The notes: a model not told the origin generated them from the sequence alone. Positions 1 to 64,000 are shown, counted from the stretch's first letter. The stretch is DNA of 64,000 nt from an uncultured virus (IMG/VR IMGVR_UViG_2563367173_000013) (IMGVR_UViG_2563367173_000013); one strand, 5' to 3'. Translations and numbers: made by a program.

Positions 1-2186
1 TTACCTTAAAATCTTAATCGTTTTACTCTGTGCATCTATTTCCAAATATAAAGCACTCTTATACTGTTGAAATTGCTTGTCCCCCACACCCACTGCTGCA
101 GGTATGCCAAGCTCCCCTGCACGTATAGCCATATGAGAATTAGCTCCGCCATACATTGTAACAAATCCACCTATTTCATGAGAAAAAATCCAATCATAGC
201 CAGGATCCGCACTCGGTATTAAAACAATTTTTCCTTGCAAATCATATGAACCATGTATCGTTTCCAACAAACAGACATCTCCAGACACTTTACCTGAAGT
301 AATAAAATTCGGTTCCGAATCCGGATAGTAGAATCTGATAGCGTCTTCCGGGTTTATAATAACAGGCGGAAGCGTAATCGTCTGTGTGATTTCATAATTT
401 CGTTTTCCCTGTTGAATAGAATACAAAAACTCCGAACGAATGTCCTTCGTTGACGCATACATCTCATAAATAGTACGTATATTGATATATGCACACTCCT
501 CCACACCGATACCTTCACGTCGCCCAAAATTCTCAATCAGCTGAATCGCTTTACTTAGGTTTCTCGTAAATACAAACTTTCCATACTCACGTCCTTCAAT
601 CACAGTTTTAATAAAATCCATTAACTCCAGTATATCATTTGTCAGGCCATTTTCAAACAATTTATTTTTCAAATCTGTCAGTTGTTTCAAAGAAAGGCGA
701 AATTCTTTTTCATTAATTTCCTGTTGTTCCCCACCTTCTTTCCATTCAAAATACAATTCCGGCGCTTCGTCATAACGCAGTGAAGTAATATCATAAGTCC
801 CTGGCCGCAGATGTCCGTATTTTTTCAAAAATGCACTTTTTGACAGATTTCGAAAATCTGTATTCATGCCTGAACTGACCGTATTTACTTCATTCATAAA
901 CAATTCATAGTCAGACTCCGTTAAAATACCACAAGTTGTCAATGACTTAAGAATCTGCACGGCAATAAATGCCCCTCTGGCCAGTCCTGCAAATGGAAGT
1001 GTTCCATACCGCTTACAGTCTTCCAGCAACCAGTATATCTTTTCAATATCTCAAATTCCGCTTTATCATGTTTCTGAGGATTATCAATCAATCGGTTAAT
1101 ATAATAATTCACCAATTTTTCACTGAGTTCTTCTTCCAACTCTGCAGGAACAAACGAATTGAAGCTGACACGCACATCAATATATGGCAATCCCGCAAAA
1201 TCTACCATTAACGGAAAACTCCTCAGATTACGGTACCCGTAGTTATCTCTTTGATATGCCCATACACTGTCTGTAATAATTTCTCTGTATAAAGATAATG
1301 CCAGTGGTTTTGGACGTATCCCGATCATCTCTGCCGGATTCCAATCAGTCATAACACTATAGATTGCCTTTTCTCCACATAAAAAAGGTTTTTTCGTCTG
1401 TTCACGACGGATCCTTGCTTCTATGCGGTCCAGTTCTATTTTCTGCTTATTAAGCTCTGCCGGTCGACCATTTAAACATAGCGTACGCACCTGAAGAATA
1501 TAAAGTTGTCCATCTTCGGTAAATGCAAACTCAACATCAAGATTTTCCTGTCCGAAAAATTCCTCCAGTTCAGCTAATGCATCACATAACTTTTGCATTT
1601 CATCTGATGTGTTTTCACATTTGCTCCCTTTAAACAAATAAAATAAAACATTGTCTGTACCACTCCCGGATGTGACTGCACTTGTGGAACCGGTATCATT
1701 ATAATTTATTACATAATAATTTCCAAATGTATTGGGGTCAATTGTAAATGCTACCCCGCAGGATTTTACGTGCTGAAGCATTGGCTGAACGAGTACCTGA
1801 TCCTGTGTATTTTCACCGGCACAAGACCCAAGCATTTTCTTCCGTGTATCTCTGTCATCATTGCATACAGAATTTTGCTCCTGATTGTTTATATCATAAG
1901 ATGCTACCACCCGTTCTACCGCATTTATAAAGTTTTCTTTCCCTGATACATCCAATACAGATTCGAACTTTCCAGCTAAAGATTGTGTAGATGTATCCTC
2001 TAAAAGTGAACTGCTGCGCACTATAACAGATTGATTCCATGCGAGTTTCCCATAGTTTTTTAAAATTCTGTCCCGTGAGTTATTCCAATCCTGCACCGTA
2101 AAGCACACTTGTGGTAAAATCTTCGCTTTTTTTATCTTTTGATAAAGTCGCTGCAATGTCTCTGCCTTTGTTCCTAATTTTTCCAT
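1..2186 (-). pseudogene. PEP-utilizer/PPDK-fold L-glutamine kinase-like enzyme (Campylobacter Cj1418-type, phosphoramidate biosynthesis), split by a frameshifting lesion near 1045
   Basis: N-part 939..2186 has VRSS, SLAGKFES, DVEFA, MTDWNPAEMIG and HDKAEFEI. C-part 1..1029 has GHLRPGTYDI, IPSADPGYDW and the phospho-His motif GGANSHMAIRA. The two parts are in different frames. Confidence 0.8.
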
Positions 2187-3159
2187 TATAGCTATAACTC
2201 CGCTTTCTCCTGTCTACAATCTTGTATTTCATCCTGTTCTACTTCATCCCAGAATTTTCCCATAACTTCTTGTTTACGGACTTTCCATAAGCTTTCTGCG
2301 ATTTCCCTTTGTGTGGCTCCCAGTATATGATCATCTTGGATATATCTTCTACCTTTTCCCCTGCATTTTCGCAAAAGCAATATGTATAATAACAAACAAT
2401 TACCAAGATGTAAAATATTCTTTTTCACGCAAACACTCTGACATACTTTGATTAAATATTTCTTTTTGTAAAAAAATGCTTTTTTCTTGAGGTATAAGCG
2501 TACTCTCTTCCTCATATGTTTTCCAAAACATTGTTAAAATCTTAGATCCGTGTATCATTGACAATCTTTCACAAATAGAATATAGATTATAAGACAAATA
2601 ACAATATGGAATCAATATTATATCCGGATGTCCATATAATATCTGACGAAAAAAAGCACTACCACTATAACCACATATAATCCCAAGAATAATCATTTTG
2701 GGAATAGTCCCTGTTTCCTTTTCTGTATTTATCCCAATTCTTCCCGTTGAGGTTTTGAAATATTTTACATCTTCAAATGGATATTCTATTATATTTTCTG
2801 TTTTGCAATATTTTTCTATGTGCATTTATCGCTGATTTAAAATAGTATCTACCGTCATCTTTATAGCTGTATCCGTAGTATTGATGAATCAACAACAAAC
2901 AAATATCATTTTCTTGTATTTCATCCACAATTATCTTCTGTACGGTTCCTTCATCTTCATATTTTCCCAAAACATCACAATACCGGATTTTTCCGTACAG
3001 TTCCTCTTTCTCATCTAGAATATTCATCAGTTTCATGTATAACAATAAATCTCCTGCCAATATGATGCGCCCCAATAAATACTGTACACCATATTTTAAT
3101 ATATTTAGAAATCCTCCATTCGAAATTTCAGTATAGTCCTGTAATGCAAAAAACTGTTG

Positions 3160-3193
3160 GTTTCTTTTAACCCCTAGTTTCTTTTAACCCCTA
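3160..3193. repeat. Perfect 17-bp tandem duplication GTTTCTTTTAACCCCTA x2
   Basis: Read directly at 3160-3176 and 3177-3193. Confidence 0.95.
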
Positions 3194-3409
3194 AATAGCT
3201 GCTCATATTCGTATGTCCAAATCCCCACGCACTGTTTTTCGCATCCGCATCTATGAGTATAAGACGCTCCCATTTTACCTCTGCCTGCATTCTTCCAGTA
3301 ATCGGCTTTCTAAATATTTTCCTGTTCTCACAATCAATCGTTCCTGAAATAAAGCAGCAAATATCTATTCCATATCCCAAGAGTATATCATATGCATTTA
3401 ATGCTGTCT

Positions 3410-3421
3410 CCCCCCCCCCCC
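3410..3421 (-). repeat. G12 homopolymer on the coding strand
   Basis: 12 consecutive C on the + strand. Confidence 0.95.
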
Positions 3422-3584
3422 GTGCCAAGTATAGCAACCTGCTTGTTCTGCAAAGTATGCATAAGACCTTCCAAATTATCCTCTGCATCGCGAACTGTTC
3501 CTGCCAAAATATTCGCTTCGTAAATTTTATCAACACATTCGAACTCTGGAGACACACTATTTCTTCTCTAGTCCAAACGCCTAT

Positions 3585-4526
3585 CTACCTTTCCATTCTA
3601 GTCGGCTGACTCAAAAAATCTTCATAAGCCAATCTTATCCCTTCCTTTAATTCTGTTTTATACTTCCATCCCAAAGCTCTCGCTTTACTCACATCAAGCA
3701 ATTTTCGTGGTGTACCGTTAGGTTTATTGACATCCCATAAAATCTCTCCATTATATCCTACTACTTGAGCAACTGTTTCAGCTAAATCCTTTATTGAAAG
3801 CTCCTTACCTGTACCTGCATTTACTGTCTCGTTTCCGGTATAATGGTTCATTAAAAATATACAAAAATCTGCTAAATCATCTACATATAAAAATTCCCGC
3901 AGAGCACTTCCGTCTCCCCAACATGTAACAAATGCTGATCCGTTCTCTTTAGCCTCATGAAATCTGCGAATCATAGCTGGTAATACATGACTATGAGTAA
4001 GATGATAGTTATCATTTGGCCCATATAAATTTGTCGGCATTACAGAAATATAATCCGTTCCATACTGCCGATTCAAATACTCACAATATTTCAAACCACT
4101 AATCTTCGCCAACGCATAAGCTTCATTCGTTTTCTCGAGTTCACTCGTTAAAAGACAACTCTCTGGCATGGGCTGGGGTGCTAGACGTGGATAGATACAA
4201 GATGATCCCAAAAATTCTAATTTTTTACAATTATTTTTCCAAGCGGCATGAATTACATTCATTTCCAAAACCATATTTTCATACATAAAATCTGCTAAAG
4301 CTTCAGCATTTGCCGCAATTCCTCCCACTTTTCCAGCTGCTAAAAATACATATCTCGGCTTTTCCTTTTCAAAAAAATCTTCCACATCGTTTTGTCTAGT
4401 CAAATCAAGCTCTGCATGCGTACGCAATACTAAATTTGTATATCCTTGCCTTAACAATTCTCTCACAATTGCAGATCCTACCATCCCTTTGTGTCCAGCA
4501 ACAAAAATCTTATCATTTTTATTCAT
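3585..4526 (-). CDS. fcl: GDP-L-fucose synthase
   Basis: VAGHKGMVGSA, LGSSCIYP, YALAK, PTNLYGPNDN, GTPRKLLD. Confidence 0.95.
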   Translation of the reverse strand: MNKNDKIFVAGHKGMVGSAIVRELLRQGYTNLVLRTHAELDLTRQNDVEDFFEKEKPRYVFLAAGKVGGIAANAEALADFMYENMVLEMNVIHAAWKNNCKKLEFLGSSCIYPRLAPQPMPESCLLTSELEKTNEAYALAKISGLKYCEYLNRQYGTDYISVMPTNLYGPNDNYHLTHSHVLPAMIRRFHEAKENGSAFVTCWGDGSALREFLYVDDLADFCIFLMNHYTGNETVNAGTGKELSIKDLAETVAQVVGYNGEILWDVNKPNGTPRKLLDVSKARALGWKYKTELKEGIRLAYEDFLSQPTRMER

Positions 4527-4553
4527 AATTTTAGATCTCCTGAATTTTATACA

Positions 4554-5642
4554 TTACTTCACAACACCCTTTTCTAAATATTCCTCTAAATTCACTCTTA
4601 TCTTTGTCTCCGCTTTTTCCATAGCTATCTTTTTCATATCATATTCAACCATTAATTTTACTAACTCTTCAAAGCCTGTTTTTGAAGGATCCCATCCCAA
4701 TTCAGTCATTGCTTTTGTTGGATCTCCACACAGATTAACAACATCAGTAGGACGATAAAAATCAGATGAAACCTCTACAAGTATCCTTCCTGAATTTTTA
4801 TCAATACCCTTTTCTTCAATTCCAACTCCCTGAAATTCTAATTCAATCCCCGCATAATGAAATGCCAACATACAAAATTCTCGTACAGAATGCTGTCTAC
4901 CTGTTGCAATTACATAATCCTGAGGCTTATCATTTTGAAGCATCAACCACATACATTCTACATAATCGCGAGCATATCCCCAATCACGCAACGCAGAAAG
5001 GTTTCCAAGACGCAGTTTGTCCTGTCTTCCCTGAGCGATTCTTGCAGCAGCAAGTGTAATTTTTCTTGTAACAAATGTCTCTCCACGCCGTTCTGATTCA
5101 TGATTGAATAAAATTCCTGAACAACAAAACATGTGATAGGCTTCTCTATATTCTTTTACAATCCAAAATCCATATTGCTTTGCAACGGCATAAGGGCTGT
5201 AAGGATGAAACGGCGTCGTTTCAGTCTGTGGAACCTCTTCCACTTTTCCATATAATTCCGAAGTAGAAGCTTGATAAATACGGCATGTCTTTACTTGTCC
5301 CGTAAGTCTTACCGCTTCCAATATCCTAAGGACTCCAACCGCATCTACATCCGCGGTAAATTCCGGAACATCAAAGCTAACCTGAACATGAGACTGTGCT
5401 GCCAGATTATATATTTCATCGGGTCTTATTTTTCCAATAATATTTAACAAACTCATTGAATCACCCAAATCACCATAGTGCAAATGAAAATGTGGATGAC
5501 CCTCTATATGTGCTATTCTTTCTCTATAATCTACAGAGGAACGTCGAATCATGCCATGCACATCATATCCTTTATCCAGTAAAAATTCGGATAAATAAGA
5601 GCCATCCTGTCCGGAAATCCCAGTAATTAATGCCTTTTTCAA
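4554..5642 (-). CDS. gmd: GDP-mannose 4,6-dehydratase
   Basis: [47 protein letters not shown] start at 5642 chosen because it follows AGGAGG (track ORF starts 5678). Confidence 0.95.
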
Positions 5643-5799
5643 TACAAACCTCCTGTCTGCAATTCCTGCCCTGCTCAAAATTTATATTCACTGTCCAATT
5701 TTTCTTATATTCAATACAATATATTTCTTTTAAAATTCATACTTGAACTATAGTTTCTTCAATATTCTTTTCAGTTCTAAAAACACCTACAAAATCAAA

Positions 5800-6456
5800 T
5801 TATATACAATATTCTCGTACCTCTTTTAAAATTTCTCCATACGATCTTTTTTTACCAAACAATACAGTTGTCCCTAACACAAAACCCTTTACTCCTCTAG
5901 GTGCATAAGTTTTTATTTTATCATCAGAACATGCTCCATCCCAGTATACTTCAATATTCCGTTCTTTTCTTATTCGAAGAAATTTATTTAATTTTTGACC
6001 TATATATGGTAAAAATACCTGTCCGGCATTTCCAGGATTTACACTCATAACTAAAACTCTTTGTGCCAGAAATAATAACTCATTAACTGTCTCAAAAGAA
6101 GTACCTGGATTAACAGCAATACCCGGAATAATTCCGGCGTTAATTATTGCTTGTAATGTTGTTGCCGGATGATAATCAGCTTCCGGATGCACATAGATAA
6201 CATCTACTCCACACTCAATAAAAACTTTTAAATAGCTTAATGGTCTTTTTATCATCAAATGAACTTCTACCGGTTTTTTTGTCAGTCTTCGTATGCATTT
6301 TAAATCTTGTATTCCCATACAAAAATTAGGCACAAATTGTCCATCCATAATATCAATATGGAAAGAATCAATCCCTCCTTCTTCTAACAACATTATTTCT
6401 TTTTCCAAATTTGCATAATTTGCACACATCATAGATGCCGATAATTCTGTCTGCAT
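5800..6456 (-). CDS. rpe: Ribulose-phosphate 3-epimerase family protein (Rpe/AlsE-like)
   Basis: HIDIMDGQFVPN, EVHLM, VMSVNPG. Confidence 0.8.
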   Translation of the reverse strand: MQTELSASMMCANYANLEKEIMLLEEGGIDSFHIDIMDGQFVPNFCMGIQDLKCIRRLTKKPVEVHLMIKRPLSYLKVFIECGVDVIYVHPEADYHPATTLQAIINAGIIPGIAVNPGTSFETVNELLFLAQRVLVMSVNPGNAGQVFLPYIGQKLNKFLRIRKERNIEVYWDGACSDDKIKTYAPRGVKGFVLGTTVLFGKKRSYGEILKEVREYCI

Positions 6457-6578
6457 AATTTAACTCATCCTCCGTGAATGTACTGCTGCTCTCCACACAG
6501 CCAAATTTATTATATCTTAACATACATCGGCCTCAATGCGCTATTATATTTTGCCGACTATTCATTGATAAAAGTTTT

Positions 6579-7709
6579 TCATAAATTTAATTCTTTAGTT
6601 TGTTGAATTCTATGGCACAAACTCTCATACTTTGACCTAGTCCGCTGAGTTGCCAATTTTGCACGCTCATCTAACCAACCACCATTAAAATGATGGATTG
6701 CATAAGTATCATCTGTTAATTCCATTTTTCCCGACATATAATCATATGGATGAAAATAATCGTATGTATATATATTCATTCCAAGAATAGTCTGGTTTTG
6801 GCCATTTAAAACATAGCCACAATCCATCGCAACCCTCGTATCTAAAAAACCACTCGAAAGAATATCCGCACTTCCTTCTTCATTTATAAATCTTCTCTGC
6901 TTCCACGCCTGTAAAAATCTTTTTAAAGCAGGATGTTTTGGTATTGCTCCACTACAACCACCAAAATTAAGAACCTGCCATTTCTCAACACTACAAAATG
7001 CCTCCTGATACAGCATATCATCAAGATTCCTGATTACTTCAACATCAGTGTCCATGTAAATTCCTCCGTGATGGTACAAAATATCTATCCTTGCATAATC
7101 AGGAACATAACCATATTTTTCATACTGATATGCCTGGTCCATATAAACACTTTTTTTTACATCATAATTTGATTCATCCCATTTAATTATCTCATAATCA
7201 GGACAATATTTACGCCAGCTTTCAACACACATTTGTAAATTTTTTGGAAGCGTACCACCGCCAAGCCACATATAATGAATTTTTTTTGGAATTACAGGTT
7301 TTTTACTTGTCTGCAAAACTCCTTTTCCACCATAATTATGAAAATTTGTGATACACATCATAGGCATTATATAACATATCATTGTCTTTGTGCAATCCAT
7401 CTGCTCCAATTGTTCCAATGCTTCTGCATATCTACTAATATTGACAAAAACGGCTATATTAGCAACCAGTTTATCTAAAATATCTGGGGAATAAATCTTA
7501 ACTTTATTCTCTCCTAAGTCAATAGTTTTTCCCCATTTTAATGAATCATTATCTATACAACATTCTACTTTATTAATAAGACCCAAATTATTCAAAATTG
7601 CAGGTGTTATACTTGATCCAATTACGCCTACGCCAAACAGAACTATCTTTCTACTATGCATTTTTATATCAGACGCCATTTCTTCAAAAGAGCCGCCCCC
7701 CAATTGCAC
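6579..7709 (-). CDS. GT32/OCH1-type DXD glycosyltransferase with N-terminal Rossmann-like module
   Basis: IPKKIHYMWLGG, DYARIDILY, GGIYMDTDVE, AIHHFNGGW. Confidence 0.85.
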   Translation of the reverse strand: MQLGGGSFEEMASDIKMHSRKIVLFGVGVIGSSITPAILNNLGLINKVECCIDNDSLKWGKTIDLGENKVKIYSPDILDKLVANIAVFVNISRYAEALEQLEQMDCTKTMICYIMPMMCITNFHNYGGKGVLQTSKKPVIPKKIHYMWLGGGTLPKNLQMCVESWRKYCPDYEIIKWDESNYDVKKSVYMDQAYQYEKYGYVPDYARIDILYHHGGIYMDTDVEVIRNLDDMLYQEAFCSVEKWQVLNFGGCSGAIPKHPALKRFLQAWKQRRFINEEGSADILSSGFLDTRVAMDCGYVLNGQNQTILGMNIYTYDYFHPYDYMSGKMELTDDTYAIHHFNGGWLDERAKLATQRTRSKYESLCHRIQQTKELNL

Positions 7710-7730
7710 GAATATCCCCCCTAAACATAT

Positions 7731-8774
7731 TTATTTTTCAAATGATGATTTATTTTGATACACCTTTCCCAAAGCCCCATTTATCTCTTTCTTTATCACT
7801 TCAAATTCTTCTGTAGAACAATTTTCATTTAAACTAACCATTTGATATGATTGTTGCTCAATTATTCTTGCAATATCTTTATAATTATCAATATTCACCA
7901 CAAAAGATTTTCCTAATGTTTTTCTCGGATAAAAATCTCCCTCACATATTTGCCAATAACGAATTAAAAATTGTGTAATATCAGTATAACTTCGAAAACG
8001 TTTTTCACACGTTTTCGACAATGCTTCGTTCTCTTTTACCCAAAGCTTTCTTAATGTTTCTTTTTTCATCGCACTTGCCATATGTGGATCTCTAAATCCA
8101 GCAAAATCGTACCAATAATGCATCATTATATTTCTCTGTAACAATTTACCATAACCCGGATAAAACCACTTCCAAAAATGTTTCTTTTGTACTTCTCTTT
8201 TCTTAAAATTCCTATTTATTGCGAGTAAATTATTTACTTGCGTATACTTAGCATTTGCTGTTACATCTCCAATATAAGTTGGAACAACATGTCCTTCTAT
8301 TGCTTCATCACATACCTTATTATGTTTAAAATAATATGACTCTTCAATATGCTGCAGTGGAAAAAAGTCATCATTAAAAAGAATAAAATTTTCTGATAAA
8401 TCTGGTATTCTATGTACATTTAATTCAATTGTACGACTCTTAAATGCCGGAAGGTACTTCTGTGGAATATATTCTTCATGTCTAACAATGCGCAATTTAG
8501 GATGATCTATATTTAGAAATGAAGGAATATGACCACACGTTAACAAAAAGATTTTATGAAACCATGGCAAATTCTTCTCCACCGCCCTAAACCAATATTC
8601 CAAGTTATCCCAGCTTTCGTACCTGACATTAGTATTTGCTTTATAATCTACAGAAGATTTTGCTCGCCATTGTTCCTTTCGTTCCATCCATTCAGGATCG
8701 CTCCCATCTACCCATGGAAGCACAATATCTACTTTATCATTTTTTACTTTGTCTAACTTCCGTGCCTTTAGCAT
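7731..8774 (-). CDS. Stealth family hexose-1-phosphate transferase
   Basis: CR1 DIVLPWVDGSDPEW; CR2 SRTIE...IPDLSENFILFNDDFF; CR3 KRFRSYTD; CR4 VSLNE. Confidence 0.9.
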   Translation of the reverse strand: MLKARKLDKVKNDKVDIVLPWVDGSDPEWMERKEQWRAKSSVDYKANTNVRYESWDNLEYWFRAVEKNLPWFHKIFLLTCGHIPSFLNIDHPKLRIVRHEEYIPQKYLPAFKSRTIELNVHRIPDLSENFILFNDDFFPLQHIEESYYFKHNKVCDEAIEGHVVPTYIGDVTANAKYTQVNNLLAINRNFKKREVQKKHFWKWFYPGYGKLLQRNIMMHYWYDFAGFRDPHMASAMKKETLRKLWVKENEALSKTCEKRFRSYTDITQFLIRYWQICEGDFYPRKTLGKSFVVNIDNYKDIARIIEQQSYQMVSLNENCSTEEFEVIKKEINGALGKVYQNKSSFEK

Positions 8775-9232
8775 GTCATCACAAGCTCCTCTAACAAATA
8801 TACATCACAATCCATACAACGCCTTATTTTTTCTTTCAATACATTTTGATCATTCACGGTAGTAATTATAACAACATCTACTTCCGGCAAATGATCTGAA
8901 AAAGGATAGACAGCAATATCCTTATAAAAAATTTCTTCTGCTCTTTGATCTATAATATATGTAACATTTATTTCTTTACCCTTTAATTCATTTATTAAAC
9001 TAACACCAAGCTTTCCTAATCCATAGATCGCAACACTATTATATTTTTTTTCAGCTATAAACGCAGCAACACTTTCCCCCTTATGTATCTTCTCTAACCA
9101 CATTTTATAAATGGAAAGTCGACTCTGAACATCAGATTGAAATAAGATTCTTTTTTGATTTTGAATATAACTTCCCAATATATAACCTATGCACATAGAC
9201 ATTACGCCAGTCAGAACTATCTTTTTCTGCAT
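8768..9232 (-). CDS. Hypothetical protein: N-terminal hydrophobic helix + stand-alone Rossmann-like module
   Basis: VAIYGLGKLG...YIIDQ...VDVVIIT; paralog of 14317..14793. Confidence 0.75.
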   Translation of the reverse strand: MQKKIVLTGVMSMCIGYILGSYIQNQKRILFQSDVQSRLSIYKMWLEKIHKGESVAAFIAEKKYNSVAIYGLGKLGVSLINELKGKEINVTYIIDQRAEEIFYKDIAVYPFSDHLPEVDVVIITTVNDQNVLKEKIRRCMDCDVYLLEELVMTC

Positions 9233-10086
9233 AATCTTCTCCTCCCTGTTTTAAAAGAAACAATATTTCTCAACAGGTAATACGGCAACAATTTCACAAA
9301 TAGCCAATGCCAGGAACTCTTTCTGTTCTGTCTATTACGCTCTTCATCATAGTCATTAAACAAAATTTTTGCAGATTGATTTTCATTGTGAAATATAATT
9401 GCATCATCAGCAAACCCCGTGCATAATCCTACCTTATCTATCATCAATGTTAAAATATGTTCTTCACAATATAAAAAAGTATATGGATATAATCCATCAT
9501 ATTTACTAAAAAAAGCTGGGGTTAAAAGAAACGCACATCCATTAACTCGTTTTATTTTTTTGCCATCTTTAAGCTTATTAAGTAATTTTAATACAACCGG
9601 ACTATGCACATAGAACCCTATACACGTAAACAAGATATCTTTAACCGAATATGCAGCATTTGTGAGAAGTTTTCCTGTTCCATCGGGCAGCAAAATTCTG
9701 GAACTAATTACCGCAGTATTGCTAGTTTCTACCTTTAAAAGTTTATCCAAAAACTGCTCTTCCATAATTACTATATCACTATTTAATAACATCACATATT
9801 CAGCTTTCAACACCATTTTTGCATATCGAATGCCTATATTATTCCCTTTTGCAAAACCATAATTACGATGTGTGCGCAAAACAGTAACTTCCTTATTTCC
9901 AATAAATTTTCCGGATAATATCTGAAATGAATCATTACTTGATCCATTATCCACAATAACAATATGTTTGACCTGCATTTGTTTTTTTAAAATGCTTGCA
10001 ACGCATTTTTCAGTCTCCCAGTACGCAAGATAATTCAATATAACTGCAACAACATTCTTACTCAAAATCTTATACTCCATTTCCAC
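9217..10086 (-). CDS. GT2 glycosyltransferase
   Basis: VILNY, IVDNGS, NYGFAKGNNIG, LLNSD, FLYCEE. Confidence 0.88.
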   Translation of the reverse strand: MEMEYKILSKNVVAVILNYLAYWETEKCVASILKKQMQVKHIVIVDNGSSNDSFQILSGKFIGNKEVTVLRTHRNYGFAKGNNIGIRYAKMVLKAEYVMLLNSDIVIMEEQFLDKLLKVETSNTAVISSRILLPDGTGKLLTNAAYSVKDILFTCIGFYVHSPVVLKLLNKLKDGKKIKRVNGCAFLLTPAFFSKYDGLYPYTFLYCEEHILTLMIDKVGLCTGFADDAIIFHNENQSAKILFNDYDEERNRQNRKSSWHWLFVKLLPYYLLRNIVSFKTGRRRLCRKR

Positions 10087-10108
10087 TTGCTATACAGTAT
10101 ATATACCA

Positions 10109-11047
10109 TTAATTTTTTATAAATAATATGTGACCATCTATTCCTTCCTTTTGAAGCTGTTTTTCTATTTCAACCGCATATTCTTCCCTTGCACTTACAA
10201 TACAGTGATACTTGTCAGCGTTTTTTAAATACTCTTCAAATGAAATAACCTGTTTATTACAGTATAATTCGCCTATCTTTTTAGCGTTATTATCAACAAA
10301 AAAGGCTACTTTATCCCCTAAAATATCAACCACATTTTTTCCTATCTCACCCGCTCCAAATAAAACAATCGGTCTGTCATCCTTTCCATATTTACATACT
10401 TTGTCCAAGGCATCTTGTAGGGTCCTATACGTAACTTTTACACTACCATCCCTCTGAATTCTCCGTTCATATATAAAGGGCTGCGGTATTTGTAAATATG
10501 CTTCTGGTTCCTTTTGTGCCACAAGATAAGCATCATTTGCTACATGATCCCACTCCTCTGATACGCCAATATCCGGAATACCAGCTACCGAAACATGCAG
10601 CACTTTTAGTCCTGCCCATTTCGCTAACGCAGCCAACCCATCAGAAAAATAACGATAACAATCCGTAGGGTACTTATGCTCACCCATGCTATTAGGCGCA
10701 GTTATAATACAAAATCCTGATGGTCGAAGTACTCTTGCAATCTCCTTAATGGTTAGCCATGGAAACTCTATATGTTCAAATGCCTGCCCAGAAATAACTA
10801 AATCATATGATCGATCTTTTATTTCATCCCAACCATATGGATCTTTTGGAACAATGCTAACATTTGGTCCCTCACAAACATCTAAACCTGTATAAACATA
10901 CTTGGAAGTATTAAATATTTCTCTATAAGAACCATTTACATCATAACTTCCAACATCTAATACTTTCACATTCTCTTGATTATTTAACAAGTATGTTTCA
11001 TAGTAATGAACTAAGTAATCCATTCTTTTATATGTACTTTTATGCAT
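10109..11047 (-). CDS. Class I SAM methyltransferase with C-terminal Rossmann-like module
   Basis: VLDVGS, ISGQAFEH, RVLRPSG, then IVLFGAGEIG...FFVDNN. Confidence 0.85.
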   Translation of the reverse strand: MHKSTYKRMDYLVHYYETYLLNNQENVKVLDVGSYDVNGSYREIFNTSKYVYTGLDVCEGPNVSIVPKDPYGWDEIKDRSYDLVISGQAFEHIEFPWLTIKEIARVLRPSGFCIITAPNSMGEHKYPTDCYRYFSDGLAALAKWAGLKVLHVSVAGIPDIGVSEEWDHVANDAYLVAQKEPEAYLQIPQPFIYERRIQRDGSVKVTYRTLQDALDKVCKYGKDDRPIVLFGAGEIGKNVVDILGDKVAFFVDNNAKKIGELYCNKQVISFEEYLKNADKYHCIVSAREEYAVEIEKQLQKEGIDGHILFIKN

Positions 11048-11073
11048 TTTAATCCTCCATTTGAAAATATCCC

Positions 11074-12321
11074 TTATTCGATCCTGTAAATAATTTGCTC
11101 TTCATATATACGACTATCTGTATCCGGAAGCTTATAGTTTCTGACTATATCAGTATTATTAATACGATGTACGTACTTATAAGGTATACTGCAACGTTCT
11201 TCCACACCTCTTAGATACCATTCATATTCGTTATCTACTTGCCCAATATCTATAGCCTGATATCCGCAGCAAGCAAGATCATAAGCTAATACAGTTGCTG
11301 TTGGCCCTAATACGATTAAGAATAATTTCTTGTTATCCTGTTTTTTTGCTGCTTGTAATATCTCATCGTACTTGTCAAATGCCTGTTCCGTTGGTGCAAG
11401 TATCCTTTTTACAGATGCAGCCTGCTCTAGTAAATCGTTACCTACTCCCATTCGTGTAAATTCTCCTTCAATCAAAATAACATCCCGATTAGCCCAAATC
11501 TTTTTAATTTGCTCAAATCTTCTTCTGGCATTTTGTTTATCTTTATACATTAGATATGGTCTTGACAAAAAAGCATCGTAATACTCCCTTTCCATATCCA
11601 AAAGCTCCATGTGCTCCTGCCTAACACGTTCTGTCATATATTTCCTTATATCATTTGCAGTACTTTCTGTATACTTTTCCAAAGAACCATAATTATTAGC
11701 TATCGCGATGATAATATTATTATGATTTGATTGTAAGGCCTCTTTTAACCGTAATGCTAATTTATCATTAACCATCTGAAATCGTGGTCGTGCTCTTTTT
11801 TTTAATAATTCAAATTCTCCGTCTCCAAAACGAACAAGTGACGTACCTTCCTTACAGATCTTATCAATTGCCATATCTGGAGGCAATATCTTTGGAAAAT
11901 GAATTTCTCCTTTCCGTATTGCATCTGCTGCCTCATATTTTAAATTACCAATATAATAATGCACTGACTGCATATAATTATACACCAGTGCTTCTATACG
12001 CCAAGAATGTGCGTTTAAAATATCCCAATATAAAGGATTCACTGCATCTTCCATTTTAAAAAAACGAATAATTTTTCTTTCATCAACCCCTTCTTCAATT
12101 AATTGCTCTTCTATCCGTTCATATCTCATTACAGATATAACAATCAGATCATAATCATCCAGCATGTTTTTTATACCTACTACAGGAAGCCCATCTACAC
12201 CATCTGTATACTTTTCCGCAGCATTATCAACATACCCTAATATAACTACATTTTCATCTCTCAAACACCTTCGCAATGCTTGTTTTCCTTTTCCTACTCC
12301 AAAAATATATATATTTCTCAT
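11074..12321 (-). CDS. GT-D fold (DUF1792/SP_1767-type) glycosyltransferase with N-terminal Rossmann-like module
   Basis: SLVRFGDGE, LSRPY, LGPTATVLAYDL, QAIDIGQVDNEYEW. Start taken at MRNIY. Confidence 0.88.
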   Translation of the reverse strand: MRNIYIFGVGKGKQALRRCLRDENVVILGYVDNAAEKYTDGVDGLPVVGIKNMLDDYDLIVISVMRYERIEEQLIEEGVDERKIIRFFKMEDAVNPLYWDILNAHSWRIEALVYNYMQSVHYYIGNLKYEAADAIRKGEIHFPKILPPDMAIDKICKEGTSLVRFGDGEFELLKKRARPRFQMVNDKLALRLKEALQSNHNNIIIAIANNYGSLEKYTESTANDIRKYMTERVRQEHMELLDMEREYYDAFLSRPYLMYKDKQNARRRFEQIKKIWANRDVILIEGEFTRMGVGNDLLEQAASVKRILAPTEQAFDKYDEILQAAKKQDNKKLFLIVLGPTATVLAYDLACCGYQAIDIGQVDNEYEWYLRGVEERCSIPYKYVHRINNTDIVRNYKLPDTDSRIYEEQIIYRIE

Positions 12322-12363
12322 GCTGATTCCCCCACCATATATATTGCTCCCTTTCAATGATCC

Positions 12364-13548
12364 CTAAATTTGCTCTGCAGCAGGAATTCTTTTTTGTTTT
12401 GCGTATGCAGCTCCATTGCAATGTCTGCACATATCAAGATAGCCTTTCTTAGAATATCCCAAATTAAACTCCAAAAATACTTTTTTGTAATTTTCATCTG
12501 AAAGTTGTTCCAGATCCAGATAATCTTCTTGCCCTACATCAAATCCCATATTTTCAGATACACTTCTTGCCATCACACAATAATAAAATCTGTTTTTTCT
12601 GATTTCACGGCAATTTGTTTTGCACTCATCAAATCGCTTGATTATTTCTTCTTGTGGAGTTTCTTCATTATTCACATAATCAAAACCATAATCAAACCAT
12701 TCCACCTCAGGGCTACCTAATTCATAAGCAACACCTCTGCTCTTTAGCAATTGTTCCAATCTTTCATAAACAACTGTCAATCTTGGAATAGCACGAGAGT
12801 AATTAGAAATTTTTATTATCACCCGATACTTGATACACTGCTTCATCAATAATTCTGATGGAACTATTGTGCCGTTTGTCGCTATACTGAAGGTAATCAT
12901 CTTATCTCGGTATTTCTCACCAATATACTCCACAACTTGAGGCAATTTCTGATACAGCAGGGGTTCTCCTCCAATTAATACAAATTCTCTGATTATATCT
13001 ATTTTACTAAAAAATGAATTTGCGCTAAAATATACGTCTTCTAACGTTAACTCTGGGACTCTGTTTTCTTTATATGCACAAGCATGCGCGCATTTGCGAC
13101 ATTTTAAGGTGCATTTCTCCGTAAGTGAAATCTGAGCCAGTTCGACATATGATTTATCATAATAGTAAGTTATTAATATAGGATAAATCTTTCTAATAAA
13201 GTCCATCCACAAAAAATAATCTACTGATTGTACAAGTCCCGCGTCTACCGCCTGAGCACACAATGCCGAGATATTTTTGATATCTGCTGCGATTACCAAA
13301 AGACCTTTCTTAGAAATCTTCATATAGTCTGAAAAAGACATCACGCCTGTTCCATCTACTCCATTTTTCTGCTTTTCCTCATTATTATCAATAAATCCGC
13401 CAAAGCAACCAAATAGTTCCAGACGCTGTCGTATATCCTTTCCCAGTATCCCTGCACCAAATACAAATATCTTCCTTCCATTACAAAAAGTCCGTATAAT
13501 CTGTTCCGCATCCTTATCGTATTCATGTCCTGGATTATTCCACTGCAT
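12364..13548 (-). CDS. Radical SAM protein with N-terminal Rossmann-like module
   Basis: CTLKCRKC, GGEPLL, TNGT, C-terminal CRHC. Confidence 0.88.
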   Translation of the reverse strand: MQWNNPGHEYDKDAEQIIRTFCNGRKIFVFGAGILGKDIRQRLELFGCFGGFIDNNEEKQKNGVDGTGVMSFSDYMKISKKGLLVIAADIKNISALCAQAVDAGLVQSVDYFLWMDFIRKIYPILITYYYDKSYVELAQISLTEKCTLKCRKCAHACAYKENRVPELTLEDVYFSANSFFSKIDIIREFVLIGGEPLLYQKLPQVVEYIGEKYRDKMITFSIATNGTIVPSELLMKQCIKYRVIIKISNYSRAIPRLTVVYERLEQLLKSRGVAYELGSPEVEWFDYGFDYVNNEETPQEEIIKRFDECKTNCREIRKNRFYYCVMARSVSENMGFDVGQEDYLDLEQLSDENYKKVFLEFNLGYSKKGYLDMCRHCNGAAYAKQKRIPAAEQI

Positions 13549-13580
13549 CCTAAATCCTCCATTTTATAGTCAGAAGTATC

Positions 13581-14315
13581 TTAACTCAGAATTAAGTCCT
13601 TTAATATTTTTTTTAATAATTCCATACCAGACAGTCCGCCATATAAAAATCTTATAATACTTGCTTCATATAATGCTCTTTTACCTGATGAAGCTCCACC
13701 AGTTCTAAAGTTTGTTACCACATCTTCCACACAAACAAATTTAACTATTTCTGTTTTATCAAGGCGCAGCAGTAATTCATAATCAGCTGCCATTTTCCAA
13801 CCTTCCACATACAGCCCAAAATCTTTATATATATTTCTTGATATAAAACAAGTTGGATGAGGTATTACAATATTTAATAGGTCGTAATGTTTGTTTTTAC
13901 ATATATATCGTCCTTTACTACGTGACAGAATTCTCATATAACCATATAAAACCTGGTACTCCCCCTCTTTATACTTTTCTGCCATTTTCTCAACAGTGCT
14001 TCTTTCATAGTAATCGTCACTATTAACAATGCCAATTAACCTGCCTGTTGACATTCGTATCCCTTTATTCATCGCATTATAAATTCCTTTATCCGGCTCA
14101 CTAACGTAACGCAACCTGCCACGAAACTTAGGTATATACTCTTTAATAATGTCTACCGTATGATCTGTAGAACCACCATCTATTACAATATATTCAATAT
14201 TTTTATATGTTTGATACAATACACTCTCAATCGTATCTCTTATAGTTTTTTCACTGTTAAAGCAAGGTGTAATGATAGAAATCTTAATGTGATCCATATT
14301 CAGCTCAACCTCCAA
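13581..14315 (-). CDS. GT2 glycosyltransferase (WcaE-like)
   Basis: ISIITPCFN, IDGGSTD, SEPDKGIYNAMNKG, NSDD, ADYE. Confidence 0.9.
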   Translation of the reverse strand: MEVELNMDHIKISIITPCFNSEKTIRDTIESVLYQTYKNIEYIVIDGGSTDHTVDIIKEYIPKFRGRLRYVSEPDKGIYNAMNKGIRMSTGRLIGIVNSDDYYERSTVEKMAEKYKEGEYQVLYGYMRILSRSKGRYICKNKHYDLLNIVIPHPTCFISRNIYKDFGLYVEGWKMAADYELLLRLDKTEIVKFVCVEDVVTNFRTGGASSGKRALYEASIIRFLYGGLSGMELLKKILKDLILS

Positions 14316-14316
14316 C

Positions 14317-14793
14317 TTACACCTCGTACAAAATATCTTCTAATGATAAAATCGGACAATTAAGCTTCGCTGAAAGTGCTTTTTCTATATCATCAAAATA
14401 AGTAATAGCCGTTACTACTACTGCATCCACTTCTTCCAGTTCACTATCTACAGATACAACTTCCAATTCTACATTTAAAGCACTTGTTTTTTTATCTATT
14501 CCATATACAATTTCTACACTTGTATCTCTTAGTTCATCAAAAAAAGTTTCTCCTGCATAACTCATTCCATAAATTGCTATTTTTTTATAACCATGCTCTT
14601 CAAAATAAGATGTAAGATTTTTCCCTTCCTGTTTCACCTTTACCCACTGGTTCATCATAAGAAACAATGCCAAATGTTTATCTGCCAATGATTGAACCTG
14701 CTGCTTGTTTTTTAACAAAGTTTTTTTTACTACACCTGCACCAATCGCTGATCCTGTTAATAACGATAATACTGAAATAACCGGTTTGTTCAT
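14317..14793 (-). CDS. Hypothetical protein: N-terminal hydrophobic helix + stand-alone Rossmann-like module
   Basis: IAIYGMSYAG...YGIDK...VDAVVVT; paralog of 8768..9232. Confidence 0.78.
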   Translation of the reverse strand: MNKPVISVLSLLTGSAIGAGVVKKTLLKNKQQVQSLADKHLALFLMMNQWVKVKQEGKNLTSYFEEHGYKKIAIYGMSYAGETFFDELRDTSVEIVYGIDKKTSALNVELEVVSVDSELEEVDAVVVTAITYFDDIEKALSAKLNCPILSLEDILYEV

Positions 14794-14853
14794 TTTAAAT
14801 TTCTCCTCTCTATAATTAGTTAAGTTTCTTTTTCAAAAAGCTATTTCCATCTC

Positions 14854-15906
14854 CTATTTTTTGATAAAATGAAAAAGTCCATATCGATATTCTCCATTAT
14901 GCCCGTCATTATCATACTTGTAAATATCAACATTATACTCAATTTTGCCCCCTGCTGTACAGGAAAATTCTGCCAATTCCATCATGCTGAAACATTCTGC
15001 TATTGTACTTGCAAAAAAAATTCTATGTGCATTAAATTCTATTCTTTCTTTTCCAATAGGAAGAGAGAGATACAAATTACCTCCTTTTCTTATCCTTTTT
15101 TGAATTTCTTCAAAACACTTAAAACATGCTTCCGGATCAATTGGGTCACCATATCTTCCCAGTCCAAAATGTTCCAGAGAACATAGCGCAGACATGCTTT
15201 CTATACTATCCATTGATACTTGCTTGAGTGTTGTAGCATCATCTACAATTGTATGAAGTCCTTCTACCTCTCCCGGAAAATCTCTTATATCAATTAATGT
15301 TACATCTATCTCCATTGCTAACAGATGTGCAATAAATCCATCTATTCTGGATCCTATATCAAAATGCTTTTCAACACCGGATTGTTTAATCAGTTTTGCT
15401 GCCCATAAATCCTGCCAAAAATAATTTCCAACAATTCCTGCCTTTCTATATTTATCGAAAATAATCGGCCAAAGATTATCTTCATTAATTCGAAAATTCT
15501 CCCTTATATTTCTTCTTTCATATTCTCTCAAATCCTCTTTGAAAAAAGAATCCTTGTATAGTTTATATTGATCACAATACTTTGTATAGTTTTTTTCATT
15601 TAATATTTCTCGTAATATATGAATATCAGTTACTCCTTCCTTTTTCGTGATCGGACATAAAAATATAAACTTTTTCAAATCAAAATTTCTTTGAATGCAC
15701 TCATTATAAATTTGATCCGAATAAACATTTGCTACAATCACATAATCAAATTCCGGCCACTGATCATCCATACTATAAACAGGCTTATTTCTAAACTCTT
15801 TTGCATGTTTTTTTGTTTCCAAAAATCCAACAATGTTTCCATTAACTTCATTATTACAGACTTCTGCAGCTATTTTTCCTGTTCCCCATATTAATATTTT
15901 TTTCAT
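14854..15906 (-). CDS. DUF268-type methyltransferase-like protein with N-terminal Rossmann-like module
   Basis: YFWQDLWAA, HFDIGSRIDGF, LEHFGLGRYGDPIDP, FNAHRIF. Confidence 0.8.
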   Translation of the reverse strand: MKKILIWGTGKIAAEVCNNEVNGNIVGFLETKKHAKEFRNKPVYSMDDQWPEFDYVIVANVYSDQIYNECIQRNFDLKKFIFLCPITKKEGVTDIHILREILNEKNYTKYCDQYKLYKDSFFKEDLREYERRNIRENFRINEDNLWPIIFDKYRKAGIVGNYFWQDLWAAKLIKQSGVEKHFDIGSRIDGFIAHLLAMEIDVTLIDIRDFPGEVEGLHTIVDDATTLKQVSMDSIESMSALCSLEHFGLGRYGDPIDPEACFKCFEEIQKRIRKGGNLYLSLPIGKERIEFNAHRIFFASTIAECFSMMELAEFSCTAGGKIEYNVDIYKYDNDGHNGEYRYGLFHFIKK

Positions 15907-15974
15907 TGCTCCAATCCTCATATACTACCAATCACTGCCAAAACCCAGAATGTTTTATCCATTTCCAACTATGT

Positions 15975-16976
15975 TTATCTATGCTTATGAAAAAATCTAG
16001 TATTCTTATATACTCCCTTATCAATGATTTCCAGATCTTCATATACTTTTCCAATCGCCATCTTATTCATCTGTGCACATACTGCAACCTGGGATAAGCC
16101 CGCTACTAAACCATCACACAATGCCAGAGTATACATATCACGAATTACTTCAAGTCCCAATCTGTATTTATGATATTTTCTTTTTTCTTTTCTAAATGCA
16201 ACTGATACATTTTTATCGCTTCTGACAACATCTTTATAATAACACATTCGATTTCCATATTTTGCTATAAATTTAGTTAAAATCCGTTTATCATCTGTGG
16301 CAACAAATACCTTATTATATTTTTTATTATCAAGTAGTCGGTCTATTACATGAAAACAATCCTGCGCATCTACATATATTGGATGGTTGTTATAACACCC
16401 TCTGAAATCTGTTCCTCGGATATGAACGCCCAAAATTTTCTTATTATGTAAATCAATCTTCTCTATGCTATCACTTATAAATTTCCATGTGAATTTGTTG
16501 AACTTAAAATATTTTTTTACAATTTCACTCATAGTCTCCATATATTTTTGCGTATACATATAATTACTAATTTTCCCAGTAAATACAAGTTCAACAATTT
16601 TACGATGAGATAAATTAGAATATATTACTTTATTAGATAGATTCACCTGATTTAACTCAATTCTGGATGGCTGAAGAAAATAATATTCAAATGGATTTTT
16701 TGTCCCATGAATACTCTTTTCTTCTCTATAAGCAAAACTATTTCCTGCAAATATAACAGGAAAATAATTGCATATATCTGCAAAATATAAATATTCAGCC
16801 CAATAACGATACATTGCAAAAAAACCAAGGTCTCCATTATCTTCACATATATAATATATTAACTTATCTTTGTTCTTCTTACCGAAACATCTTGGCACTA
16901 AATTTAAGCATTCGTTAATATCAGCAGTTGTTTCCGTTGTCAATTTCTGAAAAAAGTTCATATTCTTTCCTCCCAA
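15975..16976 (-). CDS. Fucosyltransferase-like protein (NodZ/O-FucT-type)
   Basis: LGVHIRGTD, VFVATDD, DMYTLALCD..S; gmd/fcl in the same island. Confidence 0.75.
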   Translation of the reverse strand: MGGKNMNFFQKLTTETTADINECLNLVPRCFGKKNKDKLIYYICEDNGDLGFFAMYRYWAEYLYFADICNYFPVIFAGNSFAYREEKSIHGTKNPFEYYFLQPSRIELNQVNLSNKVIYSNLSHRKIVELVFTGKISNYMYTQKYMETMSEIVKKYFKFNKFTWKFISDSIEKIDLHNKKILGVHIRGTDFRGCYNNHPIYVDAQDCFHVIDRLLDNKKYNKVFVATDDKRILTKFIAKYGNRMCYYKDVVRSDKNVSVAFRKEKRKYHKYRLGLEVIRDMYTLALCDGLVAGLSQVAVCAQMNKMAIGKVYEDLEIIDKGVYKNTRFFHKHR

Positions 16977-17039
16977 ATTTTAGCTGGTAAAACATATTCC
17001 CGAATATAACCCTGGCTTTTATCAATATTCATCATCACT

Positions 17040-18275
17040 TTATATGCTATTATAAATTTCCAATAACCTCTGCAAATTACCTCCTCGATGATATAATTCT
17101 TCCGCACGCTTTCGTCCATTTAATGACAGCCTGCATGCTAACTCATCATCCTCAAACAACCTGCATATATAATACGAAAGCATACCTACTGTATTTGGCT
17201 GATATAACAGACCTTCGGTGTCATGATGTAAAATGCTTGGTATCCCTCCAACAAATGAAGCAATGACTGGTGTTCCAACAAGCATTGCTTCACCAATAGA
17301 ATTAGGGGAATTTTCAATATTAGATGGCATCACTGTAACATGTGCATTTAGCAGTTGTTTGCACATCTCCTTTTCATTAATTTCACCCATAAAAGTAACA
17401 TATTGTCCTAATTCCTTTTTATCTAATAAACCTTTTATATATTTTCCATATGGATCATGATTCATAAGTACATTTGTACCTGCCACATATACTCTTGTCT
17501 GCGGATACTTTTTAATTACTCCCGGAAGTTCAACTAATAAATTATGCAGTCCTTTTATCGGGTAATTGCCCTGACTGACAAAAATCGTATACTTCTTCGC
17601 CCTATCTAGTTCCCATTTCTCATTGTAGAAACTGTCCCTTAAAGTCTCACTGCAATAATAATATGTACAATTTCCATTAATTCTCTGAATATAAGCTCTA
17701 TCCCAATCTGTCCGTCCTATCACATGTCTTACACTTTTTAAAACTTTAATTTCATTATCCGTACGTTTTGAAAACTCTCTATATTGGTCTAAAATTGTTT
17801 GGTACCTGCCACCAAAGAACCCTCCTTTAAAATATGCAGGCCACGAAATACCATCTAAATAGTGTTTAACACATTCAGATACCAATCCCTGTATAGAAAC
17901 AATTATTATATCCTTCTTTTTCACACACTCCATACAAGCTACCGCATGCGGCATTTCTGTTCCAAAAATATGGATAATATCTGGGCGAACTTCATTAACT
18001 ATCTTCCCAATTTGAATTCTAACACTTTCTTCAACTGTGTATAGATTATTATACTTAGCATAAAAACAGTGAAAATGAATTGCCTGTTTATCAATATTTA
18101 CAATTCTTTGTTCCCTATTTTGTGGGCATGCATAATGAAATTCAATATCTTCCTGTTTCCTAAGCTCATTGGATATTCCGATAAGCCAGCCTTCTTTTAC
18201 GTTAAATTTTCTGAACCTGCTTGATAATTCCGGCAACATGGTATTGCACAGCCAAAGTATTTTTTTCATATACAT
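17040..18275 (-). CDS. GT4 glycosyltransferase
   Basis: PDIIHIFGTE, KGLH, PSNIENSPNSIGEAMLVGTPVIASFVGG. Confidence 0.9.
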   Translation of the reverse strand: MYMKKILWLCNTMLPELSSRFRKFNVKEGWLIGISNELRKQEDIEFHYACPQNREQRIVNIDKQAIHFHCFYAKYNNLYTVEESVRIQIGKIVNEVRPDIIHIFGTEMPHAVACMECVKKKDIIIVSIQGLVSECVKHYLDGISWPAYFKGGFFGGRYQTILDQYREFSKRTDNEIKVLKSVRHVIGRTDWDRAYIQRINGNCTYYYCSETLRDSFYNEKWELDRAKKYTIFVSQGNYPIKGLHNLLVELPGVIKKYPQTRVYVAGTNVLMNHDPYGKYIKGLLDKKELGQYVTFMGEINEKEMCKQLLNAHVTVMPSNIENSPNSIGEAMLVGTPVIASFVGGIPSILHHDTEGLLYQPNTVGMLSYYICRLFEDDELACRLSLNGRKRAEELYHRGGNLQRLLEIYNSI

Positions 18276-18296
18276 TTCCTCTATTAAATTATTTGC

Positions 18297-19529
18297 TTAA
18301 TTAAGAGACTGCATCCACTTATTATATAAATTATGTCGTTCCTGCTCTGAGTAAAAGAATCTCATATATTCATTTCGCATATATATATCTTTCAATTTTT
18401 CTTTAGTAACTGAGGCAAAATTCTCTTGATATGCTCTATATGCAAATCTATATGTTTTTTCTCTGCCCTCATTACTCTTCTGCATATGAAACCGCTCTAT
18501 GCCAAGAAATTCACCTATAACATTCTCCAACTCATTTAATTTCTCCATTTTTATCAATAATAATTCAATATTTCCTTTTTTGATTATACTATACCCTTTT
18601 TCTTGATTAAACGAATATTGAAACACATCAATTTTAAATAATTTTTCTATTTCATTATGAAACCATTCAAACTGCACGTTTTCAAATCCCTCTCCACCAA
18701 AAAAGTAATTCTCAACCTCAAAAAAATCTGCCTCTAAGCTATATCGTCCCGTTTCACACATAACCTGCCACATTGCAGATATTAATCTTGCAATGGGATC
18801 TCTTACCAAAGTAATTATTTTCCCGGATTTCATATTCACTAGGTTATACAAGTCATTTTCCTTTTCTTCAATACCTGCCAATGTGTGACAATGCAATGCA
18901 TATCTATTGTAGTCCTGTAATGTGTTATAGATAGTTGTTGATCCTACCTTTCCAACTTGATATATCAAAATAATTTCGTCATCATGTAATGGTAAAAAAG
19001 AAAAATATCTAAATGCATTCAATTTTAATTTATCTATCGACGATCTATTACAAATCCTTTCTTCCTCTCGTTTATTTAATTTTCTCAAACGATAATCTTT
19101 TTTTATATATGGATGATTAATATTAAAATAAATTCCCCATTTTATTGCATATTCTGTGTAAATATCTACTGCATCTCCATAAGTATTTACAATTTTCTTT
19201 AATATTTCATCCTGCGCCTTTATTTCTTTAACTGTCACTAAAAATATAACATCCTCAAGATTAACCTGATACAATTCACTTTTCAACATTTCTGGCAGTA
19301 AAATCTTTTCTTCAATTTCATTTTGTCCCCCGCCTCCATATGTATCACAAAGATATATGCCTTTATTTCCAGCACCCATGGCTTTCAATTCTTTCAAAAT
19401 CAGTCTACCTATATATCCAACACCCCAAATAACAATCTTTTTTTTAAATAAAGGTGCAATATCTTTTAATAAATCCAAATCTTTTATCATAATACTACCT
19501 TCGCAAATCTTTCTATTATTTATATCCAT
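18297..19529 (-). CDS. NKWYS-type (sulfotransferase-like) capsular synthesis family protein with N-terminal Rossmann-like module
   Basis: IYQVGKVGSTT, IITLVRDPIARLIS, FFYSEQE..NKW. Confidence 0.7.
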   Translation of the reverse strand: MDINNRKICEGSIMIKDLDLLKDIAPLFKKKIVIWGVGYIGRLILKELKAMGAGNKGIYLCDTYGGGGQNEIEEKILLPEMLKSELYQVNLEDVIFLVTVKEIKAQDEILKKIVNTYGDAVDIYTEYAIKWGIYFNINHPYIKKDYRLRKLNKREEERICNRSSIDKLKLNAFRYFSFLPLHDDEIILIYQVGKVGSTTIYNTLQDYNRYALHCHTLAGIEEKENDLYNLVNMKSGKIITLVRDPIARLISAMWQVMCETGRYSLEADFFEVENYFFGGEGFENVQFEWFHNEIEKLFKIDVFQYSFNQEKGYSIIKKGNIELLLIKMEKLNELENVIGEFLGIERFHMQKSNEGREKTYRFAYRAYQENFASVTKEKLKDIYMRNEYMRFFYSEQERHNLYNKWMQSLN

Positions 19530-19542
19530 TGGATATCCTTCA

Positions 19543-20501
19543 CTACTTTATAGCAACAATCATACATCTGTTTTCATCAAAAGCCCTTCCTCCAATTTCA
19601 CAAATTGCTTCAAATAATTCATGGCTAACCTGTTGTTCTATTGTAGAATAATGTTTTGGCCATACTTCCTGTACTTTTTTTACTGAATATACAAAGTATC
19701 CTGCTGCTTTAAAAAGATTTCCAAGTGTTAGGCAATTCCATGTATACAAATGATAATTAATCTCACTTCTTTGATATTCAGTATCGCAAGATTCATTTGG
19801 AACATAAAAAATAGCTTTTCCGCCATCCTTCAACTTATTTCTTAATTGTTTTAAAGCTGTGAGAGGACTTTCTACATGCTCCAGTACACTAGAAGAAATA
19901 ATCACATCCACATAATCATCCGGGATATCATCTATATATTTTACACTTCTTATCCCTAATTTTTTTGCTTTTTCTCTTGCAGTGTCATTAATTTCTATTC
20001 CTATTTTTTCTTTTGCATCGAGATTATTCAATAAATATCCTCCCCCGGATCCGAATTCCACAATTACCATATCTTTGTTTATATATGGTCTGAACATAGG
20101 CGCTTTCACCTTTCCTCCAAACTTACCCAATTCCTGCTGAAATGCAAAATATTGTTCATCGTAATATTCTTCCCCCCGCCAAAATCAATCTGTGAAATTG
20201 ATATAAAATTATAAATATTCTGATCATATAACTGATACCGAATTTCTCTTTCATAATTACTGCATAATATAATCACAATTTGATCATTATTTAATTTTTT
20301 CAGCTCTTCTACTGAAATAATCTTTAATCCAAATAATACCTGCTCCTGTTTCTTTTCATCATTATCGCAAAAAGCAATAACACAATAGCCAAATCCCTTC
20401 AATCTGGCATAACCTTTTTTTCCTATATGGCCAGCGCCAAAGATTACAATTTCTTTATCTTTTAAATACTTTATATAGTCAATATCCTTATTTATATACA
20501 T
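19543..20501 (-). pseudogene. Class I SAM methyltransferase with N-terminal Rossmann-like module, frameshifted at G6 (20172-20177)
   Basis: Adding one G joins ISQIDFGGG to EEYYDEQYFAFQQELGKFGG. Downstream motifs VEFGSGGG and SVLEHV. Confidence 0.8.
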
Positions 20502-20650
20502 TTTCTACTATTCTCCTTACATCCATTATCTTTAAACAAGGAATCCATATTTCCCGTTTTCTACTCATAAAATCGTTAATTTTATCATTATATCTCCTAC
20601 GATTTTAATCCCATTTAATAATCTAAACATGTCCTATAAGTTCCTAATTT

Positions 20651-22486
20651 TCATTTATATGCGTATATCATTCCTCTGTTTTCACTTTTGTCAATGCACC
20701 AAAAAGAAAATCCGGCATATCTTAAGCAGGACAAAATATTTTTCTTCCCAGTACCATACCAATGCAACATAATAAAAGAAATACTAGTAAGAACCTCTCC
20801 ACCAAAAAGCCTGTTTATGATGTTGTATTCTTCTCTTTCACTATCTATTTTAAGTATAACATTACAATCGGCATGTCTATGAATAATTGGAGCAAATTCA
20901 TCACAAGCATCTTTAAATTCTATTTGTTCCTGTTTCTCGTACTCTGTATCATATTTAAATCGAATCATTTTTCTACCATTATCACTACTTATTCCATACC
21001 GGAATATTTCAACTTGGTCTGAATCCAGTAAATACTTATGCAAATTGCTTTTTGCTTCCAGATAATCATCTTCATAAGTCTCATAAGCGTATACTTTCTT
21101 TACCTTCTCACAATTTATAAAATATAGCGCGGAATTACCGTTCTTCATACCAACATCTAATATAATGTCATCTTTCTCATTATTTACAAAATATTGATAT
21201 ACCTTTTCTATCAAAATTTCACATGCTTTCTCAAAATCTTCCAATGATCTTACTTTCAACGACAATTTCTCATTAGTAACAGATAACGTTCCCTCGGGAG
21301 AAATCAGTATATTTTCTAAATAATCACTATACTTTCCATAATAATTGTGCCCTAGTAATATTCTTTCCAAGCTGATTTTTCTAGATAGTAACTCTTTTAT
21401 GATATTTATGCAATCCTGAATATTTTGAATCATAATAAGAATTTTGTCGTAATGATATTGCTCAATATTATTTGTACGAATAATCTTTGTACCAGCATAC
21501 CATCCCTTTTTTTTATTATCAATAAAGGCAACAACATAATACTTTTCATTAATTTCTTTTTCATTGTAAAAATAAAAATTACCCAATCCATAAACCAGAA
21601 TTTTTTCTTTTAACCCATTATCCTCATTTGCAGCTGTATAATTTCCATGTAAACTGGCAAATGCTTTTTTTGTACTATCTAATATCGTTATCTCATCTGG
21701 CAATTTAAAATCAACTTTAATATCATCAGACAGTTTCACCTGAAATTTATCCGTTTTACCACAATGAACCCCCGTCCCATCCATACCAATGTTATTAATC
21801 AGGGAATTATACGGATTAATACATACTCCTTCATTTTCAATAACTATCAATGCCCAATAAATCGCCCACGAATTATTCTCTCCTAGAAGTTTGTCAAGAA
21901 ACATTCTCTCACAATCATTCCCCCATGTAGCCAAATTTCTCAATTTTGTTGGGTCTTGCTTGAATCGTTTTATGATTTCGTTATCTGTATTATATTTTTG
22001 CCAGCGATCTTTCCATGTTCCCCATCCCCACGAAGAAATACGCCCACATCCATATACATCATATTGTTTTTTTTCCATTCTAATCGGCCAGCTATATCCA
22101 CTTATGGAATATATGTCTTTTTTATGTTCATATTTTTCAAAACATTGTGCCATAAAATGAATAAAATCAGGAGCTGTAACACAATCATCTTCTAACACAA
22201 TCACAGCATCATGTTTTTTAAATGCGTAGCTTATTCCTGAAACAATCGATTCAGCCAATCCTTTGTTATGTTCTGACACAATAATTTCTTTATTACACCA
22301 GTCTATAGAATTGATTAACTTATTTACTTTTTCCCATTCATTGGCATCATTCTCATACCCTTGTTTTAATCCATCCTGAAAAACAATCAAACTCTCTAAT
22401 AAAACAGTATTCTGCCTTAATGATTGAATTACCTTCTGCGTATGTATACTTCTATTATATGTAAACAATAATGTTGCAATCTTCAT
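20651..22486 (-). CDS. GT-A glycosyltransferase fused to a Rossmann-like module and a degenerate FkbM-like methyltransferase domain
   Basis: FTYNR, NKGLAESI, IVLEDD, SSWGWGTW; C-terminal LDVGM, YAYE, LKIDSE. Confidence 0.8.
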   Translation of the reverse strand: MKIATLLFTYNRSIHTQKVIQSLRQNTVLLESLIVFQDGLKQGYENDANEWEKVNKLINSIDWCNKEIIVSEHNKGLAESIVSGISYAFKKHDAVIVLEDDCVTAPDFIHFMAQCFEKYEHKKDIYSISGYSWPIRMEKKQYDVYGCGRISSWGWGTWKDRWQKYNTDNEIIKRFKQDPTKLRNLATWGNDCERMFLDKLLGENNSWAIYWALIVIENEGVCINPYNSLINNIGMDGTGVHCGKTDKFQVKLSDDIKVDFKLPDEITILDSTKKAFASLHGNYTAANEDNGLKEKILVYGLGNFYFYNEKEINEKYYVVAFIDNKKKGWYAGTKIIRTNNIEQYHYDKILIMIQNIQDCINIIKELLSRKISLERILLGHNYYGKYSDYLENILISPEGTLSVTNEKLSLKVRSLEDFEKACEILIEKVYQYFVNNEKDDIILDVGMKNGNSALYFINCEKVKKVYAYETYEDDYLEAKSNLHKYLLDSDQVEIFRYGISSDNGRKMIRFKYDTEYEKQEQIEFKDACDEFAPIIHRHADCNVILKIDSEREEYNIINRLFGGEVLTSISFIMLHWYGTGKKNILSCLRYAGFSFWCIDKSENRGMIYAYK

Positions 22487-22552
22487 TTCTATCTCCTGTT
22501 TTTTGCAGAAATATGATTTGAAATTATGATATTTATAGATTGAAAATTTCCA

Positions 22553-24254
22553 CTAAATAACCGCACATAAATCCCTTTCAATAGTTTCAAATACACGTTC
22601 AGCAATAAGCCTGTTTGCCTCAGTTGAATAGTGACACATATCTATATATACTTGCTTTTTTCCCTCAAACATTGATAATAAATTAATATAAAACGGATCT
22701 GTATCACCTGATGCCCTAATCTTATAATCTTCAATATGGCTCTTATGTTCTGTAAGTTCAAACATACCTGTTTGAATCAGATCATATGATTCGTCTGTGC
22801 AATTCATTGGCTGCAAAAAATTATAAACTCTCGCTCCATGGTATTCTGCAGTCAGTTTTATTATTTTTGATACACGATACCAAAAATCAAATAACGACTC
22901 ACTGCTTTTTATCCCACTAATCATGTCTCTACTGCCACTTACTTTAGCATCTCCTAACCAGGTATTGAATTGGTTTACTACTTTCCTTTCAGATGTATTA
23001 TTCACACCACTAAAACTAATTACAAAATCAGGTCTCAACGGCTCTATGTCCCTGATCATACGTATATATTCGTCAACAATTCCATATGAACACATTGCTC
23101 CGTTATAAATCACCGGATCATATCCTGCTTCTGACAATCTTTTATAAAAAAATTCAACCCATGAAATAGTTCTGTATACATTACTAGTCGAAGTCGACCC
23201 TCCAAGAATCATTATTTTCACTTTTGCTAAATCTTCATCTCCATAAACATCGTACCCTGGATATTTTTCATTTACATAAATTCCACGATCCAAAAGTATA
23301 TCTCTTTTAATAACATGTGCACTCCAGTCCGCCCTGCATGTACACCAATTTGTCGCTGTATAATCCAGTCTCTCCAATCCAAACCCTAAACTATCAAGTA
23401 TATCAAATACCAATTCACTTTGTTCAGTATCTTTTTCAGCAACTATTACGCTTATATCATTAATATCCTCGTATCCAAGATCATAAATACTATCTTTATA
23501 AATCTCTCTCTATATCAATCTGATATTTCCAGAATATCTTTTTCAAATACTGCGCATATTCATCTCCCTTATTATATAACCATAAATTTTTCTTTTTATA
23601 TAATGCAAGATTAATAACTTGAAAAAAATTCATATTTGAAATAACATTTTTGCTCATAAAATAAAATATATATTTATCCATATTGTAATAATTCAGTTGA
23701 TCCAACATCTCTTTAATGTTACTCTCTATATCTGATGCCACAATGATGGCACAATTATTCTCCTGTTTAATCTGTTTCACAGGAAGTACTGTTTTCCCAC
23801 ACCATTCCTCAATTCTTCCTAGTGCTGTAACACATACTCCCTCAATTGCTATCCCCTTATTCTGTAATATATCATATATCTTTCCACCATTACCCCCTAT
23901 TCCGTATAAATATATTTTTTCCTTACTTAATTCTTCATTCAAATCAAGAATTTCATCTTTATATAAAATATCCACATCCTGTCCAATAGATTTTTGAAGG
24001 TCCTGTTTTTCATTTATTTCCGATATTATTAGAATAGAATGAGACAATTCTTTCAACTGGGAAATATTGATAATTGGTCTGTTTACAAAACTTTCTCCTA
24101 TAAATCTATTATCCATATCAAAAAATGCGTAGACATCTATGGAATGATTTAATGCAAGATCTGTAAAAAGATTTACCGAAGTACGATTTACTCCATAAAC
24201 AACAATCTTGTAATTCTTATATTTATTTGAAAGAGTATATAAATTTTTATACAT
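22553..24254 (-). pseudogene. SGNH-fold paralog 4 (two Rossmann-like modules + SGNH), frameshifted at (GA)4 at 23503-23511
   Basis: Colinear with 29336..31090 and 34993..36720. SGNH blocks LGGSTS, NGA..YG, FSGVNN, YIDMCHY. Confidence 0.85.
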
Positions 24255-24292
24255 AGATTCTCCCCTCCAATATTTTTTTCACATACAAATAT

Positions 24293-24517
24293 TTATATTA
24301 TCTTTTCAACTAATTCAATAATCGCATTTTTGTTTCTAAAATTCGACGCAGTAACATTTTCAGCAGCAATTTCAATGCCAAACTCTTCTTCCAAATCATT
24401 CACTGTATTCAATATTGTATATGAGTCAATAACACCATCTTCCATCATACTATTCCCATCATAATCTAATGCTTCCTCACAATTCTCTTCTAAAATTTTC
24501 AATATTTTTTCTTCCAT
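24293..24517 (-). CDS. Acyl carrier protein (DltC-like)
   Basis: Small acidic protein; GVIDS Ppant serine; LEEEFGIEI; NF.N..AI. Confidence 0.85.
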   Translation of the reverse strand: MEEKILKILEENCEEALDYDGNSMMEDGVIDSYTILNTVNDLEEEFGIEIAAENVTASNFRNKNAIIELVEKII

Positions 24518-24548
24518 AATTTTTACCATTCCTTTCGCTTCGCTCAAG

Positions 24549-25839
24549 GCACAAACAAGTTATGAAAAAATGTTGTGCCCCTCCACTCTTTGTTTTATAA
24601 TTCTTATATGGAATAGCAATACACTACAGAGCACGGAAGAAGGAGTGGCGAATTTATTTCGATCCCGTATAATCATATGTGCCGTCATCCTTTCAAACAC
24701 AAACAAGTGGGACTTTGAACCCGGACTCTTATCATTGGTAATAACTATGTTTATTCAGTCGCAGAATGACAGTCACTGTTGCTATTCCTTTTTTATAAGG
24801 TGGTGATACTTATGTTGAAGTTAAAATACTCCATCTGCTGTGGGCTTGACATCCACAAAAATGTTATCGTTGCAACCATCGTAATTACTAACAAGGACGG
24901 AATATCCGAACACAAACAGAATTCTTTTTCAACCATCAATTCGGATATCAAAGGTTTCATAACTGGCTCATTGAGAATAATTGTTATCACGTTTGCATGG
25001 AATCCACAGGAAAGTATTGGATTCCTATTTTTAATTTTCGCGAAAATGACATGGATGTCTGCCTTACACATCCTGAATATGTCTAAGCCATTAAAGGCAA
25101 AAAAACGGACAAAAAGGATTCCAAATGGATCGCCGACCTTTAAGTTTGACCTTGTCAGATCTTGATGACATGATTACCCAGACCGAAGTGGAACTCTATG
25201 TCTGTATCAAGCCTTATTATGAGTTTGTGGAGTTTGTCAATACCATATCTGCCATAACAGAATTAAGTTCCACGATTATTCTTGAAGAAACAGGCGTCAA
25301 TATGAACCTTTTTGATGACGCAAAACACCTGTGTTCCTGGTTCGGACTTTATCCTTCCAATAATGAATCCGCTGGTAAAAAAAATCTTTCGAATTGCCAA
25401 AGCAGATGATTACCTGAAACCGATGATGGTACAGTGTGGCCTTACCGCAATAAAGAGCAAAAAGCAGCCTTATTTTGCAATTAAATATGACCTGATCAAA
25501 AAGCGTCGCGGTCACAAGAAAGCGATCATTGCCATTGCAAGAATGATGATGGGTTGTATTTGCCACATGGTATCTGAAAAGAGGCCTTTCACTCCTGCTG
25601 ATTATGAGGAATTGATGAACCCTCAAAATCATATGAAGCGTGTTGTCCTGAATGAAAGCAATACTCTGGTATTTTTAGCGGCCCAAGGTTATGATACTTC
25701 TAAATTAGTTAATTGCAACGATAACTAAGCTCAAAAAAGCAAATATACATTCTCTAAAAGGATATTTTATGACCCTTTATTTAAGTGCGCCTCAAAATCC
25801 ACTTTATTTTTCACTCTTTTCTCATCATACATTGCACAA
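24549..25839 (+). mobile_element. Degenerate IS110-family element (transposase remnant 24812..25728), flanked by GCACAA at both ends
   Basis: CGLDIHK; in shifted frames CMESTGKYWIP, SNNESAGK and KKAIIAIAR. Multiple frameshifts and an apparent internal deletion. GCACAA at 24549-24554 and 25834-25839. Confidence 0.85.
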
Positions 25840-25882
25840 GAAATCCTTCTTAATCTTACAGTTATCTTTTTAATTCATTTAT

Positions 25883-28105
25883 TCAAACCAATCCCGCCAG
25901 TTCCATACAACTTTGCTTTGTTGTTTCTACCATCATTTTAAATGCATTCTCATATTCTTCTTTTCTCAAATTCTTTTGTATTTGAGAAGTATTGCTATCA
26001 TTATTGTCTGGTATCAACGGAATTTCTATACAAGAAATTTCTTTTTGCGGCAAAATTTCTTTCATCACTTCATTAAACATTTTCACTATTTCTTGTTCTG
26101 GTTCTTTTTCAACAAAGCAGCGGGTAATATGCAAGGGTCTAGCTATATAATCGACAAATCTATTAATATAATATCTTGAATAATCATACACTCTCTGCTC
26201 TGTTTTAATTAAATTTCTGGGAAAATTTGTTCCAAGAAGATCAAATAAACCACTTGGCACAATCATAATGTTCTTTAAATCCATTGTTCCTTCAACTACC
26301 ATTTTAAATCTTTGCTCAAAAGGAAATAAACATGATCGATAACCATCATTTTCCGTTATAAACAGAATCAAAAAATCAACCTGCTGTCCAGCCTGCTCTA
26401 TTAAATAGCGGTGTCTCTTATCAAAGGGGTCACAATCCATAGTAAGCGCCCCCCTACTCTGCCCGATAAATTTCTTATTACAGTCTGCAAAATATTTATT
26501 CCAATATTTATATTCTATATATTTCTTCATTATATCATAAACATTGAACTGAACTTTTTGATGGTTTGAGATAGTTCCTTTAGACAAATAAGGTTCTACT
26601 ATTTCTAAAATATCACCTGCAACTACTTGATTAGCCTTATGATTTTCATGTATGAAAGAATCAGTAACCCATGTACTGGGAATCCTATGTCTTTCAAAAA
26701 TCTGATTCCAAGATATTTGTGGTATATTTACAAATTGTCTGCTTAGATCTGTAGGAAAATAAATAACTATATCATTTTTACAAAATTGACCTATTTCTTC
26801 TAATTTTTCATCCAGTTTATATGGCGAAGCTAAATCTCCATAATTTTCCACCCGATACAGATATTCTTTTTCTATTAAATTTTTTTGCAAAATACTTGCA
26901 ATTGTATATTGATCCTCTACGAGAGTTCCTAATATCATGCATTTTCCAAAAAGATAAATTGTTCCTACATTCTCCTCCGGCTGAAAGCAAGTAATTCTTC
27001 TTCCATTTCTTGCATTGAAATACTTTCCGTAGACAGAACTTTTATCATATACAGCACTTTCTCCAAATATTTCTTTTTGTGCTTTTTCTGTAATATAATC
27101 TTCATTTTGGTATAGATCATCATAAAAATCTGGATTTTGATTTTTTTTAGGCCATGGCTCCTTAATACTTAATGGATACTTTTTGAGTCTTTCTTTTATC
27201 TCTTCATTAAATTTTTCAGTATATTCTGACAATTTATCCGTACCTTCTAAATTCTCTGAAATCAAGCAAAAACATTTCACACCTTTTTTCACTAACTCAG
27301 AAAAGAATATACTAGCCAGATCATCTACCTGATTCCCATATATAAATTCAGGTTTTATGATTTTCATATTATACAATTCATTTTCTTGCATTATTTTAAT
27401 CAACAAGCTCTTATAGGTTGTTAATTTTGAATGATATTTCATATTCACCAGTTTATTTTTGTTGTCTAAATAATGTTTCTGTTTATCATATAGACTCAAA
27501 TTTATTTCAATCAGACACTCTGTTCCTATTTTCTCATCCTCATCCACAAAAATAAAACATGCATTTTCTAATATTTTATTTACGATCTGTTCTTTGTGCA
27601 AAATTTCGTATTTAATACCTGAATCAATTAGACATTTAATTAATAATCCAAAAAAAGACTGCTTATTTTCAATTGGCTTAACCACATATATTGTATCATA
27701 TAATTCTAATATTTTCTTACTACCCTCTCCATTCATTAACATTCTTTGATTTCTCTTGATAAATAGCAAATCGTCCCATTTTGAATATTCGCCAATTAAT
27801 TCTCCCATTTTGTTAACAACAGGTAATTTCTTAATCCCTTTTGCTGCAAATATCCTGTATGCTTTTACAATATTATGACCAACCAGTACCGTAAAAGACT
27901 TATTGATTTTTATTTGCCTGCTATATTCAATTTTATGCAAAACTTCTTTGAGACATATAATTCCATAAAGTTGCTTATTTTTTATAATATAAATAATCTC
28001 AGAGGTTTTCTCTAAATACAGTTGTCGAAGTTCATCACATGATATTGTTTCTGCTTCATCTTTAATTTCACATATTGCAAGCTGTGCAATATCTCTTCTC
28101 TCCAT
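25883..28105 (-). CDS. Multidomain protein: CBS-like + SGNH-like + citrate-lyase-ligase (CitC)-like nucleotidyltransferase domain with degenerate motif
   Basis: KKLPVVNKMGELIG; YLFGKCMILG...DSFIHEN; MDCDPFDKRHRYLIEQA, FPFEQRFKMV..GT, IARPLHIT.CFV..EP. Confidence 0.65.
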   Translation of the reverse strand: MERRDIAQLAICEIKDEAETISCDELRQLYLEKTSEIIYIIKNKQLYGIICLKEVLHKIEYSRQIKINKSFTVLVGHNIVKAYRIFAAKGIKKLPVVNKMGELIGEYSKWDDLLFIKRNQRMLMNGEGSKKILELYDTIYVVKPIENKQSFFGLLIKCLIDSGIKYEILHKEQIVNKILENACFIFVDEDEKIGTECLIEINLSLYDKQKHYLDNKNKLVNMKYHSKLTTYKSLLIKIMQENELYNMKIIKPEFIYGNQVDDLASIFFSELVKKGVKCFCLISENLEGTDKLSEYTEKFNEEIKERLKKYPLSIKEPWPKKNQNPDFYDDLYQNEDYITEKAQKEIFGESAVYDKSSVYGKYFNARNGRRITCFQPEENVGTIYLFGKCMILGTLVEDQYTIASILQKNLIEKEYLYRVENYGDLASPYKLDEKLEEIGQFCKNDIVIYFPTDLSRQFVNIPQISWNQIFERHRIPSTWVTDSFIHENHKANQVVAGDILEIVEPYLSKGTISNHQKVQFNVYDIMKKYIEYKYWNKYFADCNKKFIGQSRGALTMDCDPFDKRHRYLIEQAGQQVDFLILFITENDGYRSCLFPFEQRFKMVVEGTMDLKNIMIVPSGLFDLLGTNFPRNLIKTEQRVYDYSRYYINRFVDYIARPLHITRCFVEKEPEQEIVKMFNEVMKEILPQKEISCIEIPLIPDNNDSNTSQIQKNLRKEEYENAFKMMVETTKQSCMELAGLV

Positions 28106-28193
28106 TTTGTCGCTATCCTCCTACAATCTTCAACTATCCGCAAACTTTAAAAGGCATACTTTATTTCACACTTTCTATATTTAGCTTTAACCT

Positions 28194-28517
28194 TTAAAAT
28201 ATATATATAAATTCATTCAACTCTTTTTTATTATCTTTTATTTCTAAATCAACTGGTTTATTTTTCATCGCTGCAACTGATACAGGTTTTACAATATTCT
28301 CCATATAAGCATCTGCAGACCACAAATCTTCTAATTTTCTCTTTAGCTCTGTAATTGTTTCAAACCCATATTCCTCTATATACGCAATTCCATCATGTAA
28401 ATCAAAGCAGCTTTTTGCATTCTCATCTTTCTTTGGATAATGATAATTTCCCGTAAATTGAACACTCCAATCATATATCCTATCTGTTTCCTTTTTTTCC
28501 ATGCTTTTCTTCTCCAT
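28194..28517 (-). CDS. Small soluble protein with C-terminal EFIYIF (tyrosine-tail family, copy 3)
   Basis: Clear paralog of 31578..31889 (DRIYDWSVQ, FDLH.G..YI.EYG). Confidence 0.8.
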   Translation of the reverse strand: MEKKSMEKKETDRIYDWSVQFTGNYHYPKKDENAKSCFDLHDGIAYIEEYGFETITELKRKLEDLWSADAYMENIVKPVSVAAMKNKPVDLEIKDNKKELNEFIYIF

Positions 28518-28526
28518 AATTTCAAA

Positions 28527-29361
28527 TCAATTCTTTAGTCCCAATACATAAAAAAAACCTGGATAATATTTTTTGCATTTTAAGTGCTGCATACCAATGG
28601 CATATAATTTTTTCTCCATCGCATATAATCTATCCAAATTGTCAATAGCTTCATAATTATTAATAGATGTACTAACAAGGCTTACACTCGTTTCTCGAAA
28701 AATTTCAACGATCTCCTTCAATGTATGCTGCGACTCATATGGATGAAGTACCTGATCCAAAAACCAGCTTCTTGCCTGTTCATCATCTTCATGCCTTCCA
28801 TCCAATTCTTTGTATTTTCTAAATAGGCTGTCTTCATCCATTCCTTTTTTTCTCATTTCATTAAAATAATTCAAAAAAGGTGCTCTACCATATTTATGAT
28901 ATAGTCCTATAAAAATCCTTCCTCCTTGCTTTGTTAAATCTACACAATGTATTACCCCCCCCCTTAACATCCGAAGTATGATGTAAAACACCGTTTGAAA
29001 TAACAATATCTTTAGGCTCGCACTGATATTGGAACAAATCCGCACATTGAAAATCGAGATCTGTACCCAATATCTCCATACATTTTTTAGCGGAATCAAC
29101 AGCAACTGAATTAAAATCTATCGCCGTTATGTTTGTCCCATAATAATATGCAATCGAATTACTCAGCCATCCTGTTCCACACCCCATTTCCAGAAGAGTA
29201 TCTGCCTCGTAGAAATCCTCAATATTGGGATAAATATCAATTACAAGATTTTTTTGTTTTATAATTTCCGCCATAGTTTCCGGCGATCTCATAGTATTAA
29301 ATGGAAGTCGCTTATAAAATTCCAACACATCATTCCTAGCGCCTGTATATTGAACATTCAT
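28527..29361 (-). pseudogene. Class I SAM methyltransferase frameshifted at G9 (28955-28963); possibly phase-variable
   Basis: LEMGCGTG, SNGVLHH. G8 would read DVKGGVIHCVDLTKQGGRIFIGLYHKYGR...WFLDQVLHPYESQH. Confidence 0.85.
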
Positions 29362-31090
29362 TTTTATCCTCCTGTTCATTTTGTATTTTATGCTTAACAG
29401 TTTCTTCAATATCCTGTTTCATCGCATTAAAGACATGCTCTGCAATAAGTTTATTTGCTTCAACTGAATAATGGCACTCATCAATATACATATCTTTTTT
29501 TCCTTCCAACATAGATGCCAGATTTATATAAAACCTGTCTGTCTCCATCAAAGCCCTACTCTTATAAGCTCCTACATTCTTTGACTTCTCTGTATTATTA
29601 AATATACTTGTTGATACTAAATCAACTGTTTCGTCTATACTTATCATTGGCTGCAAAAAACTATATACTTTCGCTCCATGATACTCTGCAACTAACTTCA
29701 TGACTTTTGATATACGGCACCAAAAATCATACAACTTCTCACTGCTTTTTATTCCACTAATCATATCATTATCATATTTTAATCTTCGTTTTCCAAACTC
29801 TATATTAAATTGATTTGCAGCTTTTTCATTAATTGTGTTATTTATACCACTAAAACTAATAACATAATCAGGTCGCAAAGGCTCTATATCTCGCATCATA
29901 TGTAAAAACTCATCTACAATTCCATATCCACCTACTGCACCATTATAAATTATAGGACTGTATCCAGCTTCTCGCATCCTTTCATACAAAAAGTTCACCC
30001 ACGAAACAATTCTATATATATTACTAGTCGATGTCGAATTTCCAACTATCATTATCTTTACTTTCGCATATTTTTCATCTCCGTAAACGACATATCCCGG
30101 ATATCTTTCCGTCGCATAACTGTTACTCACTAAAAGACTATCACTTTTCGTTTCCTTATAATATGCATATGGTTTATATGTACAACAAATAATCGCTGTA
30201 TAGTTTAATTTTTCCAAACTAAATCCCAAACTGTCGAGTACATCGCAAACTCGCTCACTCTCATAAACATTTTTCTCCGCAACAATTACGGTGATATGTT
30301 TAATATCCTCATGCACAAGCTTGTATATATCTTTACCATAAATTTCTTGATTGATATCAATCTGATATTTCTTTAAAATCTCTTTCAAATATTGGGCATT
30401 CTCATCTCCATTATTATACAACCATATTTTGTTGTGTTGTAATAATGCAATATTAATTATTTGGAAAAAATTCCCCCCTGCATAATCTTTTCTAAAAAAA
30501 GGAATATACTTTTCTATCTTGAGATCAACCAACTTCTCCAGCATATTCTCTAAAGTAATCCAATTATCAGTGGCCAGTATAACAGAACAATTACTCTCAT
30601 GTTTGATCTTTTCTATCGAAAGTATCTCTTTCCCGTACCATCTGTTGACCCTTCCCAGTTTTGTGACACATGCACCACAAGGTTCTATTCCGTTCTCTTT
30701 TAAAGTATCATATATATTTTCTCCCCTTTTGTCTATTCCATATATATATATCCTCTTGTTATTCATCTCTTCATTAACTTCAAGAACTTCATCTTTATAA
30801 AATACTTCTATCCCTTGTCCAGCACACTTCTGTATCTCTTGTTTTTTACATACTTCAGGTATTATTATAATAGCGTTATTTATACTTCGCAACTGAGCAG
30901 TATTAATAATATTCCTGTTAACAAAATACTCTCCTGTAAACTTGTCATCTGCATCCCAAAATGCATGGATATTCACTTTATGGTTTAAAACAAGGTCCGT
31001 AAAAAGATTTATCGAAGTACGGCTCACTCCATAAACGATAATCTTCTTATCCTTGTATCTTTGCGATAACATATATAAACATTTGAGCAT
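29336..31090 (-). CDS. SGNH-fold paralog 3 with two N-terminal Rossmann-like modules
   Basis: VGNSTS, NGAVGGYG, FSGINN, FLQP, YIDECHY. Confidence 0.85.
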   Translation of the reverse strand: MLKCLYMLSQRYKDKKIIVYGVSRTSINLFTDLVLNHKVNIHAFWDADDKFTGEYFVNRNIINTAQLRSINNAIIIIPEVCKKQEIQKCAGQGIEVFYKDEVLEVNEEMNNKRIYIYGIDKRGENIYDTLKENGIEPCGACVTKLGRVNRWYGKEILSIEKIKHESNCSVILATDNWITLENMLEKLVDLKIEKYIPFFRKDYAGGNFFQIINIALLQHNKIWLYNNGDENAQYLKEILKKYQIDINQEIYGKDIYKLVHEDIKHITVIVAEKNVYESERVCDVLDSLGFSLEKLNYTAIICCTYKPYAYYKETKSDSLLVSNSYATERYPGYVVYGDEKYAKVKIMIVGNSTSTSNIYRIVSWVNFLYERMREAGYSPIIYNGAVGGYGIVDEFLHMMRDIEPLRPDYVISFSGINNTINEKAANQFNIEFGKRRLKYDNDMISGIKSSEKLYDFWCRISKVMKLVAEYHGAKVYSFLQPMISIDETVDLVSTSIFNNTEKSKNVGAYKSRALMETDRFYINLASMLEGKKDMYIDECHYSVEANKLIAEHVFNAMKQDIEETVKHKIQNEQEDKNECSIYRR

Positions 31091-31577
31091 AAATATACCT
31101 TCCTGTTCTGTCAAACCCTAAAATTTTAAATTTACAAGATTTAACGTATTTTTTTATCTCTAAATAAAGCTAATAGTGTTGGGTAGTCAAGGTATCATGT
31201 ACTAAACATGTATAAAAATGCTTACAGTAAAATGTGAATCACAGTTTAAGGAGAATTTATCCCAAAGTTAAGAATCATAACAGGATATGTTAACTAAATT
31301 AAGGGGCAAATTCTCCACAAAGTGGTGAGTACAGATCATGGGAATAATTTTTCAAACATGCTCTAAATATTTTTTTTGAATTCGTAGTTTACAATTGCAT
31401 TCTTTAATCAATCATAGTAATAGTATTCGTTATAGACACCTTACATATTTATTAGATTATTACCCACAAGCGACTAGTCAATAACTGTCCAAAATTACAT
31501 AGAATATCTTTATTATCAGCCCTTTGTATAGTTTAAATTATACAGAAATCTCCCATTCGCTTAACTGTTTTACATAT

Positions 31578-31889
31578 TTAAAAAATATATATATAATCAT
31601 CTAAATTTTTTACATCTGCCTTTGTTTCCCAATGATTTGGCTTGCCTTTCATTATGGAAATTGCTACTGGCATTATAATTTTCTCCATACAGGCATCTCC
31701 AGACCATATACACTCCAGCTCCATTCTTACTTCTGCAATTGTTTCTTTCCCCCCATACTCTTTTATATAGGTATCCCCTTCATGCAAATCAAAATAACTT
31801 TTTGCATTTTTATCCATCTGAGGATAATCATAACTTCCCTTTTGCTGAACACTCCAGTCATATATTCTGTCTATTTCTCTATTTCTCAT
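31578..31889 (-). CDS. Small soluble protein with C-terminal DYIYIF (tyrosine-tail family, copy 2)
   Basis: Starts 17 bp after the carbamoyltransferase stop; paralog of 28194..28517 and 48960..49283. Confidence 0.8.
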   Translation of the reverse strand: MRNREIDRIYDWSVQQKGSYDYPQMDKNAKSYFDLHEGDTYIKEYGGKETIAEVRMELECIWSGDACMEKIIMPVAISIMKGKPNHWETKADVKNLDDYIYIF

Positions 31890-31906
31890 ATATCTATACT
31901 CATTCC

Positions 31907-33742
31907 TTAATCCAATTCATAACGTTCCTTCCAGTTTTCATTTTCATACCATTCTGGCTGTTCCTCTTTTTTGAGCAGAATATCTTCCAAAACCAGCACA
32001 TCCATGTCTGTGCGCATAAAACATTCATATGCTTCCTGCGGTGTACATACGATTGGTTCTCCCCTGACATTAAATGAAGTATTGACTACAACACTGCATC
32101 CTGTAATTTTTTTAAACTCGTTGATTACTTCATAGAAATATGGATTTTTCTCTTTTGAGACAGTTTGCACCCTTGCGCTATAGTCCACATGTGTCACAGC
32201 TGGAATATCCGACCGCTTTTTTTTCACAATTTCCAACATGTTGCCATCATATTTTTTCAAATTTTCTTTCAGTTCAAATGCATTTCTCCTGTTCCTGCCC
32301 ACAGCTGCAGTTAAAAGCATATATGGACTGTCATCATATAATTCAAAATATTCTTCCACATCTTCCCGTAGCACTGAAGGCGCAAATGGCCTAAAAGACT
32401 CTCTATATTTAATTTTCTGATTGAGCTTCACCTGCATAGTTTCAGAACGTGCATCCGCAATAATACTTCTATTTCCAAGCGCCCTTGGTCCAAATTCCAT
32501 TCTCCCCTGAAATAATCCAATAACCTTTTCATCTGCCAATTCTTCAGCTATCTTTCTATATATTCCGTCACCTAATTCATGATACAAATATCCATTCTTA
32601 TTTAGATAATTCTTTATTTCCACATTCGAAAATTTTGGACCAAGATAACTACCCTTTTGTGAATCGTCAGATTCCACTCTGCGCTCACACCCAAAATATC
32701 CATATGCTGCATACAAGGCACAGCCTAGACTACCTCCCGCATCACCTGCCGCGGGCTGAATCCATATATTTTTGAATATGCCGCTTTTTTTTATCTTCCC
32801 ATTTGCAACACAATTCAGTGCAACACCACCTGCCAAAACCAGATTATCAATTCCTCCGCCATAGCTTTCTTTTGCATGTCTGGTCATCCGCAGAATAATG
32901 TCTTCCGTTATCTTTTGAACAGACGCGGCAATATCCATCTCTCTTTTTGTAATTTCTGATTCCGGTTCCCGACGCGGCCCACCAAATAACTCCTCCATTT
33001 TTTTGTTCGTCATAGTTCGTCCATACTGATAATCAAAATAATCCAGACACATCTCAAAAGAACCATCTTCTTTAATGTCCAGCAATTTTTCCCGTATTAA
33101 ATCTTCATAAATCGGCTCACCATATGGCGCTAATCCCATAAACTTATAGTCACCTGAGTTTACCTTAAATCCACAAAAATAAGTGAAAGCACTATAAAGC
33201 AATCCCAATGAATGGGGAAACCTCAGTTCTTCCTTTATTTTGATTTTTTCTTTGTCTCCGATACTAATTGTTGTAGTCGCCCATTCGCCAACTCCGTCCA
33301 GAGTTAAGATTACTGCTTTCTCATATGGTGATGGATAAAACGCAGATGCCGCATGAGAAATATGATGTTCACAAACAAGAAATTTACGATTCGAATTAAC
33401 CCCCAGCAATGTATCTACTTTTTTATGTATCCACATTTTCTCAGAAAACATCGTATCAAAATTGCGATTTATCACATCCCTTGAATCTGCTCCAGCTGCC
33501 AGTATATTCTTCATATAACGATCAAGTGTTTTAAATGGATTATCATAAAACACCACTGCAGCTAAATCCGCGCCTGTGATATTTCCTTCCTTAAGACAAT
33601 AATCCACTGCATTCTCTGGCAAATGCCAGTCATGCTTTATCCTTGTAAATCTTTCTTCCTGCGCTGCTGCAATAATATCTCCATCTGATATTAATGCAGC
33701 AGCTGAATCATGATATAATGCAGATATTCCTAATATATACAT
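31907..33742 (-). CDS. O-carbamoyltransferase (NodU/CmcH/SxtI family)
   Basis: LGISALYHDSAAAL, QEERFTR, EHHISHAASAF, DGVGEW, LAGGVALNC, EFGPRALGNRS, NTSFNVRGEP, C-terminal WKERYELD. Confidence 0.95.
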   Translation of the reverse strand: MYILGISALYHDSAAALISDGDIIAAAQEERFTRIKHDWHLPENAVDYCLKEGNITGADLAAVVFYDNPFKTLDRYMKNILAAGADSRDVINRNFDTMFSEKMWIHKKVDTLLGVNSNRKFLVCEHHISHAASAFYPSPYEKAVILTLDGVGEWATTTISIGDKEKIKIKEELRFPHSLGLLYSAFTYFCGFKVNSGDYKFMGLAPYGEPIYEDLIREKLLDIKEDGSFEMCLDYFDYQYGRTMTNKKMEELFGGPRREPESEITKREMDIAASVQKITEDIILRMTRHAKESYGGGIDNLVLAGGVALNCVANGKIKKSGIFKNIWIQPAAGDAGGSLGCALYAAYGYFGCERRVESDDSQKGSYLGPKFSNVEIKNYLNKNGYLYHELGDGIYRKIAEELADEKVIGLFQGRMEFGPRALGNRSIIADARSETMQVKLNQKIKYRESFRPFAPSVLREDVEEYFELYDDSPYMLLTAAVGRNRRNAFELKENLKKYDGNMLEIVKKKRSDIPAVTHVDYSARVQTVSKEKNPYFYEVINEFKKITGCSVVVNTSFNVRGEPIVCTPQEAYECFMRTDMDVLVLEDILLKKEEQPEWYENENWKERYELD

Positions 33743-33755
33743 ATATTTTCTCCAA

Positions 33756-34999
33756 TCAATTATAATAACCCGCCTTTTCTGTCAACTCCATTTTATTACA
33801 TACCTTCTGAGGTTTTTTCCATATAATTTTTTTTCCTTCCACCCCAAGCTGGCACAAATCTGATAAAATAGAACACGCTATATCTTCTTTAGAAACTGCC
33901 ACAACAATGACATCGAAGTTTAGTTCTTCCAATATATCATTTCCCCATACTCTGCAATAAGCGTAATGATATTGTTCATAATTTGAGTCAATCCAAGCCA
34001 CTATCTCACAACTACCATATTCAGATATCTGTTGATAATAATCTCTTCCTACTCCTCCTGCACCATACAAAACAATTTTTTTTCCGATAATTCTTCTATA
34101 TTCCGAAATCGCCACACATACTCTGATTTTATCTGAAATCTTTCACCCAGCTTTTTTAGAATCAGTCTCCACATATAATTATCGTCCACTTGATTCACGT
34201 CATCAATCAATTCATTATAACAATCATATTTTTTTAATATCTTGTTTAACTCAATATATCCCAAATATCTGTCTGCAATCCTTTTAAAACTTGTATTATG
34301 TCCCAAAGAATCATTTCTTTTAACATAATGATAATTTGCACCACCTGTCATAACAAAACGCTGTGACTCCAAAAATACAATCAATAATGAAATGACATCA
34401 TCATGTTCTTTACAATGATCAGGAATCTGCATATAAGCATTCCGCAGTCGCTCAGCTCTATACAACTTATTCCATAATGCAGTCATATTTCTTTTTCTCT
34501 CACAGTGATCAGTTATCGTTCTAAAAAAATACTTGCGTATAATAGAATATCTACGCTCACCTGACAATTCAAATGTTCCTTTCGCATCAGCCGCAACTAG
34601 CCTCCCATACTCTTCCCATCCCTCAAATACATATCCCGTCACTGCAAAATCAGAATTAGTATCCACAATTTGTCTCAATAACTGTTCATACATAATCTCT
34701 TCTATCCAGTCATCTCCGTCTACTCTGCCTATAAAATCACCCTTTGCTATGCTTAATCCAGTTTTGGTTGTAGCTATCAACCCTTTATTATTCACATGAT
34801 GAATAACCTGTATTCTATTATCTTTCATCGCATATGTATCACAGATCAAGCCTGATTGATCTGTAGACTTATCATCTACTAATATAATCTGAAGGTTTTT
34901 ATATGTCTGGTTGCAAATACTTTCAATGCATTTGCCCACGTAATTTTCTATATTATACACAGGTACAATAACTGAGATCAAATAATCTTCTTTCACCAA
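33756..34999 (-). pseudogene. GT2 glycosyltransferase whose C-terminal Rossmann-like module is out of frame at A8 (34076-34083); catalytic part 34049..34999 is intact
   Basis: ISVIVPVYN, VDDKSTD, VDGDDW, LWNKLY. A9 would read SEKKIVLYGAGGVG. Confidence 0.7.
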
Positions 35000-36720
35000 A
35001 CTCCCTCCCCGTGTTTCATCTTACTTAAAAGCGTTTTTTCAATATCATTTTTCATAATATCAAAAATTCTCTCTGCAATTAATCTATTTCCTTCCGTAGA
35101 ATAATGCGCTTGGTCTATATACATTTTATCTTTTCCCTCAAACATTGATATCAAATTTATATACTCCATATTCTTATCCATAAATGCTCTGGTCTTATAA
35201 TATCCTATGTTTTCCGTATGATCCTCGCTATTATGTATACTTGTTCTTATTAAATCAGGTGTATCATCTGAACTTATCATTGGCTGCAAAAAATTATAGA
35301 CCTGCGCTCCATGATAATTAGCCACCAAATTCATAAGCTTTGATATACGATGCCAAAAATCATATAATGTCTCATTGCTTTTAATTCCGCTAATAACATC
35401 CGGATTACTATTTATTTCATACTCTCCCACACATGTATTAAACTGATTTGCAGTTGCCCGATCTGCTGTGTTATTTACACCACTAAAATTAATTATATAA
35501 TCAGGTTTTAATGGCTCAATGTCCCTTATCATATGTAAAAATTCATCCACAATTCCATGTGCACATACTGCCCCATTATATATCACTGGACTATATTCTG
35601 CATCTAATAAATACTTATAAAAAAAACTTACCCAAGAACTACACCTAAGTACCTCATCTGCCGAAGTAGAACCACCTAATATCATTATTTTTACTTTTGC
35701 GTTTTTTTCATTTCCATAGACAACATAACCTGGATATTTTTCTTCTTTATAAATGCTATTTCCTATCAGCGTATCCCTTTTTTCTATTATATGATCCGCT
35801 ACTTTCCAATTGCATATGCTTGTTGCAGCATAATTAAAATCTTCCAGACTCCATCCCATACTGTCAAGAATATCGCATACACGCTCTGCTTTTATTTCAT
35901 TATTTTCCAAAATTATTACGTTTATATTTTCACTGTCTTCATAATAAAGATTATAAATATTCCGATCACAAATTTTACATTCAATGTTTATTCCATATCT
36001 TTTCAATACCTTTTCCATATATAGCGCATACTCGTCGTCCCTACTATATAACCATATTTTTTTATGTCTCAATAATGCAATATTTATTACCTGAAAAAAA
36101 TTAGACTGAGAACAGGATCCCCTATGCATCGCATAAAAAATATACTTTTCTACTTTATAATTTTTTAATTGTTCTAGCATCTCTTTTAAAGAATGCTCTA
36201 TATCTGTTGCCAAAATAACAGCACTGCTATTTTCCTGCTCAATCTGTGTTACTGAAAGGACCTTTTTTCCACACCATTTTTCTATCCTTCCAGGTTTTGA
36301 AACACATACACTTGCAACTTCTATTCCTTTTTCCTTTAACGTATCAAATACGATCTCGCCTTTTCTACCTATACCATAAATATAAATTTTTTTATCTTTT
36401 AACTCTTCATTTATATCCAGAATTTCCTCCTTATAAAACACATTTTTTTGAATCCATTGCTGTATACTTTGTTTTTTAACTAATCTGGATACAACCACAA
36501 TAGCATCTTCTATTTCCCGAAGCTGAATGGTATTAATAATAGGTCTGTTAATAAGCATTTGTCCTGTAAATTTGTCGTCTGCATCCAAAAATGCAACGAT
36601 ATTCATTTGGTGATTAACTGCAAGATCTGAGAAGAGTGTTATAGAAGTATGTTTTACCCCAAAAATAACTATCTTTTTATTCTTATATTTTCTAGAAAGT
36701 GTATACAAACTTTTCAGCAT
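34993..36720 (-). CDS. SGNH-fold paralog 2 with two N-terminal Rossmann-like modules
   Basis: LGGSTS, NGAVCAHG, FSGVNN, FLQP, YIDQAHY. Confidence 0.85.
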   Translation of the reverse strand: MLKSLYTLSRKYKNKKIVIFGVKHTSITLFSDLAVNHQMNIVAFLDADDKFTGQMLINRPIINTIQLREIEDAIVVVSRLVKKQSIQQWIQKNVFYKEEILDINEELKDKKIYIYGIGRKGEIVFDTLKEKGIEVASVCVSKPGRIEKWCGKKVLSVTQIEQENSSAVILATDIEHSLKEMLEQLKNYKVEKYIFYAMHRGSCSQSNFFQVINIALLRHKKIWLYSRDDEYALYMEKVLKRYGINIECKICDRNIYNLYYEDSENINVIILENNEIKAERVCDILDSMGWSLEDFNYAATSICNWKVADHIIEKRDTLIGNSIYKEEKYPGYVVYGNEKNAKVKIMILGGSTSADEVLRCSSWVSFFYKYLLDAEYSPVIYNGAVCAHGIVDEFLHMIRDIEPLKPDYIINFSGVNNTADRATANQFNTCVGEYEINSNPDVISGIKSNETLYDFWHRISKLMNLVANYHGAQVYNFLQPMISSDDTPDLIRTSIHNSEDHTENIGYYKTRAFMDKNMEYINLISMFEGKDKMYIDQAHYSTEGNRLIAERIFDIMKNDIEKTLLSKMKHGEGVW

Positions 36721-36816
36721 CTATGTTCCTCCATTTTTTTAATATAAAAGGTGACCCAAGAAATCTATTTTTTAAAATCTGTTTCATAAGTTTATAATTA
36801 CAGTTAAGTCACATTT

Positions 36817-37725
36817 TTATTTATAACAGTCAACCACTATACTATACACAGGTTTACATACTTCTCCCTCTTTCGGAATCCTGCTGACATATCCTTTCGA
36901 CATATCAATCTCCTTTTTTACCAGATTTCCGTCTTCCGTGTGATAACATAAAAAATCTATTTTTTCAAACAATGTCTTTTCCAGTAATTTTCGTACAAGA
37001 GCATATGTGGGAAACCATACATGACCTCCATTTTCAATACATCCCGCACCAAAAGTTCCACCTCCTGTCGGATCAAAAATAATTTTTCCTGTACTATCTC
37101 TCATAGAAATGTCAGATAGATATTTACTATTGTAATCCGGCAAGCATATTCTAAATATTCCATTTTTTCTCAAAATACGATATATTTCATTAATCACATC
37201 AACCAACTTTTCATATTCTATGTGTTCTAAGACATCTTCTGCCTGATATGAAAAAATACTGTTATCTGATAATGGATATCTATAAGTGATATCGTGTAAA
37301 ATATGTTTTGAATCCGCTTTCATAATTGACAAACCATACAGATCAGGATTATCCCTATGTATATCATCTATTATGTCCCCTGCATACAACGCAATTTTTC
37401 GCGATAAATCCAGCCTTTCAAAACACATTCTGTCGTATTGCAAAATCTTACCGTTTATATATATACCTTCAATGCGAATACCATACTCCTCCAATTCTTC
37501 CCCTATGACAAACCATTTATTGGCTGCAATAATAACAGAGAAATCTGTGACTGATTTTAAACTTAATAAGTCACTCAATGATAATATTTTATATTTTCCC
37601 ACTGTATTATTCTGTTTATATGGAGAGTTGTCTGCAAATCCGATAATTTCATACTGGCCACTGTCTACAAGTGACCTATAAAGTCTTACTCCCCCCATTC
37701 CATATCCAAAAATTATAATTTTCAT
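36817..37725 (-). CDS. Methyltransferase-domain protein with N-terminal Rossmann-like module
   Basis: DVLEHI, EIYRILRKNG.FRICLPD. Confidence 0.75.
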   Translation of the reverse strand: MKIIIFGYGMGGVRLYRSLVDSGQYEIIGFADNSPYKQNNTVGKYKILSLSDLLSLKSVTDFSVIIAANKWFVIGEELEEYGIRIEGIYINGKILQYDRMCFERLDLSRKIALYAGDIIDDIHRDNPDLYGLSIMKADSKHILHDITYRYPLSDNSIFSYQAEDVLEHIEYEKLVDVINEIYRILRKNGIFRICLPDYNSKYLSDISMRDSTGKIIFDPTGGGTFGAGCIENGGHVWFPTYALVRKLLEKTLFEKIDFLCYHTEDGNLVKKEIDMSKGYVSRIPKEGEVCKPVYSIVVDCYK

Positions 37726-37734
37726 AGTCGCTCC

Positions 37735-38751
37735 TTATAATTCATTTTTTAGCGATAAATGTTGACAATTTAACGTGACATCGTATGTGTACAACGATGC
37801 ACTCTCATTATATTTACACTCATGCATTATAAATCCAAATTCATCCATACGATTCGGCGGTATGTATATGCCACAAGCATTATTGTCCGTTACATAAACA
37901 TGTTCAAACGCATCCTCTAATACATCATAAACCGCATGAATCACTGGCGTTTTATACTCAGCATTTGTATACTTAAAATCATGCCATACGACAATTGCAT
38001 CTTCTTTTTTATTCATAAAAATATTTTTTGTATCATTATAAACCCCTTCATAACTATGATCTCCATCTATAAAATACAGATCAACAGTATCTGCATGCTT
38101 TGAAAAATCAAATTGTCTTGAATCAGTATAATAACTGACTATATTTTCGTTCGTTGCCAACTTTCCTATAAAATTTGTCCTCCAAGACGGTTTAAACTGT
38201 TTCATCGCTTTTTCAATTGGCAGCGTCACACTATATAGTTTTTCACAGCAATCAGTCAAAATATTTATACTTTCTCCTATATAAGTTCCTACCTCTAAAT
38301 ACTCTTTACTGCCACTTTTTATTGCAATAAGCTTTAAAAACATATAATCTAAAATATGTGAACCTCCCGGAATAAATGTAATCTCCCTGCAATACAGGTT
38401 TTTATTTTTTTCTAACCAATCTCCTAAATTAATTGTTCTTTTATCCAGCGCCTCTTCCACAACTTTTGATAAAACCGGTTCAAAGCTTAATTTCAATAAC
38501 TCAATATTCTTGTTGGTAATCCCCATACACCTTATATCAGTTAATACTTCTTCATACTGAAAAACAGCAATTATAATTTTAATGTCTGAATACTCTTTCA
38601 ATTTTCGTGGTAAATAAACTGGTACAGCATCATATTCCTTTATTATTTCAGCATTTTTATCTACAAAAAAAAGAATATCATATCTATTTTTGCAATATTC
38701 ATATGCAAGCTTTCCTATCTTTCCACATCCATAAATAACAACCTTATTCAT
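37735..38751 (-). CDS. Class I SAM methyltransferase (Methyltransf_24-like) with N-terminal Rossmann-like module
   Basis: YLEVGTYIGES, DLYFIDGDHSYEGVYND, VVWHD. Confidence 0.85.
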   Translation of the reverse strand: MNKVVIYGCGKIGKLAYEYCKNRYDILFFVDKNAEIIKEYDAVPVYLPRKLKEYSDIKIIIAVFQYEEVLTDIRCMGITNKNIELLKLSFEPVLSKVVEEALDKRTINLGDWLEKNKNLYCREITFIPGGSHILDYMFLKLIAIKSGSKEYLEVGTYIGESINILTDCCEKLYSVTLPIEKAMKQFKPSWRTNFIGKLATNENIVSYYTDSRQFDFSKHADTVDLYFIDGDHSYEGVYNDTKNIFMNKKEDAIVVWHDFKYTNAEYKTPVIHAVYDVLEDAFEHVYVTDNNACGIYIPPNRMDEFGFIMHECKYNESASLYTYDVTLNCQHLSLKNEL

Positions 38752-38807
38752 AATATCTCCTCGTTCCTTTTTATATATTATTCTCTCTTAGAAACTGAAA
38801 TAAAAAA

Positions 38808-39632
38808 CTAGTGCCCTGTAAAGTTTAAAAGTTTATCAAAATTTATTCCGGGTGTTTGGATTGAAACACCCGGTAAAGAACTAATTTTCAAATATTGATG
38901 TAAGATATAAGCGTTTTAGTTTTACTCTTGCATCCTTAGTTGTAAACTACCAGTTCACAACTTTTTGACGCTGGTTGCGGTCTCTTTCCCATTCGGTAAG
39001 CATTTCATTGAGTTCTTGGATTTCAGGGATCCTCTTGTTTCCCAAACACTGCATGGATAAAGATCCTAATTCACCAAGATGATCCTTGTGACATCTGGAT
39101 AATAAGTTTCTGATACGCTTTTCATCATTTTTGCAAAATCACCCATTGTCCTGTGTTCCAACGCTTCAGTGTAGAGCCAGCCGCTGAGCGGTTCCGTAAA
39201 CATAAATATGCTGGCTTTCCCCATGCGGATGTATTCAAAATCAATTTTTTGAACGGAACCCAGCCTCTGGATATCTGTTTCCGGATCTGTTACCATGGGC
39301 TTCATGCTGATCCGTTCACAGATTTCGCCAAGCAGTTGGACAGGTTTTTCATCCATACAGGCAACAGGGAGAAACACGCCAAATATTTCGGACAGTTCCC
39401 TGTTGCTTTTATTTTTTCAGAAAAAGAATCATTTGTGTTCAGCAGGATATTTTGTATGCATGATTGTTTTGCAGATGAATGTCCGTTTTTGCGGATGTTG
39501 TTCAAAACAACAATGTCATCATCTGTTAAAAATACCTGATAGTTTTTCTTTGGCATAAGAATACACTCCTTTTTACCTGAGTATATCATACCGGTTTGTT
39601 TTGATAAACTTTTAAACTTTACAAGGCACTAG
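38808..39632 (-). mobile_element. Internally deleted IS630-family element with 34-bp terminal inverted repeats
   Basis: CTAGTGCC[C/T]TGTAAAGTTTAAAAGTTTATCAAAA at 38808-38841 and inverted at 39599-39632 (1 mismatch). Transposase fragments CMDEKPVQL, DFEYIRMG, FTEPLSGW and W*FTTKDARVKLKRLY. Confidence 0.9.
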
Positions 39633-39742
39633 TATGTTACATCGTACAATATTCCTCGCCGATATTTTTCTTAAAAGTGCAAAAAAACAATCGCTTATTC
39701 TGGTAGTACGCTATAGCCAAGACATGTAACTGTTTTTTAGTT

Positions 39743-40960
39743 CTATCGGAAAATACAGTCTCTTCCGGCCCTATAAATCTTCCCACCTACATAATCGGCA
39801 TCCACACCATCTGTTTTGTCTTCATTTTGCAGCTCCGTTTTATAAATCATCGTCTGTAATACATCCTTTTCAAAATATACTCCTTTAAAAATTTTACGAC
39901 ACTGCTGCAAACATTTTTCACTATAATAATAGTCTATCCATTGATGTTTTAATTCCTTAGTATCTATCTCCAAAACGCAATTGTTCTTTACAGAAAGTAA
40001 ACCAATATATCTATCGTTGCGTAAATATGCTACTCCATATTTACATTTTCTCCCGGCTGCTCTTGATAAAATACTTTTTCTATTCTCCTGCTCTTCATCG
40101 ATTTCATAGACAGATATTTCATATGTCTTCTTATCTATATATAAAATTTTATTTGTCTGCCATGGTATAAACCAAACATAATTCCCCATAGCAACTACAT
40201 GTAAAAACGAGGGATATTCATAACAATTTACTGAACAATCTGGTTGTGCATGTGTATTTTCCGAAAAATCATAGACACCAAAATCCGACGGAAATCCAGT
40301 TATTGTTGTAATCCTATTATCCCGTTTATTCCATTCATAAACTTCCTTTCTGTACCCACTTAACCAAAATTTTTCTCCATCAAAACATATACACTGGTAT
40401 TTCTTTTTATCATCATTAGGAATCATATGCCTTTTTATCATTTTTTGTTTCAAGTCAAATTCATATATTTTATCAAACTTGCTTGACACCATATATATAC
40501 TGCCTGCTGCCATAACACTTTCCACTACAATGTCTTTTTTGCAAATTGTATGATAATTCTCTATTTCTTTTTTTTGAAGATTAATTTCAACTATTTTATC
40601 CCACCACAATGGGACAATAAAAAGCGAATCATTCCATATAAAAAACTTTGCTAATAAATTTTTCCTTCCCAATGCTTCAAAATCAATTGTACGAAAATTC
40701 ATATCATCTAAATGATAAATCCATATACTCTGACCTCTTCCTGGAATACACCAGATTTCTCTATCATATTTCATGCATAATGGCGTCAATAAGTACTTAT
40801 TCAAATTTGTATCTGGAATATACACAACTTCTTCATATTTCCTAGTTTTTAAATCTACACAAAAAAGAATATTATTCTTTTCTTCGATAAACCACGCCTT
40901 ATCATTTTCTACCCACCAGCCAAAACTCCATAAAAATGGATCCTTGATATTCACCCTCAA
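39743..40960 (-). CDS. Hypothetical protein, probable beta-propeller
   Basis: Repeated aromatic beta-strand units such as IWCIPG, LFIVP, VWFIPW. Confidence 0.65.
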   Translation of the reverse strand: MRVNIKDPFLWSFGWWVENDKAWFIEEKNNILFCVDLKTRKYEEVVYIPDTNLNKYLLTPLCMKYDREIWCIPGRGQSIWIYHLDDMNFRTIDFEALGRKNLLAKFFIWNDSLFIVPLWWDKIVEINLQKKEIENYHTICKKDIVVESVMAAGSIYMVSSKFDKIYEFDLKQKMIKRHMIPNDDKKKYQCICFDGEKFWLSGYRKEVYEWNKRDNRITTITGFPSDFGVYDFSENTHAQPDCSVNCYEYPSFLHVVAMGNYVWFIPWQTNKILYIDKKTYEISVYEIDEEQENRKSILSRAAGRKCKYGVAYLRNDRYIGLLSVKNNCVLEIDTKELKHQWIDYYYSEKCLQQCRKIFKGVYFEKDVLQTMIYKTELQNEDKTDGVDADYVGGKIYRAGRDCIFR

Positions 40961-40974
40961 TGATCTCCTTACTT

Positions 40975-42615
40975 TTACAAATTTTCAAAAAATTCTATCA
41001 GTCTACTAATCTGATTATCTATGAGCAAAGTTTTCCTTACCTGCTCAACGTTTTTCCTATAAAATTTCTCTTTTTCCTTTAAATAGTCGACATCTAAAGT
41101 AGATACATTCATCTTCACAAGTACTCCTAACCGTTCAAAATAATCACAAAACTTTTTATGACCTGTCGCAATAATTGGAATACCTGCGTCAAGATAATCA
41201 AAATACTTATTTAAAACTCCATATTGAAATGTACTGCCATAATACACACCATCAATGCTTACCATTTCTGGAATCTCCTTACCTTCTGTACTGAGTAAAC
41301 ATCCATAGTCATACTCTGAAATCCGTGTAATCAAATCGTTATGCTCTATCTCATAAAAGGCTTTAAAATTAAAATACTGACTTTCTAACAACTCCAGCTT
41401 TTTCCGATCACTGCTGTCACATTGACCTATATAGACATGAAATATACAGTCGTTTCTATTCCCGATTTTATCAAGAATGGTATCTATTCTTGCATGTTCA
41501 ATATATTGTCCATCATTTTTTAATATGTCCCTTTCCAAAAAAATACTTATTCCCCATACAACAAAACAAATCTTCAATATCTTGTCTGATCTGCTATATT
41601 TATCTATTCGATATCCCCCACAATAGTCCAAAAATTGAACAGACTTTCCTTTATAGGAAAATCCCTTTTTTTCTTCCAAAAAGTCTTTTGAAAACCATCT
41701 CCATACAACACCATCCGCATTTTCCAAACAATACCGTTCCATAAGTTTTTTCTCACCTGATATTTTTACATACCCACCATTCAAAATATCATAAGGCGCA
41801 AAAACGATCTTGCCAAACACGTTTTTGTGCTTAATCATTATCTCTGAACCACTGCTATCTGCCCAAATCGGCTCATAATAATATATTAACGGTGTATACT
41901 GTACTGCTCTCCAAAAAACTTCGATAATATCCTTACAGGTAATAAAATTAATATTATATAACATTATCTCAGATCTTATCAACTCATTTCGGACTCCGTA
42001 TTCAATCACAATTAATTTATACTTTCTTTTAATTAGTGCACCTATAATTTTTTTACTTCTTGCATTTAAATGTCCCGAAATATAAACAATTGTATTTTCT
42101 TCACCATCTTTTATGTTTTTGGAGACTATGAAATTTTTCATTTCCTCTTTTCTAATTTCTAGTTTCTGGATCGTATCTATATTGCTCCACGCATATTCAT
42201 TTACTATACTTTCTATAAATTGCTCATCCGTCTGTTTTCTAAACATTTCGATTAGTTCACTATTTTGTAAAATATAATCAGTCAGTTTTACGATTTGTGC
42301 AAAATGCATATTTTGTAAAATTCGGATAATTTCACTTTCATATTTTTCACTAACTGCTATCAATACCGCACAGTTTTCCACATGTACTACAGAAATGTCA
42401 CCGACAGATTTTACTGGTATTCCATCTACTTCATCCCTTTCATCCAAATTTGTTACAACAAATGAACTTATCATTTCTTTTAATCCAACTTTTTTCAATT
42501 CAGAATATATTAAATTAGCATAGTTACCAGCTCCATAAATTACTATCTGAGAAAACTGTTTAATCGTACTGTATAAGCTACTCATCAGAATGTGCATAAC
42601 CCTTTTTACCCCCAT
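40975..42615 (-). CDS. GT-B-like glycosyltransferase with N-terminal Rossmann-like module
   Basis: IYGAGNYA; ERYCLENADG; NKYFDYLDAGIPII. Confidence 0.65.
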   Translation of the reverse strand: MGVKRVMHILMSSLYSTIKQFSQIVIYGAGNYANLIYSELKKVGLKEMISSFVVTNLDERDEVDGIPVKSVGDISVVHVENCAVLIAVSEKYESEIIRILQNMHFAQIVKLTDYILQNSELIEMFRKQTDEQFIESIVNEYAWSNIDTIQKLEIRKEEMKNFIVSKNIKDGEENTIVYISGHLNARSKKIIGALIKRKYKLIVIEYGVRNELIRSEIMLYNINFITCKDIIEVFWRAVQYTPLIYYYEPIWADSSGSEIMIKHKNVFGKIVFAPYDILNGGYVKISGEKKLMERYCLENADGVVWRWFSKDFLEEKKGFSYKGKSVQFLDYCGGYRIDKYSRSDKILKICFVVWGISIFLERDILKNDGQYIEHARIDTILDKIGNRNDCIFHVYIGQCDSSDRKKLELLESQYFNFKAFYEIEHNDLITRISEYDYGCLLSTEGKEIPEMVSIDGVYYGSTFQYGVLNKYFDYLDAGIPIIATGHKKFCDYFERLGVLVKMNVSTLDVDYLKEKEKFYRKNVEQVRKTLLIDNQISRLIEFFENL

Positions 42616-43498
42616 GTATATATGTCCGACTATAGCGATCTAATATTTCATCTATACTTTGAAACGTCATCTTCAACATACCAGCCAACCTATTTCCATT
42701 TAATCCACAATAAATATGTCTGTTATCTAAAAATGAAAACTCCGCATATTCCTTCTCAACTATATTCTCATATCCACCAAAGATTTTATCAGCATATAAT
42801 TTTGCAAGTTTATAACGTGAAATATAATTGCTGCTTGATAAATGATACACACCGTTAACCCCTATATCCAATGCACCTAAAATAGCTTTTGCAATATCGT
42901 CAACTTCTGTAAGGCAAAAGCTTTGATCTTTCAGACATACAATTTCTTTCTGTTTTTGAATCTTATTATAAAAGTCATCAAATATATCTTCTTCACCAAA
43001 TTGACTGCCTGTTGCCCTACTGATTCTAAAAATAATATAATCTTTTATATTTTGTCTAATATATTTTTCTATTTCCAGTTTCTGCTGTCCATATAATGTA
43101 ATAGGTGCTGGATCATCCTCTTCTGTATACATTCCTTTCTTTCCATCAAAAACAGCTTCTGAAGACAAAAAGATACTTTTTATTCCTAAAGCATCTGCCT
43201 CTTTTAATAATTCCTTTGTACATACTACATTTAACCTACTGCTTTCTTTAAAATTACTTTTACAACTGTCTATTCCTGTATTTGCACTACAAATAATAAC
43301 AGCTTTTGGCATTTTACCCTTCAAATAATAATCACACAATGATTTCAGACGATCTGTACACAAATCAAACGGTATCCACTCTTTATTAAAATTGTGTTTG
43401 TAGTACGTCCCAACACTCTCTATCTTTTTCTCTCTACAGCAATAATATAAATGCCTTCCTATAAAACTCGACGCACCTATAATTATATATTCACACAT
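42578..43498 (-). CDS. RmlD-like NDP-sugar reductase (extended SDR)
   Basis: IIGASSFIG, LSSEAVFDG, YGQQK. Confidence 0.8.
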   Translation of the reverse strand: MCEYIIIGASSFIGRHLYYCCREKKIESVGTYYKHNFNKEWIPFDLCTDRLKSLCDYYLKGKMPKAVIICSANTGIDSCKSNFKESSRLNVVCTKELLKEADALGIKSIFLSSEAVFDGKKGMYTEEDDPAPITLYGQQKLEIEKYIRQNIKDYIIFRISRATGSQFGEEDIFDDFYNKIQKQKEIVCLKDQSFCLTEVDDIAKAILGALDIGVNGVYHLSSSNYISRYKLAKLYADKIFGGYENIVEKEYAEFSFLDNRHIYCGLNGNRLAGMLKMTFQSIDEILDRYSRTYIHGGKKGYAHSDE

Positions 43499-43499
43499 A

Positions 43500-44051
43500 T
43501 TACATCCATACTTTCATTTTATTCATAATCGCTTGTACATCACTCTGATTTTCTGCTTCTGGTGCCCATTTTGGAAAAACACTATCCTCTTTTCCAATAA
43601 AAGGACCTGATATAATCTCATGAAAAACTACATTTGTGAGAGGAATGTTTGTATGAATAACTCCTTTATCAATCCTGAGAGTAAAAATACCATTTTTTCC
43701 CATAATAAAACGATCTATAATCTTTCCCGAATAATCGAAAAGAACAACTAACAACTCCCCTTCAATAATAATCTTTGTTTCCGTTTTAAACGGATGTTCA
43801 TGTGGCCGGATATACATCCCTTTCGGATATACATTTATCATCTCATGGACATGTTCTCTTATGTCATTATGGAGACACATCATACACTTTTCTTCACAAT
43901 CCTTCTGTGACAGTGTTTGCAAAAATGCAATATATTCACTGTCGATTTTTAAAACCTTGTCATCATTCACATGCACGTAAGATTTCCCTGACGGCCGATA
44001 ACTATCTTTCATACTAATATACTCATCCTTTTTGAATTTGATATAAATCAT
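43500..44051 (-). CDS. WbuC-family cupin metalloprotein
   Basis: CLHND..HEMI, YIRPHEH..KTE, HT, FHEI.SGPF, FPKWAP. Confidence 0.8.
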   Translation of the reverse strand: MIYIKFKKDEYISMKDSYRPSGKSYVHVNDDKVLKIDSEYIAFLQTLSQKDCEEKCMMCLHNDIREHVHEMINVYPKGMYIRPHEHPFKTETKIIIEGELLVVLFDYSGKIIDRFIMGKNGIFTLRIDKGVIHTNIPLTNVVFHEIISGPFIGKEDSVFPKWAPEAENQSDVQAIMNKMKVWM

Positions 44052-44841
44052 CTATAATCGACAGTATTTTTTTCGAATGATATCCATATCTCATTGCCTT
44101 TGTAACATCCAGCGTAAAATACCTCTTGCATTCTGTATCAACAACATGAATCACTGACGTGGATTGGTATAATTCCTTTATATGAGAAATAATCTCTGTC
44201 AATTTTACGTATTCTGTATTTCCTAGCAATAAAATATCGCTGTTATTATTTGTCCAGTTGTAACACAGCACAGTAATAAATTCTGTCAAATCATCAATAT
44301 CCAATATATTATTGAAATCCTTATCTAAATAATATAATTCTATGGGAGAGTTATTTTTTATCTTATCCATCAGGCTATAGATAAAACTCTTTCCCCATTC
44401 CCTTCCAACAATTCCTGGCATGCGAAGAATAAAGTATGGTATTCCACTTTCAATAATAATTTTTTCAGCTAGATACTTTGTAACTGCATATGTATTTGGA
44501 TTTACCATGACTGTCAAATTTGAAAAAACCCTATCTGTATTCAATGTTCCATAAATTTCATCAGAAGACAGATAAATAATTTTTTTTACATGATGCTTTA
44601 TGCAAAAATCTATCATAGAAGCTGCTGCTACTGTATTGTCCTGGACATACTTATCCGCTGTTTCACGTCTGGCAGATGTAACAGATGCTGAATAAATCAA
44701 AATATCATAATCCATCTGGTCAGATTCGAAAGCAGAATCTCTTGTCATCTCGTAGAGTTGTATATCTTTCTCTTTTGTAAGCCTTTCTTTTATGAATCTG
44801 CCTACATAACCATTTGGACTGAATAAAAGCACCTTTTTCAT
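44023..44841 (-). CDS. NAD-dependent epimerase/dehydratase
   Basis: NGYVG, YLSSDEIYG, YAVTKYLAE, LRMPGIVG. Confidence 0.82.
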   Translation of the reverse strand: MKKVLLFSPNGYVGRFIKERLTKEKDIQLYEMTRDSAFESDQMDYDILIYSASVTSARRETADKYVQDNTVAAASMIDFCIKHHVKKIIYLSSDEIYGTLNTDRVFSNLTVMVNPNTYAVTKYLAEKIIIESGIPYFILRMPGIVGREWGKSFIYSLMDKIKNNSPIELYYLDKDFNNILDIDDLTEFITVLCYNWTNNNSDILLLGNTEYVKLTEIISHIKELYQSTSVIHVVDTECKRYFTLDVTKAMRYGYHSKKILSIIDDLYQIQKG

Positions 44842-44848
44842 ATTAAAA

Positions 44849-45538
44849 CTACTTCCCATCTTCAAAAAATATAAAACTGTAATCTCCTGTATATCCCCAC
44901 TCTTTATAAAGCCATTCCCATTCATCTACTGCATAATAACTTGCACAGGTAAGCTGCCAGTAAAGCATGTTAACTTCTTCCCTATCATTACGAAATGATT
45001 CAACCATAATATAGCTCTTCCCTTTACTAACACGTTCAATTTCCTGCACAGCTTTTTTTAAATCGTAGATTTTTAAATTGTGCAGTGTTGCTAAAGAAAT
45101 AACTAAATCAAATTCATCATCATCAAAAGGAATATTCTGTGCCTGTCCATACTGCAGTCTGTCTCTAATTTCTTCTTTTGCATGTTCCAATGCATATTGC
45201 GATATATCAATACCATTTACAATCATTCCCGGCACAACCTGCGTAAGTTCATACAGCAAATGAGCCATTCCACACCCCACGTCCAATACTTTTTGTCCTG
45301 ATTTTAAACAGTAATAATCTGCAAGTTTCTGCGCTACAATCTTCCATCTGCCATCATAATGATAGCCTCCATAACCGTATTTGCGTTCGCCGTCCCAATA
45401 ATCATATCCATATTTTTTTGCAATGATGGCACATTCCGCCTTATCGTCACTAATTACGCGTCCTACATAATTACGCCTTGTTGACCTATGCAATTCAGAA
45501 ACAAAATCTACATATGACATTTTTTTATTCCTTTCCAT
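44849..45538 (-). CDS. Class I SAM methyltransferase
   Basis: YWDGERKYGYGGY.YDGRW, VLDVGCG, GIDIS, TLHNL. Confidence 0.88.
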   Translation of the reverse strand: MERNKKMSYVDFVSELHRSTRRNYVGRVISDDKAECAIIAKKYGYDYWDGERKYGYGGYHYDGRWKIVAQKLADYYCLKSGQKVLDVGCGMAHLLYELTQVVPGMIVNGIDISQYALEHAKEEIRDRLQYGQAQNIPFDDDEFDLVISLATLHNLKIYDLKKAVQEIERVSKGKSYIMVESFRNDREEVNMLYWQLTCASYYAVDEWEWLYKEWGYTGDYSFIFFEDGK

Positions 45539-45556
45539 AATATATTTTGTTCAGTA

Positions 45557-46717
45557 TTACAATTTCATCCAAGTTTCTCTTTCAGAATTTTTAATAATTT
45601 TCCAACCATCCATTATCTTTTCATCACTATATGGCACATACATGCCACATCTATAACAAATTTTTCTCATTTCAGATTCAGCAGTCCTCATATTGTTGAT
45701 TGCATCTTCCATAACATTTTGACAACCAATTGATTCCAATTTTCTTTCTTCACTTGTCGCCTCAAACATCCTGCCGCAACAGCAATGTGTATTTCCATCC
45801 GGTAAAGTCTGCATATTTCCAAACGCTGTACATAATCCCTCAATATATTCTTTGCCCATCTCTGCGTACATATCTTTAACAGTTTCATTCTCACAATAAA
45901 ACTGCTTTGCAATGCTAATAGAATCAACCTTTTTATCCTTCCAATACTCTAAAAATTCCTGTTTTTCGTCTTTGTTTTCCTTCTGCTCAACAAAATGCAC
46001 ATTTACTTTAATCCCATACTTCATTAATAACTCTGGAAGTCTCATTGCTCTTTCAAAATATTCTTTTTTATTGCTGCGAATTTTAGCATATGTTTCATAA
46101 GATATTGTATCCAAACTAACTCGGATATCTGTGTACCCCATGTTTGCTGCTTCTTTCACTATATCCTCTGTCCAAAGTGATCCATTGGTAATCGTCCACA
46201 AATCCATTCCTTTGTTATGAGCATAGTCAGATACCTCTTTCCAGTATGGATATAAAAGAATTTCTCCCATAGACATGATGCTTAAAGAATTAATGCCATA
46301 TTCTACCAGACAATCAATTCTTTCATATGCTTTATCTTTAGATATTACCTTTTTCTGTCCGCCCCGATCTTTATAGTAATCCGTATCAGACATACCATCA
46401 CCATGATAACAACACATCGGACATTGATAATTGCAATGCCAATCCAATATTAATGTCCATTTTGTTGGTTTATAATATTTTAAAAGCTCTTGGGCAATAT
46501 CTTCCACATCCTCTTTTGATAATTTATACTTGTCATCTGCCTTTCCATTACTGGCAAACCACCCCGCCAATGGAATATCTTCTCCGCCCTTATATTTAAG
46601 ATTATGATGATTGTATGTAAACAAATTATCCGGAGATATGTAAAATTCCTTTTCCTGTTTTTCCCATCGTTTCAGCAATGGCTTTAATTTTTCAGGAATA
46701 TTTTCCTTTCGCATCAT
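45557..46717 (-). CDS. Radical SAM protein
   Basis: CNYQCPMC, GEILL, ITNGS, VSLD, C-terminal Cys cluster. Confidence 0.85.
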   Translation of the reverse strand: MMRKENIPEKLKPLLKRWEKQEKEFYISPDNLFTYNHHNLKYKGGEDIPLAGWFASNGKADDKYKLSKEDVEDIAQELLKYYKPTKWTLILDWHCNYQCPMCCYHGDGMSDTDYYKDRGGQKKVISKDKAYERIDCLVEYGINSLSIMSMGEILLYPYWKEVSDYAHNKGMDLWTITNGSLWTEDIVKEAANMGYTDIRVSLDTISYETYAKIRSNKKEYFERAMRLPELLMKYGIKVNVHFVEQKENKDEKQEFLEYWKDKKVDSISIAKQFYCENETVKDMYAEMGKEYIEGLCTAFGNMQTLPDGNTHCCCGRMFEATSEERKLESIGCQNVMEDAINNMRTAESEMRKICYRCGMYVPYSDEKIMDGWKIIKNSERETWMKL

Positions 46718-46756
46718 TTCAGTTTCCTTTCCAGCATCTCAAAAATTTCTCTTAAT

Positions 46757-47899
46757 TTACTTATTATTGTACTCATTTTCTACTATACGTGGAATTGCAT
46801 ACAGAATAGTTTCTCCGTATATCATTGCATGTTGACGAATATAATATTTGTATCCCCTCCCTTGAATTTTCATTATAAATTGCATAATACGGTAATAATC
46901 TTCTACACAATGATAAATAGAAATTGCAAGTAACGGCATATCCCTTTTTATTGTATTGACTGCCCCACCAAGTGCCCTCATTTCTGCTCCTTCTATATCC
47001 ATTTTTATCATGTCAACTTTTATATTTTGAAAATATGTATCAATGGTTTCCATTTTACAAACTTCACCCGTACATAATTCTGCATCCTCCACAACCTTTG
47101 AAGAAGCCCCCTGTCCCATCACTGGTAATTCTTTTTGTTCACTCCACAATCCATAATTTTCACATAAACACTTCATTCCTTCTGGAAGAACACTCTTTTC
47201 AATATTATTTAGTAATTTCTCATAATTATTTTTTTCAGCTTCGAAACAATACCATTTTGATACCCATAGACCAGATTCAATAATAGCCCTTAATAGTTCC
47301 CCTGTATATGCACCTGCATCTACTAATGTAAACTTTCTTCCTTGAAAATACTCTTTTACCTCTTTTATAAAATAACTTTCTTCCGTAGTACATACTTTAA
47401 CGATTTCATTAATATCATTTGTTATATAATATTGATATACAGCGTCATAAACACTTTTAGAAAGATCATCTGAAAGATATTTCTTCAATGCATCTGTATT
47501 TCTTTTATACCGAACCAGCCTTTCTCCCTCACAATGTTTTTCCACTACTAATTCTTGCTGGTCTAAAACATCCATATACCAATCATACATTTCCCATATG
47601 GTCACATTTGAAAACACCATCAGTTTGTCATAAATGGTTTTTCCATATATTGAAGTTAAAACAACATTAATACTCTTTTTGCTTTTACAGATTTCTGCAA
47701 ACTCATTATATGAAAGTACATCATATGAAAGTTCTTTTGTCCCGTGCTTCATCAAATCGTCATCTATTAAAGATTCAATCTTTACAGATTCACTTTCTAA
47801 CGCTTTAATACAAATCTTTGCAGTATATCCGGCGCCATACAAATATATCGAATCATTTATAATTTCTTTCGGAATATTATTTTTATCTATTTTCTTCAT
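46757..47899 (-). CDS. FkbM-family methyltransferase with N-terminal Rossmann-like module
   Basis: VDAGAYTGE, IKMDIEGAE, LAISIYH. Confidence 0.9.
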   Translation of the reverse strand: MKKIDKNNIPKEIINDSIYLYGAGYTAKICIKALESESVKIESLIDDDLMKHGTKELSYDVLSYNEFAEICKSKKSINVVLTSIYGKTIYDKLMVFSNVTIWEMYDWYMDVLDQQELVVEKHCEGERLVRYKRNTDALKKYLSDDLSKSVYDAVYQYYITNDINEIVKVCTTEESYFIKEVKEYFQGRKFTLVDAGAYTGELLRAIIESGLWVSKWYCFEAEKNNYEKLLNNIEKSVLPEGMKCLCENYGLWSEQKELPVMGQGASSKVVEDAELCTGEVCKMETIDTYFQNIKVDMIKMDIEGAEMRALGGAVNTIKRDMPLLAISIYHCVEDYYRIMQFIMKIQGRGYKYYIRQHAMIYGETILYAIPRIVENEYNNK

Positions 47900-47953
47900 A
47901 TAATCCTTTCCATTACATAACATAGTGATGACGCTTCAGTCCTTAACTAATTA

Positions 47954-48889
47954 TTATTTAATATTGTTATAAATATCCTTCATACTTTCTTTTACTTCTT
48001 TATAAATACTTTCAATGCCAACCCGGTTCATTTCTTTTATCTGCGTATAGGTGCCATACCCTTTCGAAAACCCATGTAGTCCTATTCTTTTCTGTCTGGC
48101 ATTCATTCCTGTCTCAGCAATAACTTCCGCAACTGCACTTCCAAGTCCTCCGGTCACATTATGATCTTCTATCGTTATTATCTTTCCTGTCTCAACAACT
48201 GCTCGAATAATGATATTTCTATCAATAGGTTTTATTGTATGCATATTGATAACCCGTGCATCAATTCCATCTTTTCTTAACTGCTCAGCTACATTTAATA
48301 CATCCTTCAAAATACTGCCTATGCCAATCAGTGTAATATCCTTGCCCTCTCTTAAAGTAACAGCCTTTCCAATCTGAAATTCATAATCACTTTCATATAT
48401 TTCTGGTTCCTTATTTGTTCCAAGTCTTAAATATATAGGCCCCTTATGTTTATATGATGCCAATGTTGCTTTTCTTACTTCCAATGGACTTGCCGGACAT
48501 AAAATTGTCAGATTCGACAATGCACGTAATCCACCCAAATCCTCTGTAGAATGATGCGTTGGTCCCAATGCACTGTATACTTCCCCTGCGCCTGTTCCTA
48601 CGATTTTCACATTCTGATTTTGTAAGCATACATCATTCCTTATAAATTCAAACGCACGATACGCAAGGAATGCCCCGATTGTATATGCAAATGGTATCTT
48701 TCCACAGCTTGCCATACCCGCTGCCATGCCAATCATATTTGCCTCTGAAATACCAAGATTTAAATATTGCTCTGACAAATCTTTACGGTATCTGTCATAT
48801 ACAATTGCACCATTATCAGAAATCAAAGCATATACCCTTTTATCCTTTTGCGCAATTTCATATAACGTGTCTAAATATGCTGTTCTCAT
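47954..48889 (-). CDS. Transketolase C-terminal subunit
   Basis: LGISEANMIGMAAG, GPTHHSTED, IKPID, EDH..GGLGSAVAE. Confidence 0.92.
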   Translation of the reverse strand: MRTAYLDTLYEIAQKDKRVYALISDNGAIVYDRYRKDLSEQYLNLGISEANMIGMAAGMASCGKIPFAYTIGAFLAYRAFEFIRNDVCLQNQNVKIVGTGAGEVYSALGPTHHSTEDLGGLRALSNLTILCPASPLEVRKATLASYKHKGPIYLRLGTNKEPEIYESDYEFQIGKAVTLREGKDITLIGIGSILKDVLNVAEQLRKDGIDARVINMHTIKPIDRNIIIRAVVETGKIITIEDHNVTGGLGSAVAEVIAETGMNARQKRIGLHGFSKGYGTYTQIKEMNRVGIESIYKEVKESMKDIYNNIK

Positions 48890-48959
48890 TTTAAGGCCCT
48901 TTCTGATGATCTATTTTTGTATAAATGTTATTAACTCTTGTTATCCAATATTTTGACAA

Positions 48960-49283
48960 TTAAAAGTTATAAATATACTCTCGAATCCCCGTACTCTTCT
49001 GTACAGATTTTATATTATCTGTTGTCTTAACCTTAGACATCCCTTCCAAGACCGACCTTATACATTCCCCTTTTACTTCTGCTAATACTTTATCAAAATA
49101 CTTTTCCATATATTTCTCTATGTCAAATTTATCATTAATCTCGTATTCTTCTAATATGGGCTGCTTTTCTATATCTATAAAATAGGTATTTATTTCATCA
49201 TCTATTTCACCAAACATAACTCTACCTTCTTCATGTCTCGATTTTTCACAAACCCATTTATACAATCTTTCCTTGCTAGTCAA
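48960..49283 (-). CDS. Small soluble protein with C-terminal EYIYNF (tyrosine-tail family, copy 1)
   Basis: Probable TTG start after GAGAGG, overlapping the carbamoyltransferase stop. RLYKW, TYF, LEEY and YIYNF align with the other two copies. Confidence 0.75.
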   Translation of the reverse strand: MTSKERLYKWVCEKSRHEEGRVMFGEIDDEINTYFIDIEKQPILEEYEINDKFDIEKYMEKYFDKVLAEVKGECIRSVLEGMSKVKTTDNIKSVQKSTGIREYIYNF

Positions 49284-51111
49284 GCTGATACCTCTCTTTC
49301 CATTCTGTGTCATTCACCAATGCTTTCTGCTCCGATTTATATAATATATAATCTTCCATACAGAGTACATCCATTTCCGTTCTCATAAAACAGAGATATG
49401 CATCGTGCGGTGTGCAGACAATTGGTTCACCCCGTACATTAAAAGATGTATTTACTATCACTGGACACCCGCTCAATTCATAATATTTCTTTATTATTTC
49501 ATAAAAATCTTTATTATTTTTTTTACTCACAGTCTGCACTCTTGCACTAAAATCCACATGCGTAACTGCTGAAATATCTGAACGCGGCAATTTTGACACA
49601 GCAATCATATCATCATTATTACAATTCAAAGCCTCTTCAACATCAAAATTATTGCACAACGTCTCATTCACTCTTGCACAAAAAAGCATATAAGGACTTT
49701 TCCCGTCCAAATCAAAATATTTTGCTGCTTCTTCTTCCAATACTGCTGGCGCAAACGGTCTAAAAGATTCTCTATATTTAATCTTCAAGTTTATCTTCGA
49801 CTGCATTTCCGCACTTTTTGCATTCGCTATTATACTCCTGTTTCCCAAAGCTCTTGGACCAAATTCCATCCTACCCTGAAACAATCCAATAACATAATCC
49901 TCTTTCAGCAGATTTGCCACAGTTTCCGCTTTTTTCCCTTTCACTGAATGATACGCCAATTTATTTCTCCTGCAAAAACTTTCAATTTCAAAGTTATTGA
50001 ATTGTGGTCCAAGAAATGTATATTGAAATCTATTTTCGTTTTTTCCATTTTTTTTCTGTTTCAAATAATCGTAATATCCTAGATATGCCGCTCCAACACT
50101 TCCTCCAGCATCTCCAGCTGCCGGTTGTACCCATACATTTTCGAAAATCTTTTCCTCTTTTAATCTCCCATTAGCCACACAATTGAGAGCAATACCCCCT
50201 GCAAGGACAATATTTTTTCTATGCCCTGTATAATTTACTGCACTTTTTGCCAGTTTAATAACAATGTCTTCTGTAACTTTCTGAATAGATGATGCTATAT
50301 TCATATAACATCTTGTAATATTGCTTTCTTGTTTTCTCCGAGGCATCTGAAATAATTCTTCAAACTTATTATTTATCATATACCTTCCATACTGAAAATC
50401 AAAATATTCAAGATTCAGTCGGAATGAACCGTCTTCTTTAATATCAATCAGGTGATTAGTTATTAAATCATAATACAATGGTTTTCCATATGGTGCCAAT
50501 CCCATCAATTTATATTCACCAGAATTTACCTTAAAACCACAATACCATGTAAATGCACTATACAGCATTCCTAAAGAATGAGGATAATCAATTTTTTTTA
50601 GTAATTCTATTCTGTTTTTGCTACCGTATCCTAGCGTCACTGTATTCCATTCACCCACCCCATCAATTGTCAAAATCGCTGCTTCATCATACGGTGATGG
50701 AAAAAAAGCTGACGCAGCATGTGACATATGATGATTTGCCACCAACAGTTTTCCCGTTTTTCCGATCTGCCCGAAATAACTTTCTAACACTCTATGTACA
50801 ACAAGACGTTTTTGAAAAACATCTTCATGTTGAAACTCTATTAAATCTTTTGCATCATTTCCACAGTACAAAGCATTTTTTAAATACCGCTCTAATGTAA
50901 TAAAGGGATTGTCATAATAAACTACAGCATCAACTTCTTTCAAACTTATCTTTTTATAGTCTAGACAATATCTGATTGCTTGCACAGGAAATGCGTCATC
51001 GTTTTTCATTCTTGTAAATCTTTCTTCCTGGGCCGCCGCAATAATATATCCATCTTCAAGCAGTGCTGCTGCAGAATCATGATATAACCCTGAAAAGCCT
51101 AATACCATCAT
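49276..51111 (-). CDS. O-carbamoyltransferase (NodU/CmcH/SxtI family)
   Basis: LYHDSAAAL, QEERFTR, HHMSHAASAF, LAGGIALNC, EFGPRALGNRS, C-terminal WKERYQLD. Confidence 0.95.
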   Translation of the reverse strand: MMVLGFSGLYHDSAAALLEDGYIIAAAQEERFTRMKNDDAFPVQAIRYCLDYKKISLKEVDAVVYYDNPFITLERYLKNALYCGNDAKDLIEFQHEDVFQKRLVVHRVLESYFGQIGKTGKLLVANHHMSHAASAFFPSPYDEAAILTIDGVGEWNTVTLGYGSKNRIELLKKIDYPHSLGMLYSAFTWYCGFKVNSGEYKLMGLAPYGKPLYYDLITNHLIDIKEDGSFRLNLEYFDFQYGRYMINNKFEELFQMPRRKQESNITRCYMNIASSIQKVTEDIVIKLAKSAVNYTGHRKNIVLAGGIALNCVANGRLKEEKIFENVWVQPAAGDAGGSVGAAYLGYYDYLKQKKNGKNENRFQYTFLGPQFNNFEIESFCRRNKLAYHSVKGKKAETVANLLKEDYVIGLFQGRMEFGPRALGNRSIIANAKSAEMQSKINLKIKYRESFRPFAPAVLEEEAAKYFDLDGKSPYMLFCARVNETLCNNFDVEEALNCNNDDMIAVSKLPRSDISAVTHVDFSARVQTVSKKNNKDFYEIIKKYYELSGCPVIVNTSFNVRGEPIVCTPHDAYLCFMRTEMDVLCMEDYILYKSEQKALVNDTEWKERYQLD

Positions 51112-52616
51112 TTCTCCACTATCCCTTTCCTAATCAAATATTCACACATATATTGCGCTATCATTTCATTTCCATGTTCATTTACATGACACCAATCCAA
51201 ATATACATCATCTGCTCCATCAAACAATGATGTAATATCTGTTCCATATGCTGATATCTGTTCGCATACCTTTTCATAAAAATGTCTTGTATTTTCAAAC
51301 GGTTTCCAGCTTTTCTGATCATAAGATAAATGCAACAAAACCTCATAACCATAATCACTGAGTTTTTCTTTTTTGGCAGGCAAACAAGGTTGTAAAAAAG
51401 CCAAATATGGAATCCCATAACCTTTGCAAATAATGTTCATCATTTTAATATTATCTATAAACATTTGATCATTAGAACGATTATGTTTAACACCTAAAGT
51501 ATATTTATTATCCGTTCCTCTCCAATCATCTTGGTATTCCACCTCCTCTGCCAAATATGCAATAAATCTTTTTTGATAAACATGAACAAAAGGATAATCG
51601 TTTGCTAATGTACTATCATTGACTCCGGTATAATGAATTATTATATCTGGTTTGAGAGGAATAATATCTCTGATCAACTTTCCCAATTCCTGTGGAGTAC
51701 TATACCCTCCACATCCTGCATTCAATACTTTTACGGAATATCCTTTTTTCGTCAGTTTATCAAATAGCAGTTCTGCCCATGACTTATATGAATAACCTTC
51801 TCCTTCTGTAGTTGATCCTCCCAATAAGGCGATTACAATTTTCCCATCTCCTATCTGTACTATTCCAGGCATTGTATCACCATTTTTTTTAGGTTGAAAA
51901 CTGTATCCAAGATTAGGATCTAAAATATATTTTCTTGCTACAGCTGTAGTATATATATCATAACCAGAATAATCTCTTCCCATTGCCAGTCCCATTCTGT
52001 CCAATACTTTCATATTTTCTTTTTTCTCAGACATAACAATCACTTTAATAGCACCTTCTTTTTCATAAAGTAAATCATAAATGGGTTTTACTTGGCTCTC
52101 CCATTGATTACACTCTGATTCTATATCATCAACAAAGTACGCAATTTTTACATCTAACATTTCCAACAAACGTTTCAAGACCGCTGCTTCTTTTCCGGTA
52201 CCATAAATCACAATCTTTCGAATATATGAATCTTGAATAATACGATATAGCCCTCTGAATTGTACTTTTATTCCTAAAGTATTTAAAGTAACTATACTTT
52301 TTATATCATTCCAAACAATAAAGTTCTTTACTCTCTGTTCTTCTAACTTATCAGTAATTTCCTTTGAACATTCTTTGTTCATAAGAGTTACAATAAAATT
52401 ATATTCAGACGGATTTTCCAACACCTTTTCAGGCATTATGACCCTCTTATTAAGGATACGTATTCTTTGTTTTGTACGGTCAGAGTCACAAAACATTTCA
52501 ACTGGTATTCCCATTGCCGCAAATGCAAGTAAAATCTGGACTCCATTCTGCCCCGCACCCCACAATATATTTTTCTTGCCATTATACAGTATACGTTTTA
52601 TTTCATAATCAAACAT
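51108..52616 (-). CDS. SGNH-fold paralog 1 with two N-terminal Rossmann-like modules
   Basis: LGGSTT, NAGCGGY, YTGVND, FLQP, YLDWCHV; overlaps the carbamoyltransferase start. Confidence 0.85.
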   Translation of the reverse strand: MFDYEIKRILYNGKKNILWGAGQNGVQILLAFAAMGIPVEMFCDSDRTKQRIRILNKRVIMPEKVLENPSEYNFIVTLMNKECSKEITDKLEEQRVKNFIVWNDIKSIVTLNTLGIKVQFRGLYRIIQDSYIRKIVIYGTGKEAAVLKRLLEMLDVKIAYFVDDIESECNQWESQVKPIYDLLYEKEGAIKVIVMSEKKENMKVLDRMGLAMGRDYSGYDIYTTAVARKYILDPNLGYSFQPKKNGDTMPGIVQIGDGKIVIALLGGSTTEGEGYSYKSWAELLFDKLTKKGYSVKVLNAGCGGYSTPQELGKLIRDIIPLKPDIIIHYTGVNDSTLANDYPFVHVYQKRFIAYLAEEVEYQDDWRGTDNKYTLGVKHNRSNDQMFIDNIKMMNIICKGYGIPYLAFLQPCLPAKKEKLSDYGYEVLLHLSYDQKSWKPFENTRHFYEKVCEQISAYGTDITSLFDGADDVYLDWCHVNEHGNEMIAQYMCEYLIRKGIVEK

Positions 52617-52708
52617 ATTTCTCTCCCATCGGACATTTTATAACGTAATATCCGCCTCTAAACTGTCTTTGATCTTCTAAACATTTACAGAATATTAAAA
52701 TTCTATTT

Positions 52709-53551
52709 TCATTCTTTCGCTACACACAATCTCTGTTTTTCTTCTTCCGTAAATTCCAAATCATGAAAAAGAATCTCTAATTCTCTTTCATTAGGCATCC
52801 GATAATGCCAGATTGGTACATTCTCCATAAAAGAAACCCCTTTACCCTTAATTGTATTTGCAATCACTAAAGTTGGTTTCTTCTCGCATCTTACCAGAAG
52901 GGCTTCTTTAATCTCTTTATAATTATGCCCATCAATTTCTATTACATTCCAACCAAATGCTCTCCATTTATCTGCAAACGGTCTCATCTGGACAATATTC
53001 TCCAAATTATCCATTGCCTGCAATTTATTATAATCTACTATTACAGTTAAATATTCAAGTTCAAGAGTCGGTGCCGATAAAGCACCTTCCCAAATGGAGC
53101 CTTCCTGACATTCACCATCACCTAACATTACATATGTGTGACTGCGTTTTTTGTCCGCCTTATTTGCATACGCAATTCCAATCGCAAAGGAAAGACCATG
53201 CCCCAATGCACCAGTTGACGCCTCCACTCCAGGAATATCATTAATTTTGGGATGCCCTCCAAACTTAGATCCTGGTTCTCCTACATGCCAAAGCTCTTCT
53301 TCCGGAAAATATCCAGCCCTTGCCAATGCGGCATAAAGCGCATAACAGGCATGTCCTTTACTCAATATAAATTTATCTCTGTCAATCCAATTAGGTTTTT
53401 TTGCATCATATTTTAACACATTGTCGAAATATAACACACTAACAATATCTGCTATGGAAAATGCCGCTCCCATATGTCCGCCGCCTGCATAATGTGCTAT
53501 CTTATATATTTTTTTTCTGATATCTTTTGCTATCTGCTGTATATCTTCCAC
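52709..53551 (-). CDS. Transketolase N-terminal (ThDP-binding) subunit
   Basis: GGHMG, DKFILSKGH, STGALGHG, GDGECQEG, TIKGKG. Confidence 0.92.
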   Translation of the reverse strand: MEDIQQIAKDIRKKIYKIAHYAGGGHMGAAFSIADIVSVLYFDNVLKYDAKKPNWIDRDKFILSKGHACYALYAALARAGYFPEEELWHVGEPGSKFGGHPKINDIPGVEASTGALGHGLSFAIGIAYANKADKKRSHTYVMLGDGECQEGSIWEGALSAPTLELEYLTVIVDYNKLQAMDNLENIVQMRPFADKWRAFGWNVIEIDGHNYKEIKEALLVRCEKKPTLVIANTIKGKGVSFMENVPIWHYRMPNERELEILFHDLEFTEEEKQRLCVAKE

Positions 53552-53561
53552 AATATCACTC

Positions 53562-54635
53562 CTAAATAAAATTTATTTGGTTCTCGTCAAGTCCATATAA
53601 TGTGTTCAGCAAAATATTCCTGTCATCATACACACAATGATGCTGACATTCCTTCATCGCATCAAACTCCTGATATCGTCCAACCACCTCATCAGAAAAC
53701 CACAACTCTTTAAAGGACTTTTGTCTTAAATCACCGACAATCCCACTACTTACATATGCCTTGTCATGGCAAAAATACACCTTACAGTCTGCCGCAATAG
53801 TTGTGACTAAATTATTGATATAGCATCTATGATATTGACGTGCAAATACCATGGCAGTATCAAAATCACCCTCATATTTGTTGATCACCTTAAATTTATC
53901 ATCTTCCAGTTCCATTTGCGCCCTGTGTAATTGCATCATAACATTATCTTTAAACAGCTCATGATATTCAAACAATTCTTTTGTTATTCTTGCTGAAAAC
54001 TTAATATGGTTAGTGCCAAGATCTTTGGACAATTTAGCCATATCATATATCTGATCCGCATTTTCATGATTTATCACAAAATTGATTCCCAATTCACAAC
54101 TCTTATCTTTAATTCTCGCAAATTCTTTGATATTATCACAAACCCTTTGAAATGCATCAAGCGGAATTTTTCTTACCCGAGCATATGTTTCTGCATTTGC
54201 CGAATCACATGATATTCTTACCCATTTTGCGTCTTTTAACTCTTTTGCCCGTTCGCCGTCAAGAAGCTGGCCATTTGTAATAATAGAAGTTTCAACACCT
54301 GCCCGCTTCATTCCCTGGATAGCCTCAATTATGTGTGGATAAACAAGCGGTTCTCCACCACCACTAAAAGTAACCGCCCGAACTCCCATATCTTTAAAAT
54401 CACTGATAATTTCTTGCATTTTATCCCATGGGATCTGATCCTGCTTGTTTACAATATCACGAAGTCCCAGCTCACTATCTGCATAGGAACAATAATAACA
54501 ATGATGGTTACAATAATTAGTTGGTTTCAATCTGACATAAAGTGGCGCTACACGCTCTCCTTTATGGATCTGATTTAACTTTTCAGCATGTGCAAATATC
54601 TTCAAACTACTATATGGGGTTGCCTTTGTATCCAC
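53562..54635 (-). CDS. Radical SAM/SPASM protein
   Basis: CNHHCYYC, SGGGEP, ITNG, C-terminal Cys cluster. Confidence 0.9.
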   Translation of the reverse strand: MDTKATPYSSLKIFAHAEKLNQIHKGERVAPLYVRLKPTNYCNHHCYYCSYADSELGLRDIVNKQDQIPWDKMQEIISDFKDMGVRAVTFSGGGEPLVYPHIIEAIQGMKRAGVETSIITNGQLLDGERAKELKDAKWVRISCDSANAETYARVRKIPLDAFQRVCDNIKEFARIKDKSCELGINFVINHENADQIYDMAKLSKDLGTNHIKFSARITKELFEYHELFKDNVMMQLHRAQMELEDDKFKVINKYEGDFDTAMVFARQYHRCYINNLVTTIAADCKVYFCHDKAYVSSGIVGDLRQKSFKELWFSDEVVGRYQEFDAMKECQHHCVYDDRNILLNTLYGLDENQINFI

Positions 54636-54721
54636 TGTCTGTTCCTCCTAAACTAGACCTACTAGTTTTCAGCAGGTCTCAAAAATGCATAGCATACTAT
54701 TTCCCTAATAATTCATCACTT

Positions 54722-55783
54722 CTATATAAAATTCACATGTTCACCCGGATGTTTCAGTTCATCCAAATATTTATTTATCTCATCAAGCCTGCAGGCTTCC
54801 CTACAGGTCTTATTTATTTCCAATCTTTGAAGATCTTTTTCAACTTCTCGTCGTCTCTGCCCTTCCCATATTTCTTCAAATGTCTGCTCATTTATATTCC
54901 CATAACAAAACTCCTCTGTCCCGATATGCGCTACACATGGCCAAACATTGCCCTTTGCATCAATATGTGTCATAAAAGGAAGTCCAAGGCATTGTTTATA
55001 TTTTTTCACACGATGCATTTTCTTCATTGTTTTTGCCCGGAAATGAACAGTAAAGTTTTCTGTTTCGTATTCTTTCAGCTGTTGTTCCAATTCTAACATT
55101 TCATCATAATCTATCTGCAAAACATTTTTACTATGCAAATGCTGAGAATATGGCTTAATCGCCAAATAGTCAACCCCTATTTCACGCAATTCCCGAGCCA
55201 TATCAGAAATCTTTGAAACATTATCCGGCATCAATAAACACTGTACACCTAAAGTAGTTTTCAGCTTCCTACCATTTTTTATTCTGACAGCCTCTGCAAG
55301 ATTATCTTTTACTTTCTTTAAATCTCCTGGCTTTCCACGCTGAATTTTATTATACGAATTCTCTTCCATACTTGCTACACTATAACGTACCCAAGTAAAA
55401 GCAGCCAGGCAATCTAACAATTTTTCTCTTGAAAACAAAACCCCATTTGTACTCATTGCCACATCTACGCCACATGACTTTATTCCATTCACAATGTCAG
55501 GCATTTCTTTATTTAAAAGAGGCTCACCTTCCCCAGAACAAATAACACTTTTTAATCCTTTTTTACTCATCTGTGATATGTCACGTAAAATAATGTCTTT
55601 CTTCAAAAAAACAGATTGATACCCAATATAATCCACTGCACAAAATATACATCTATGATTACAGGATCCGCTTGGAGATATTTCTATTTCAATCGGATAA
55701 ATATTCTCACCCTTTAGCCACCGTGATACAATTTCCGGGTGATATATTAACTTATGTGAATCCATTCTGATATCTTCTGCCAT
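54722..55783 (-). CDS. Radical SAM/SPASM protein
   Basis: CNHRCIFC, SGEGEP, GNVWPC, YGNINEQTFEEIW, CREAC. Confidence 0.9.
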   Translation of the reverse strand: MAEDIRMDSHKLIYHPEIVSRWLKGENIYPIEIEISPSGSCNHRCIFCAVDYIGYQSVFLKKDIILRDISQMSKKGLKSVICSGEGEPLLNKEMPDIVNGIKSCGVDVAMSTNGVLFSREKLLDCLAAFTWVRYSVASMEENSYNKIQRGKPGDLKKVKDNLAEAVRIKNGRKLKTTLGVQCLLMPDNVSKISDMARELREIGVDYLAIKPYSQHLHSKNVLQIDYDEMLELEQQLKEYETENFTVHFRAKTMKKMHRVKKYKQCLGLPFMTHIDAKGNVWPCVAHIGTEEFCYGNINEQTFEEIWEGQRRREVEKDLQRLEINKTCREACRLDEINKYLDELKHPGEHVNFI

Positions 55784-55855
55784 ATATATATCCTCTCATT
55801 TACTTTAACATTTTGAAATTTTCATTATAGTCATCAACATCTCTACAAGTACCGA

Positions 55856-56125
55856 TCATCCTTTACACTCGTACTGTACACCCACTGCAACTCCATTGTT
55901 ATGACTGCCACTGATCACACAACATTTTTCTTCTTTTGAAAGCTTATCCTGCACATCAAACAACTCTTCAAACAAATCATTTGAAGTACTTACTCAATAT
56001 AAATAGCCTTCATTATCAATAATCTTATCATAATTATCAATTGTATATAAACATTTACAATTTTTACACTCCTGCTCAATGTCATCGTCAGTTCTCAATA
56101 TTTTTTCATCTATAATCTTCAACAT
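55856..56125 (-). pseudogene. Small hypothetical gene (89 codons) with one in-frame TGA at 55994-55996
   Basis: GGAGG RBS, then MLKIIDEKILRTDDDIEQEC...EGYLY*VSTSNDLF...GVQYECKG*. Absent from the ORF track. Confidence 0.55.
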
Positions 56126-56282
56126 ATATCTAGTCACCTCCGCGTTATACCATTATGCTTATTGTACAACCTCAGTTTTCCGTTTCAGTTGTCCGTCAAA
56201 AGACACATCTTTCTTCGTTCCGTAATCTATGTTTTGCTGATGTAAAACATGAAACTGACAAAGTTCAATCATCTTTCAAATC

Positions 56283-57815
56283 TTATATATTCAAAAGCGT
56301 CCCCGCATATTTCAGCACATTCACTTTCTCCACCGCTTCTCTATTTCCCACAATATTAGCCCCCAACGCACCTGCAATATTCCCCATAAAAGTTCCCAAC
56401 TCTACAGATGCACCAGCCGCTGCATACAACCCGGCAAGAGAATAAAACGCATCCCCAGCCCCTATCGTATCCTTCACCGATAACGTAAATGCCGGACAAT
56501 CATATATTTTCTGATCCTCTATTCCATAAGCACCAAATGACCCTCGTGTAAGCCAGCCATTTCCTCCCAAATATTCACTAAGTTTTTTCAATGCATAATT
56601 TTCATTTGCTATATACATTGGAAACGCAAGCTTTAATTCCTTCTGATCCAACGTAAATACATCAGCTCTATGATACTTTGTAATAACATTCAGTCCATAA
56701 TTTGTCGAATTTGTCTGACAGTTCAAAACCAGATATTTCGCTCTCTGCTGTATAATTTCTCCCGCTTTTTCATCTATCAGACCATGACCAAAATCACATA
56801 AAAACACAACGTCAAACTCTTCAATTCTATCCAAAAGTCCTCTATAAAATTCTTCTCTGGCCTCTTCTTCATATTCCATTCGTTCCGGAATATTATTAAT
56901 CGAAAATATTTTTCTGTATTCTTCTCTTTTTTCATTTCTTGTAAGATAACGGTGTTTTACAATTGTAGGAAATTTATTACTATACGTTAACTTCAAACGC
57001 ATCTTATCCGCAAGGCCATCAAAAAGTTTTAATCGCATTTCTTCTTCATTTCCTACAATCGACATTAAAGTCACATTCTCTGTAAAACTGCTAAGATGTC
57101 TTGCTACAGCTGCAGCACCACCAAGATACTCTTCGGAATATTCCAGTTTCGACGAATATCCCATATCCTTGCTCATCAGTCCATGTACAATGCAGTAAGT
57201 ATATTTATCTATAATTATATCTCCTACAACAAGTACCTTGAGCTTTTCGGCTTTTTCTGCATATTTTTTAATGTCTTCCATGGAATATTTTTTTACAAAT
57301 TGCTCCATATATTGTATAACATCTTCCGGAAGTCCGGATAATGCTGTGTTGATCAATTTCGTCGAGCTGAATACCTGTCCTGATGTATATGCTACCTTTC
57401 CCCCATGTAACTCAACTAACTCTCTTTCAGCAGTAATCTTCCCTGTAATATCTTCACTCTCTTTTGCGTATTCTTCCCCTTTAATATAAAGATCCGGCTC
57501 TACGTTTTCTACAATATCATCTACCGTATAACCTTCTGAAAGCATTACATAATCTACATACTCTAATGCTTCCAATACTTTCAGGCGCATCTCGTCATTA
57601 AAATATGGTCTCCCAGGGCCTTTCCGCACAAATTCAGCTGCCGTGATGGACACAACCAAAATGTCCGCCATCTGTTTCGCCTGCTGCAGATGTATAATAT
57701 GTCCCGGATGTACCAGATCAAATACACCGTGACAAAGAGCTATCTGCTTGCCTTCTTTTTTTAATTTTGGCCTTATTTGTGTTTTGAACACAAGCTTGTC
57801 CACTATTTTTCCCAT
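56283..57815 (-). CDS. Bifunctional nucleotidyltransferase + PfkB kinase (HldE-like, transferase domain first)
   Basis: HGVFDLVHPGH, KGPGRP, FSST; VGDIIID, DFGHG, DTIGAGDAF. Confidence 0.88.
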   Translation of the reverse strand: MGKIVDKLVFKTQIRPKLKKEGKQIALCHGVFDLVHPGHIIHLQQAKQMADILVVSITAAEFVRKGPGRPYFNDEMRLKVLEALEYVDYVMLSEGYTVDDIVENVEPDLYIKGEEYAKESEDITGKITAERELVELHGGKVAYTSGQVFSSTKLINTALSGLPEDVIQYMEQFVKKYSMEDIKKYAEKAEKLKVLVVGDIIIDKYTYCIVHGLMSKDMGYSSKLEYSEEYLGGAAAVARHLSSFTENVTLMSIVGNEEEMRLKLFDGLADKMRLKLTYSNKFPTIVKHRYLTRNEKREEYRKIFSINNIPERMEYEEEAREEFYRGLLDRIEEFDVVFLCDFGHGLIDEKAGEIIQQRAKYLVLNCQTNSTNYGLNVITKYHRADVFTLDQKELKLAFPMYIANENYALKKLSEYLGGNGWLTRGSFGAYGIEDQKIYDCPAFTLSVKDTIGAGDAFYSLAGLYAAAGASVELGTFMGNIAGALGANIVGNREAVEKVNVLKYAGTLLNI

Positions 57816-57830
57816 TTGCAGTCTATCCTT

Positions 57831-58823
57831 TTATTTTCCAAGATATTTAAACCAATCTTCTGTCGCTTCTCCTATGCTGTCTGGTGTCCATACAGGCGCT
57901 TCACGCCAATAATCAATATTGTCCAGCACCTTCTTTACGCCTTCCTCGAATGTAACTTTTGCTTTCCATCCCAATATTTGCTCAATCTTGGCAGTGTCCG
58001 CAAAGGTGCAATCCGGTTCTCCCGGCCGCTTTGGAATATGTACAATTTCTCCCTCTAACAACTCACACAAACGATTGACGGAATAAGTTCCTCCACTGCC
58101 TACATTGAAAGTTTCCTGTACTACATCCGACATTGCTGCCGTATAAAATGCATCTGCAATATCAGTCACATATGTGAAATCTCTGGTCTGATTCCCATCT
58201 CCCACAACAGTAAATGGATTTTCTGCCAACTTTTGTGCCAAAAATACGCCAAACACCGCACCGTATGTTCCTGATGTCCTTGATCTCGTGCCATATACAT
58301 TAAACAATCTAAGTGTAATCACCGGCAGGTGATACACCTGTCCCCAATGCAAGACTGTTTCTTCTCCCAGTCTTTTCGTAAGTGCATAAGGATATTGTGG
58401 TCTGATTTCTGCTGTTTCTTTTGTCGGATATTCATCAGGAATCCCATAACAGGAAGAGGATGCTGCATAAACGAGTTTTTTGATTCCCTTGTTTTTAGCA
58501 CATTCAACTACATTGAAAGTACCTAGCACATTTGATGAATAATAATCCCATGGTCTCTGAATAGAAGGAACAATATCTGCCAATGCTGCAAAATGAAATA
58601 CATAATCCACATCATTGAAAATCGGTTCTATTTCCTCTTTATTTCGAATATCCATATGATATACCGATAACATCTTATTATTTTTCTGATGATCCAGATT
58701 TTCAGGCCGTCCTGTCGTCCAGTTATCAATTACCCTGACCTCGTGTCCTTCTGCCAGTAATCTATCCACCATATGTGAACCAATAAAACCGCATCCACCT
58801 GTTACTAATGATATCATAAGCAT
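57831..58823 (-). CDS. NAD-dependent nucleotide-sugar epimerase/dehydratase
   Basis: VTGGCGFIGSH, ASSSCYG, YALTK, RLFNVYG, TRDFTYV. Confidence 0.92.
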   Translation of the reverse strand: MLMISLVTGGCGFIGSHMVDRLLAEGHEVRVIDNWTTGRPENLDHQKNNKMLSVYHMDIRNKEEIEPIFNDVDYVFHFAALADIVPSIQRPWDYYSSNVLGTFNVVECAKNKGIKKLVYAASSSCYGIPDEYPTKETAEIRPQYPYALTKRLGEETVLHWGQVYHLPVITLRLFNVYGTRSRTSGTYGAVFGVFLAQKLAENPFTVVGDGNQTRDFTYVTDIADAFYTAAMSDVVQETFNVGSGGTYSVNRLCELLEGEIVHIPKRPGEPDCTFADTAKIEQILGWKAKVTFEEGVKKVLDNIDYWREAPVWTPDSIGEATEDWFKYLGK

Positions 58824-58829
58824 CCTCCA

Positions 58830-59363
58830 TCACAATATTTTTATAACATCCGTTAAATCTTCAAAGATGAAATCCGGCTTTACATTCTTCTCCAGCCGCG
58901 CTGTTCCATAGCCGGATTCCAGCAAAATCGTCCGTATACCTATATTTTGCCCGGCAATGATATCTCCTGCCCTGTCTCCCACCATGTAAGAATGTTCCAT
59001 ATCTATCACAAAATCCCTACAGGCCATATCAAACATTCCCTTTTGAGGCTTACGACAATTGCAGCCTGCATCCGGATGATGTGGGCAGTAGTACACAGCA
59101 TCTACCCCGGTTTGCAATATCAGGTACCGATTCATTTCCTGTAATACTTTTTCTGTAAGTAATCCCCTTGCAATACCACTTTGGTTTGTAATAACAATGG
59201 CATAATATCCCTTATTATGTATTCTTTTTATACAATCTGCTGCATATGGGAAGATTTTAAAATCTTCCATTACAGTAATATAACTCTTTTCTTCGGTTAA
59301 AACTCCATCACGATCCAAAAATACGGCAGGTTTTAAAAAAACAGACGATTCTTCCATACACAT
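58830..59363 (-). CDS. gmhB: D-glycero-D-manno-heptose bisphosphate phosphatase (HAD IIIA)
   Basis: FLDRDGVL, TNQSGIARG, CPHHP..CNCRKP, MVGD..DI.AG. Confidence 0.88.
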   Translation of the reverse strand: MCMEESSVFLKPAVFLDRDGVLTEEKSYITVMEDFKIFPYAADCIKRIHNKGYYAIVITNQSGIARGLLTEKVLQEMNRYLILQTGVDAVYYCPHHPDAGCNCRKPQKGMFDMACRDFVIDMEHSYMVGDRAGDIIAGQNIGIRTILLESGYGTARLEKNVKPDFIFEDLTDVIKIL

Positions 59364-59364
59364 A

Positions 59365-59943
59365 TCAGAATTTTACTCCATCTCTCTCCATAATCATGTC
59401 TACAATCTGCTGAAGTATTAAGTTATGAATGGATTCAACAATTCCATATTTTTTACAGGGAACATATACATTTATATTACCCAATTGTTTTAACTGATTA
59501 TCTTCTTCAAAACCGGTAAATGTAATTATTTCTGCTTTCTTTAATTTTGCTGTTTCTACTGCATTGATAATATTTTTTGAATTACCTGAACTGCTAATGG
59601 CTACTATTAAATCATCTTCTCTAATTAAAAATTGTAACGGTCTTGAAAAGATATATTCATAACCATAGTCATTACCCATACAGGTTGTTACTGCCTGATC
59701 ATATAGACTATATGTATTCATTCCGCCATTTTTCATAAAATCAGCTGTCATATGACTGGCTATCGCAGAACTTCCTCCGTTTCCAATAAAAAACAACTGC
59801 GATTGATTTTTTTTATGCTTTGTAAACGCATCCAGTAACATCTGAACTGCTTCATTATAATTATCACATAGTTTCCCAGTTCCATTCCAAAATTCAGTTG
59901 CTTCCAATTTTCCAATTAATTCATTAATATAGCAATTATCCAT
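59365..59943 (-). CDS. gmhA: Phosphoheptose isomerase (SIS domain)
   Basis: IGNGGS.AIASH, ND.GYE.IF, ISSSGNSKN, VESIH. Confidence 0.85.
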   Translation of the reverse strand: MDNCYINELIGKLEATEFWNGTGKLCDNYNEAVQMLLDAFTKHKKNQSQLFFIGNGGSSAIASHMTADFMKNGGMNTYSLYDQAVTTCMGNDYGYEYIFSRPLQFLIREDDLIVAISSSGNSKNIINAVETAKLKKAEIITFTGFEEDNQLKQLGNINVYVPCKKYGIVESIHNLILQQIVDMIMERDGVKF

Positions 59944-60031
59944 CTATCATTCTCTCTGTCTTCTTAAATATAAAGCAAGATTATTTAATTAATACATTGA
60001 TCTTTCAAAAATAGCAATATTTACCACATAT

Positions 60032-60064
60032 AAAAAAGTCCATGAATATACTTCATGAACTTTT
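60032..60064 (-). terminator. Intrinsic terminator
   Basis: Minus strand AAAAGTTCATGAA-GTATA-TTCATGGACTTTTTT (stem with one G-U pair, then U6). Confidence 0.75.
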
Positions 60065-60141
60065 ATGCCTATTATAACTTCAATTCCTTATATATGCATC
60101 CTGCATATCAGCATTCATCCATGAATATCAGAATTTTTATA
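60032..60141 (-). ncRNA. Candidate sigma28-dependent CsrA-binding small RNA or attenuated leader
   Basis: Lies between the promoter and the terminator. Hairpins ATTCA-TGGA-TGAAT and ATATGC-AGGAT-GCATAT, a further AAGGA, and no ORF. Confidence 0.45.
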
Positions 60142-60148
60142 TTATAAC

Positions 60149-60176
60149 ATATCGGCAATAACCCTGTAAATCTTTA
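60149..60176 (-). promoter_or_regulatory. Sigma28 (SigD/FliA)-type promoter, overlapping a sigmaA-like promoter at 60141-60170
   Basis: Minus strand TAAA-N16-GCCGATAT; also TTTACA-N18-TATAAT with an extended -10 TG. Confidence 0.7.
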
Positions 60177-60219
60177 GATAACAATTTCTGTTTCCTTTAT
60201 TTTACATGAAACTACTGAT

Positions 60220-61980
60220 TTATATCTTTCTGTCAAAATTTTCTTTTCCAATCAATACCCTATTCCCACAAAAAGCAAACCCATACTTTCGTATACGCCC
60301 TCTCTCAATTCCTTTCCGAATCAAAATCTCCTCATACCGCTTCTTCTCTATCTGCATTAACGCAGCGTTCACCGTATCCTCCAGCGCTTTTTCCCCATGC
60401 TCTTGATCCTGCACCTTAAATTCCAAAATAAACGCATTATCATTTTGTTTCTTTGGCTCAAACATTACGTCATACCTTCCAAATCCACTTTCTCTGTTAG
60501 AAGTTATCACATATCTGTCATTCAGCTCAATCATCAGTCCCAGAACAAAACCATGATAAAAACATTCCGGCTCACTAACCGACGGCTTCTTTCCCGTATC
60601 AAAACAACTGAATGTTCCAAGCGCTACTTTATTCATATATATGTTCATTGCGCTTACATCGTTTTTAAGAAATGCCTTAATAAAATCATTATAATCTGAT
60701 ATTTGTCCGACAAACCACCCATGTATCATTCTGCCAAACATCAATTTTACTTCCAGATTGGTAATCGCCAGTTCATATTTAAGTACATGTGTAGTAAATC
60801 CGACAGGATTTTGTTCTTCCACATTCAAAACTTTCAGATATCCACTTGCCAGCAAAAGTCCCCAGATCGCAGACTCGTCGTCGTTAAGCATGTTATACGC
60901 AACCTGTTCATCAATAAATGTTTCAAAATGTCCACCTGAAAGAAGCTGTTCAAATGACTGCTTAAGATCTCGCGACCCCTTTTGAATTAATTTTCCAATG
61001 AAATCATTGGAACTTGTATTTGCCCAATAAGTACGCAATTTTCCTGTATCCAGATAATTGATGACAGACCATGGATTATAAATATCCGTTTTATTTCCAA
61101 ATGTATAACCGTCATACCATAGTTTTACTTTTGATTGTTCATCAGACATTCCAAATTGCTTCAATGCAGCAAAAACTTCTTCTTCTGTAAATCCAAAACT
61201 ATCAGCATATTCATCAGACGTCGTTGTAATCACTTTCAGATTGTTGAGATCCGAAAAAACAGATTCTTTACTTACTCGCGTTATCCCGGTCATAACCGAC
61301 CGATCCATATACGGATTTGTCTTAAATGTGGAATGAAACAAACTTCTGATAAATTTCGACAATTGATCCCAATATCCATGAACATATGCTTCCTGCATTG
61401 GAGTATCATATTCATCCAGTAAAATAATTACTTTCTTTTTGTAGTAACGAGAAAGAAAGTCTGACATCTTGTGAATTGCCCATACTGCTGTTGTTTCTTT
61501 CATCTCACTGTTTACACTGCGAAAGTACATCTTTTCATTTTCCGTTAACAGATCCCCTTCAAGCAAAAAAATATTTTTATTATATAAATCCTCTATAATC
61601 CAATTCACAGACTGCCTGATCTTTTCATAATCTGTTTCCTTCACATTTGCAAACGACAGACTTATTACCGGATAAGATCCCTGTAGTGTACGATAATTTT
61701 CATCTTTCCATATGGAAAATTTTTGAAACAGTTCGCTTCGCCCGGCATACTTTAATGAAAAAAATTTTTCCAGCATACTCATATTCAAAGTTTTTCCAAA
61801 TCTTCGTGGACGGGTAATTAATGTAACAATATCTTTACTCTCCCACCATTCTTTAATAAACATTGTCTTATCAATATAAAAATTGTCATCCAAAACCAAC
61901 TGCTCAAAATCCTGATGACCAATCCCTACCACTTTTTTTACCGTACACTCACCCACAAAGCCACCTCCAGCTTCTCTCAA
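60220..61980 (-). CDS. AAA-ATPase-like + PD-(D/E)XK nuclease domain protein
   Basis: YIDKT, RPRRFGKT, LLDEYD, YNPWS, SNRESGFGRYD, LEFK, ALMQI. Confidence 0.9.
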   Translation of the reverse strand: MREAGGGFVGECTVKKVVGIGHQDFEQLVLDDNFYIDKTMFIKEWWESKDIVTLITRPRRFGKTLNMSMLEKFFSLKYAGRSELFQKFSIWKDENYRTLQGSYPVISLSFANVKETDYEKIRQSVNWIIEDLYNKNIFLLEGDLLTENEKMYFRSVNSEMKETTAVWAIHKMSDFLSRYYKKKVIILLDEYDTPMQEAYVHGYWDQLSKFIRSLFHSTFKTNPYMDRSVMTGITRVSKESVFSDLNNLKVITTTSDEYADSFGFTEEEVFAALKQFGMSDEQSKVKLWYDGYTFGNKTDIYNPWSVINYLDTGKLRTYWANTSSNDFIGKLIQKGSRDLKQSFEQLLSGGHFETFIDEQVAYNMLNDDESAIWGLLLASGYLKVLNVEEQNPVGFTTHVLKYELAITNLEVKLMFGRMIHGWFVGQISDYNDFIKAFLKNDVSAMNIYMNKVALGTFSCFDTGKKPSVSEPECFYHGFVLGLMIELNDRYVITSNRESGFGRYDVMFEPKKQNDNAFILEFKVQDQEHGEKALEDTVNAALMQIEKKRYEEILIRKGIERGRIRKYGFAFCGNRVLIGKENFDRKI

Positions 61981-62113
61981 TCCGAAGTATTATCAGCCGT
62001 CTTTTTCTGCCCTCACATCATCCGAAATAGCTTCATACCGATCAATAGTAATTCTCTCAGAACATGGCTGTAATGCCGGCATCAAAACACTCCCTTTCTC
62101 AAATTTCCTTTCG

Positions 62114-62284
62114 TTATTCACTTTCTGATCGTGAAGCCATTTTTATAAGACCTCGCATATATGCCTGAACAAGTTTTTGATTCTCCTCAGTTAAAAGATG
62201 ATATTCAGCTATCAGCTGTTGATCGGAAACTGTCAATTGTTTCACTTCCACGTTTTTTTCATTACCGCATTCATATTCTCTCAT
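62114..62284 (-). CDS. 56-aa hypothetical protein
   Basis: GAAGGAG RBS; MREYECGNEK...QQLIAEYHLLTEENQKLVQAYMRGL; shorter than any ORF in the track. Confidence 0.45.
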   Translation of the reverse strand: MREYECGNEKNVEVKQLTVSDQQLIAEYHLLTEENQKLVQAYMRGLIKMASRSESE

Positions 62285-62508
62285 TGTGTAATTTTCTCCT
62301 TCTCATTTGTATTATATTTTATATATTAATATATATTATAATTTTCCAAAAGATGTTAATATGTATTATATATTAATATTTATATGTAATGCAATCTGAC
62401 TTCCGAATCCGAATCTTATCATACGGATGTATTTTTGAAATTTTAATTGCAGCTATTTGTTACGATATGATAATATAATTCATATGAATCATCACGGAGG
62501 AAAAACAT

Positions 62509-63255
62509 ATGAATTCCAAAGATCATACAAGAACATATACCGTTATTCTTTCCGGCGGCATCGGCTCTCGATTAAAAGGAATAGATATTCCTAAACAGTA
62601 TTATAAAATCTGCGGAAGAACGATTCTGAGCTACTGTCTGGAACAAATAGAACAAACGGAATGTATCAATGGCTACATCGTCATTGCTGTGGCAGAATGG
62701 CAGGACTTTATCTTACAGGAAATAAAACAACTGCCGGCTACCGCATCCACAGGCTCAGCTGCATCTAAATTTCTGGGATTTGCTTTACCGGGTAAAAATC
62801 GACAGCAGTCTATCCTGCATGGACTGCAAAGTCTGAAAACAACTGCAAAAGATAACGATATTGTGTTAATTCAGGACGCTGTCAGACCGCTTACCTCCAA
62901 AACCCTGATTGTAAACTGCATACAGGCTGCCGCAGGTGCGGACGGTGCAATGCCGATACTCCCAATGACAGATACCGTCTATTATAGTAAAGACGGAAAA
63001 CAAGTAGATGCATTGTTAGATCGGGATAAAATTATTGCAGGACAGGCTCCGGAAGCATTTGTCTTTGGAGCATATCTGCGAGCAAATGAATCTTTATCAG
63101 AGGCTGAAATGCTGGCTGTCAGAGGCAGCACGGAACCGGCTATAAAGGCCGGCATGCGCATTGCATTATTGGATGGAGACGAACGGAATTTAAAAATTAC
63201 AACCGAAAAAGATTTAAAACAATTTGAAAAACTATTGGAGGACCGCAGGATATGA
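62509..63255 (+). CDS. IspD/TarI-family cytidylyltransferase
   Basis: LSGGIGSRL, PKQY, QDAVRPL, GQAPE, NLKITT..DL. Confidence 0.9.
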   Translation: MNSKDHTRTYTVILSGGIGSRLKGIDIPKQYYKICGRTILSYCLEQIEQTECINGYIVIAVAEWQDFILQEIKQLPATASTGSAASKFLGFALPGKNRQQSILHGLQSLKTTAKDNDIVLIQDAVRPLTSKTLIVNCIQAAAGADGAMPILPMTDTVYYSKDGKQVDALLDRDKIIAGQAPEAFVFGAYLRANESLSEAEMLAVRGSTEPAIKAGMRIALLDGDERNLKITTEKDLKQFEKLLEDRRI

Positions 63256-64000
63256 AAGCTTATTCACTAAAAGGAATTGGACAGTTAGAATATGTAGATG
63301 TTCCAATGCCTGTCATGCAAAGCGGCTGGGCTTTGGTACAGGTAGGCGCCGCCGGTATTTGCGGTTCCGATATACCTAGAATTTTCAGTACCGGTACATA
63401 TCATTTTCCAACGATTCCAGGCCATGAATTTTCCGGGAGAGTCGTTGATGTATTTGACAGGCAAAATCAACGTTGGATCGGCAAACGGGTTGGTATTTTC
63501 CCTCTCATTCCATGTAAAAAGTGTATGTCCTGCCAAAACAAAGAGTATGAAATGTGCAGCGATTACGATTATCTTGGTTCCAGACGAGACGGAGGCTTTG
63601 CGGAATACACGGCCGTTCCGGTATGGAATATGATCGAACTACCGGATAATATAAGTATGAACGAAGCTGCCATGCTGGAACCCGCAGCCGTTGCTCTCCA
63701 TGCGGTAAGAAGAATACGGCTGCCGCACAACAGTGTTGTTGCGTTACTTGGTCTTGGAACAATTGGAATCATGATTACACAGTGGCTTCACATTTTTGGA
63801 ATACATAAAGTCTATACTACCGGACATAATCCCGGTCATGGCTCACTCATGCAGCAGATTGTATCGGCGGACTATGAATACATCAATATTGATAATTCTC
63901 AAAACAAGGATATGCAAACCGTATCGGAAAACGAGGCTGTCTCTCAGATCATAGACAGTACAAAAGGGCAAGGTGTATCGATCGCTGTCGATTGTATCGG
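63252..64000 (+). CDS. Zinc-binding sugar-alcohol(-phosphate) dehydrogenase, 3'-truncated by the window end
   Basis: Translated by hand: MKAYSLKG...GICGSD...PGHEFSG...PCKKCMSCQ...C...GSRRDGGFAEY...LEP. ATGA overlap with the upstream stop. Confidence 0.9.
   Translation, partial: MKAYSLKGIGQLEYVDVPMPVMQSGWALVQVGAAGICGSDIPRIFSTGTYHFPTIPGHEFSGRVVDVFDRQNQRWIGKRVGIFPLIPCKKCMSCQNKEYEMCSDYDYLGSRRDGGFAEYTAVPVWNMIELPDNISMNEAAMLEPAAVALHAVRRIRLPHNSVVALLGLGTIGIMITQWLHIFGIHKVYTTGHNPGHGSLMQQIVSADYEYINIDNSQNKDMQTVSENEAVSQIIDSTKGQGVSIAVDCI

Follow-up and report, generated by a model that had tools for sequence, protein, structure and literature searches.

Small soluble proteins with a conserved C-terminal tyrosine, encoded beside carbamoyltransferases and SGNH proteins: a candidate cytoplasmic carbamoyl relay

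The Units and Their Genes

The window, a 64,000-nucleotide stretch of DNA from an uncultured virus (IMGVR_UViG_2563367173_000013), carries three genes for small proteins with an aromatic, tyrosine-containing tail, together with two carbamoyltransferases (CTs), four SGNH proteins, a methyltransferase and a citrate-lyase-ligase-like protein (Table 1). The first-pass annotation had described three homologous, soluble proteins of about 105 aa, ending in EFIYIF, DYIYIF and EYIYNF (small proteins 1, 2 and 3, respectively), two of which follow CTs and one a methyltransferase. This description is borne out: all three are minus-strand ORFs that align end to end, their tails read as given, and the gene directly upstream encodes a CT in two of the three cases and, in the remaining one, the methyltransferase, which is frameshifted.

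Table 1. Genes of the candidate units and their neighbors in the window
Feature	Position	Strand	Description
SGNH paralog d	22553..24254	−	Two ORFs: SGNH domain 22553–23413, N-terminal Rossmann-like 23496–24254; Pfam sub-threshold
Citrate-lyase-ligase-like protein	25883..28105	−	740 aa; CBS region and citrate-lyase-ligase-like C-terminal nucleotidyltransferase; Citrate_ly_lig (PF08218) 8.8e-31
Small tail protein 1	28194..28517	−	107 aa, ends NEFIYIF; family profile E 3.3e-32
Class-I methyltransferase	28527..29409	−	Pfam Methyltransf_25/11; ORFs 28894–29409 and 28527–29105
SGNH paralog a	29336..31114	−	592 aa from TTG; likely start an ATG 24 nt further in; GDSL sub-threshold
Small tail protein 2	31578..31889	−	103 aa, ends DDYIYIF; family profile E 1.7e-29
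CT1, partner of small protein 2	31907..33742	−	611 aa; Carbam_trans_N 4e-87, Carbam_trans_C 6e-74
SGNH paralog b	34993..36720	−	575 aa; 1.2 kb upstream of CT1; Pfam sub-threshold
Small tail protein 3	48960..49313	−	117 aa from ATG 49313, ends REYIYNF; family profile E 4e-22
CT2, partner of small protein 3	49276..51111	−	611 aa; Carbam_trans_N 8e-83, Carbam_trans_C 2e-70
SGNH paralog c	51108..52616	−	502 aa; N-terminal Rossmann-like domains and SGNH; Lipase_GDSL_2 45.3 bits (cut-off 32.9)

Small protein 2 starts 17 nt past the CT1 stop. For small protein 3, an alternative start at TTG 49283 would give 107 aa; this TTG overlaps the CT2 stop, and AGAGAGG lies 7 nt ahead of it. In a full-length alignment, small proteins 2 and 3 are 56% and 24% identical to small protein 1, respectively, and R-x-Y-x-W, an F, EY and I-Y-x-F are invariant across the three. 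None has a membrane helix (highest 19-residue hydropathy 0.3–1.1). The AF2 monomer of small protein 3 (pLDDT 79) has predicted helixes at residues 13–27, 62–72 and 75–106 and a low-confidence tail at 107–117.

All four SGNH paralogs retain the Ser (GGSTT), Gly (YNGG), Asn (DGxND) and DxxH elements; blocks I (Ser), II (Gly), III (Asn) and V (Asp-x-x-His) are kept in 14 of 14 aligned proteins. Only paralog c passes the Pfam cut-off, and the other three are homologous to it at 24–26% identity. Paralog a scores E 9.5e-96 against the subfamily profile, of which it is a training member. In paralog d, some 40 residues are missing that connect the SGNH domain and the Rossmann-like part in paralogs a and b. 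The end of the paralog c gene overlaps the start of CT2 by 4 nt, and its product has a weak NeuD-like match at the N-terminus. The N-terminal domains are CoA_binding/PglD_N-like; for the SGNH domain, the closest proteins in sequence that have a solved structure are GDSL and acetyl-xylan esterases. Scanning 19-residue hydropathy segments revealed no membrane helix in the proteins of the units; the only segment above 1.6 falls in paralog c, where it corresponds to the GxGxxG strand-helix in the Rossmann-like domain at the N-terminus. Neither an MBOAT nor any other polytopic membrane protein was found by Pfam or hydropathy among the 61 window proteins. Alignment and hydropathy thus agree with the earlier view of SGNH paralogs with intact S-G-N-DxxH blocks and no membrane segment, in a membrane-free, MBOAT-free setting.

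The unit of small protein 1 differs from the other two. Three-frame reading places the methyltransferase frameshift at a G9 run near 28955–28963; the tract is polymorphic, two other runs having one base fewer and thereby yielding a single methyltransferase ORF. With its reading frame broken here and no acyl-activating function, the methyltransferase is unlikely to be the donor of this unit. On the other side of small protein 1, 88 nt downstream, lies the citrate-lyase-ligase-like gene, whose product also matches TIGR00124 (1.8e-26; 92.9 bits against a cut-off of 262). It is 41% identical to a protein encoded near a small tail protein at another locus, L014, where the two genes are near-adjacent with one 91-aa ORF between them. 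The (T/H)xGH motif of the nucleotidyltransferase domain reads DKRH in the window protein, as against TYGH at locus L013 and NIGH at L014. It is more likely that the third unit pairs with the citrate-lyase-ligase-like protein than with the methyltransferase. Of the first-pass proposal for this unit, the upstream position of the methyltransferase stands, but its role as donor is unlikely.

A Family with an Invariant Tail

Small proteins 1–3 match no Pfam family at E ≤ 0.01 and no NCBIfam model, and have no PDB relative. Assignment to DUF5989 (PF19451) was considered and rejected: there is no Pfam match, no hydrophobic helix, and the body is different. A family HMM, searched against 1.84 billion representatives, gave 176 matches at E ≤ 1e-3, of which 150 were listed. 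Of the members looked up, just one carries a name, and that name is ‘hypothetical protein’. Judged by their sequences, the small proteins belong to a new, unannotated family, as first proposed, and their mutual likeness is homology between paralogs, not chance, since they align over their full length and a profile stripped of the tail still retrieves the family.

In family members, which are 100–125 aa long, a charged and variable linker joins a helical domain to a C-terminal [FY]-[IV]-Y-x-F. All but nine of the 150 listed matches (141) have Tyr at position −3, and the strict pattern [FY][IV]Y.F$ fits 131. Those nine are fragments or truncations, one sequence that carries one more F at its end, and two large proteins unrelated to the family. 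Among the matches listed, P0020 (YVYNFF) is the only member with the longer Y-x-x-F spacing. A tail-less profile built from five sequences regained 137 of the 150 listed matches at E ≤ 1e-3, and 128 of these 137 end in Y-x-[FLM]. Conservation of the terminal Tyr, which the first-pass annotation had proposed to check with a family HMM, therefore holds with tail-less profiles as well.

The body of the protein diverges fast (15–61% identity) while the tail is fixed. The linker, 8–26 aa long, is rich in E, K, D and S. In P0103, a natural tandem duplicate, the tail survives in the C-terminal copy but not in the other. The variable linker, the tail left unstructured in the monomer model and the strictly terminal tail of P0103 would suit a swinging-arm architecture, which we count in favor of the relay proposed below.

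Carbamoyltransferases and Gene Neighborhoods

CT1 and CT2, both of the NodU/SxtI type, are 55% identical, and their Pfam matches span the full lengths of both Carbam_trans profiles. PDB matches are to NovN, GdmN and TobZ (E 1e-87 to 1e-107), solved relatives named for direct small-molecule substrates. The N-domain gives weak TsaD matches and has a Kae1/TsaD-like fold. The NodU equivalog model scores 145 bits against a 1000-bit cut-off; therefore, neither CT is NodU itself. A tree of 20 CTs places all 11 that have a tail partner of any kind in one group (support 90/90), apart from the nine that have none; this result is partly circular, since the loci were found via the small protein and kin share labels. 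Among the CTs whose tail partner is soluble, which form a clade, CT2 branches off first. CTs with tail partners bear an extra conserved C-terminal extension, KEEQ..W..YELD. Distances between CTs correlate with those between their small proteins (r = 0.81, a value reached by 4 of 5000 permutations), as expected of co-inherited partners.

Outside the window, a CT lies directly upstream of the small gene in nine of the ten loci with upstream sequence (L013, L015, L022, L025, L059, L066, L037, L074 and L151, not L014). L025 and L059 are near-identical, and L037 and L074 probably are too, so that the count corresponds to about seven of eight independent loci. An SGNH gene of the same subfamily is found within 8 kb of the small gene in eight of eight long-flank loci, and directly adjoins the CT–small protein pair in L013, L015, L066 and L151 as well as in the window. 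The co-occurrence that the first-pass annotation had asked for is thus found with both partner genes. SGNH genes exceed small-protein genes, four to three in the window and three to one in L015. Every one of these loci is a glycan-biosynthesis island.

The phyletic pattern is narrow. The SGNH subfamily occurs in 2 of 301 sampled family genomes (G001 and G129), both with a CT–small protein pair, and the CT clade in 3 of 401 sampled genomes (G001, G115 and G129); the small protein is present in G001 and G129. These data support a family tied to one CT clade and one soluble SGNH subfamily, and the CT, the small protein and the SGNH protein very probably form one functional unit.

Two relatives show other arrangements. 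In G115, the C-terminus of the CT itself reads ...EAIYTFI, and a soluble SGNH-like protein is encoded next; a search for a second CT with a fused tail found none beyond this single example. In G571, a CT of a sister branch is followed by DUF5989 (Pfam E 1.4e-25), which ends in APFVYTLF, i.e., FxYxxF, and then by a multi-pass membrane protein; an SGNH-like protein with three N-terminal membrane helixes is encoded alongside. DUF5989 beside a CT is likewise a single example, seen above cut-off in 1 of 401 sampled genomes.

A Proposed Relay and Its Alternatives

Our best reading of the units, offered tentatively and by analogy, is a cytoplasmic relay from the CT through the tail Tyr and the SGNH protein to a glycan. 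The CT would form carbamoyl-AMP from carbamoyl phosphate and ATP, a reaction established for the TobZ family, and would load the carbamoyl group onto the tail tyrosine. The arm would then bring the group to the SGNH protein, whose serine would accept it, by analogy with transfer from DltX to DltD and from PatA to PatB. Finally, the SGNH protein would pass it to a hydroxyl of a glycan assembled in the cytoplasm. If so, several SGNH paralogs per carrier would let one activating enzyme serve different acceptor positions.

Counted for the relay are the invariance of the tail, its shuttle-like motif, the swinging-arm layout, synteny, the phyletic match, the sister formats, the correlated distances of CTs and small proteins, and the sxt gene set discussed below. 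Several points count against it. The chemistry needs no carrier, because the solved CT relatives transfer carbamoyl straight to the acceptor, and all components are cytoplasmic, so there is no membrane to cross. The spacing is Y-x-F rather than Y-x-x-F. There are more SGNH copies than carriers, and the N-terminal domains of the SGNH proteins would be equally at home in ordinary O-acetyltransferases that depend on acetyl-CoA. Turnover of carbamoyl-serine enzymes is usually slow. Moreover, the fused-tail CT and the DUF5989 format are each single examples.

An alternative that we consider unlikely, yet the strongest of the rivals, is that the small protein is a non-covalent accessory subunit which binds the CT, and perhaps the SGNH protein, through its tail as an anchoring strand or plug, while the sugar receives its carbamoyl group from the CT itself. 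Such a subunit might serve to bring the CT to a glycan-assembly complex, to set the specificity for the acceptor or to control access to the active site. Synteny and co-divergence suit any obligate partner equally well, Kae1/TsaD-like proteins such as the CT N-domain have relatives that use small partner proteins, the solved CTs act directly on the small molecules for which they are named, and Y-I-Y-x-F alternates aromatics like an edge strand. What this leaves unexplained is an invariant Tyr with a constant spacing to the free C-terminus, a feature of the proven shuttle motif, as well as a dedicated SGNH subfamily with the pair's phyletic pattern and the same tail type on membrane (DUF5989) and fused versions.

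The excess of SGNH copies over small proteins, and the esterases among their nearest solved relatives, would also fit SGNH proteins that are esterases or decarbamoylases, or plain O-acetyl transferases, regulated by the small protein (its tail occupying the SGNH active site, for example) while the CT acts directly. SxtL has indeed been proposed to remove carbamoyl groups, a proposal never tested according to the available text of its sources (PMC2679770, PMC2885083). We regard this as improbable: the tight translational coupling is of the small gene with the CT, not with the SGNH gene, and a purely hydrolytic neighbor of every clade CT would undo the work of the CT. Less probable still is a peptide-derived product, in which the small protein would be a precursor or scaffold with its conserved C-terminal Tyr carbamoylated, or with a radical-SAM-processed end product, mycofactocin-like. 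Radical-SAM/SPASM genes do lie within 10 kb in the window, L014, L066, L025 and L059, but none is present in 16–20 kb of L013, L015 and L022, whereas the CT is always present; every locus is of the glycan type, and no protease or exporter was seen at the loci.

Comparison with Known Systems

The window CTs share with TobZ, NovN and GdmN the same Carbam_trans_N (Kae1-like) and Carbam_trans_C (YrdC-like) domains; those enzymes carbamoylate small-molecule acceptors directly and are not known to have a tail partner. In the amino-group carrier LysW and in ThiS/MoaD, the protein's own C-terminal end is the attachment point. No sequence or fold relation to these proteins was found for the window small proteins, which resemble them in combining a small folded domain with a flexible arm at the C-terminus, and in having dedicated partner enzymes encoded alongside. 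The chemistry differs, a Glu carboxylate or Gly thiocarboxylate there and a Tyr hydroxyl here.

DUF5989, which we take to be SxtK, is closer in gene order: a small gene immediately downstream of a sister-branch CT, a GDSL/SGNH gene in the set and, in the one example seen, the tail PFVYTLF. Unlike the window family, it is about 50 aa long with one membrane helix, and its partners are an SGNH-like protein anchored in the membrane and another small membrane protein; no published function was found for DUF5989. The sxt cluster holds sxtI, sxtJ, sxtK and sxtL (GDSL), in line with the first-pass annotation; in the available text of the two reports, no function is given for sxtJ and sxtK (PMC2679770, PMC2885083).

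The earlier comparison with DltX and PatA is apt. According to the available text of its source, the proven acyl-shuttle motif is a C-terminal FXYXXF, read as FIYANF in the NgPatA peptide, and the acylated Tyr donates to the SGNH serine (PMC12148441). The window family has the same kind of invariant Tyr within a short aromatic motif that ends the protein, and next to it is a gene for an SGNH-fold partner whose Ser/His site is intact. Its motif, [FY]-[IV]-Y-x-F, is one residue shorter. The donor would be a soluble ATP-dependent carbamoyltransferase, not an MBOAT, and the group would be carbamoyl. The putative carrier is a soluble protein of about 105 aa with a folded domain, in contrast to the membrane microprotein DltX. 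The Dlt and Pat relays serve to cross a membrane, whereas all components in the window are predicted to be cytoplasmic. Finally, DltX is a separate small protein and the tail of PatA is fused to the donor; likewise, the window family is separate, and the G115 CT carries a tail of its own.

The Small Proteins and Their Neighbors in the Window

The window carries three small genes as the first-pass annotation described, and their products are homologous: the second and third align with the first over their whole length, at 56% and 24% identity, and all three share an invariant R-x-Y-x-W, F, EY and I-Y-x-F. Two of the genes directly follow carbamoyltransferase (CT) genes of the NodU/SxtI type, which encode 611-aa Carbam_trans_N + Carbam_trans_C proteins; one pair is separated by 17 nt, and in the other pair the genes overlap. 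The TTG start at 49283 that had been proposed for small protein 3 lies across the CT stop, behind a good ribosome-binding site. The Ser, Gly, Asn and DxxH blocks are present in all four SGNH paralogs, and no membrane-like or signal-peptide-like segment is seen in the small proteins, the CTs or the SGNH paralogs; for the last of these this had also been claimed. RNA-library contigs from two studies cover the small genes along with their upstream genes at 99% identity or more; such libraries can hold DNA, and their contigs carry no transcript-end information. The segment 31252-31448, left uncovered in two runs of one study, does not count as evidence for a terminator.

Features of the window and of related loci
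Feature	Location	Coordinates	Remarks
Small protein 1	window	28194-28517 (-)	tail EFIYIF
Small protein 2	window	31578-31889 (-)	tail DYIYIF
Small protein 3	window	48960-49313 (-)	tail EYIYNF
CT1	window	31907-33742 (-)	
CT2	window	49276-51111 (-)	
SGNH a	window	29336-31114	
SGNH b	window	34993-36720	
SGNH c	window	51108-52616	
SGNH d	window	22553-24254	two ORFs
Methyltransferase	window	28527-29409 (-)	upstream of small protein 1
ORF ending KFVYTF	window	36692-36787 (-)	31 codons, just upstream of SGNH b
Two plus-strand ORFs	window	24779-25728	beside SGNH d
Gene-poor gap	window	38752-39742	short overlapping ORFs
Transketolase pyrimidine/C-terminal part	window	47954-48889	Pfam
Transketolase N-terminal part	window	52709-53551	Pfam
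Rossmann-like GxGxxG domain, examples	window	33756-34115, 36817-37725, 37735-38751, 20106-20501, 8768-9232, 14317-14793	
PF09820 + PF08011 protein	window	60220-61980	
PF09820 + PF08011 protein	L015	47-3272	two tandem copies
PF09820 + PF08011 protein	L022	5995-7572	
G571 set	L152 (G571:C73)	924-4960	CT, DUF5989, 121-aa multi-pass membrane protein, divergently transcribed SGNH-like protein
G115 set	L150 (G115:C12)	7902-11832	2446-aa ORF, self-tailed CT, 712-aa soluble SGNH-like protein

A Family with a Terminal Tyrosine

The family was said to be unannotated, and Pfam and NCBIfam indeed give nothing. A word-indexed search finds only three relatives. A profile built from five sequences and run against 1.84 billion representatives returns 176 proteins at E ≤ 1e-3, 42 of them at ≤ 1e-10, nearly all 100-125 aa long. 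Conservation of the terminal tyrosine, for which the first-pass annotation had named an HMM as the check, is borne out: among the 150 matches listed of the 176, Tyr stands at position -3 in 141, and 131 end in [FY][IV]Y.F. The nine exceptions among those listed comprise six fragments or truncated proteins, two large proteins that are unrelated, and one that carries a further F at its end. With a control profile from the same five sequences minus the last 12 columns, scored at full database size, 137 of the 150 still pass, of which 128 end in Y-x-[FLM]; the tail was therefore not created by the profile. Our 140-row alignment A3 was restricted to proteins of 90-135 aa with a Y-x-[FLM] end (P0128, P0137, P0139 and P0142 were also omitted), so tyrosine invariance there is by construction and is not counted as evidence.

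From N- to C-terminus the family layout is EKExLYxWA, SYF, EYxFxTxPEL...W, VAAxKNKP, a charged linker of variable length (8-26 residues) and LPx[YF][IV]YxF. AF2 models the body as helical (pLDDT 79), whereas confidence in the tail is low. For the small protein, Foldseek against the PDB gives no match at E ≤ 0.001, VIA-align against 48,161 chains gives only single-helix overlaps and no Z ≥ 5, a PDB sequence profile gives nothing at E ≤ 10, and the ESM Atlas gives nothing above 0.84. When ten family clusters were looked up, a single member bore a name, "hypothetical protein". In a natural tandem duplicate, the tail is kept on the last copy alone. No protein of 231-2000 aa matches the family alignment, which is weak evidence against fused forms, and the lengths of the 120 best CT relatives all fall within 388-627 aa.

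Gene Context in Other Loci

The context was compared in 13 further loci: three genome contigs found with a 10-row family alignment, nine metagenome loci from a pattern scan, and that of genome G129. The scan returned at least 117 stretches, mostly chance matches, with a true family member in at least nine. The expected co-occurrence with CTs holds. That is, a CT of the same kind lies directly upstream of the small gene in nine of the ten loci with upstream sequence (L013, L015, L022, L025, L059, L066, L037, L074 and L151); L025 and L059 are near-identical and L037 and L074 probably so, which makes about seven of eight independent cases. L014 runs from an aminotransferase through the small protein, a 91-aa ORF and a citrate-lyase-ligase-like protein to the CT. 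The co-occurrence with SGNH genes is likewise found: all eight loci with long flanks have at least one SGNH gene of the window's subfamily within 8 kb, as scored with a profile trained on most of these locus sequences; SGNH sequences outside the training set still score 8e-61 (L151) and 8e-70 (second L014 copy). The SGNH gene directly adjoins the CT-small pair in L013, L015, L066 and L151, as SGNH c does in the window.

Among sampled family genomes, the SGNH-domain profile finds 2 of 301 (G001 and G129) and the CT profile 3 of 401 (G001, G115 and G129). Both G001 and G129 have the small protein, which in G129 is divergent, ends LSLYNYTL and has a local match at 2.5e-18; the genome-wide small-protein profile missed this copy, and its one real match of 401 is therefore an undercount. 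Since the SGNH hits are confined to these two genomes, the subfamily is a companion of the CT-small pair rather than a routine part of glycan loci.

Other Tail Formats and the CT Tree

Of 401 genomes sampled from the phylum, 11 encode a CT, and DUF5989 rises above the cut-off in only one. In G571, a DUF5989 microprotein directly after the CT (PF19451, 1.4e-25) ends in APFVYTLF, an exact fit to the published FXYXXF motif, and the SGNH-like protein has three N-terminal membrane helices. Locus L152 is a Bacillota version of the sxtI-J-K-L layout. In G115 the CT itself ends in ...GRQIEAIYTFI, and the SGNH-like protein after it has GES, AGNN and DYCH blocks. The AF2 fold of this CT (590 aa, 47-row alignment) has a body at pLDDT 88.6, with residues 569-590, tail included, below 50. 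No second self-tailed CT was found among 81 relatives of G115, whose CT is the only example found.

In a tree of 20 CTs, the nine paired with soluble tails, the DUF5989-paired CT and the self-tailed CT form one group with 90/90 support, with the caveat that the soluble-tail rows were located via the small protein and that kin share labels. The nine CTs with no tail partner in their flanks fall outside that group; frameshifted or fragmentary CTs of L066, L037, L074 and L148 and the broken copies of G001 were omitted. A C-terminal extension, KEEQ..W..YELD, is common to the partnered CTs and absent from the others. CT and small-protein identities co-vary (r = 0.81, a value as high arising in 4 of 5000 permutations). 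None of the nine tail-less CTs has a visible tyrosine-ended micro-ORF within 900 nt. The window's short ORF ending in KFVYTF is probably a chance reading, since it is an out-of-frame reading of the conserved N-terminus of SGNH b, has no ribosome-binding site and has no counterpart before SGNH a or d.

The Third Unit and Strain Variation

Small protein 1, at 56% identity, is a recent paralog of small protein 2. Its gene does follow a class-I methyltransferase gene, as the first-pass annotation says, here cut into two ORFs by a frameshift in a G9 run (28955-28963). The sequencing runs X1 (an RNA library) and X9 have one base fewer at 28955, giving a single intact ORF, and runs X2 and X3 of another study keep the window's G9. 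The length of the run is a real polymorphism, and the run is a candidate for slipped-strand on/off switching of a glycan methyltransferase. The role of donor enzyme implied for this gene probably does not fit it: it is frameshifted, and 88 nt downstream of small protein 1 lies the gene of a citrate-lyase-ligase-like protein of 740 aa, which shares 41% identity with the L014 protein near that locus's small protein. Such proteins occur in four of nine loci. Because citrate lyase ligase makes an acyl-AMP with which it loads a carrier, this neighbor is a more natural donor than a methyltransferase; however, the motif in the window's copy is DKRH, versus TYGH and NIGH in relatives.

SGNH d is split in two ORFs that lack about 40 linking residues. 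The plus-strand ORFs beside it have no Pfam match at 1e-4 and by eye look like transposase remnants. At 29761-30516 in SGNH a, runs X1 and X9 have diverged sequence instead, and a joint points back to the paralogous region, which suggests recombination among SGNH paralogs between strains.

Setting of the Locus

G+C in the window is about 33%, and the minus strand is the coding strand up to about 62 kb. GC skew is -0.15 to -0.41 over the whole minus-strand gene array (1-62000) and goes to about 0 at 62 kb, the point at which gene orientation flips. Pfam names about 50 soluble sugar-nucleotide, glycosyltransferase, methyltransferase, radical-SAM and SGNH proteins, among them GDP-fucose and heptose pathways, a Stealth protein, a GT-D enzyme and a split transketolase. 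No flippase, polymerase, MBOAT or polytopic membrane protein was found in the window. The closest of the genomes compared, G001, has 93% of sampled words in common with it and carries the same three small genes, one broken.

The genes of the two transketolase parts are usually neighbors. Here exactly three genes, those of SGNH c, CT2 and small protein 3 (48960-52616), lie between them, and this triad looks like a cassette inserted between the two. A short Rossmann-like GxGxxG domain with weak PglD_N, CoA_binding and NeuD-like matches recurs across the locus, at the N-termini of all SGNH paralogs and of methyltransferases, FkbM proteins and glycosyltransferases, and also stand-alone as proteins of about 120-160 aa; its role may be docking or nucleotide binding, as a module common to these proteins. 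A "predicted AAA-ATPase + PD-(D/E)XK" protein recurs near CT-small loci (see table). Besides the stretch next to SGNH d, the window has another gap poor in genes (see table).

A Carbamoyl-Tyrosine Relay?

The small proteins are a new family with an invariant terminal tyrosine, obligately syntenic with one CT clade and accompanied by a dedicated SGNH subfamily, and the tail has parallel membrane and fused formats. That CT, small protein and SGNH protein form a functional triad is very probable. The proposed chemistry, a covalent relay in which the CT would load carbamoyl on the tail tyrosine and the SGNH proteins would unload it onto the glycan, is plausible but on balance slightly doubtful. 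Solved CT relatives transfer carbamoyl directly, which argues against the relay, as do the absence of a membrane to cross, a tail motif one residue short and a number of SGNH genes exceeding that of carriers. The possible payoff of a cytoplasmic relay is that the activating enzyme would read a constant peptide and the choice of acceptor would fall to interchangeable SGNH paralogs. One activating enzyme could then decorate several surface-glycan positions of a gut bacterium.

A broader and rather unlikely reading is that tyrosine-tail acyl carriers are a general, unrecognised carrier class for adenylate-forming enzymes, for carbamoyl and beyond, with dedicated SGNH finishers. One CT clade would hand carbamoyl to a C-terminal tyrosine in at least three formats: the soluble protein of about 105 aa, the DUF5989/SxtK membrane microprotein and the CT's own end. 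Small protein 1 and the L014 copy would likewise serve a citrate-lyase-ligase-like, acyl-AMP-forming enzyme, so that the carrier would not be limited to carbamoyl. If true, this reading would account for long-unassigned genes of the sxtJ/K/L type.

Comparison with Known Systems

To our knowledge, an acyl-tyrosine shuttle has so far been shown only for MBOAT/AT3 membrane systems, which move acetyl or D-alanyl groups across a membrane. The carbamoyl relay, if real, would bring that shuttle into the cytoplasm, where both the class of donor enzyme and the group carried, carbamoyl, would be new. It would also give a first function to the unnamed small-protein family, to DUF5989, of which we take SxtK to be a member, and to the small CT companions. 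Our literature search, judged largely by titles and abstract openings, found no paper linking carbamoyltransferases to tyrosine shuttles and none on DUF5989.

As described in PMC12148441, DltX and PatA have at the C-terminus an invariant tyrosine within FXYXXF, which is acylated and then donates the acyl group to the serine in the SGNH partner; in NgPatA the peptide reads FIYANF. The motif of the small-protein tail is one residue shorter. In the saxitoxin clusters, as described in PMC2679770 and PMC2885083, sxtI (carbamoylation) is followed by sxtJ and sxtK of unknown function, and small CT companions have been called unknown since at least 2009 (PMC2679770). The GDSL homolog sxtL has a decarbamoylating role that is only proposed (PMC2679770, PMC2885083); were the relay correct, such adjacent GDSL/SGNH proteins would be transferases, not decarbamoylases.
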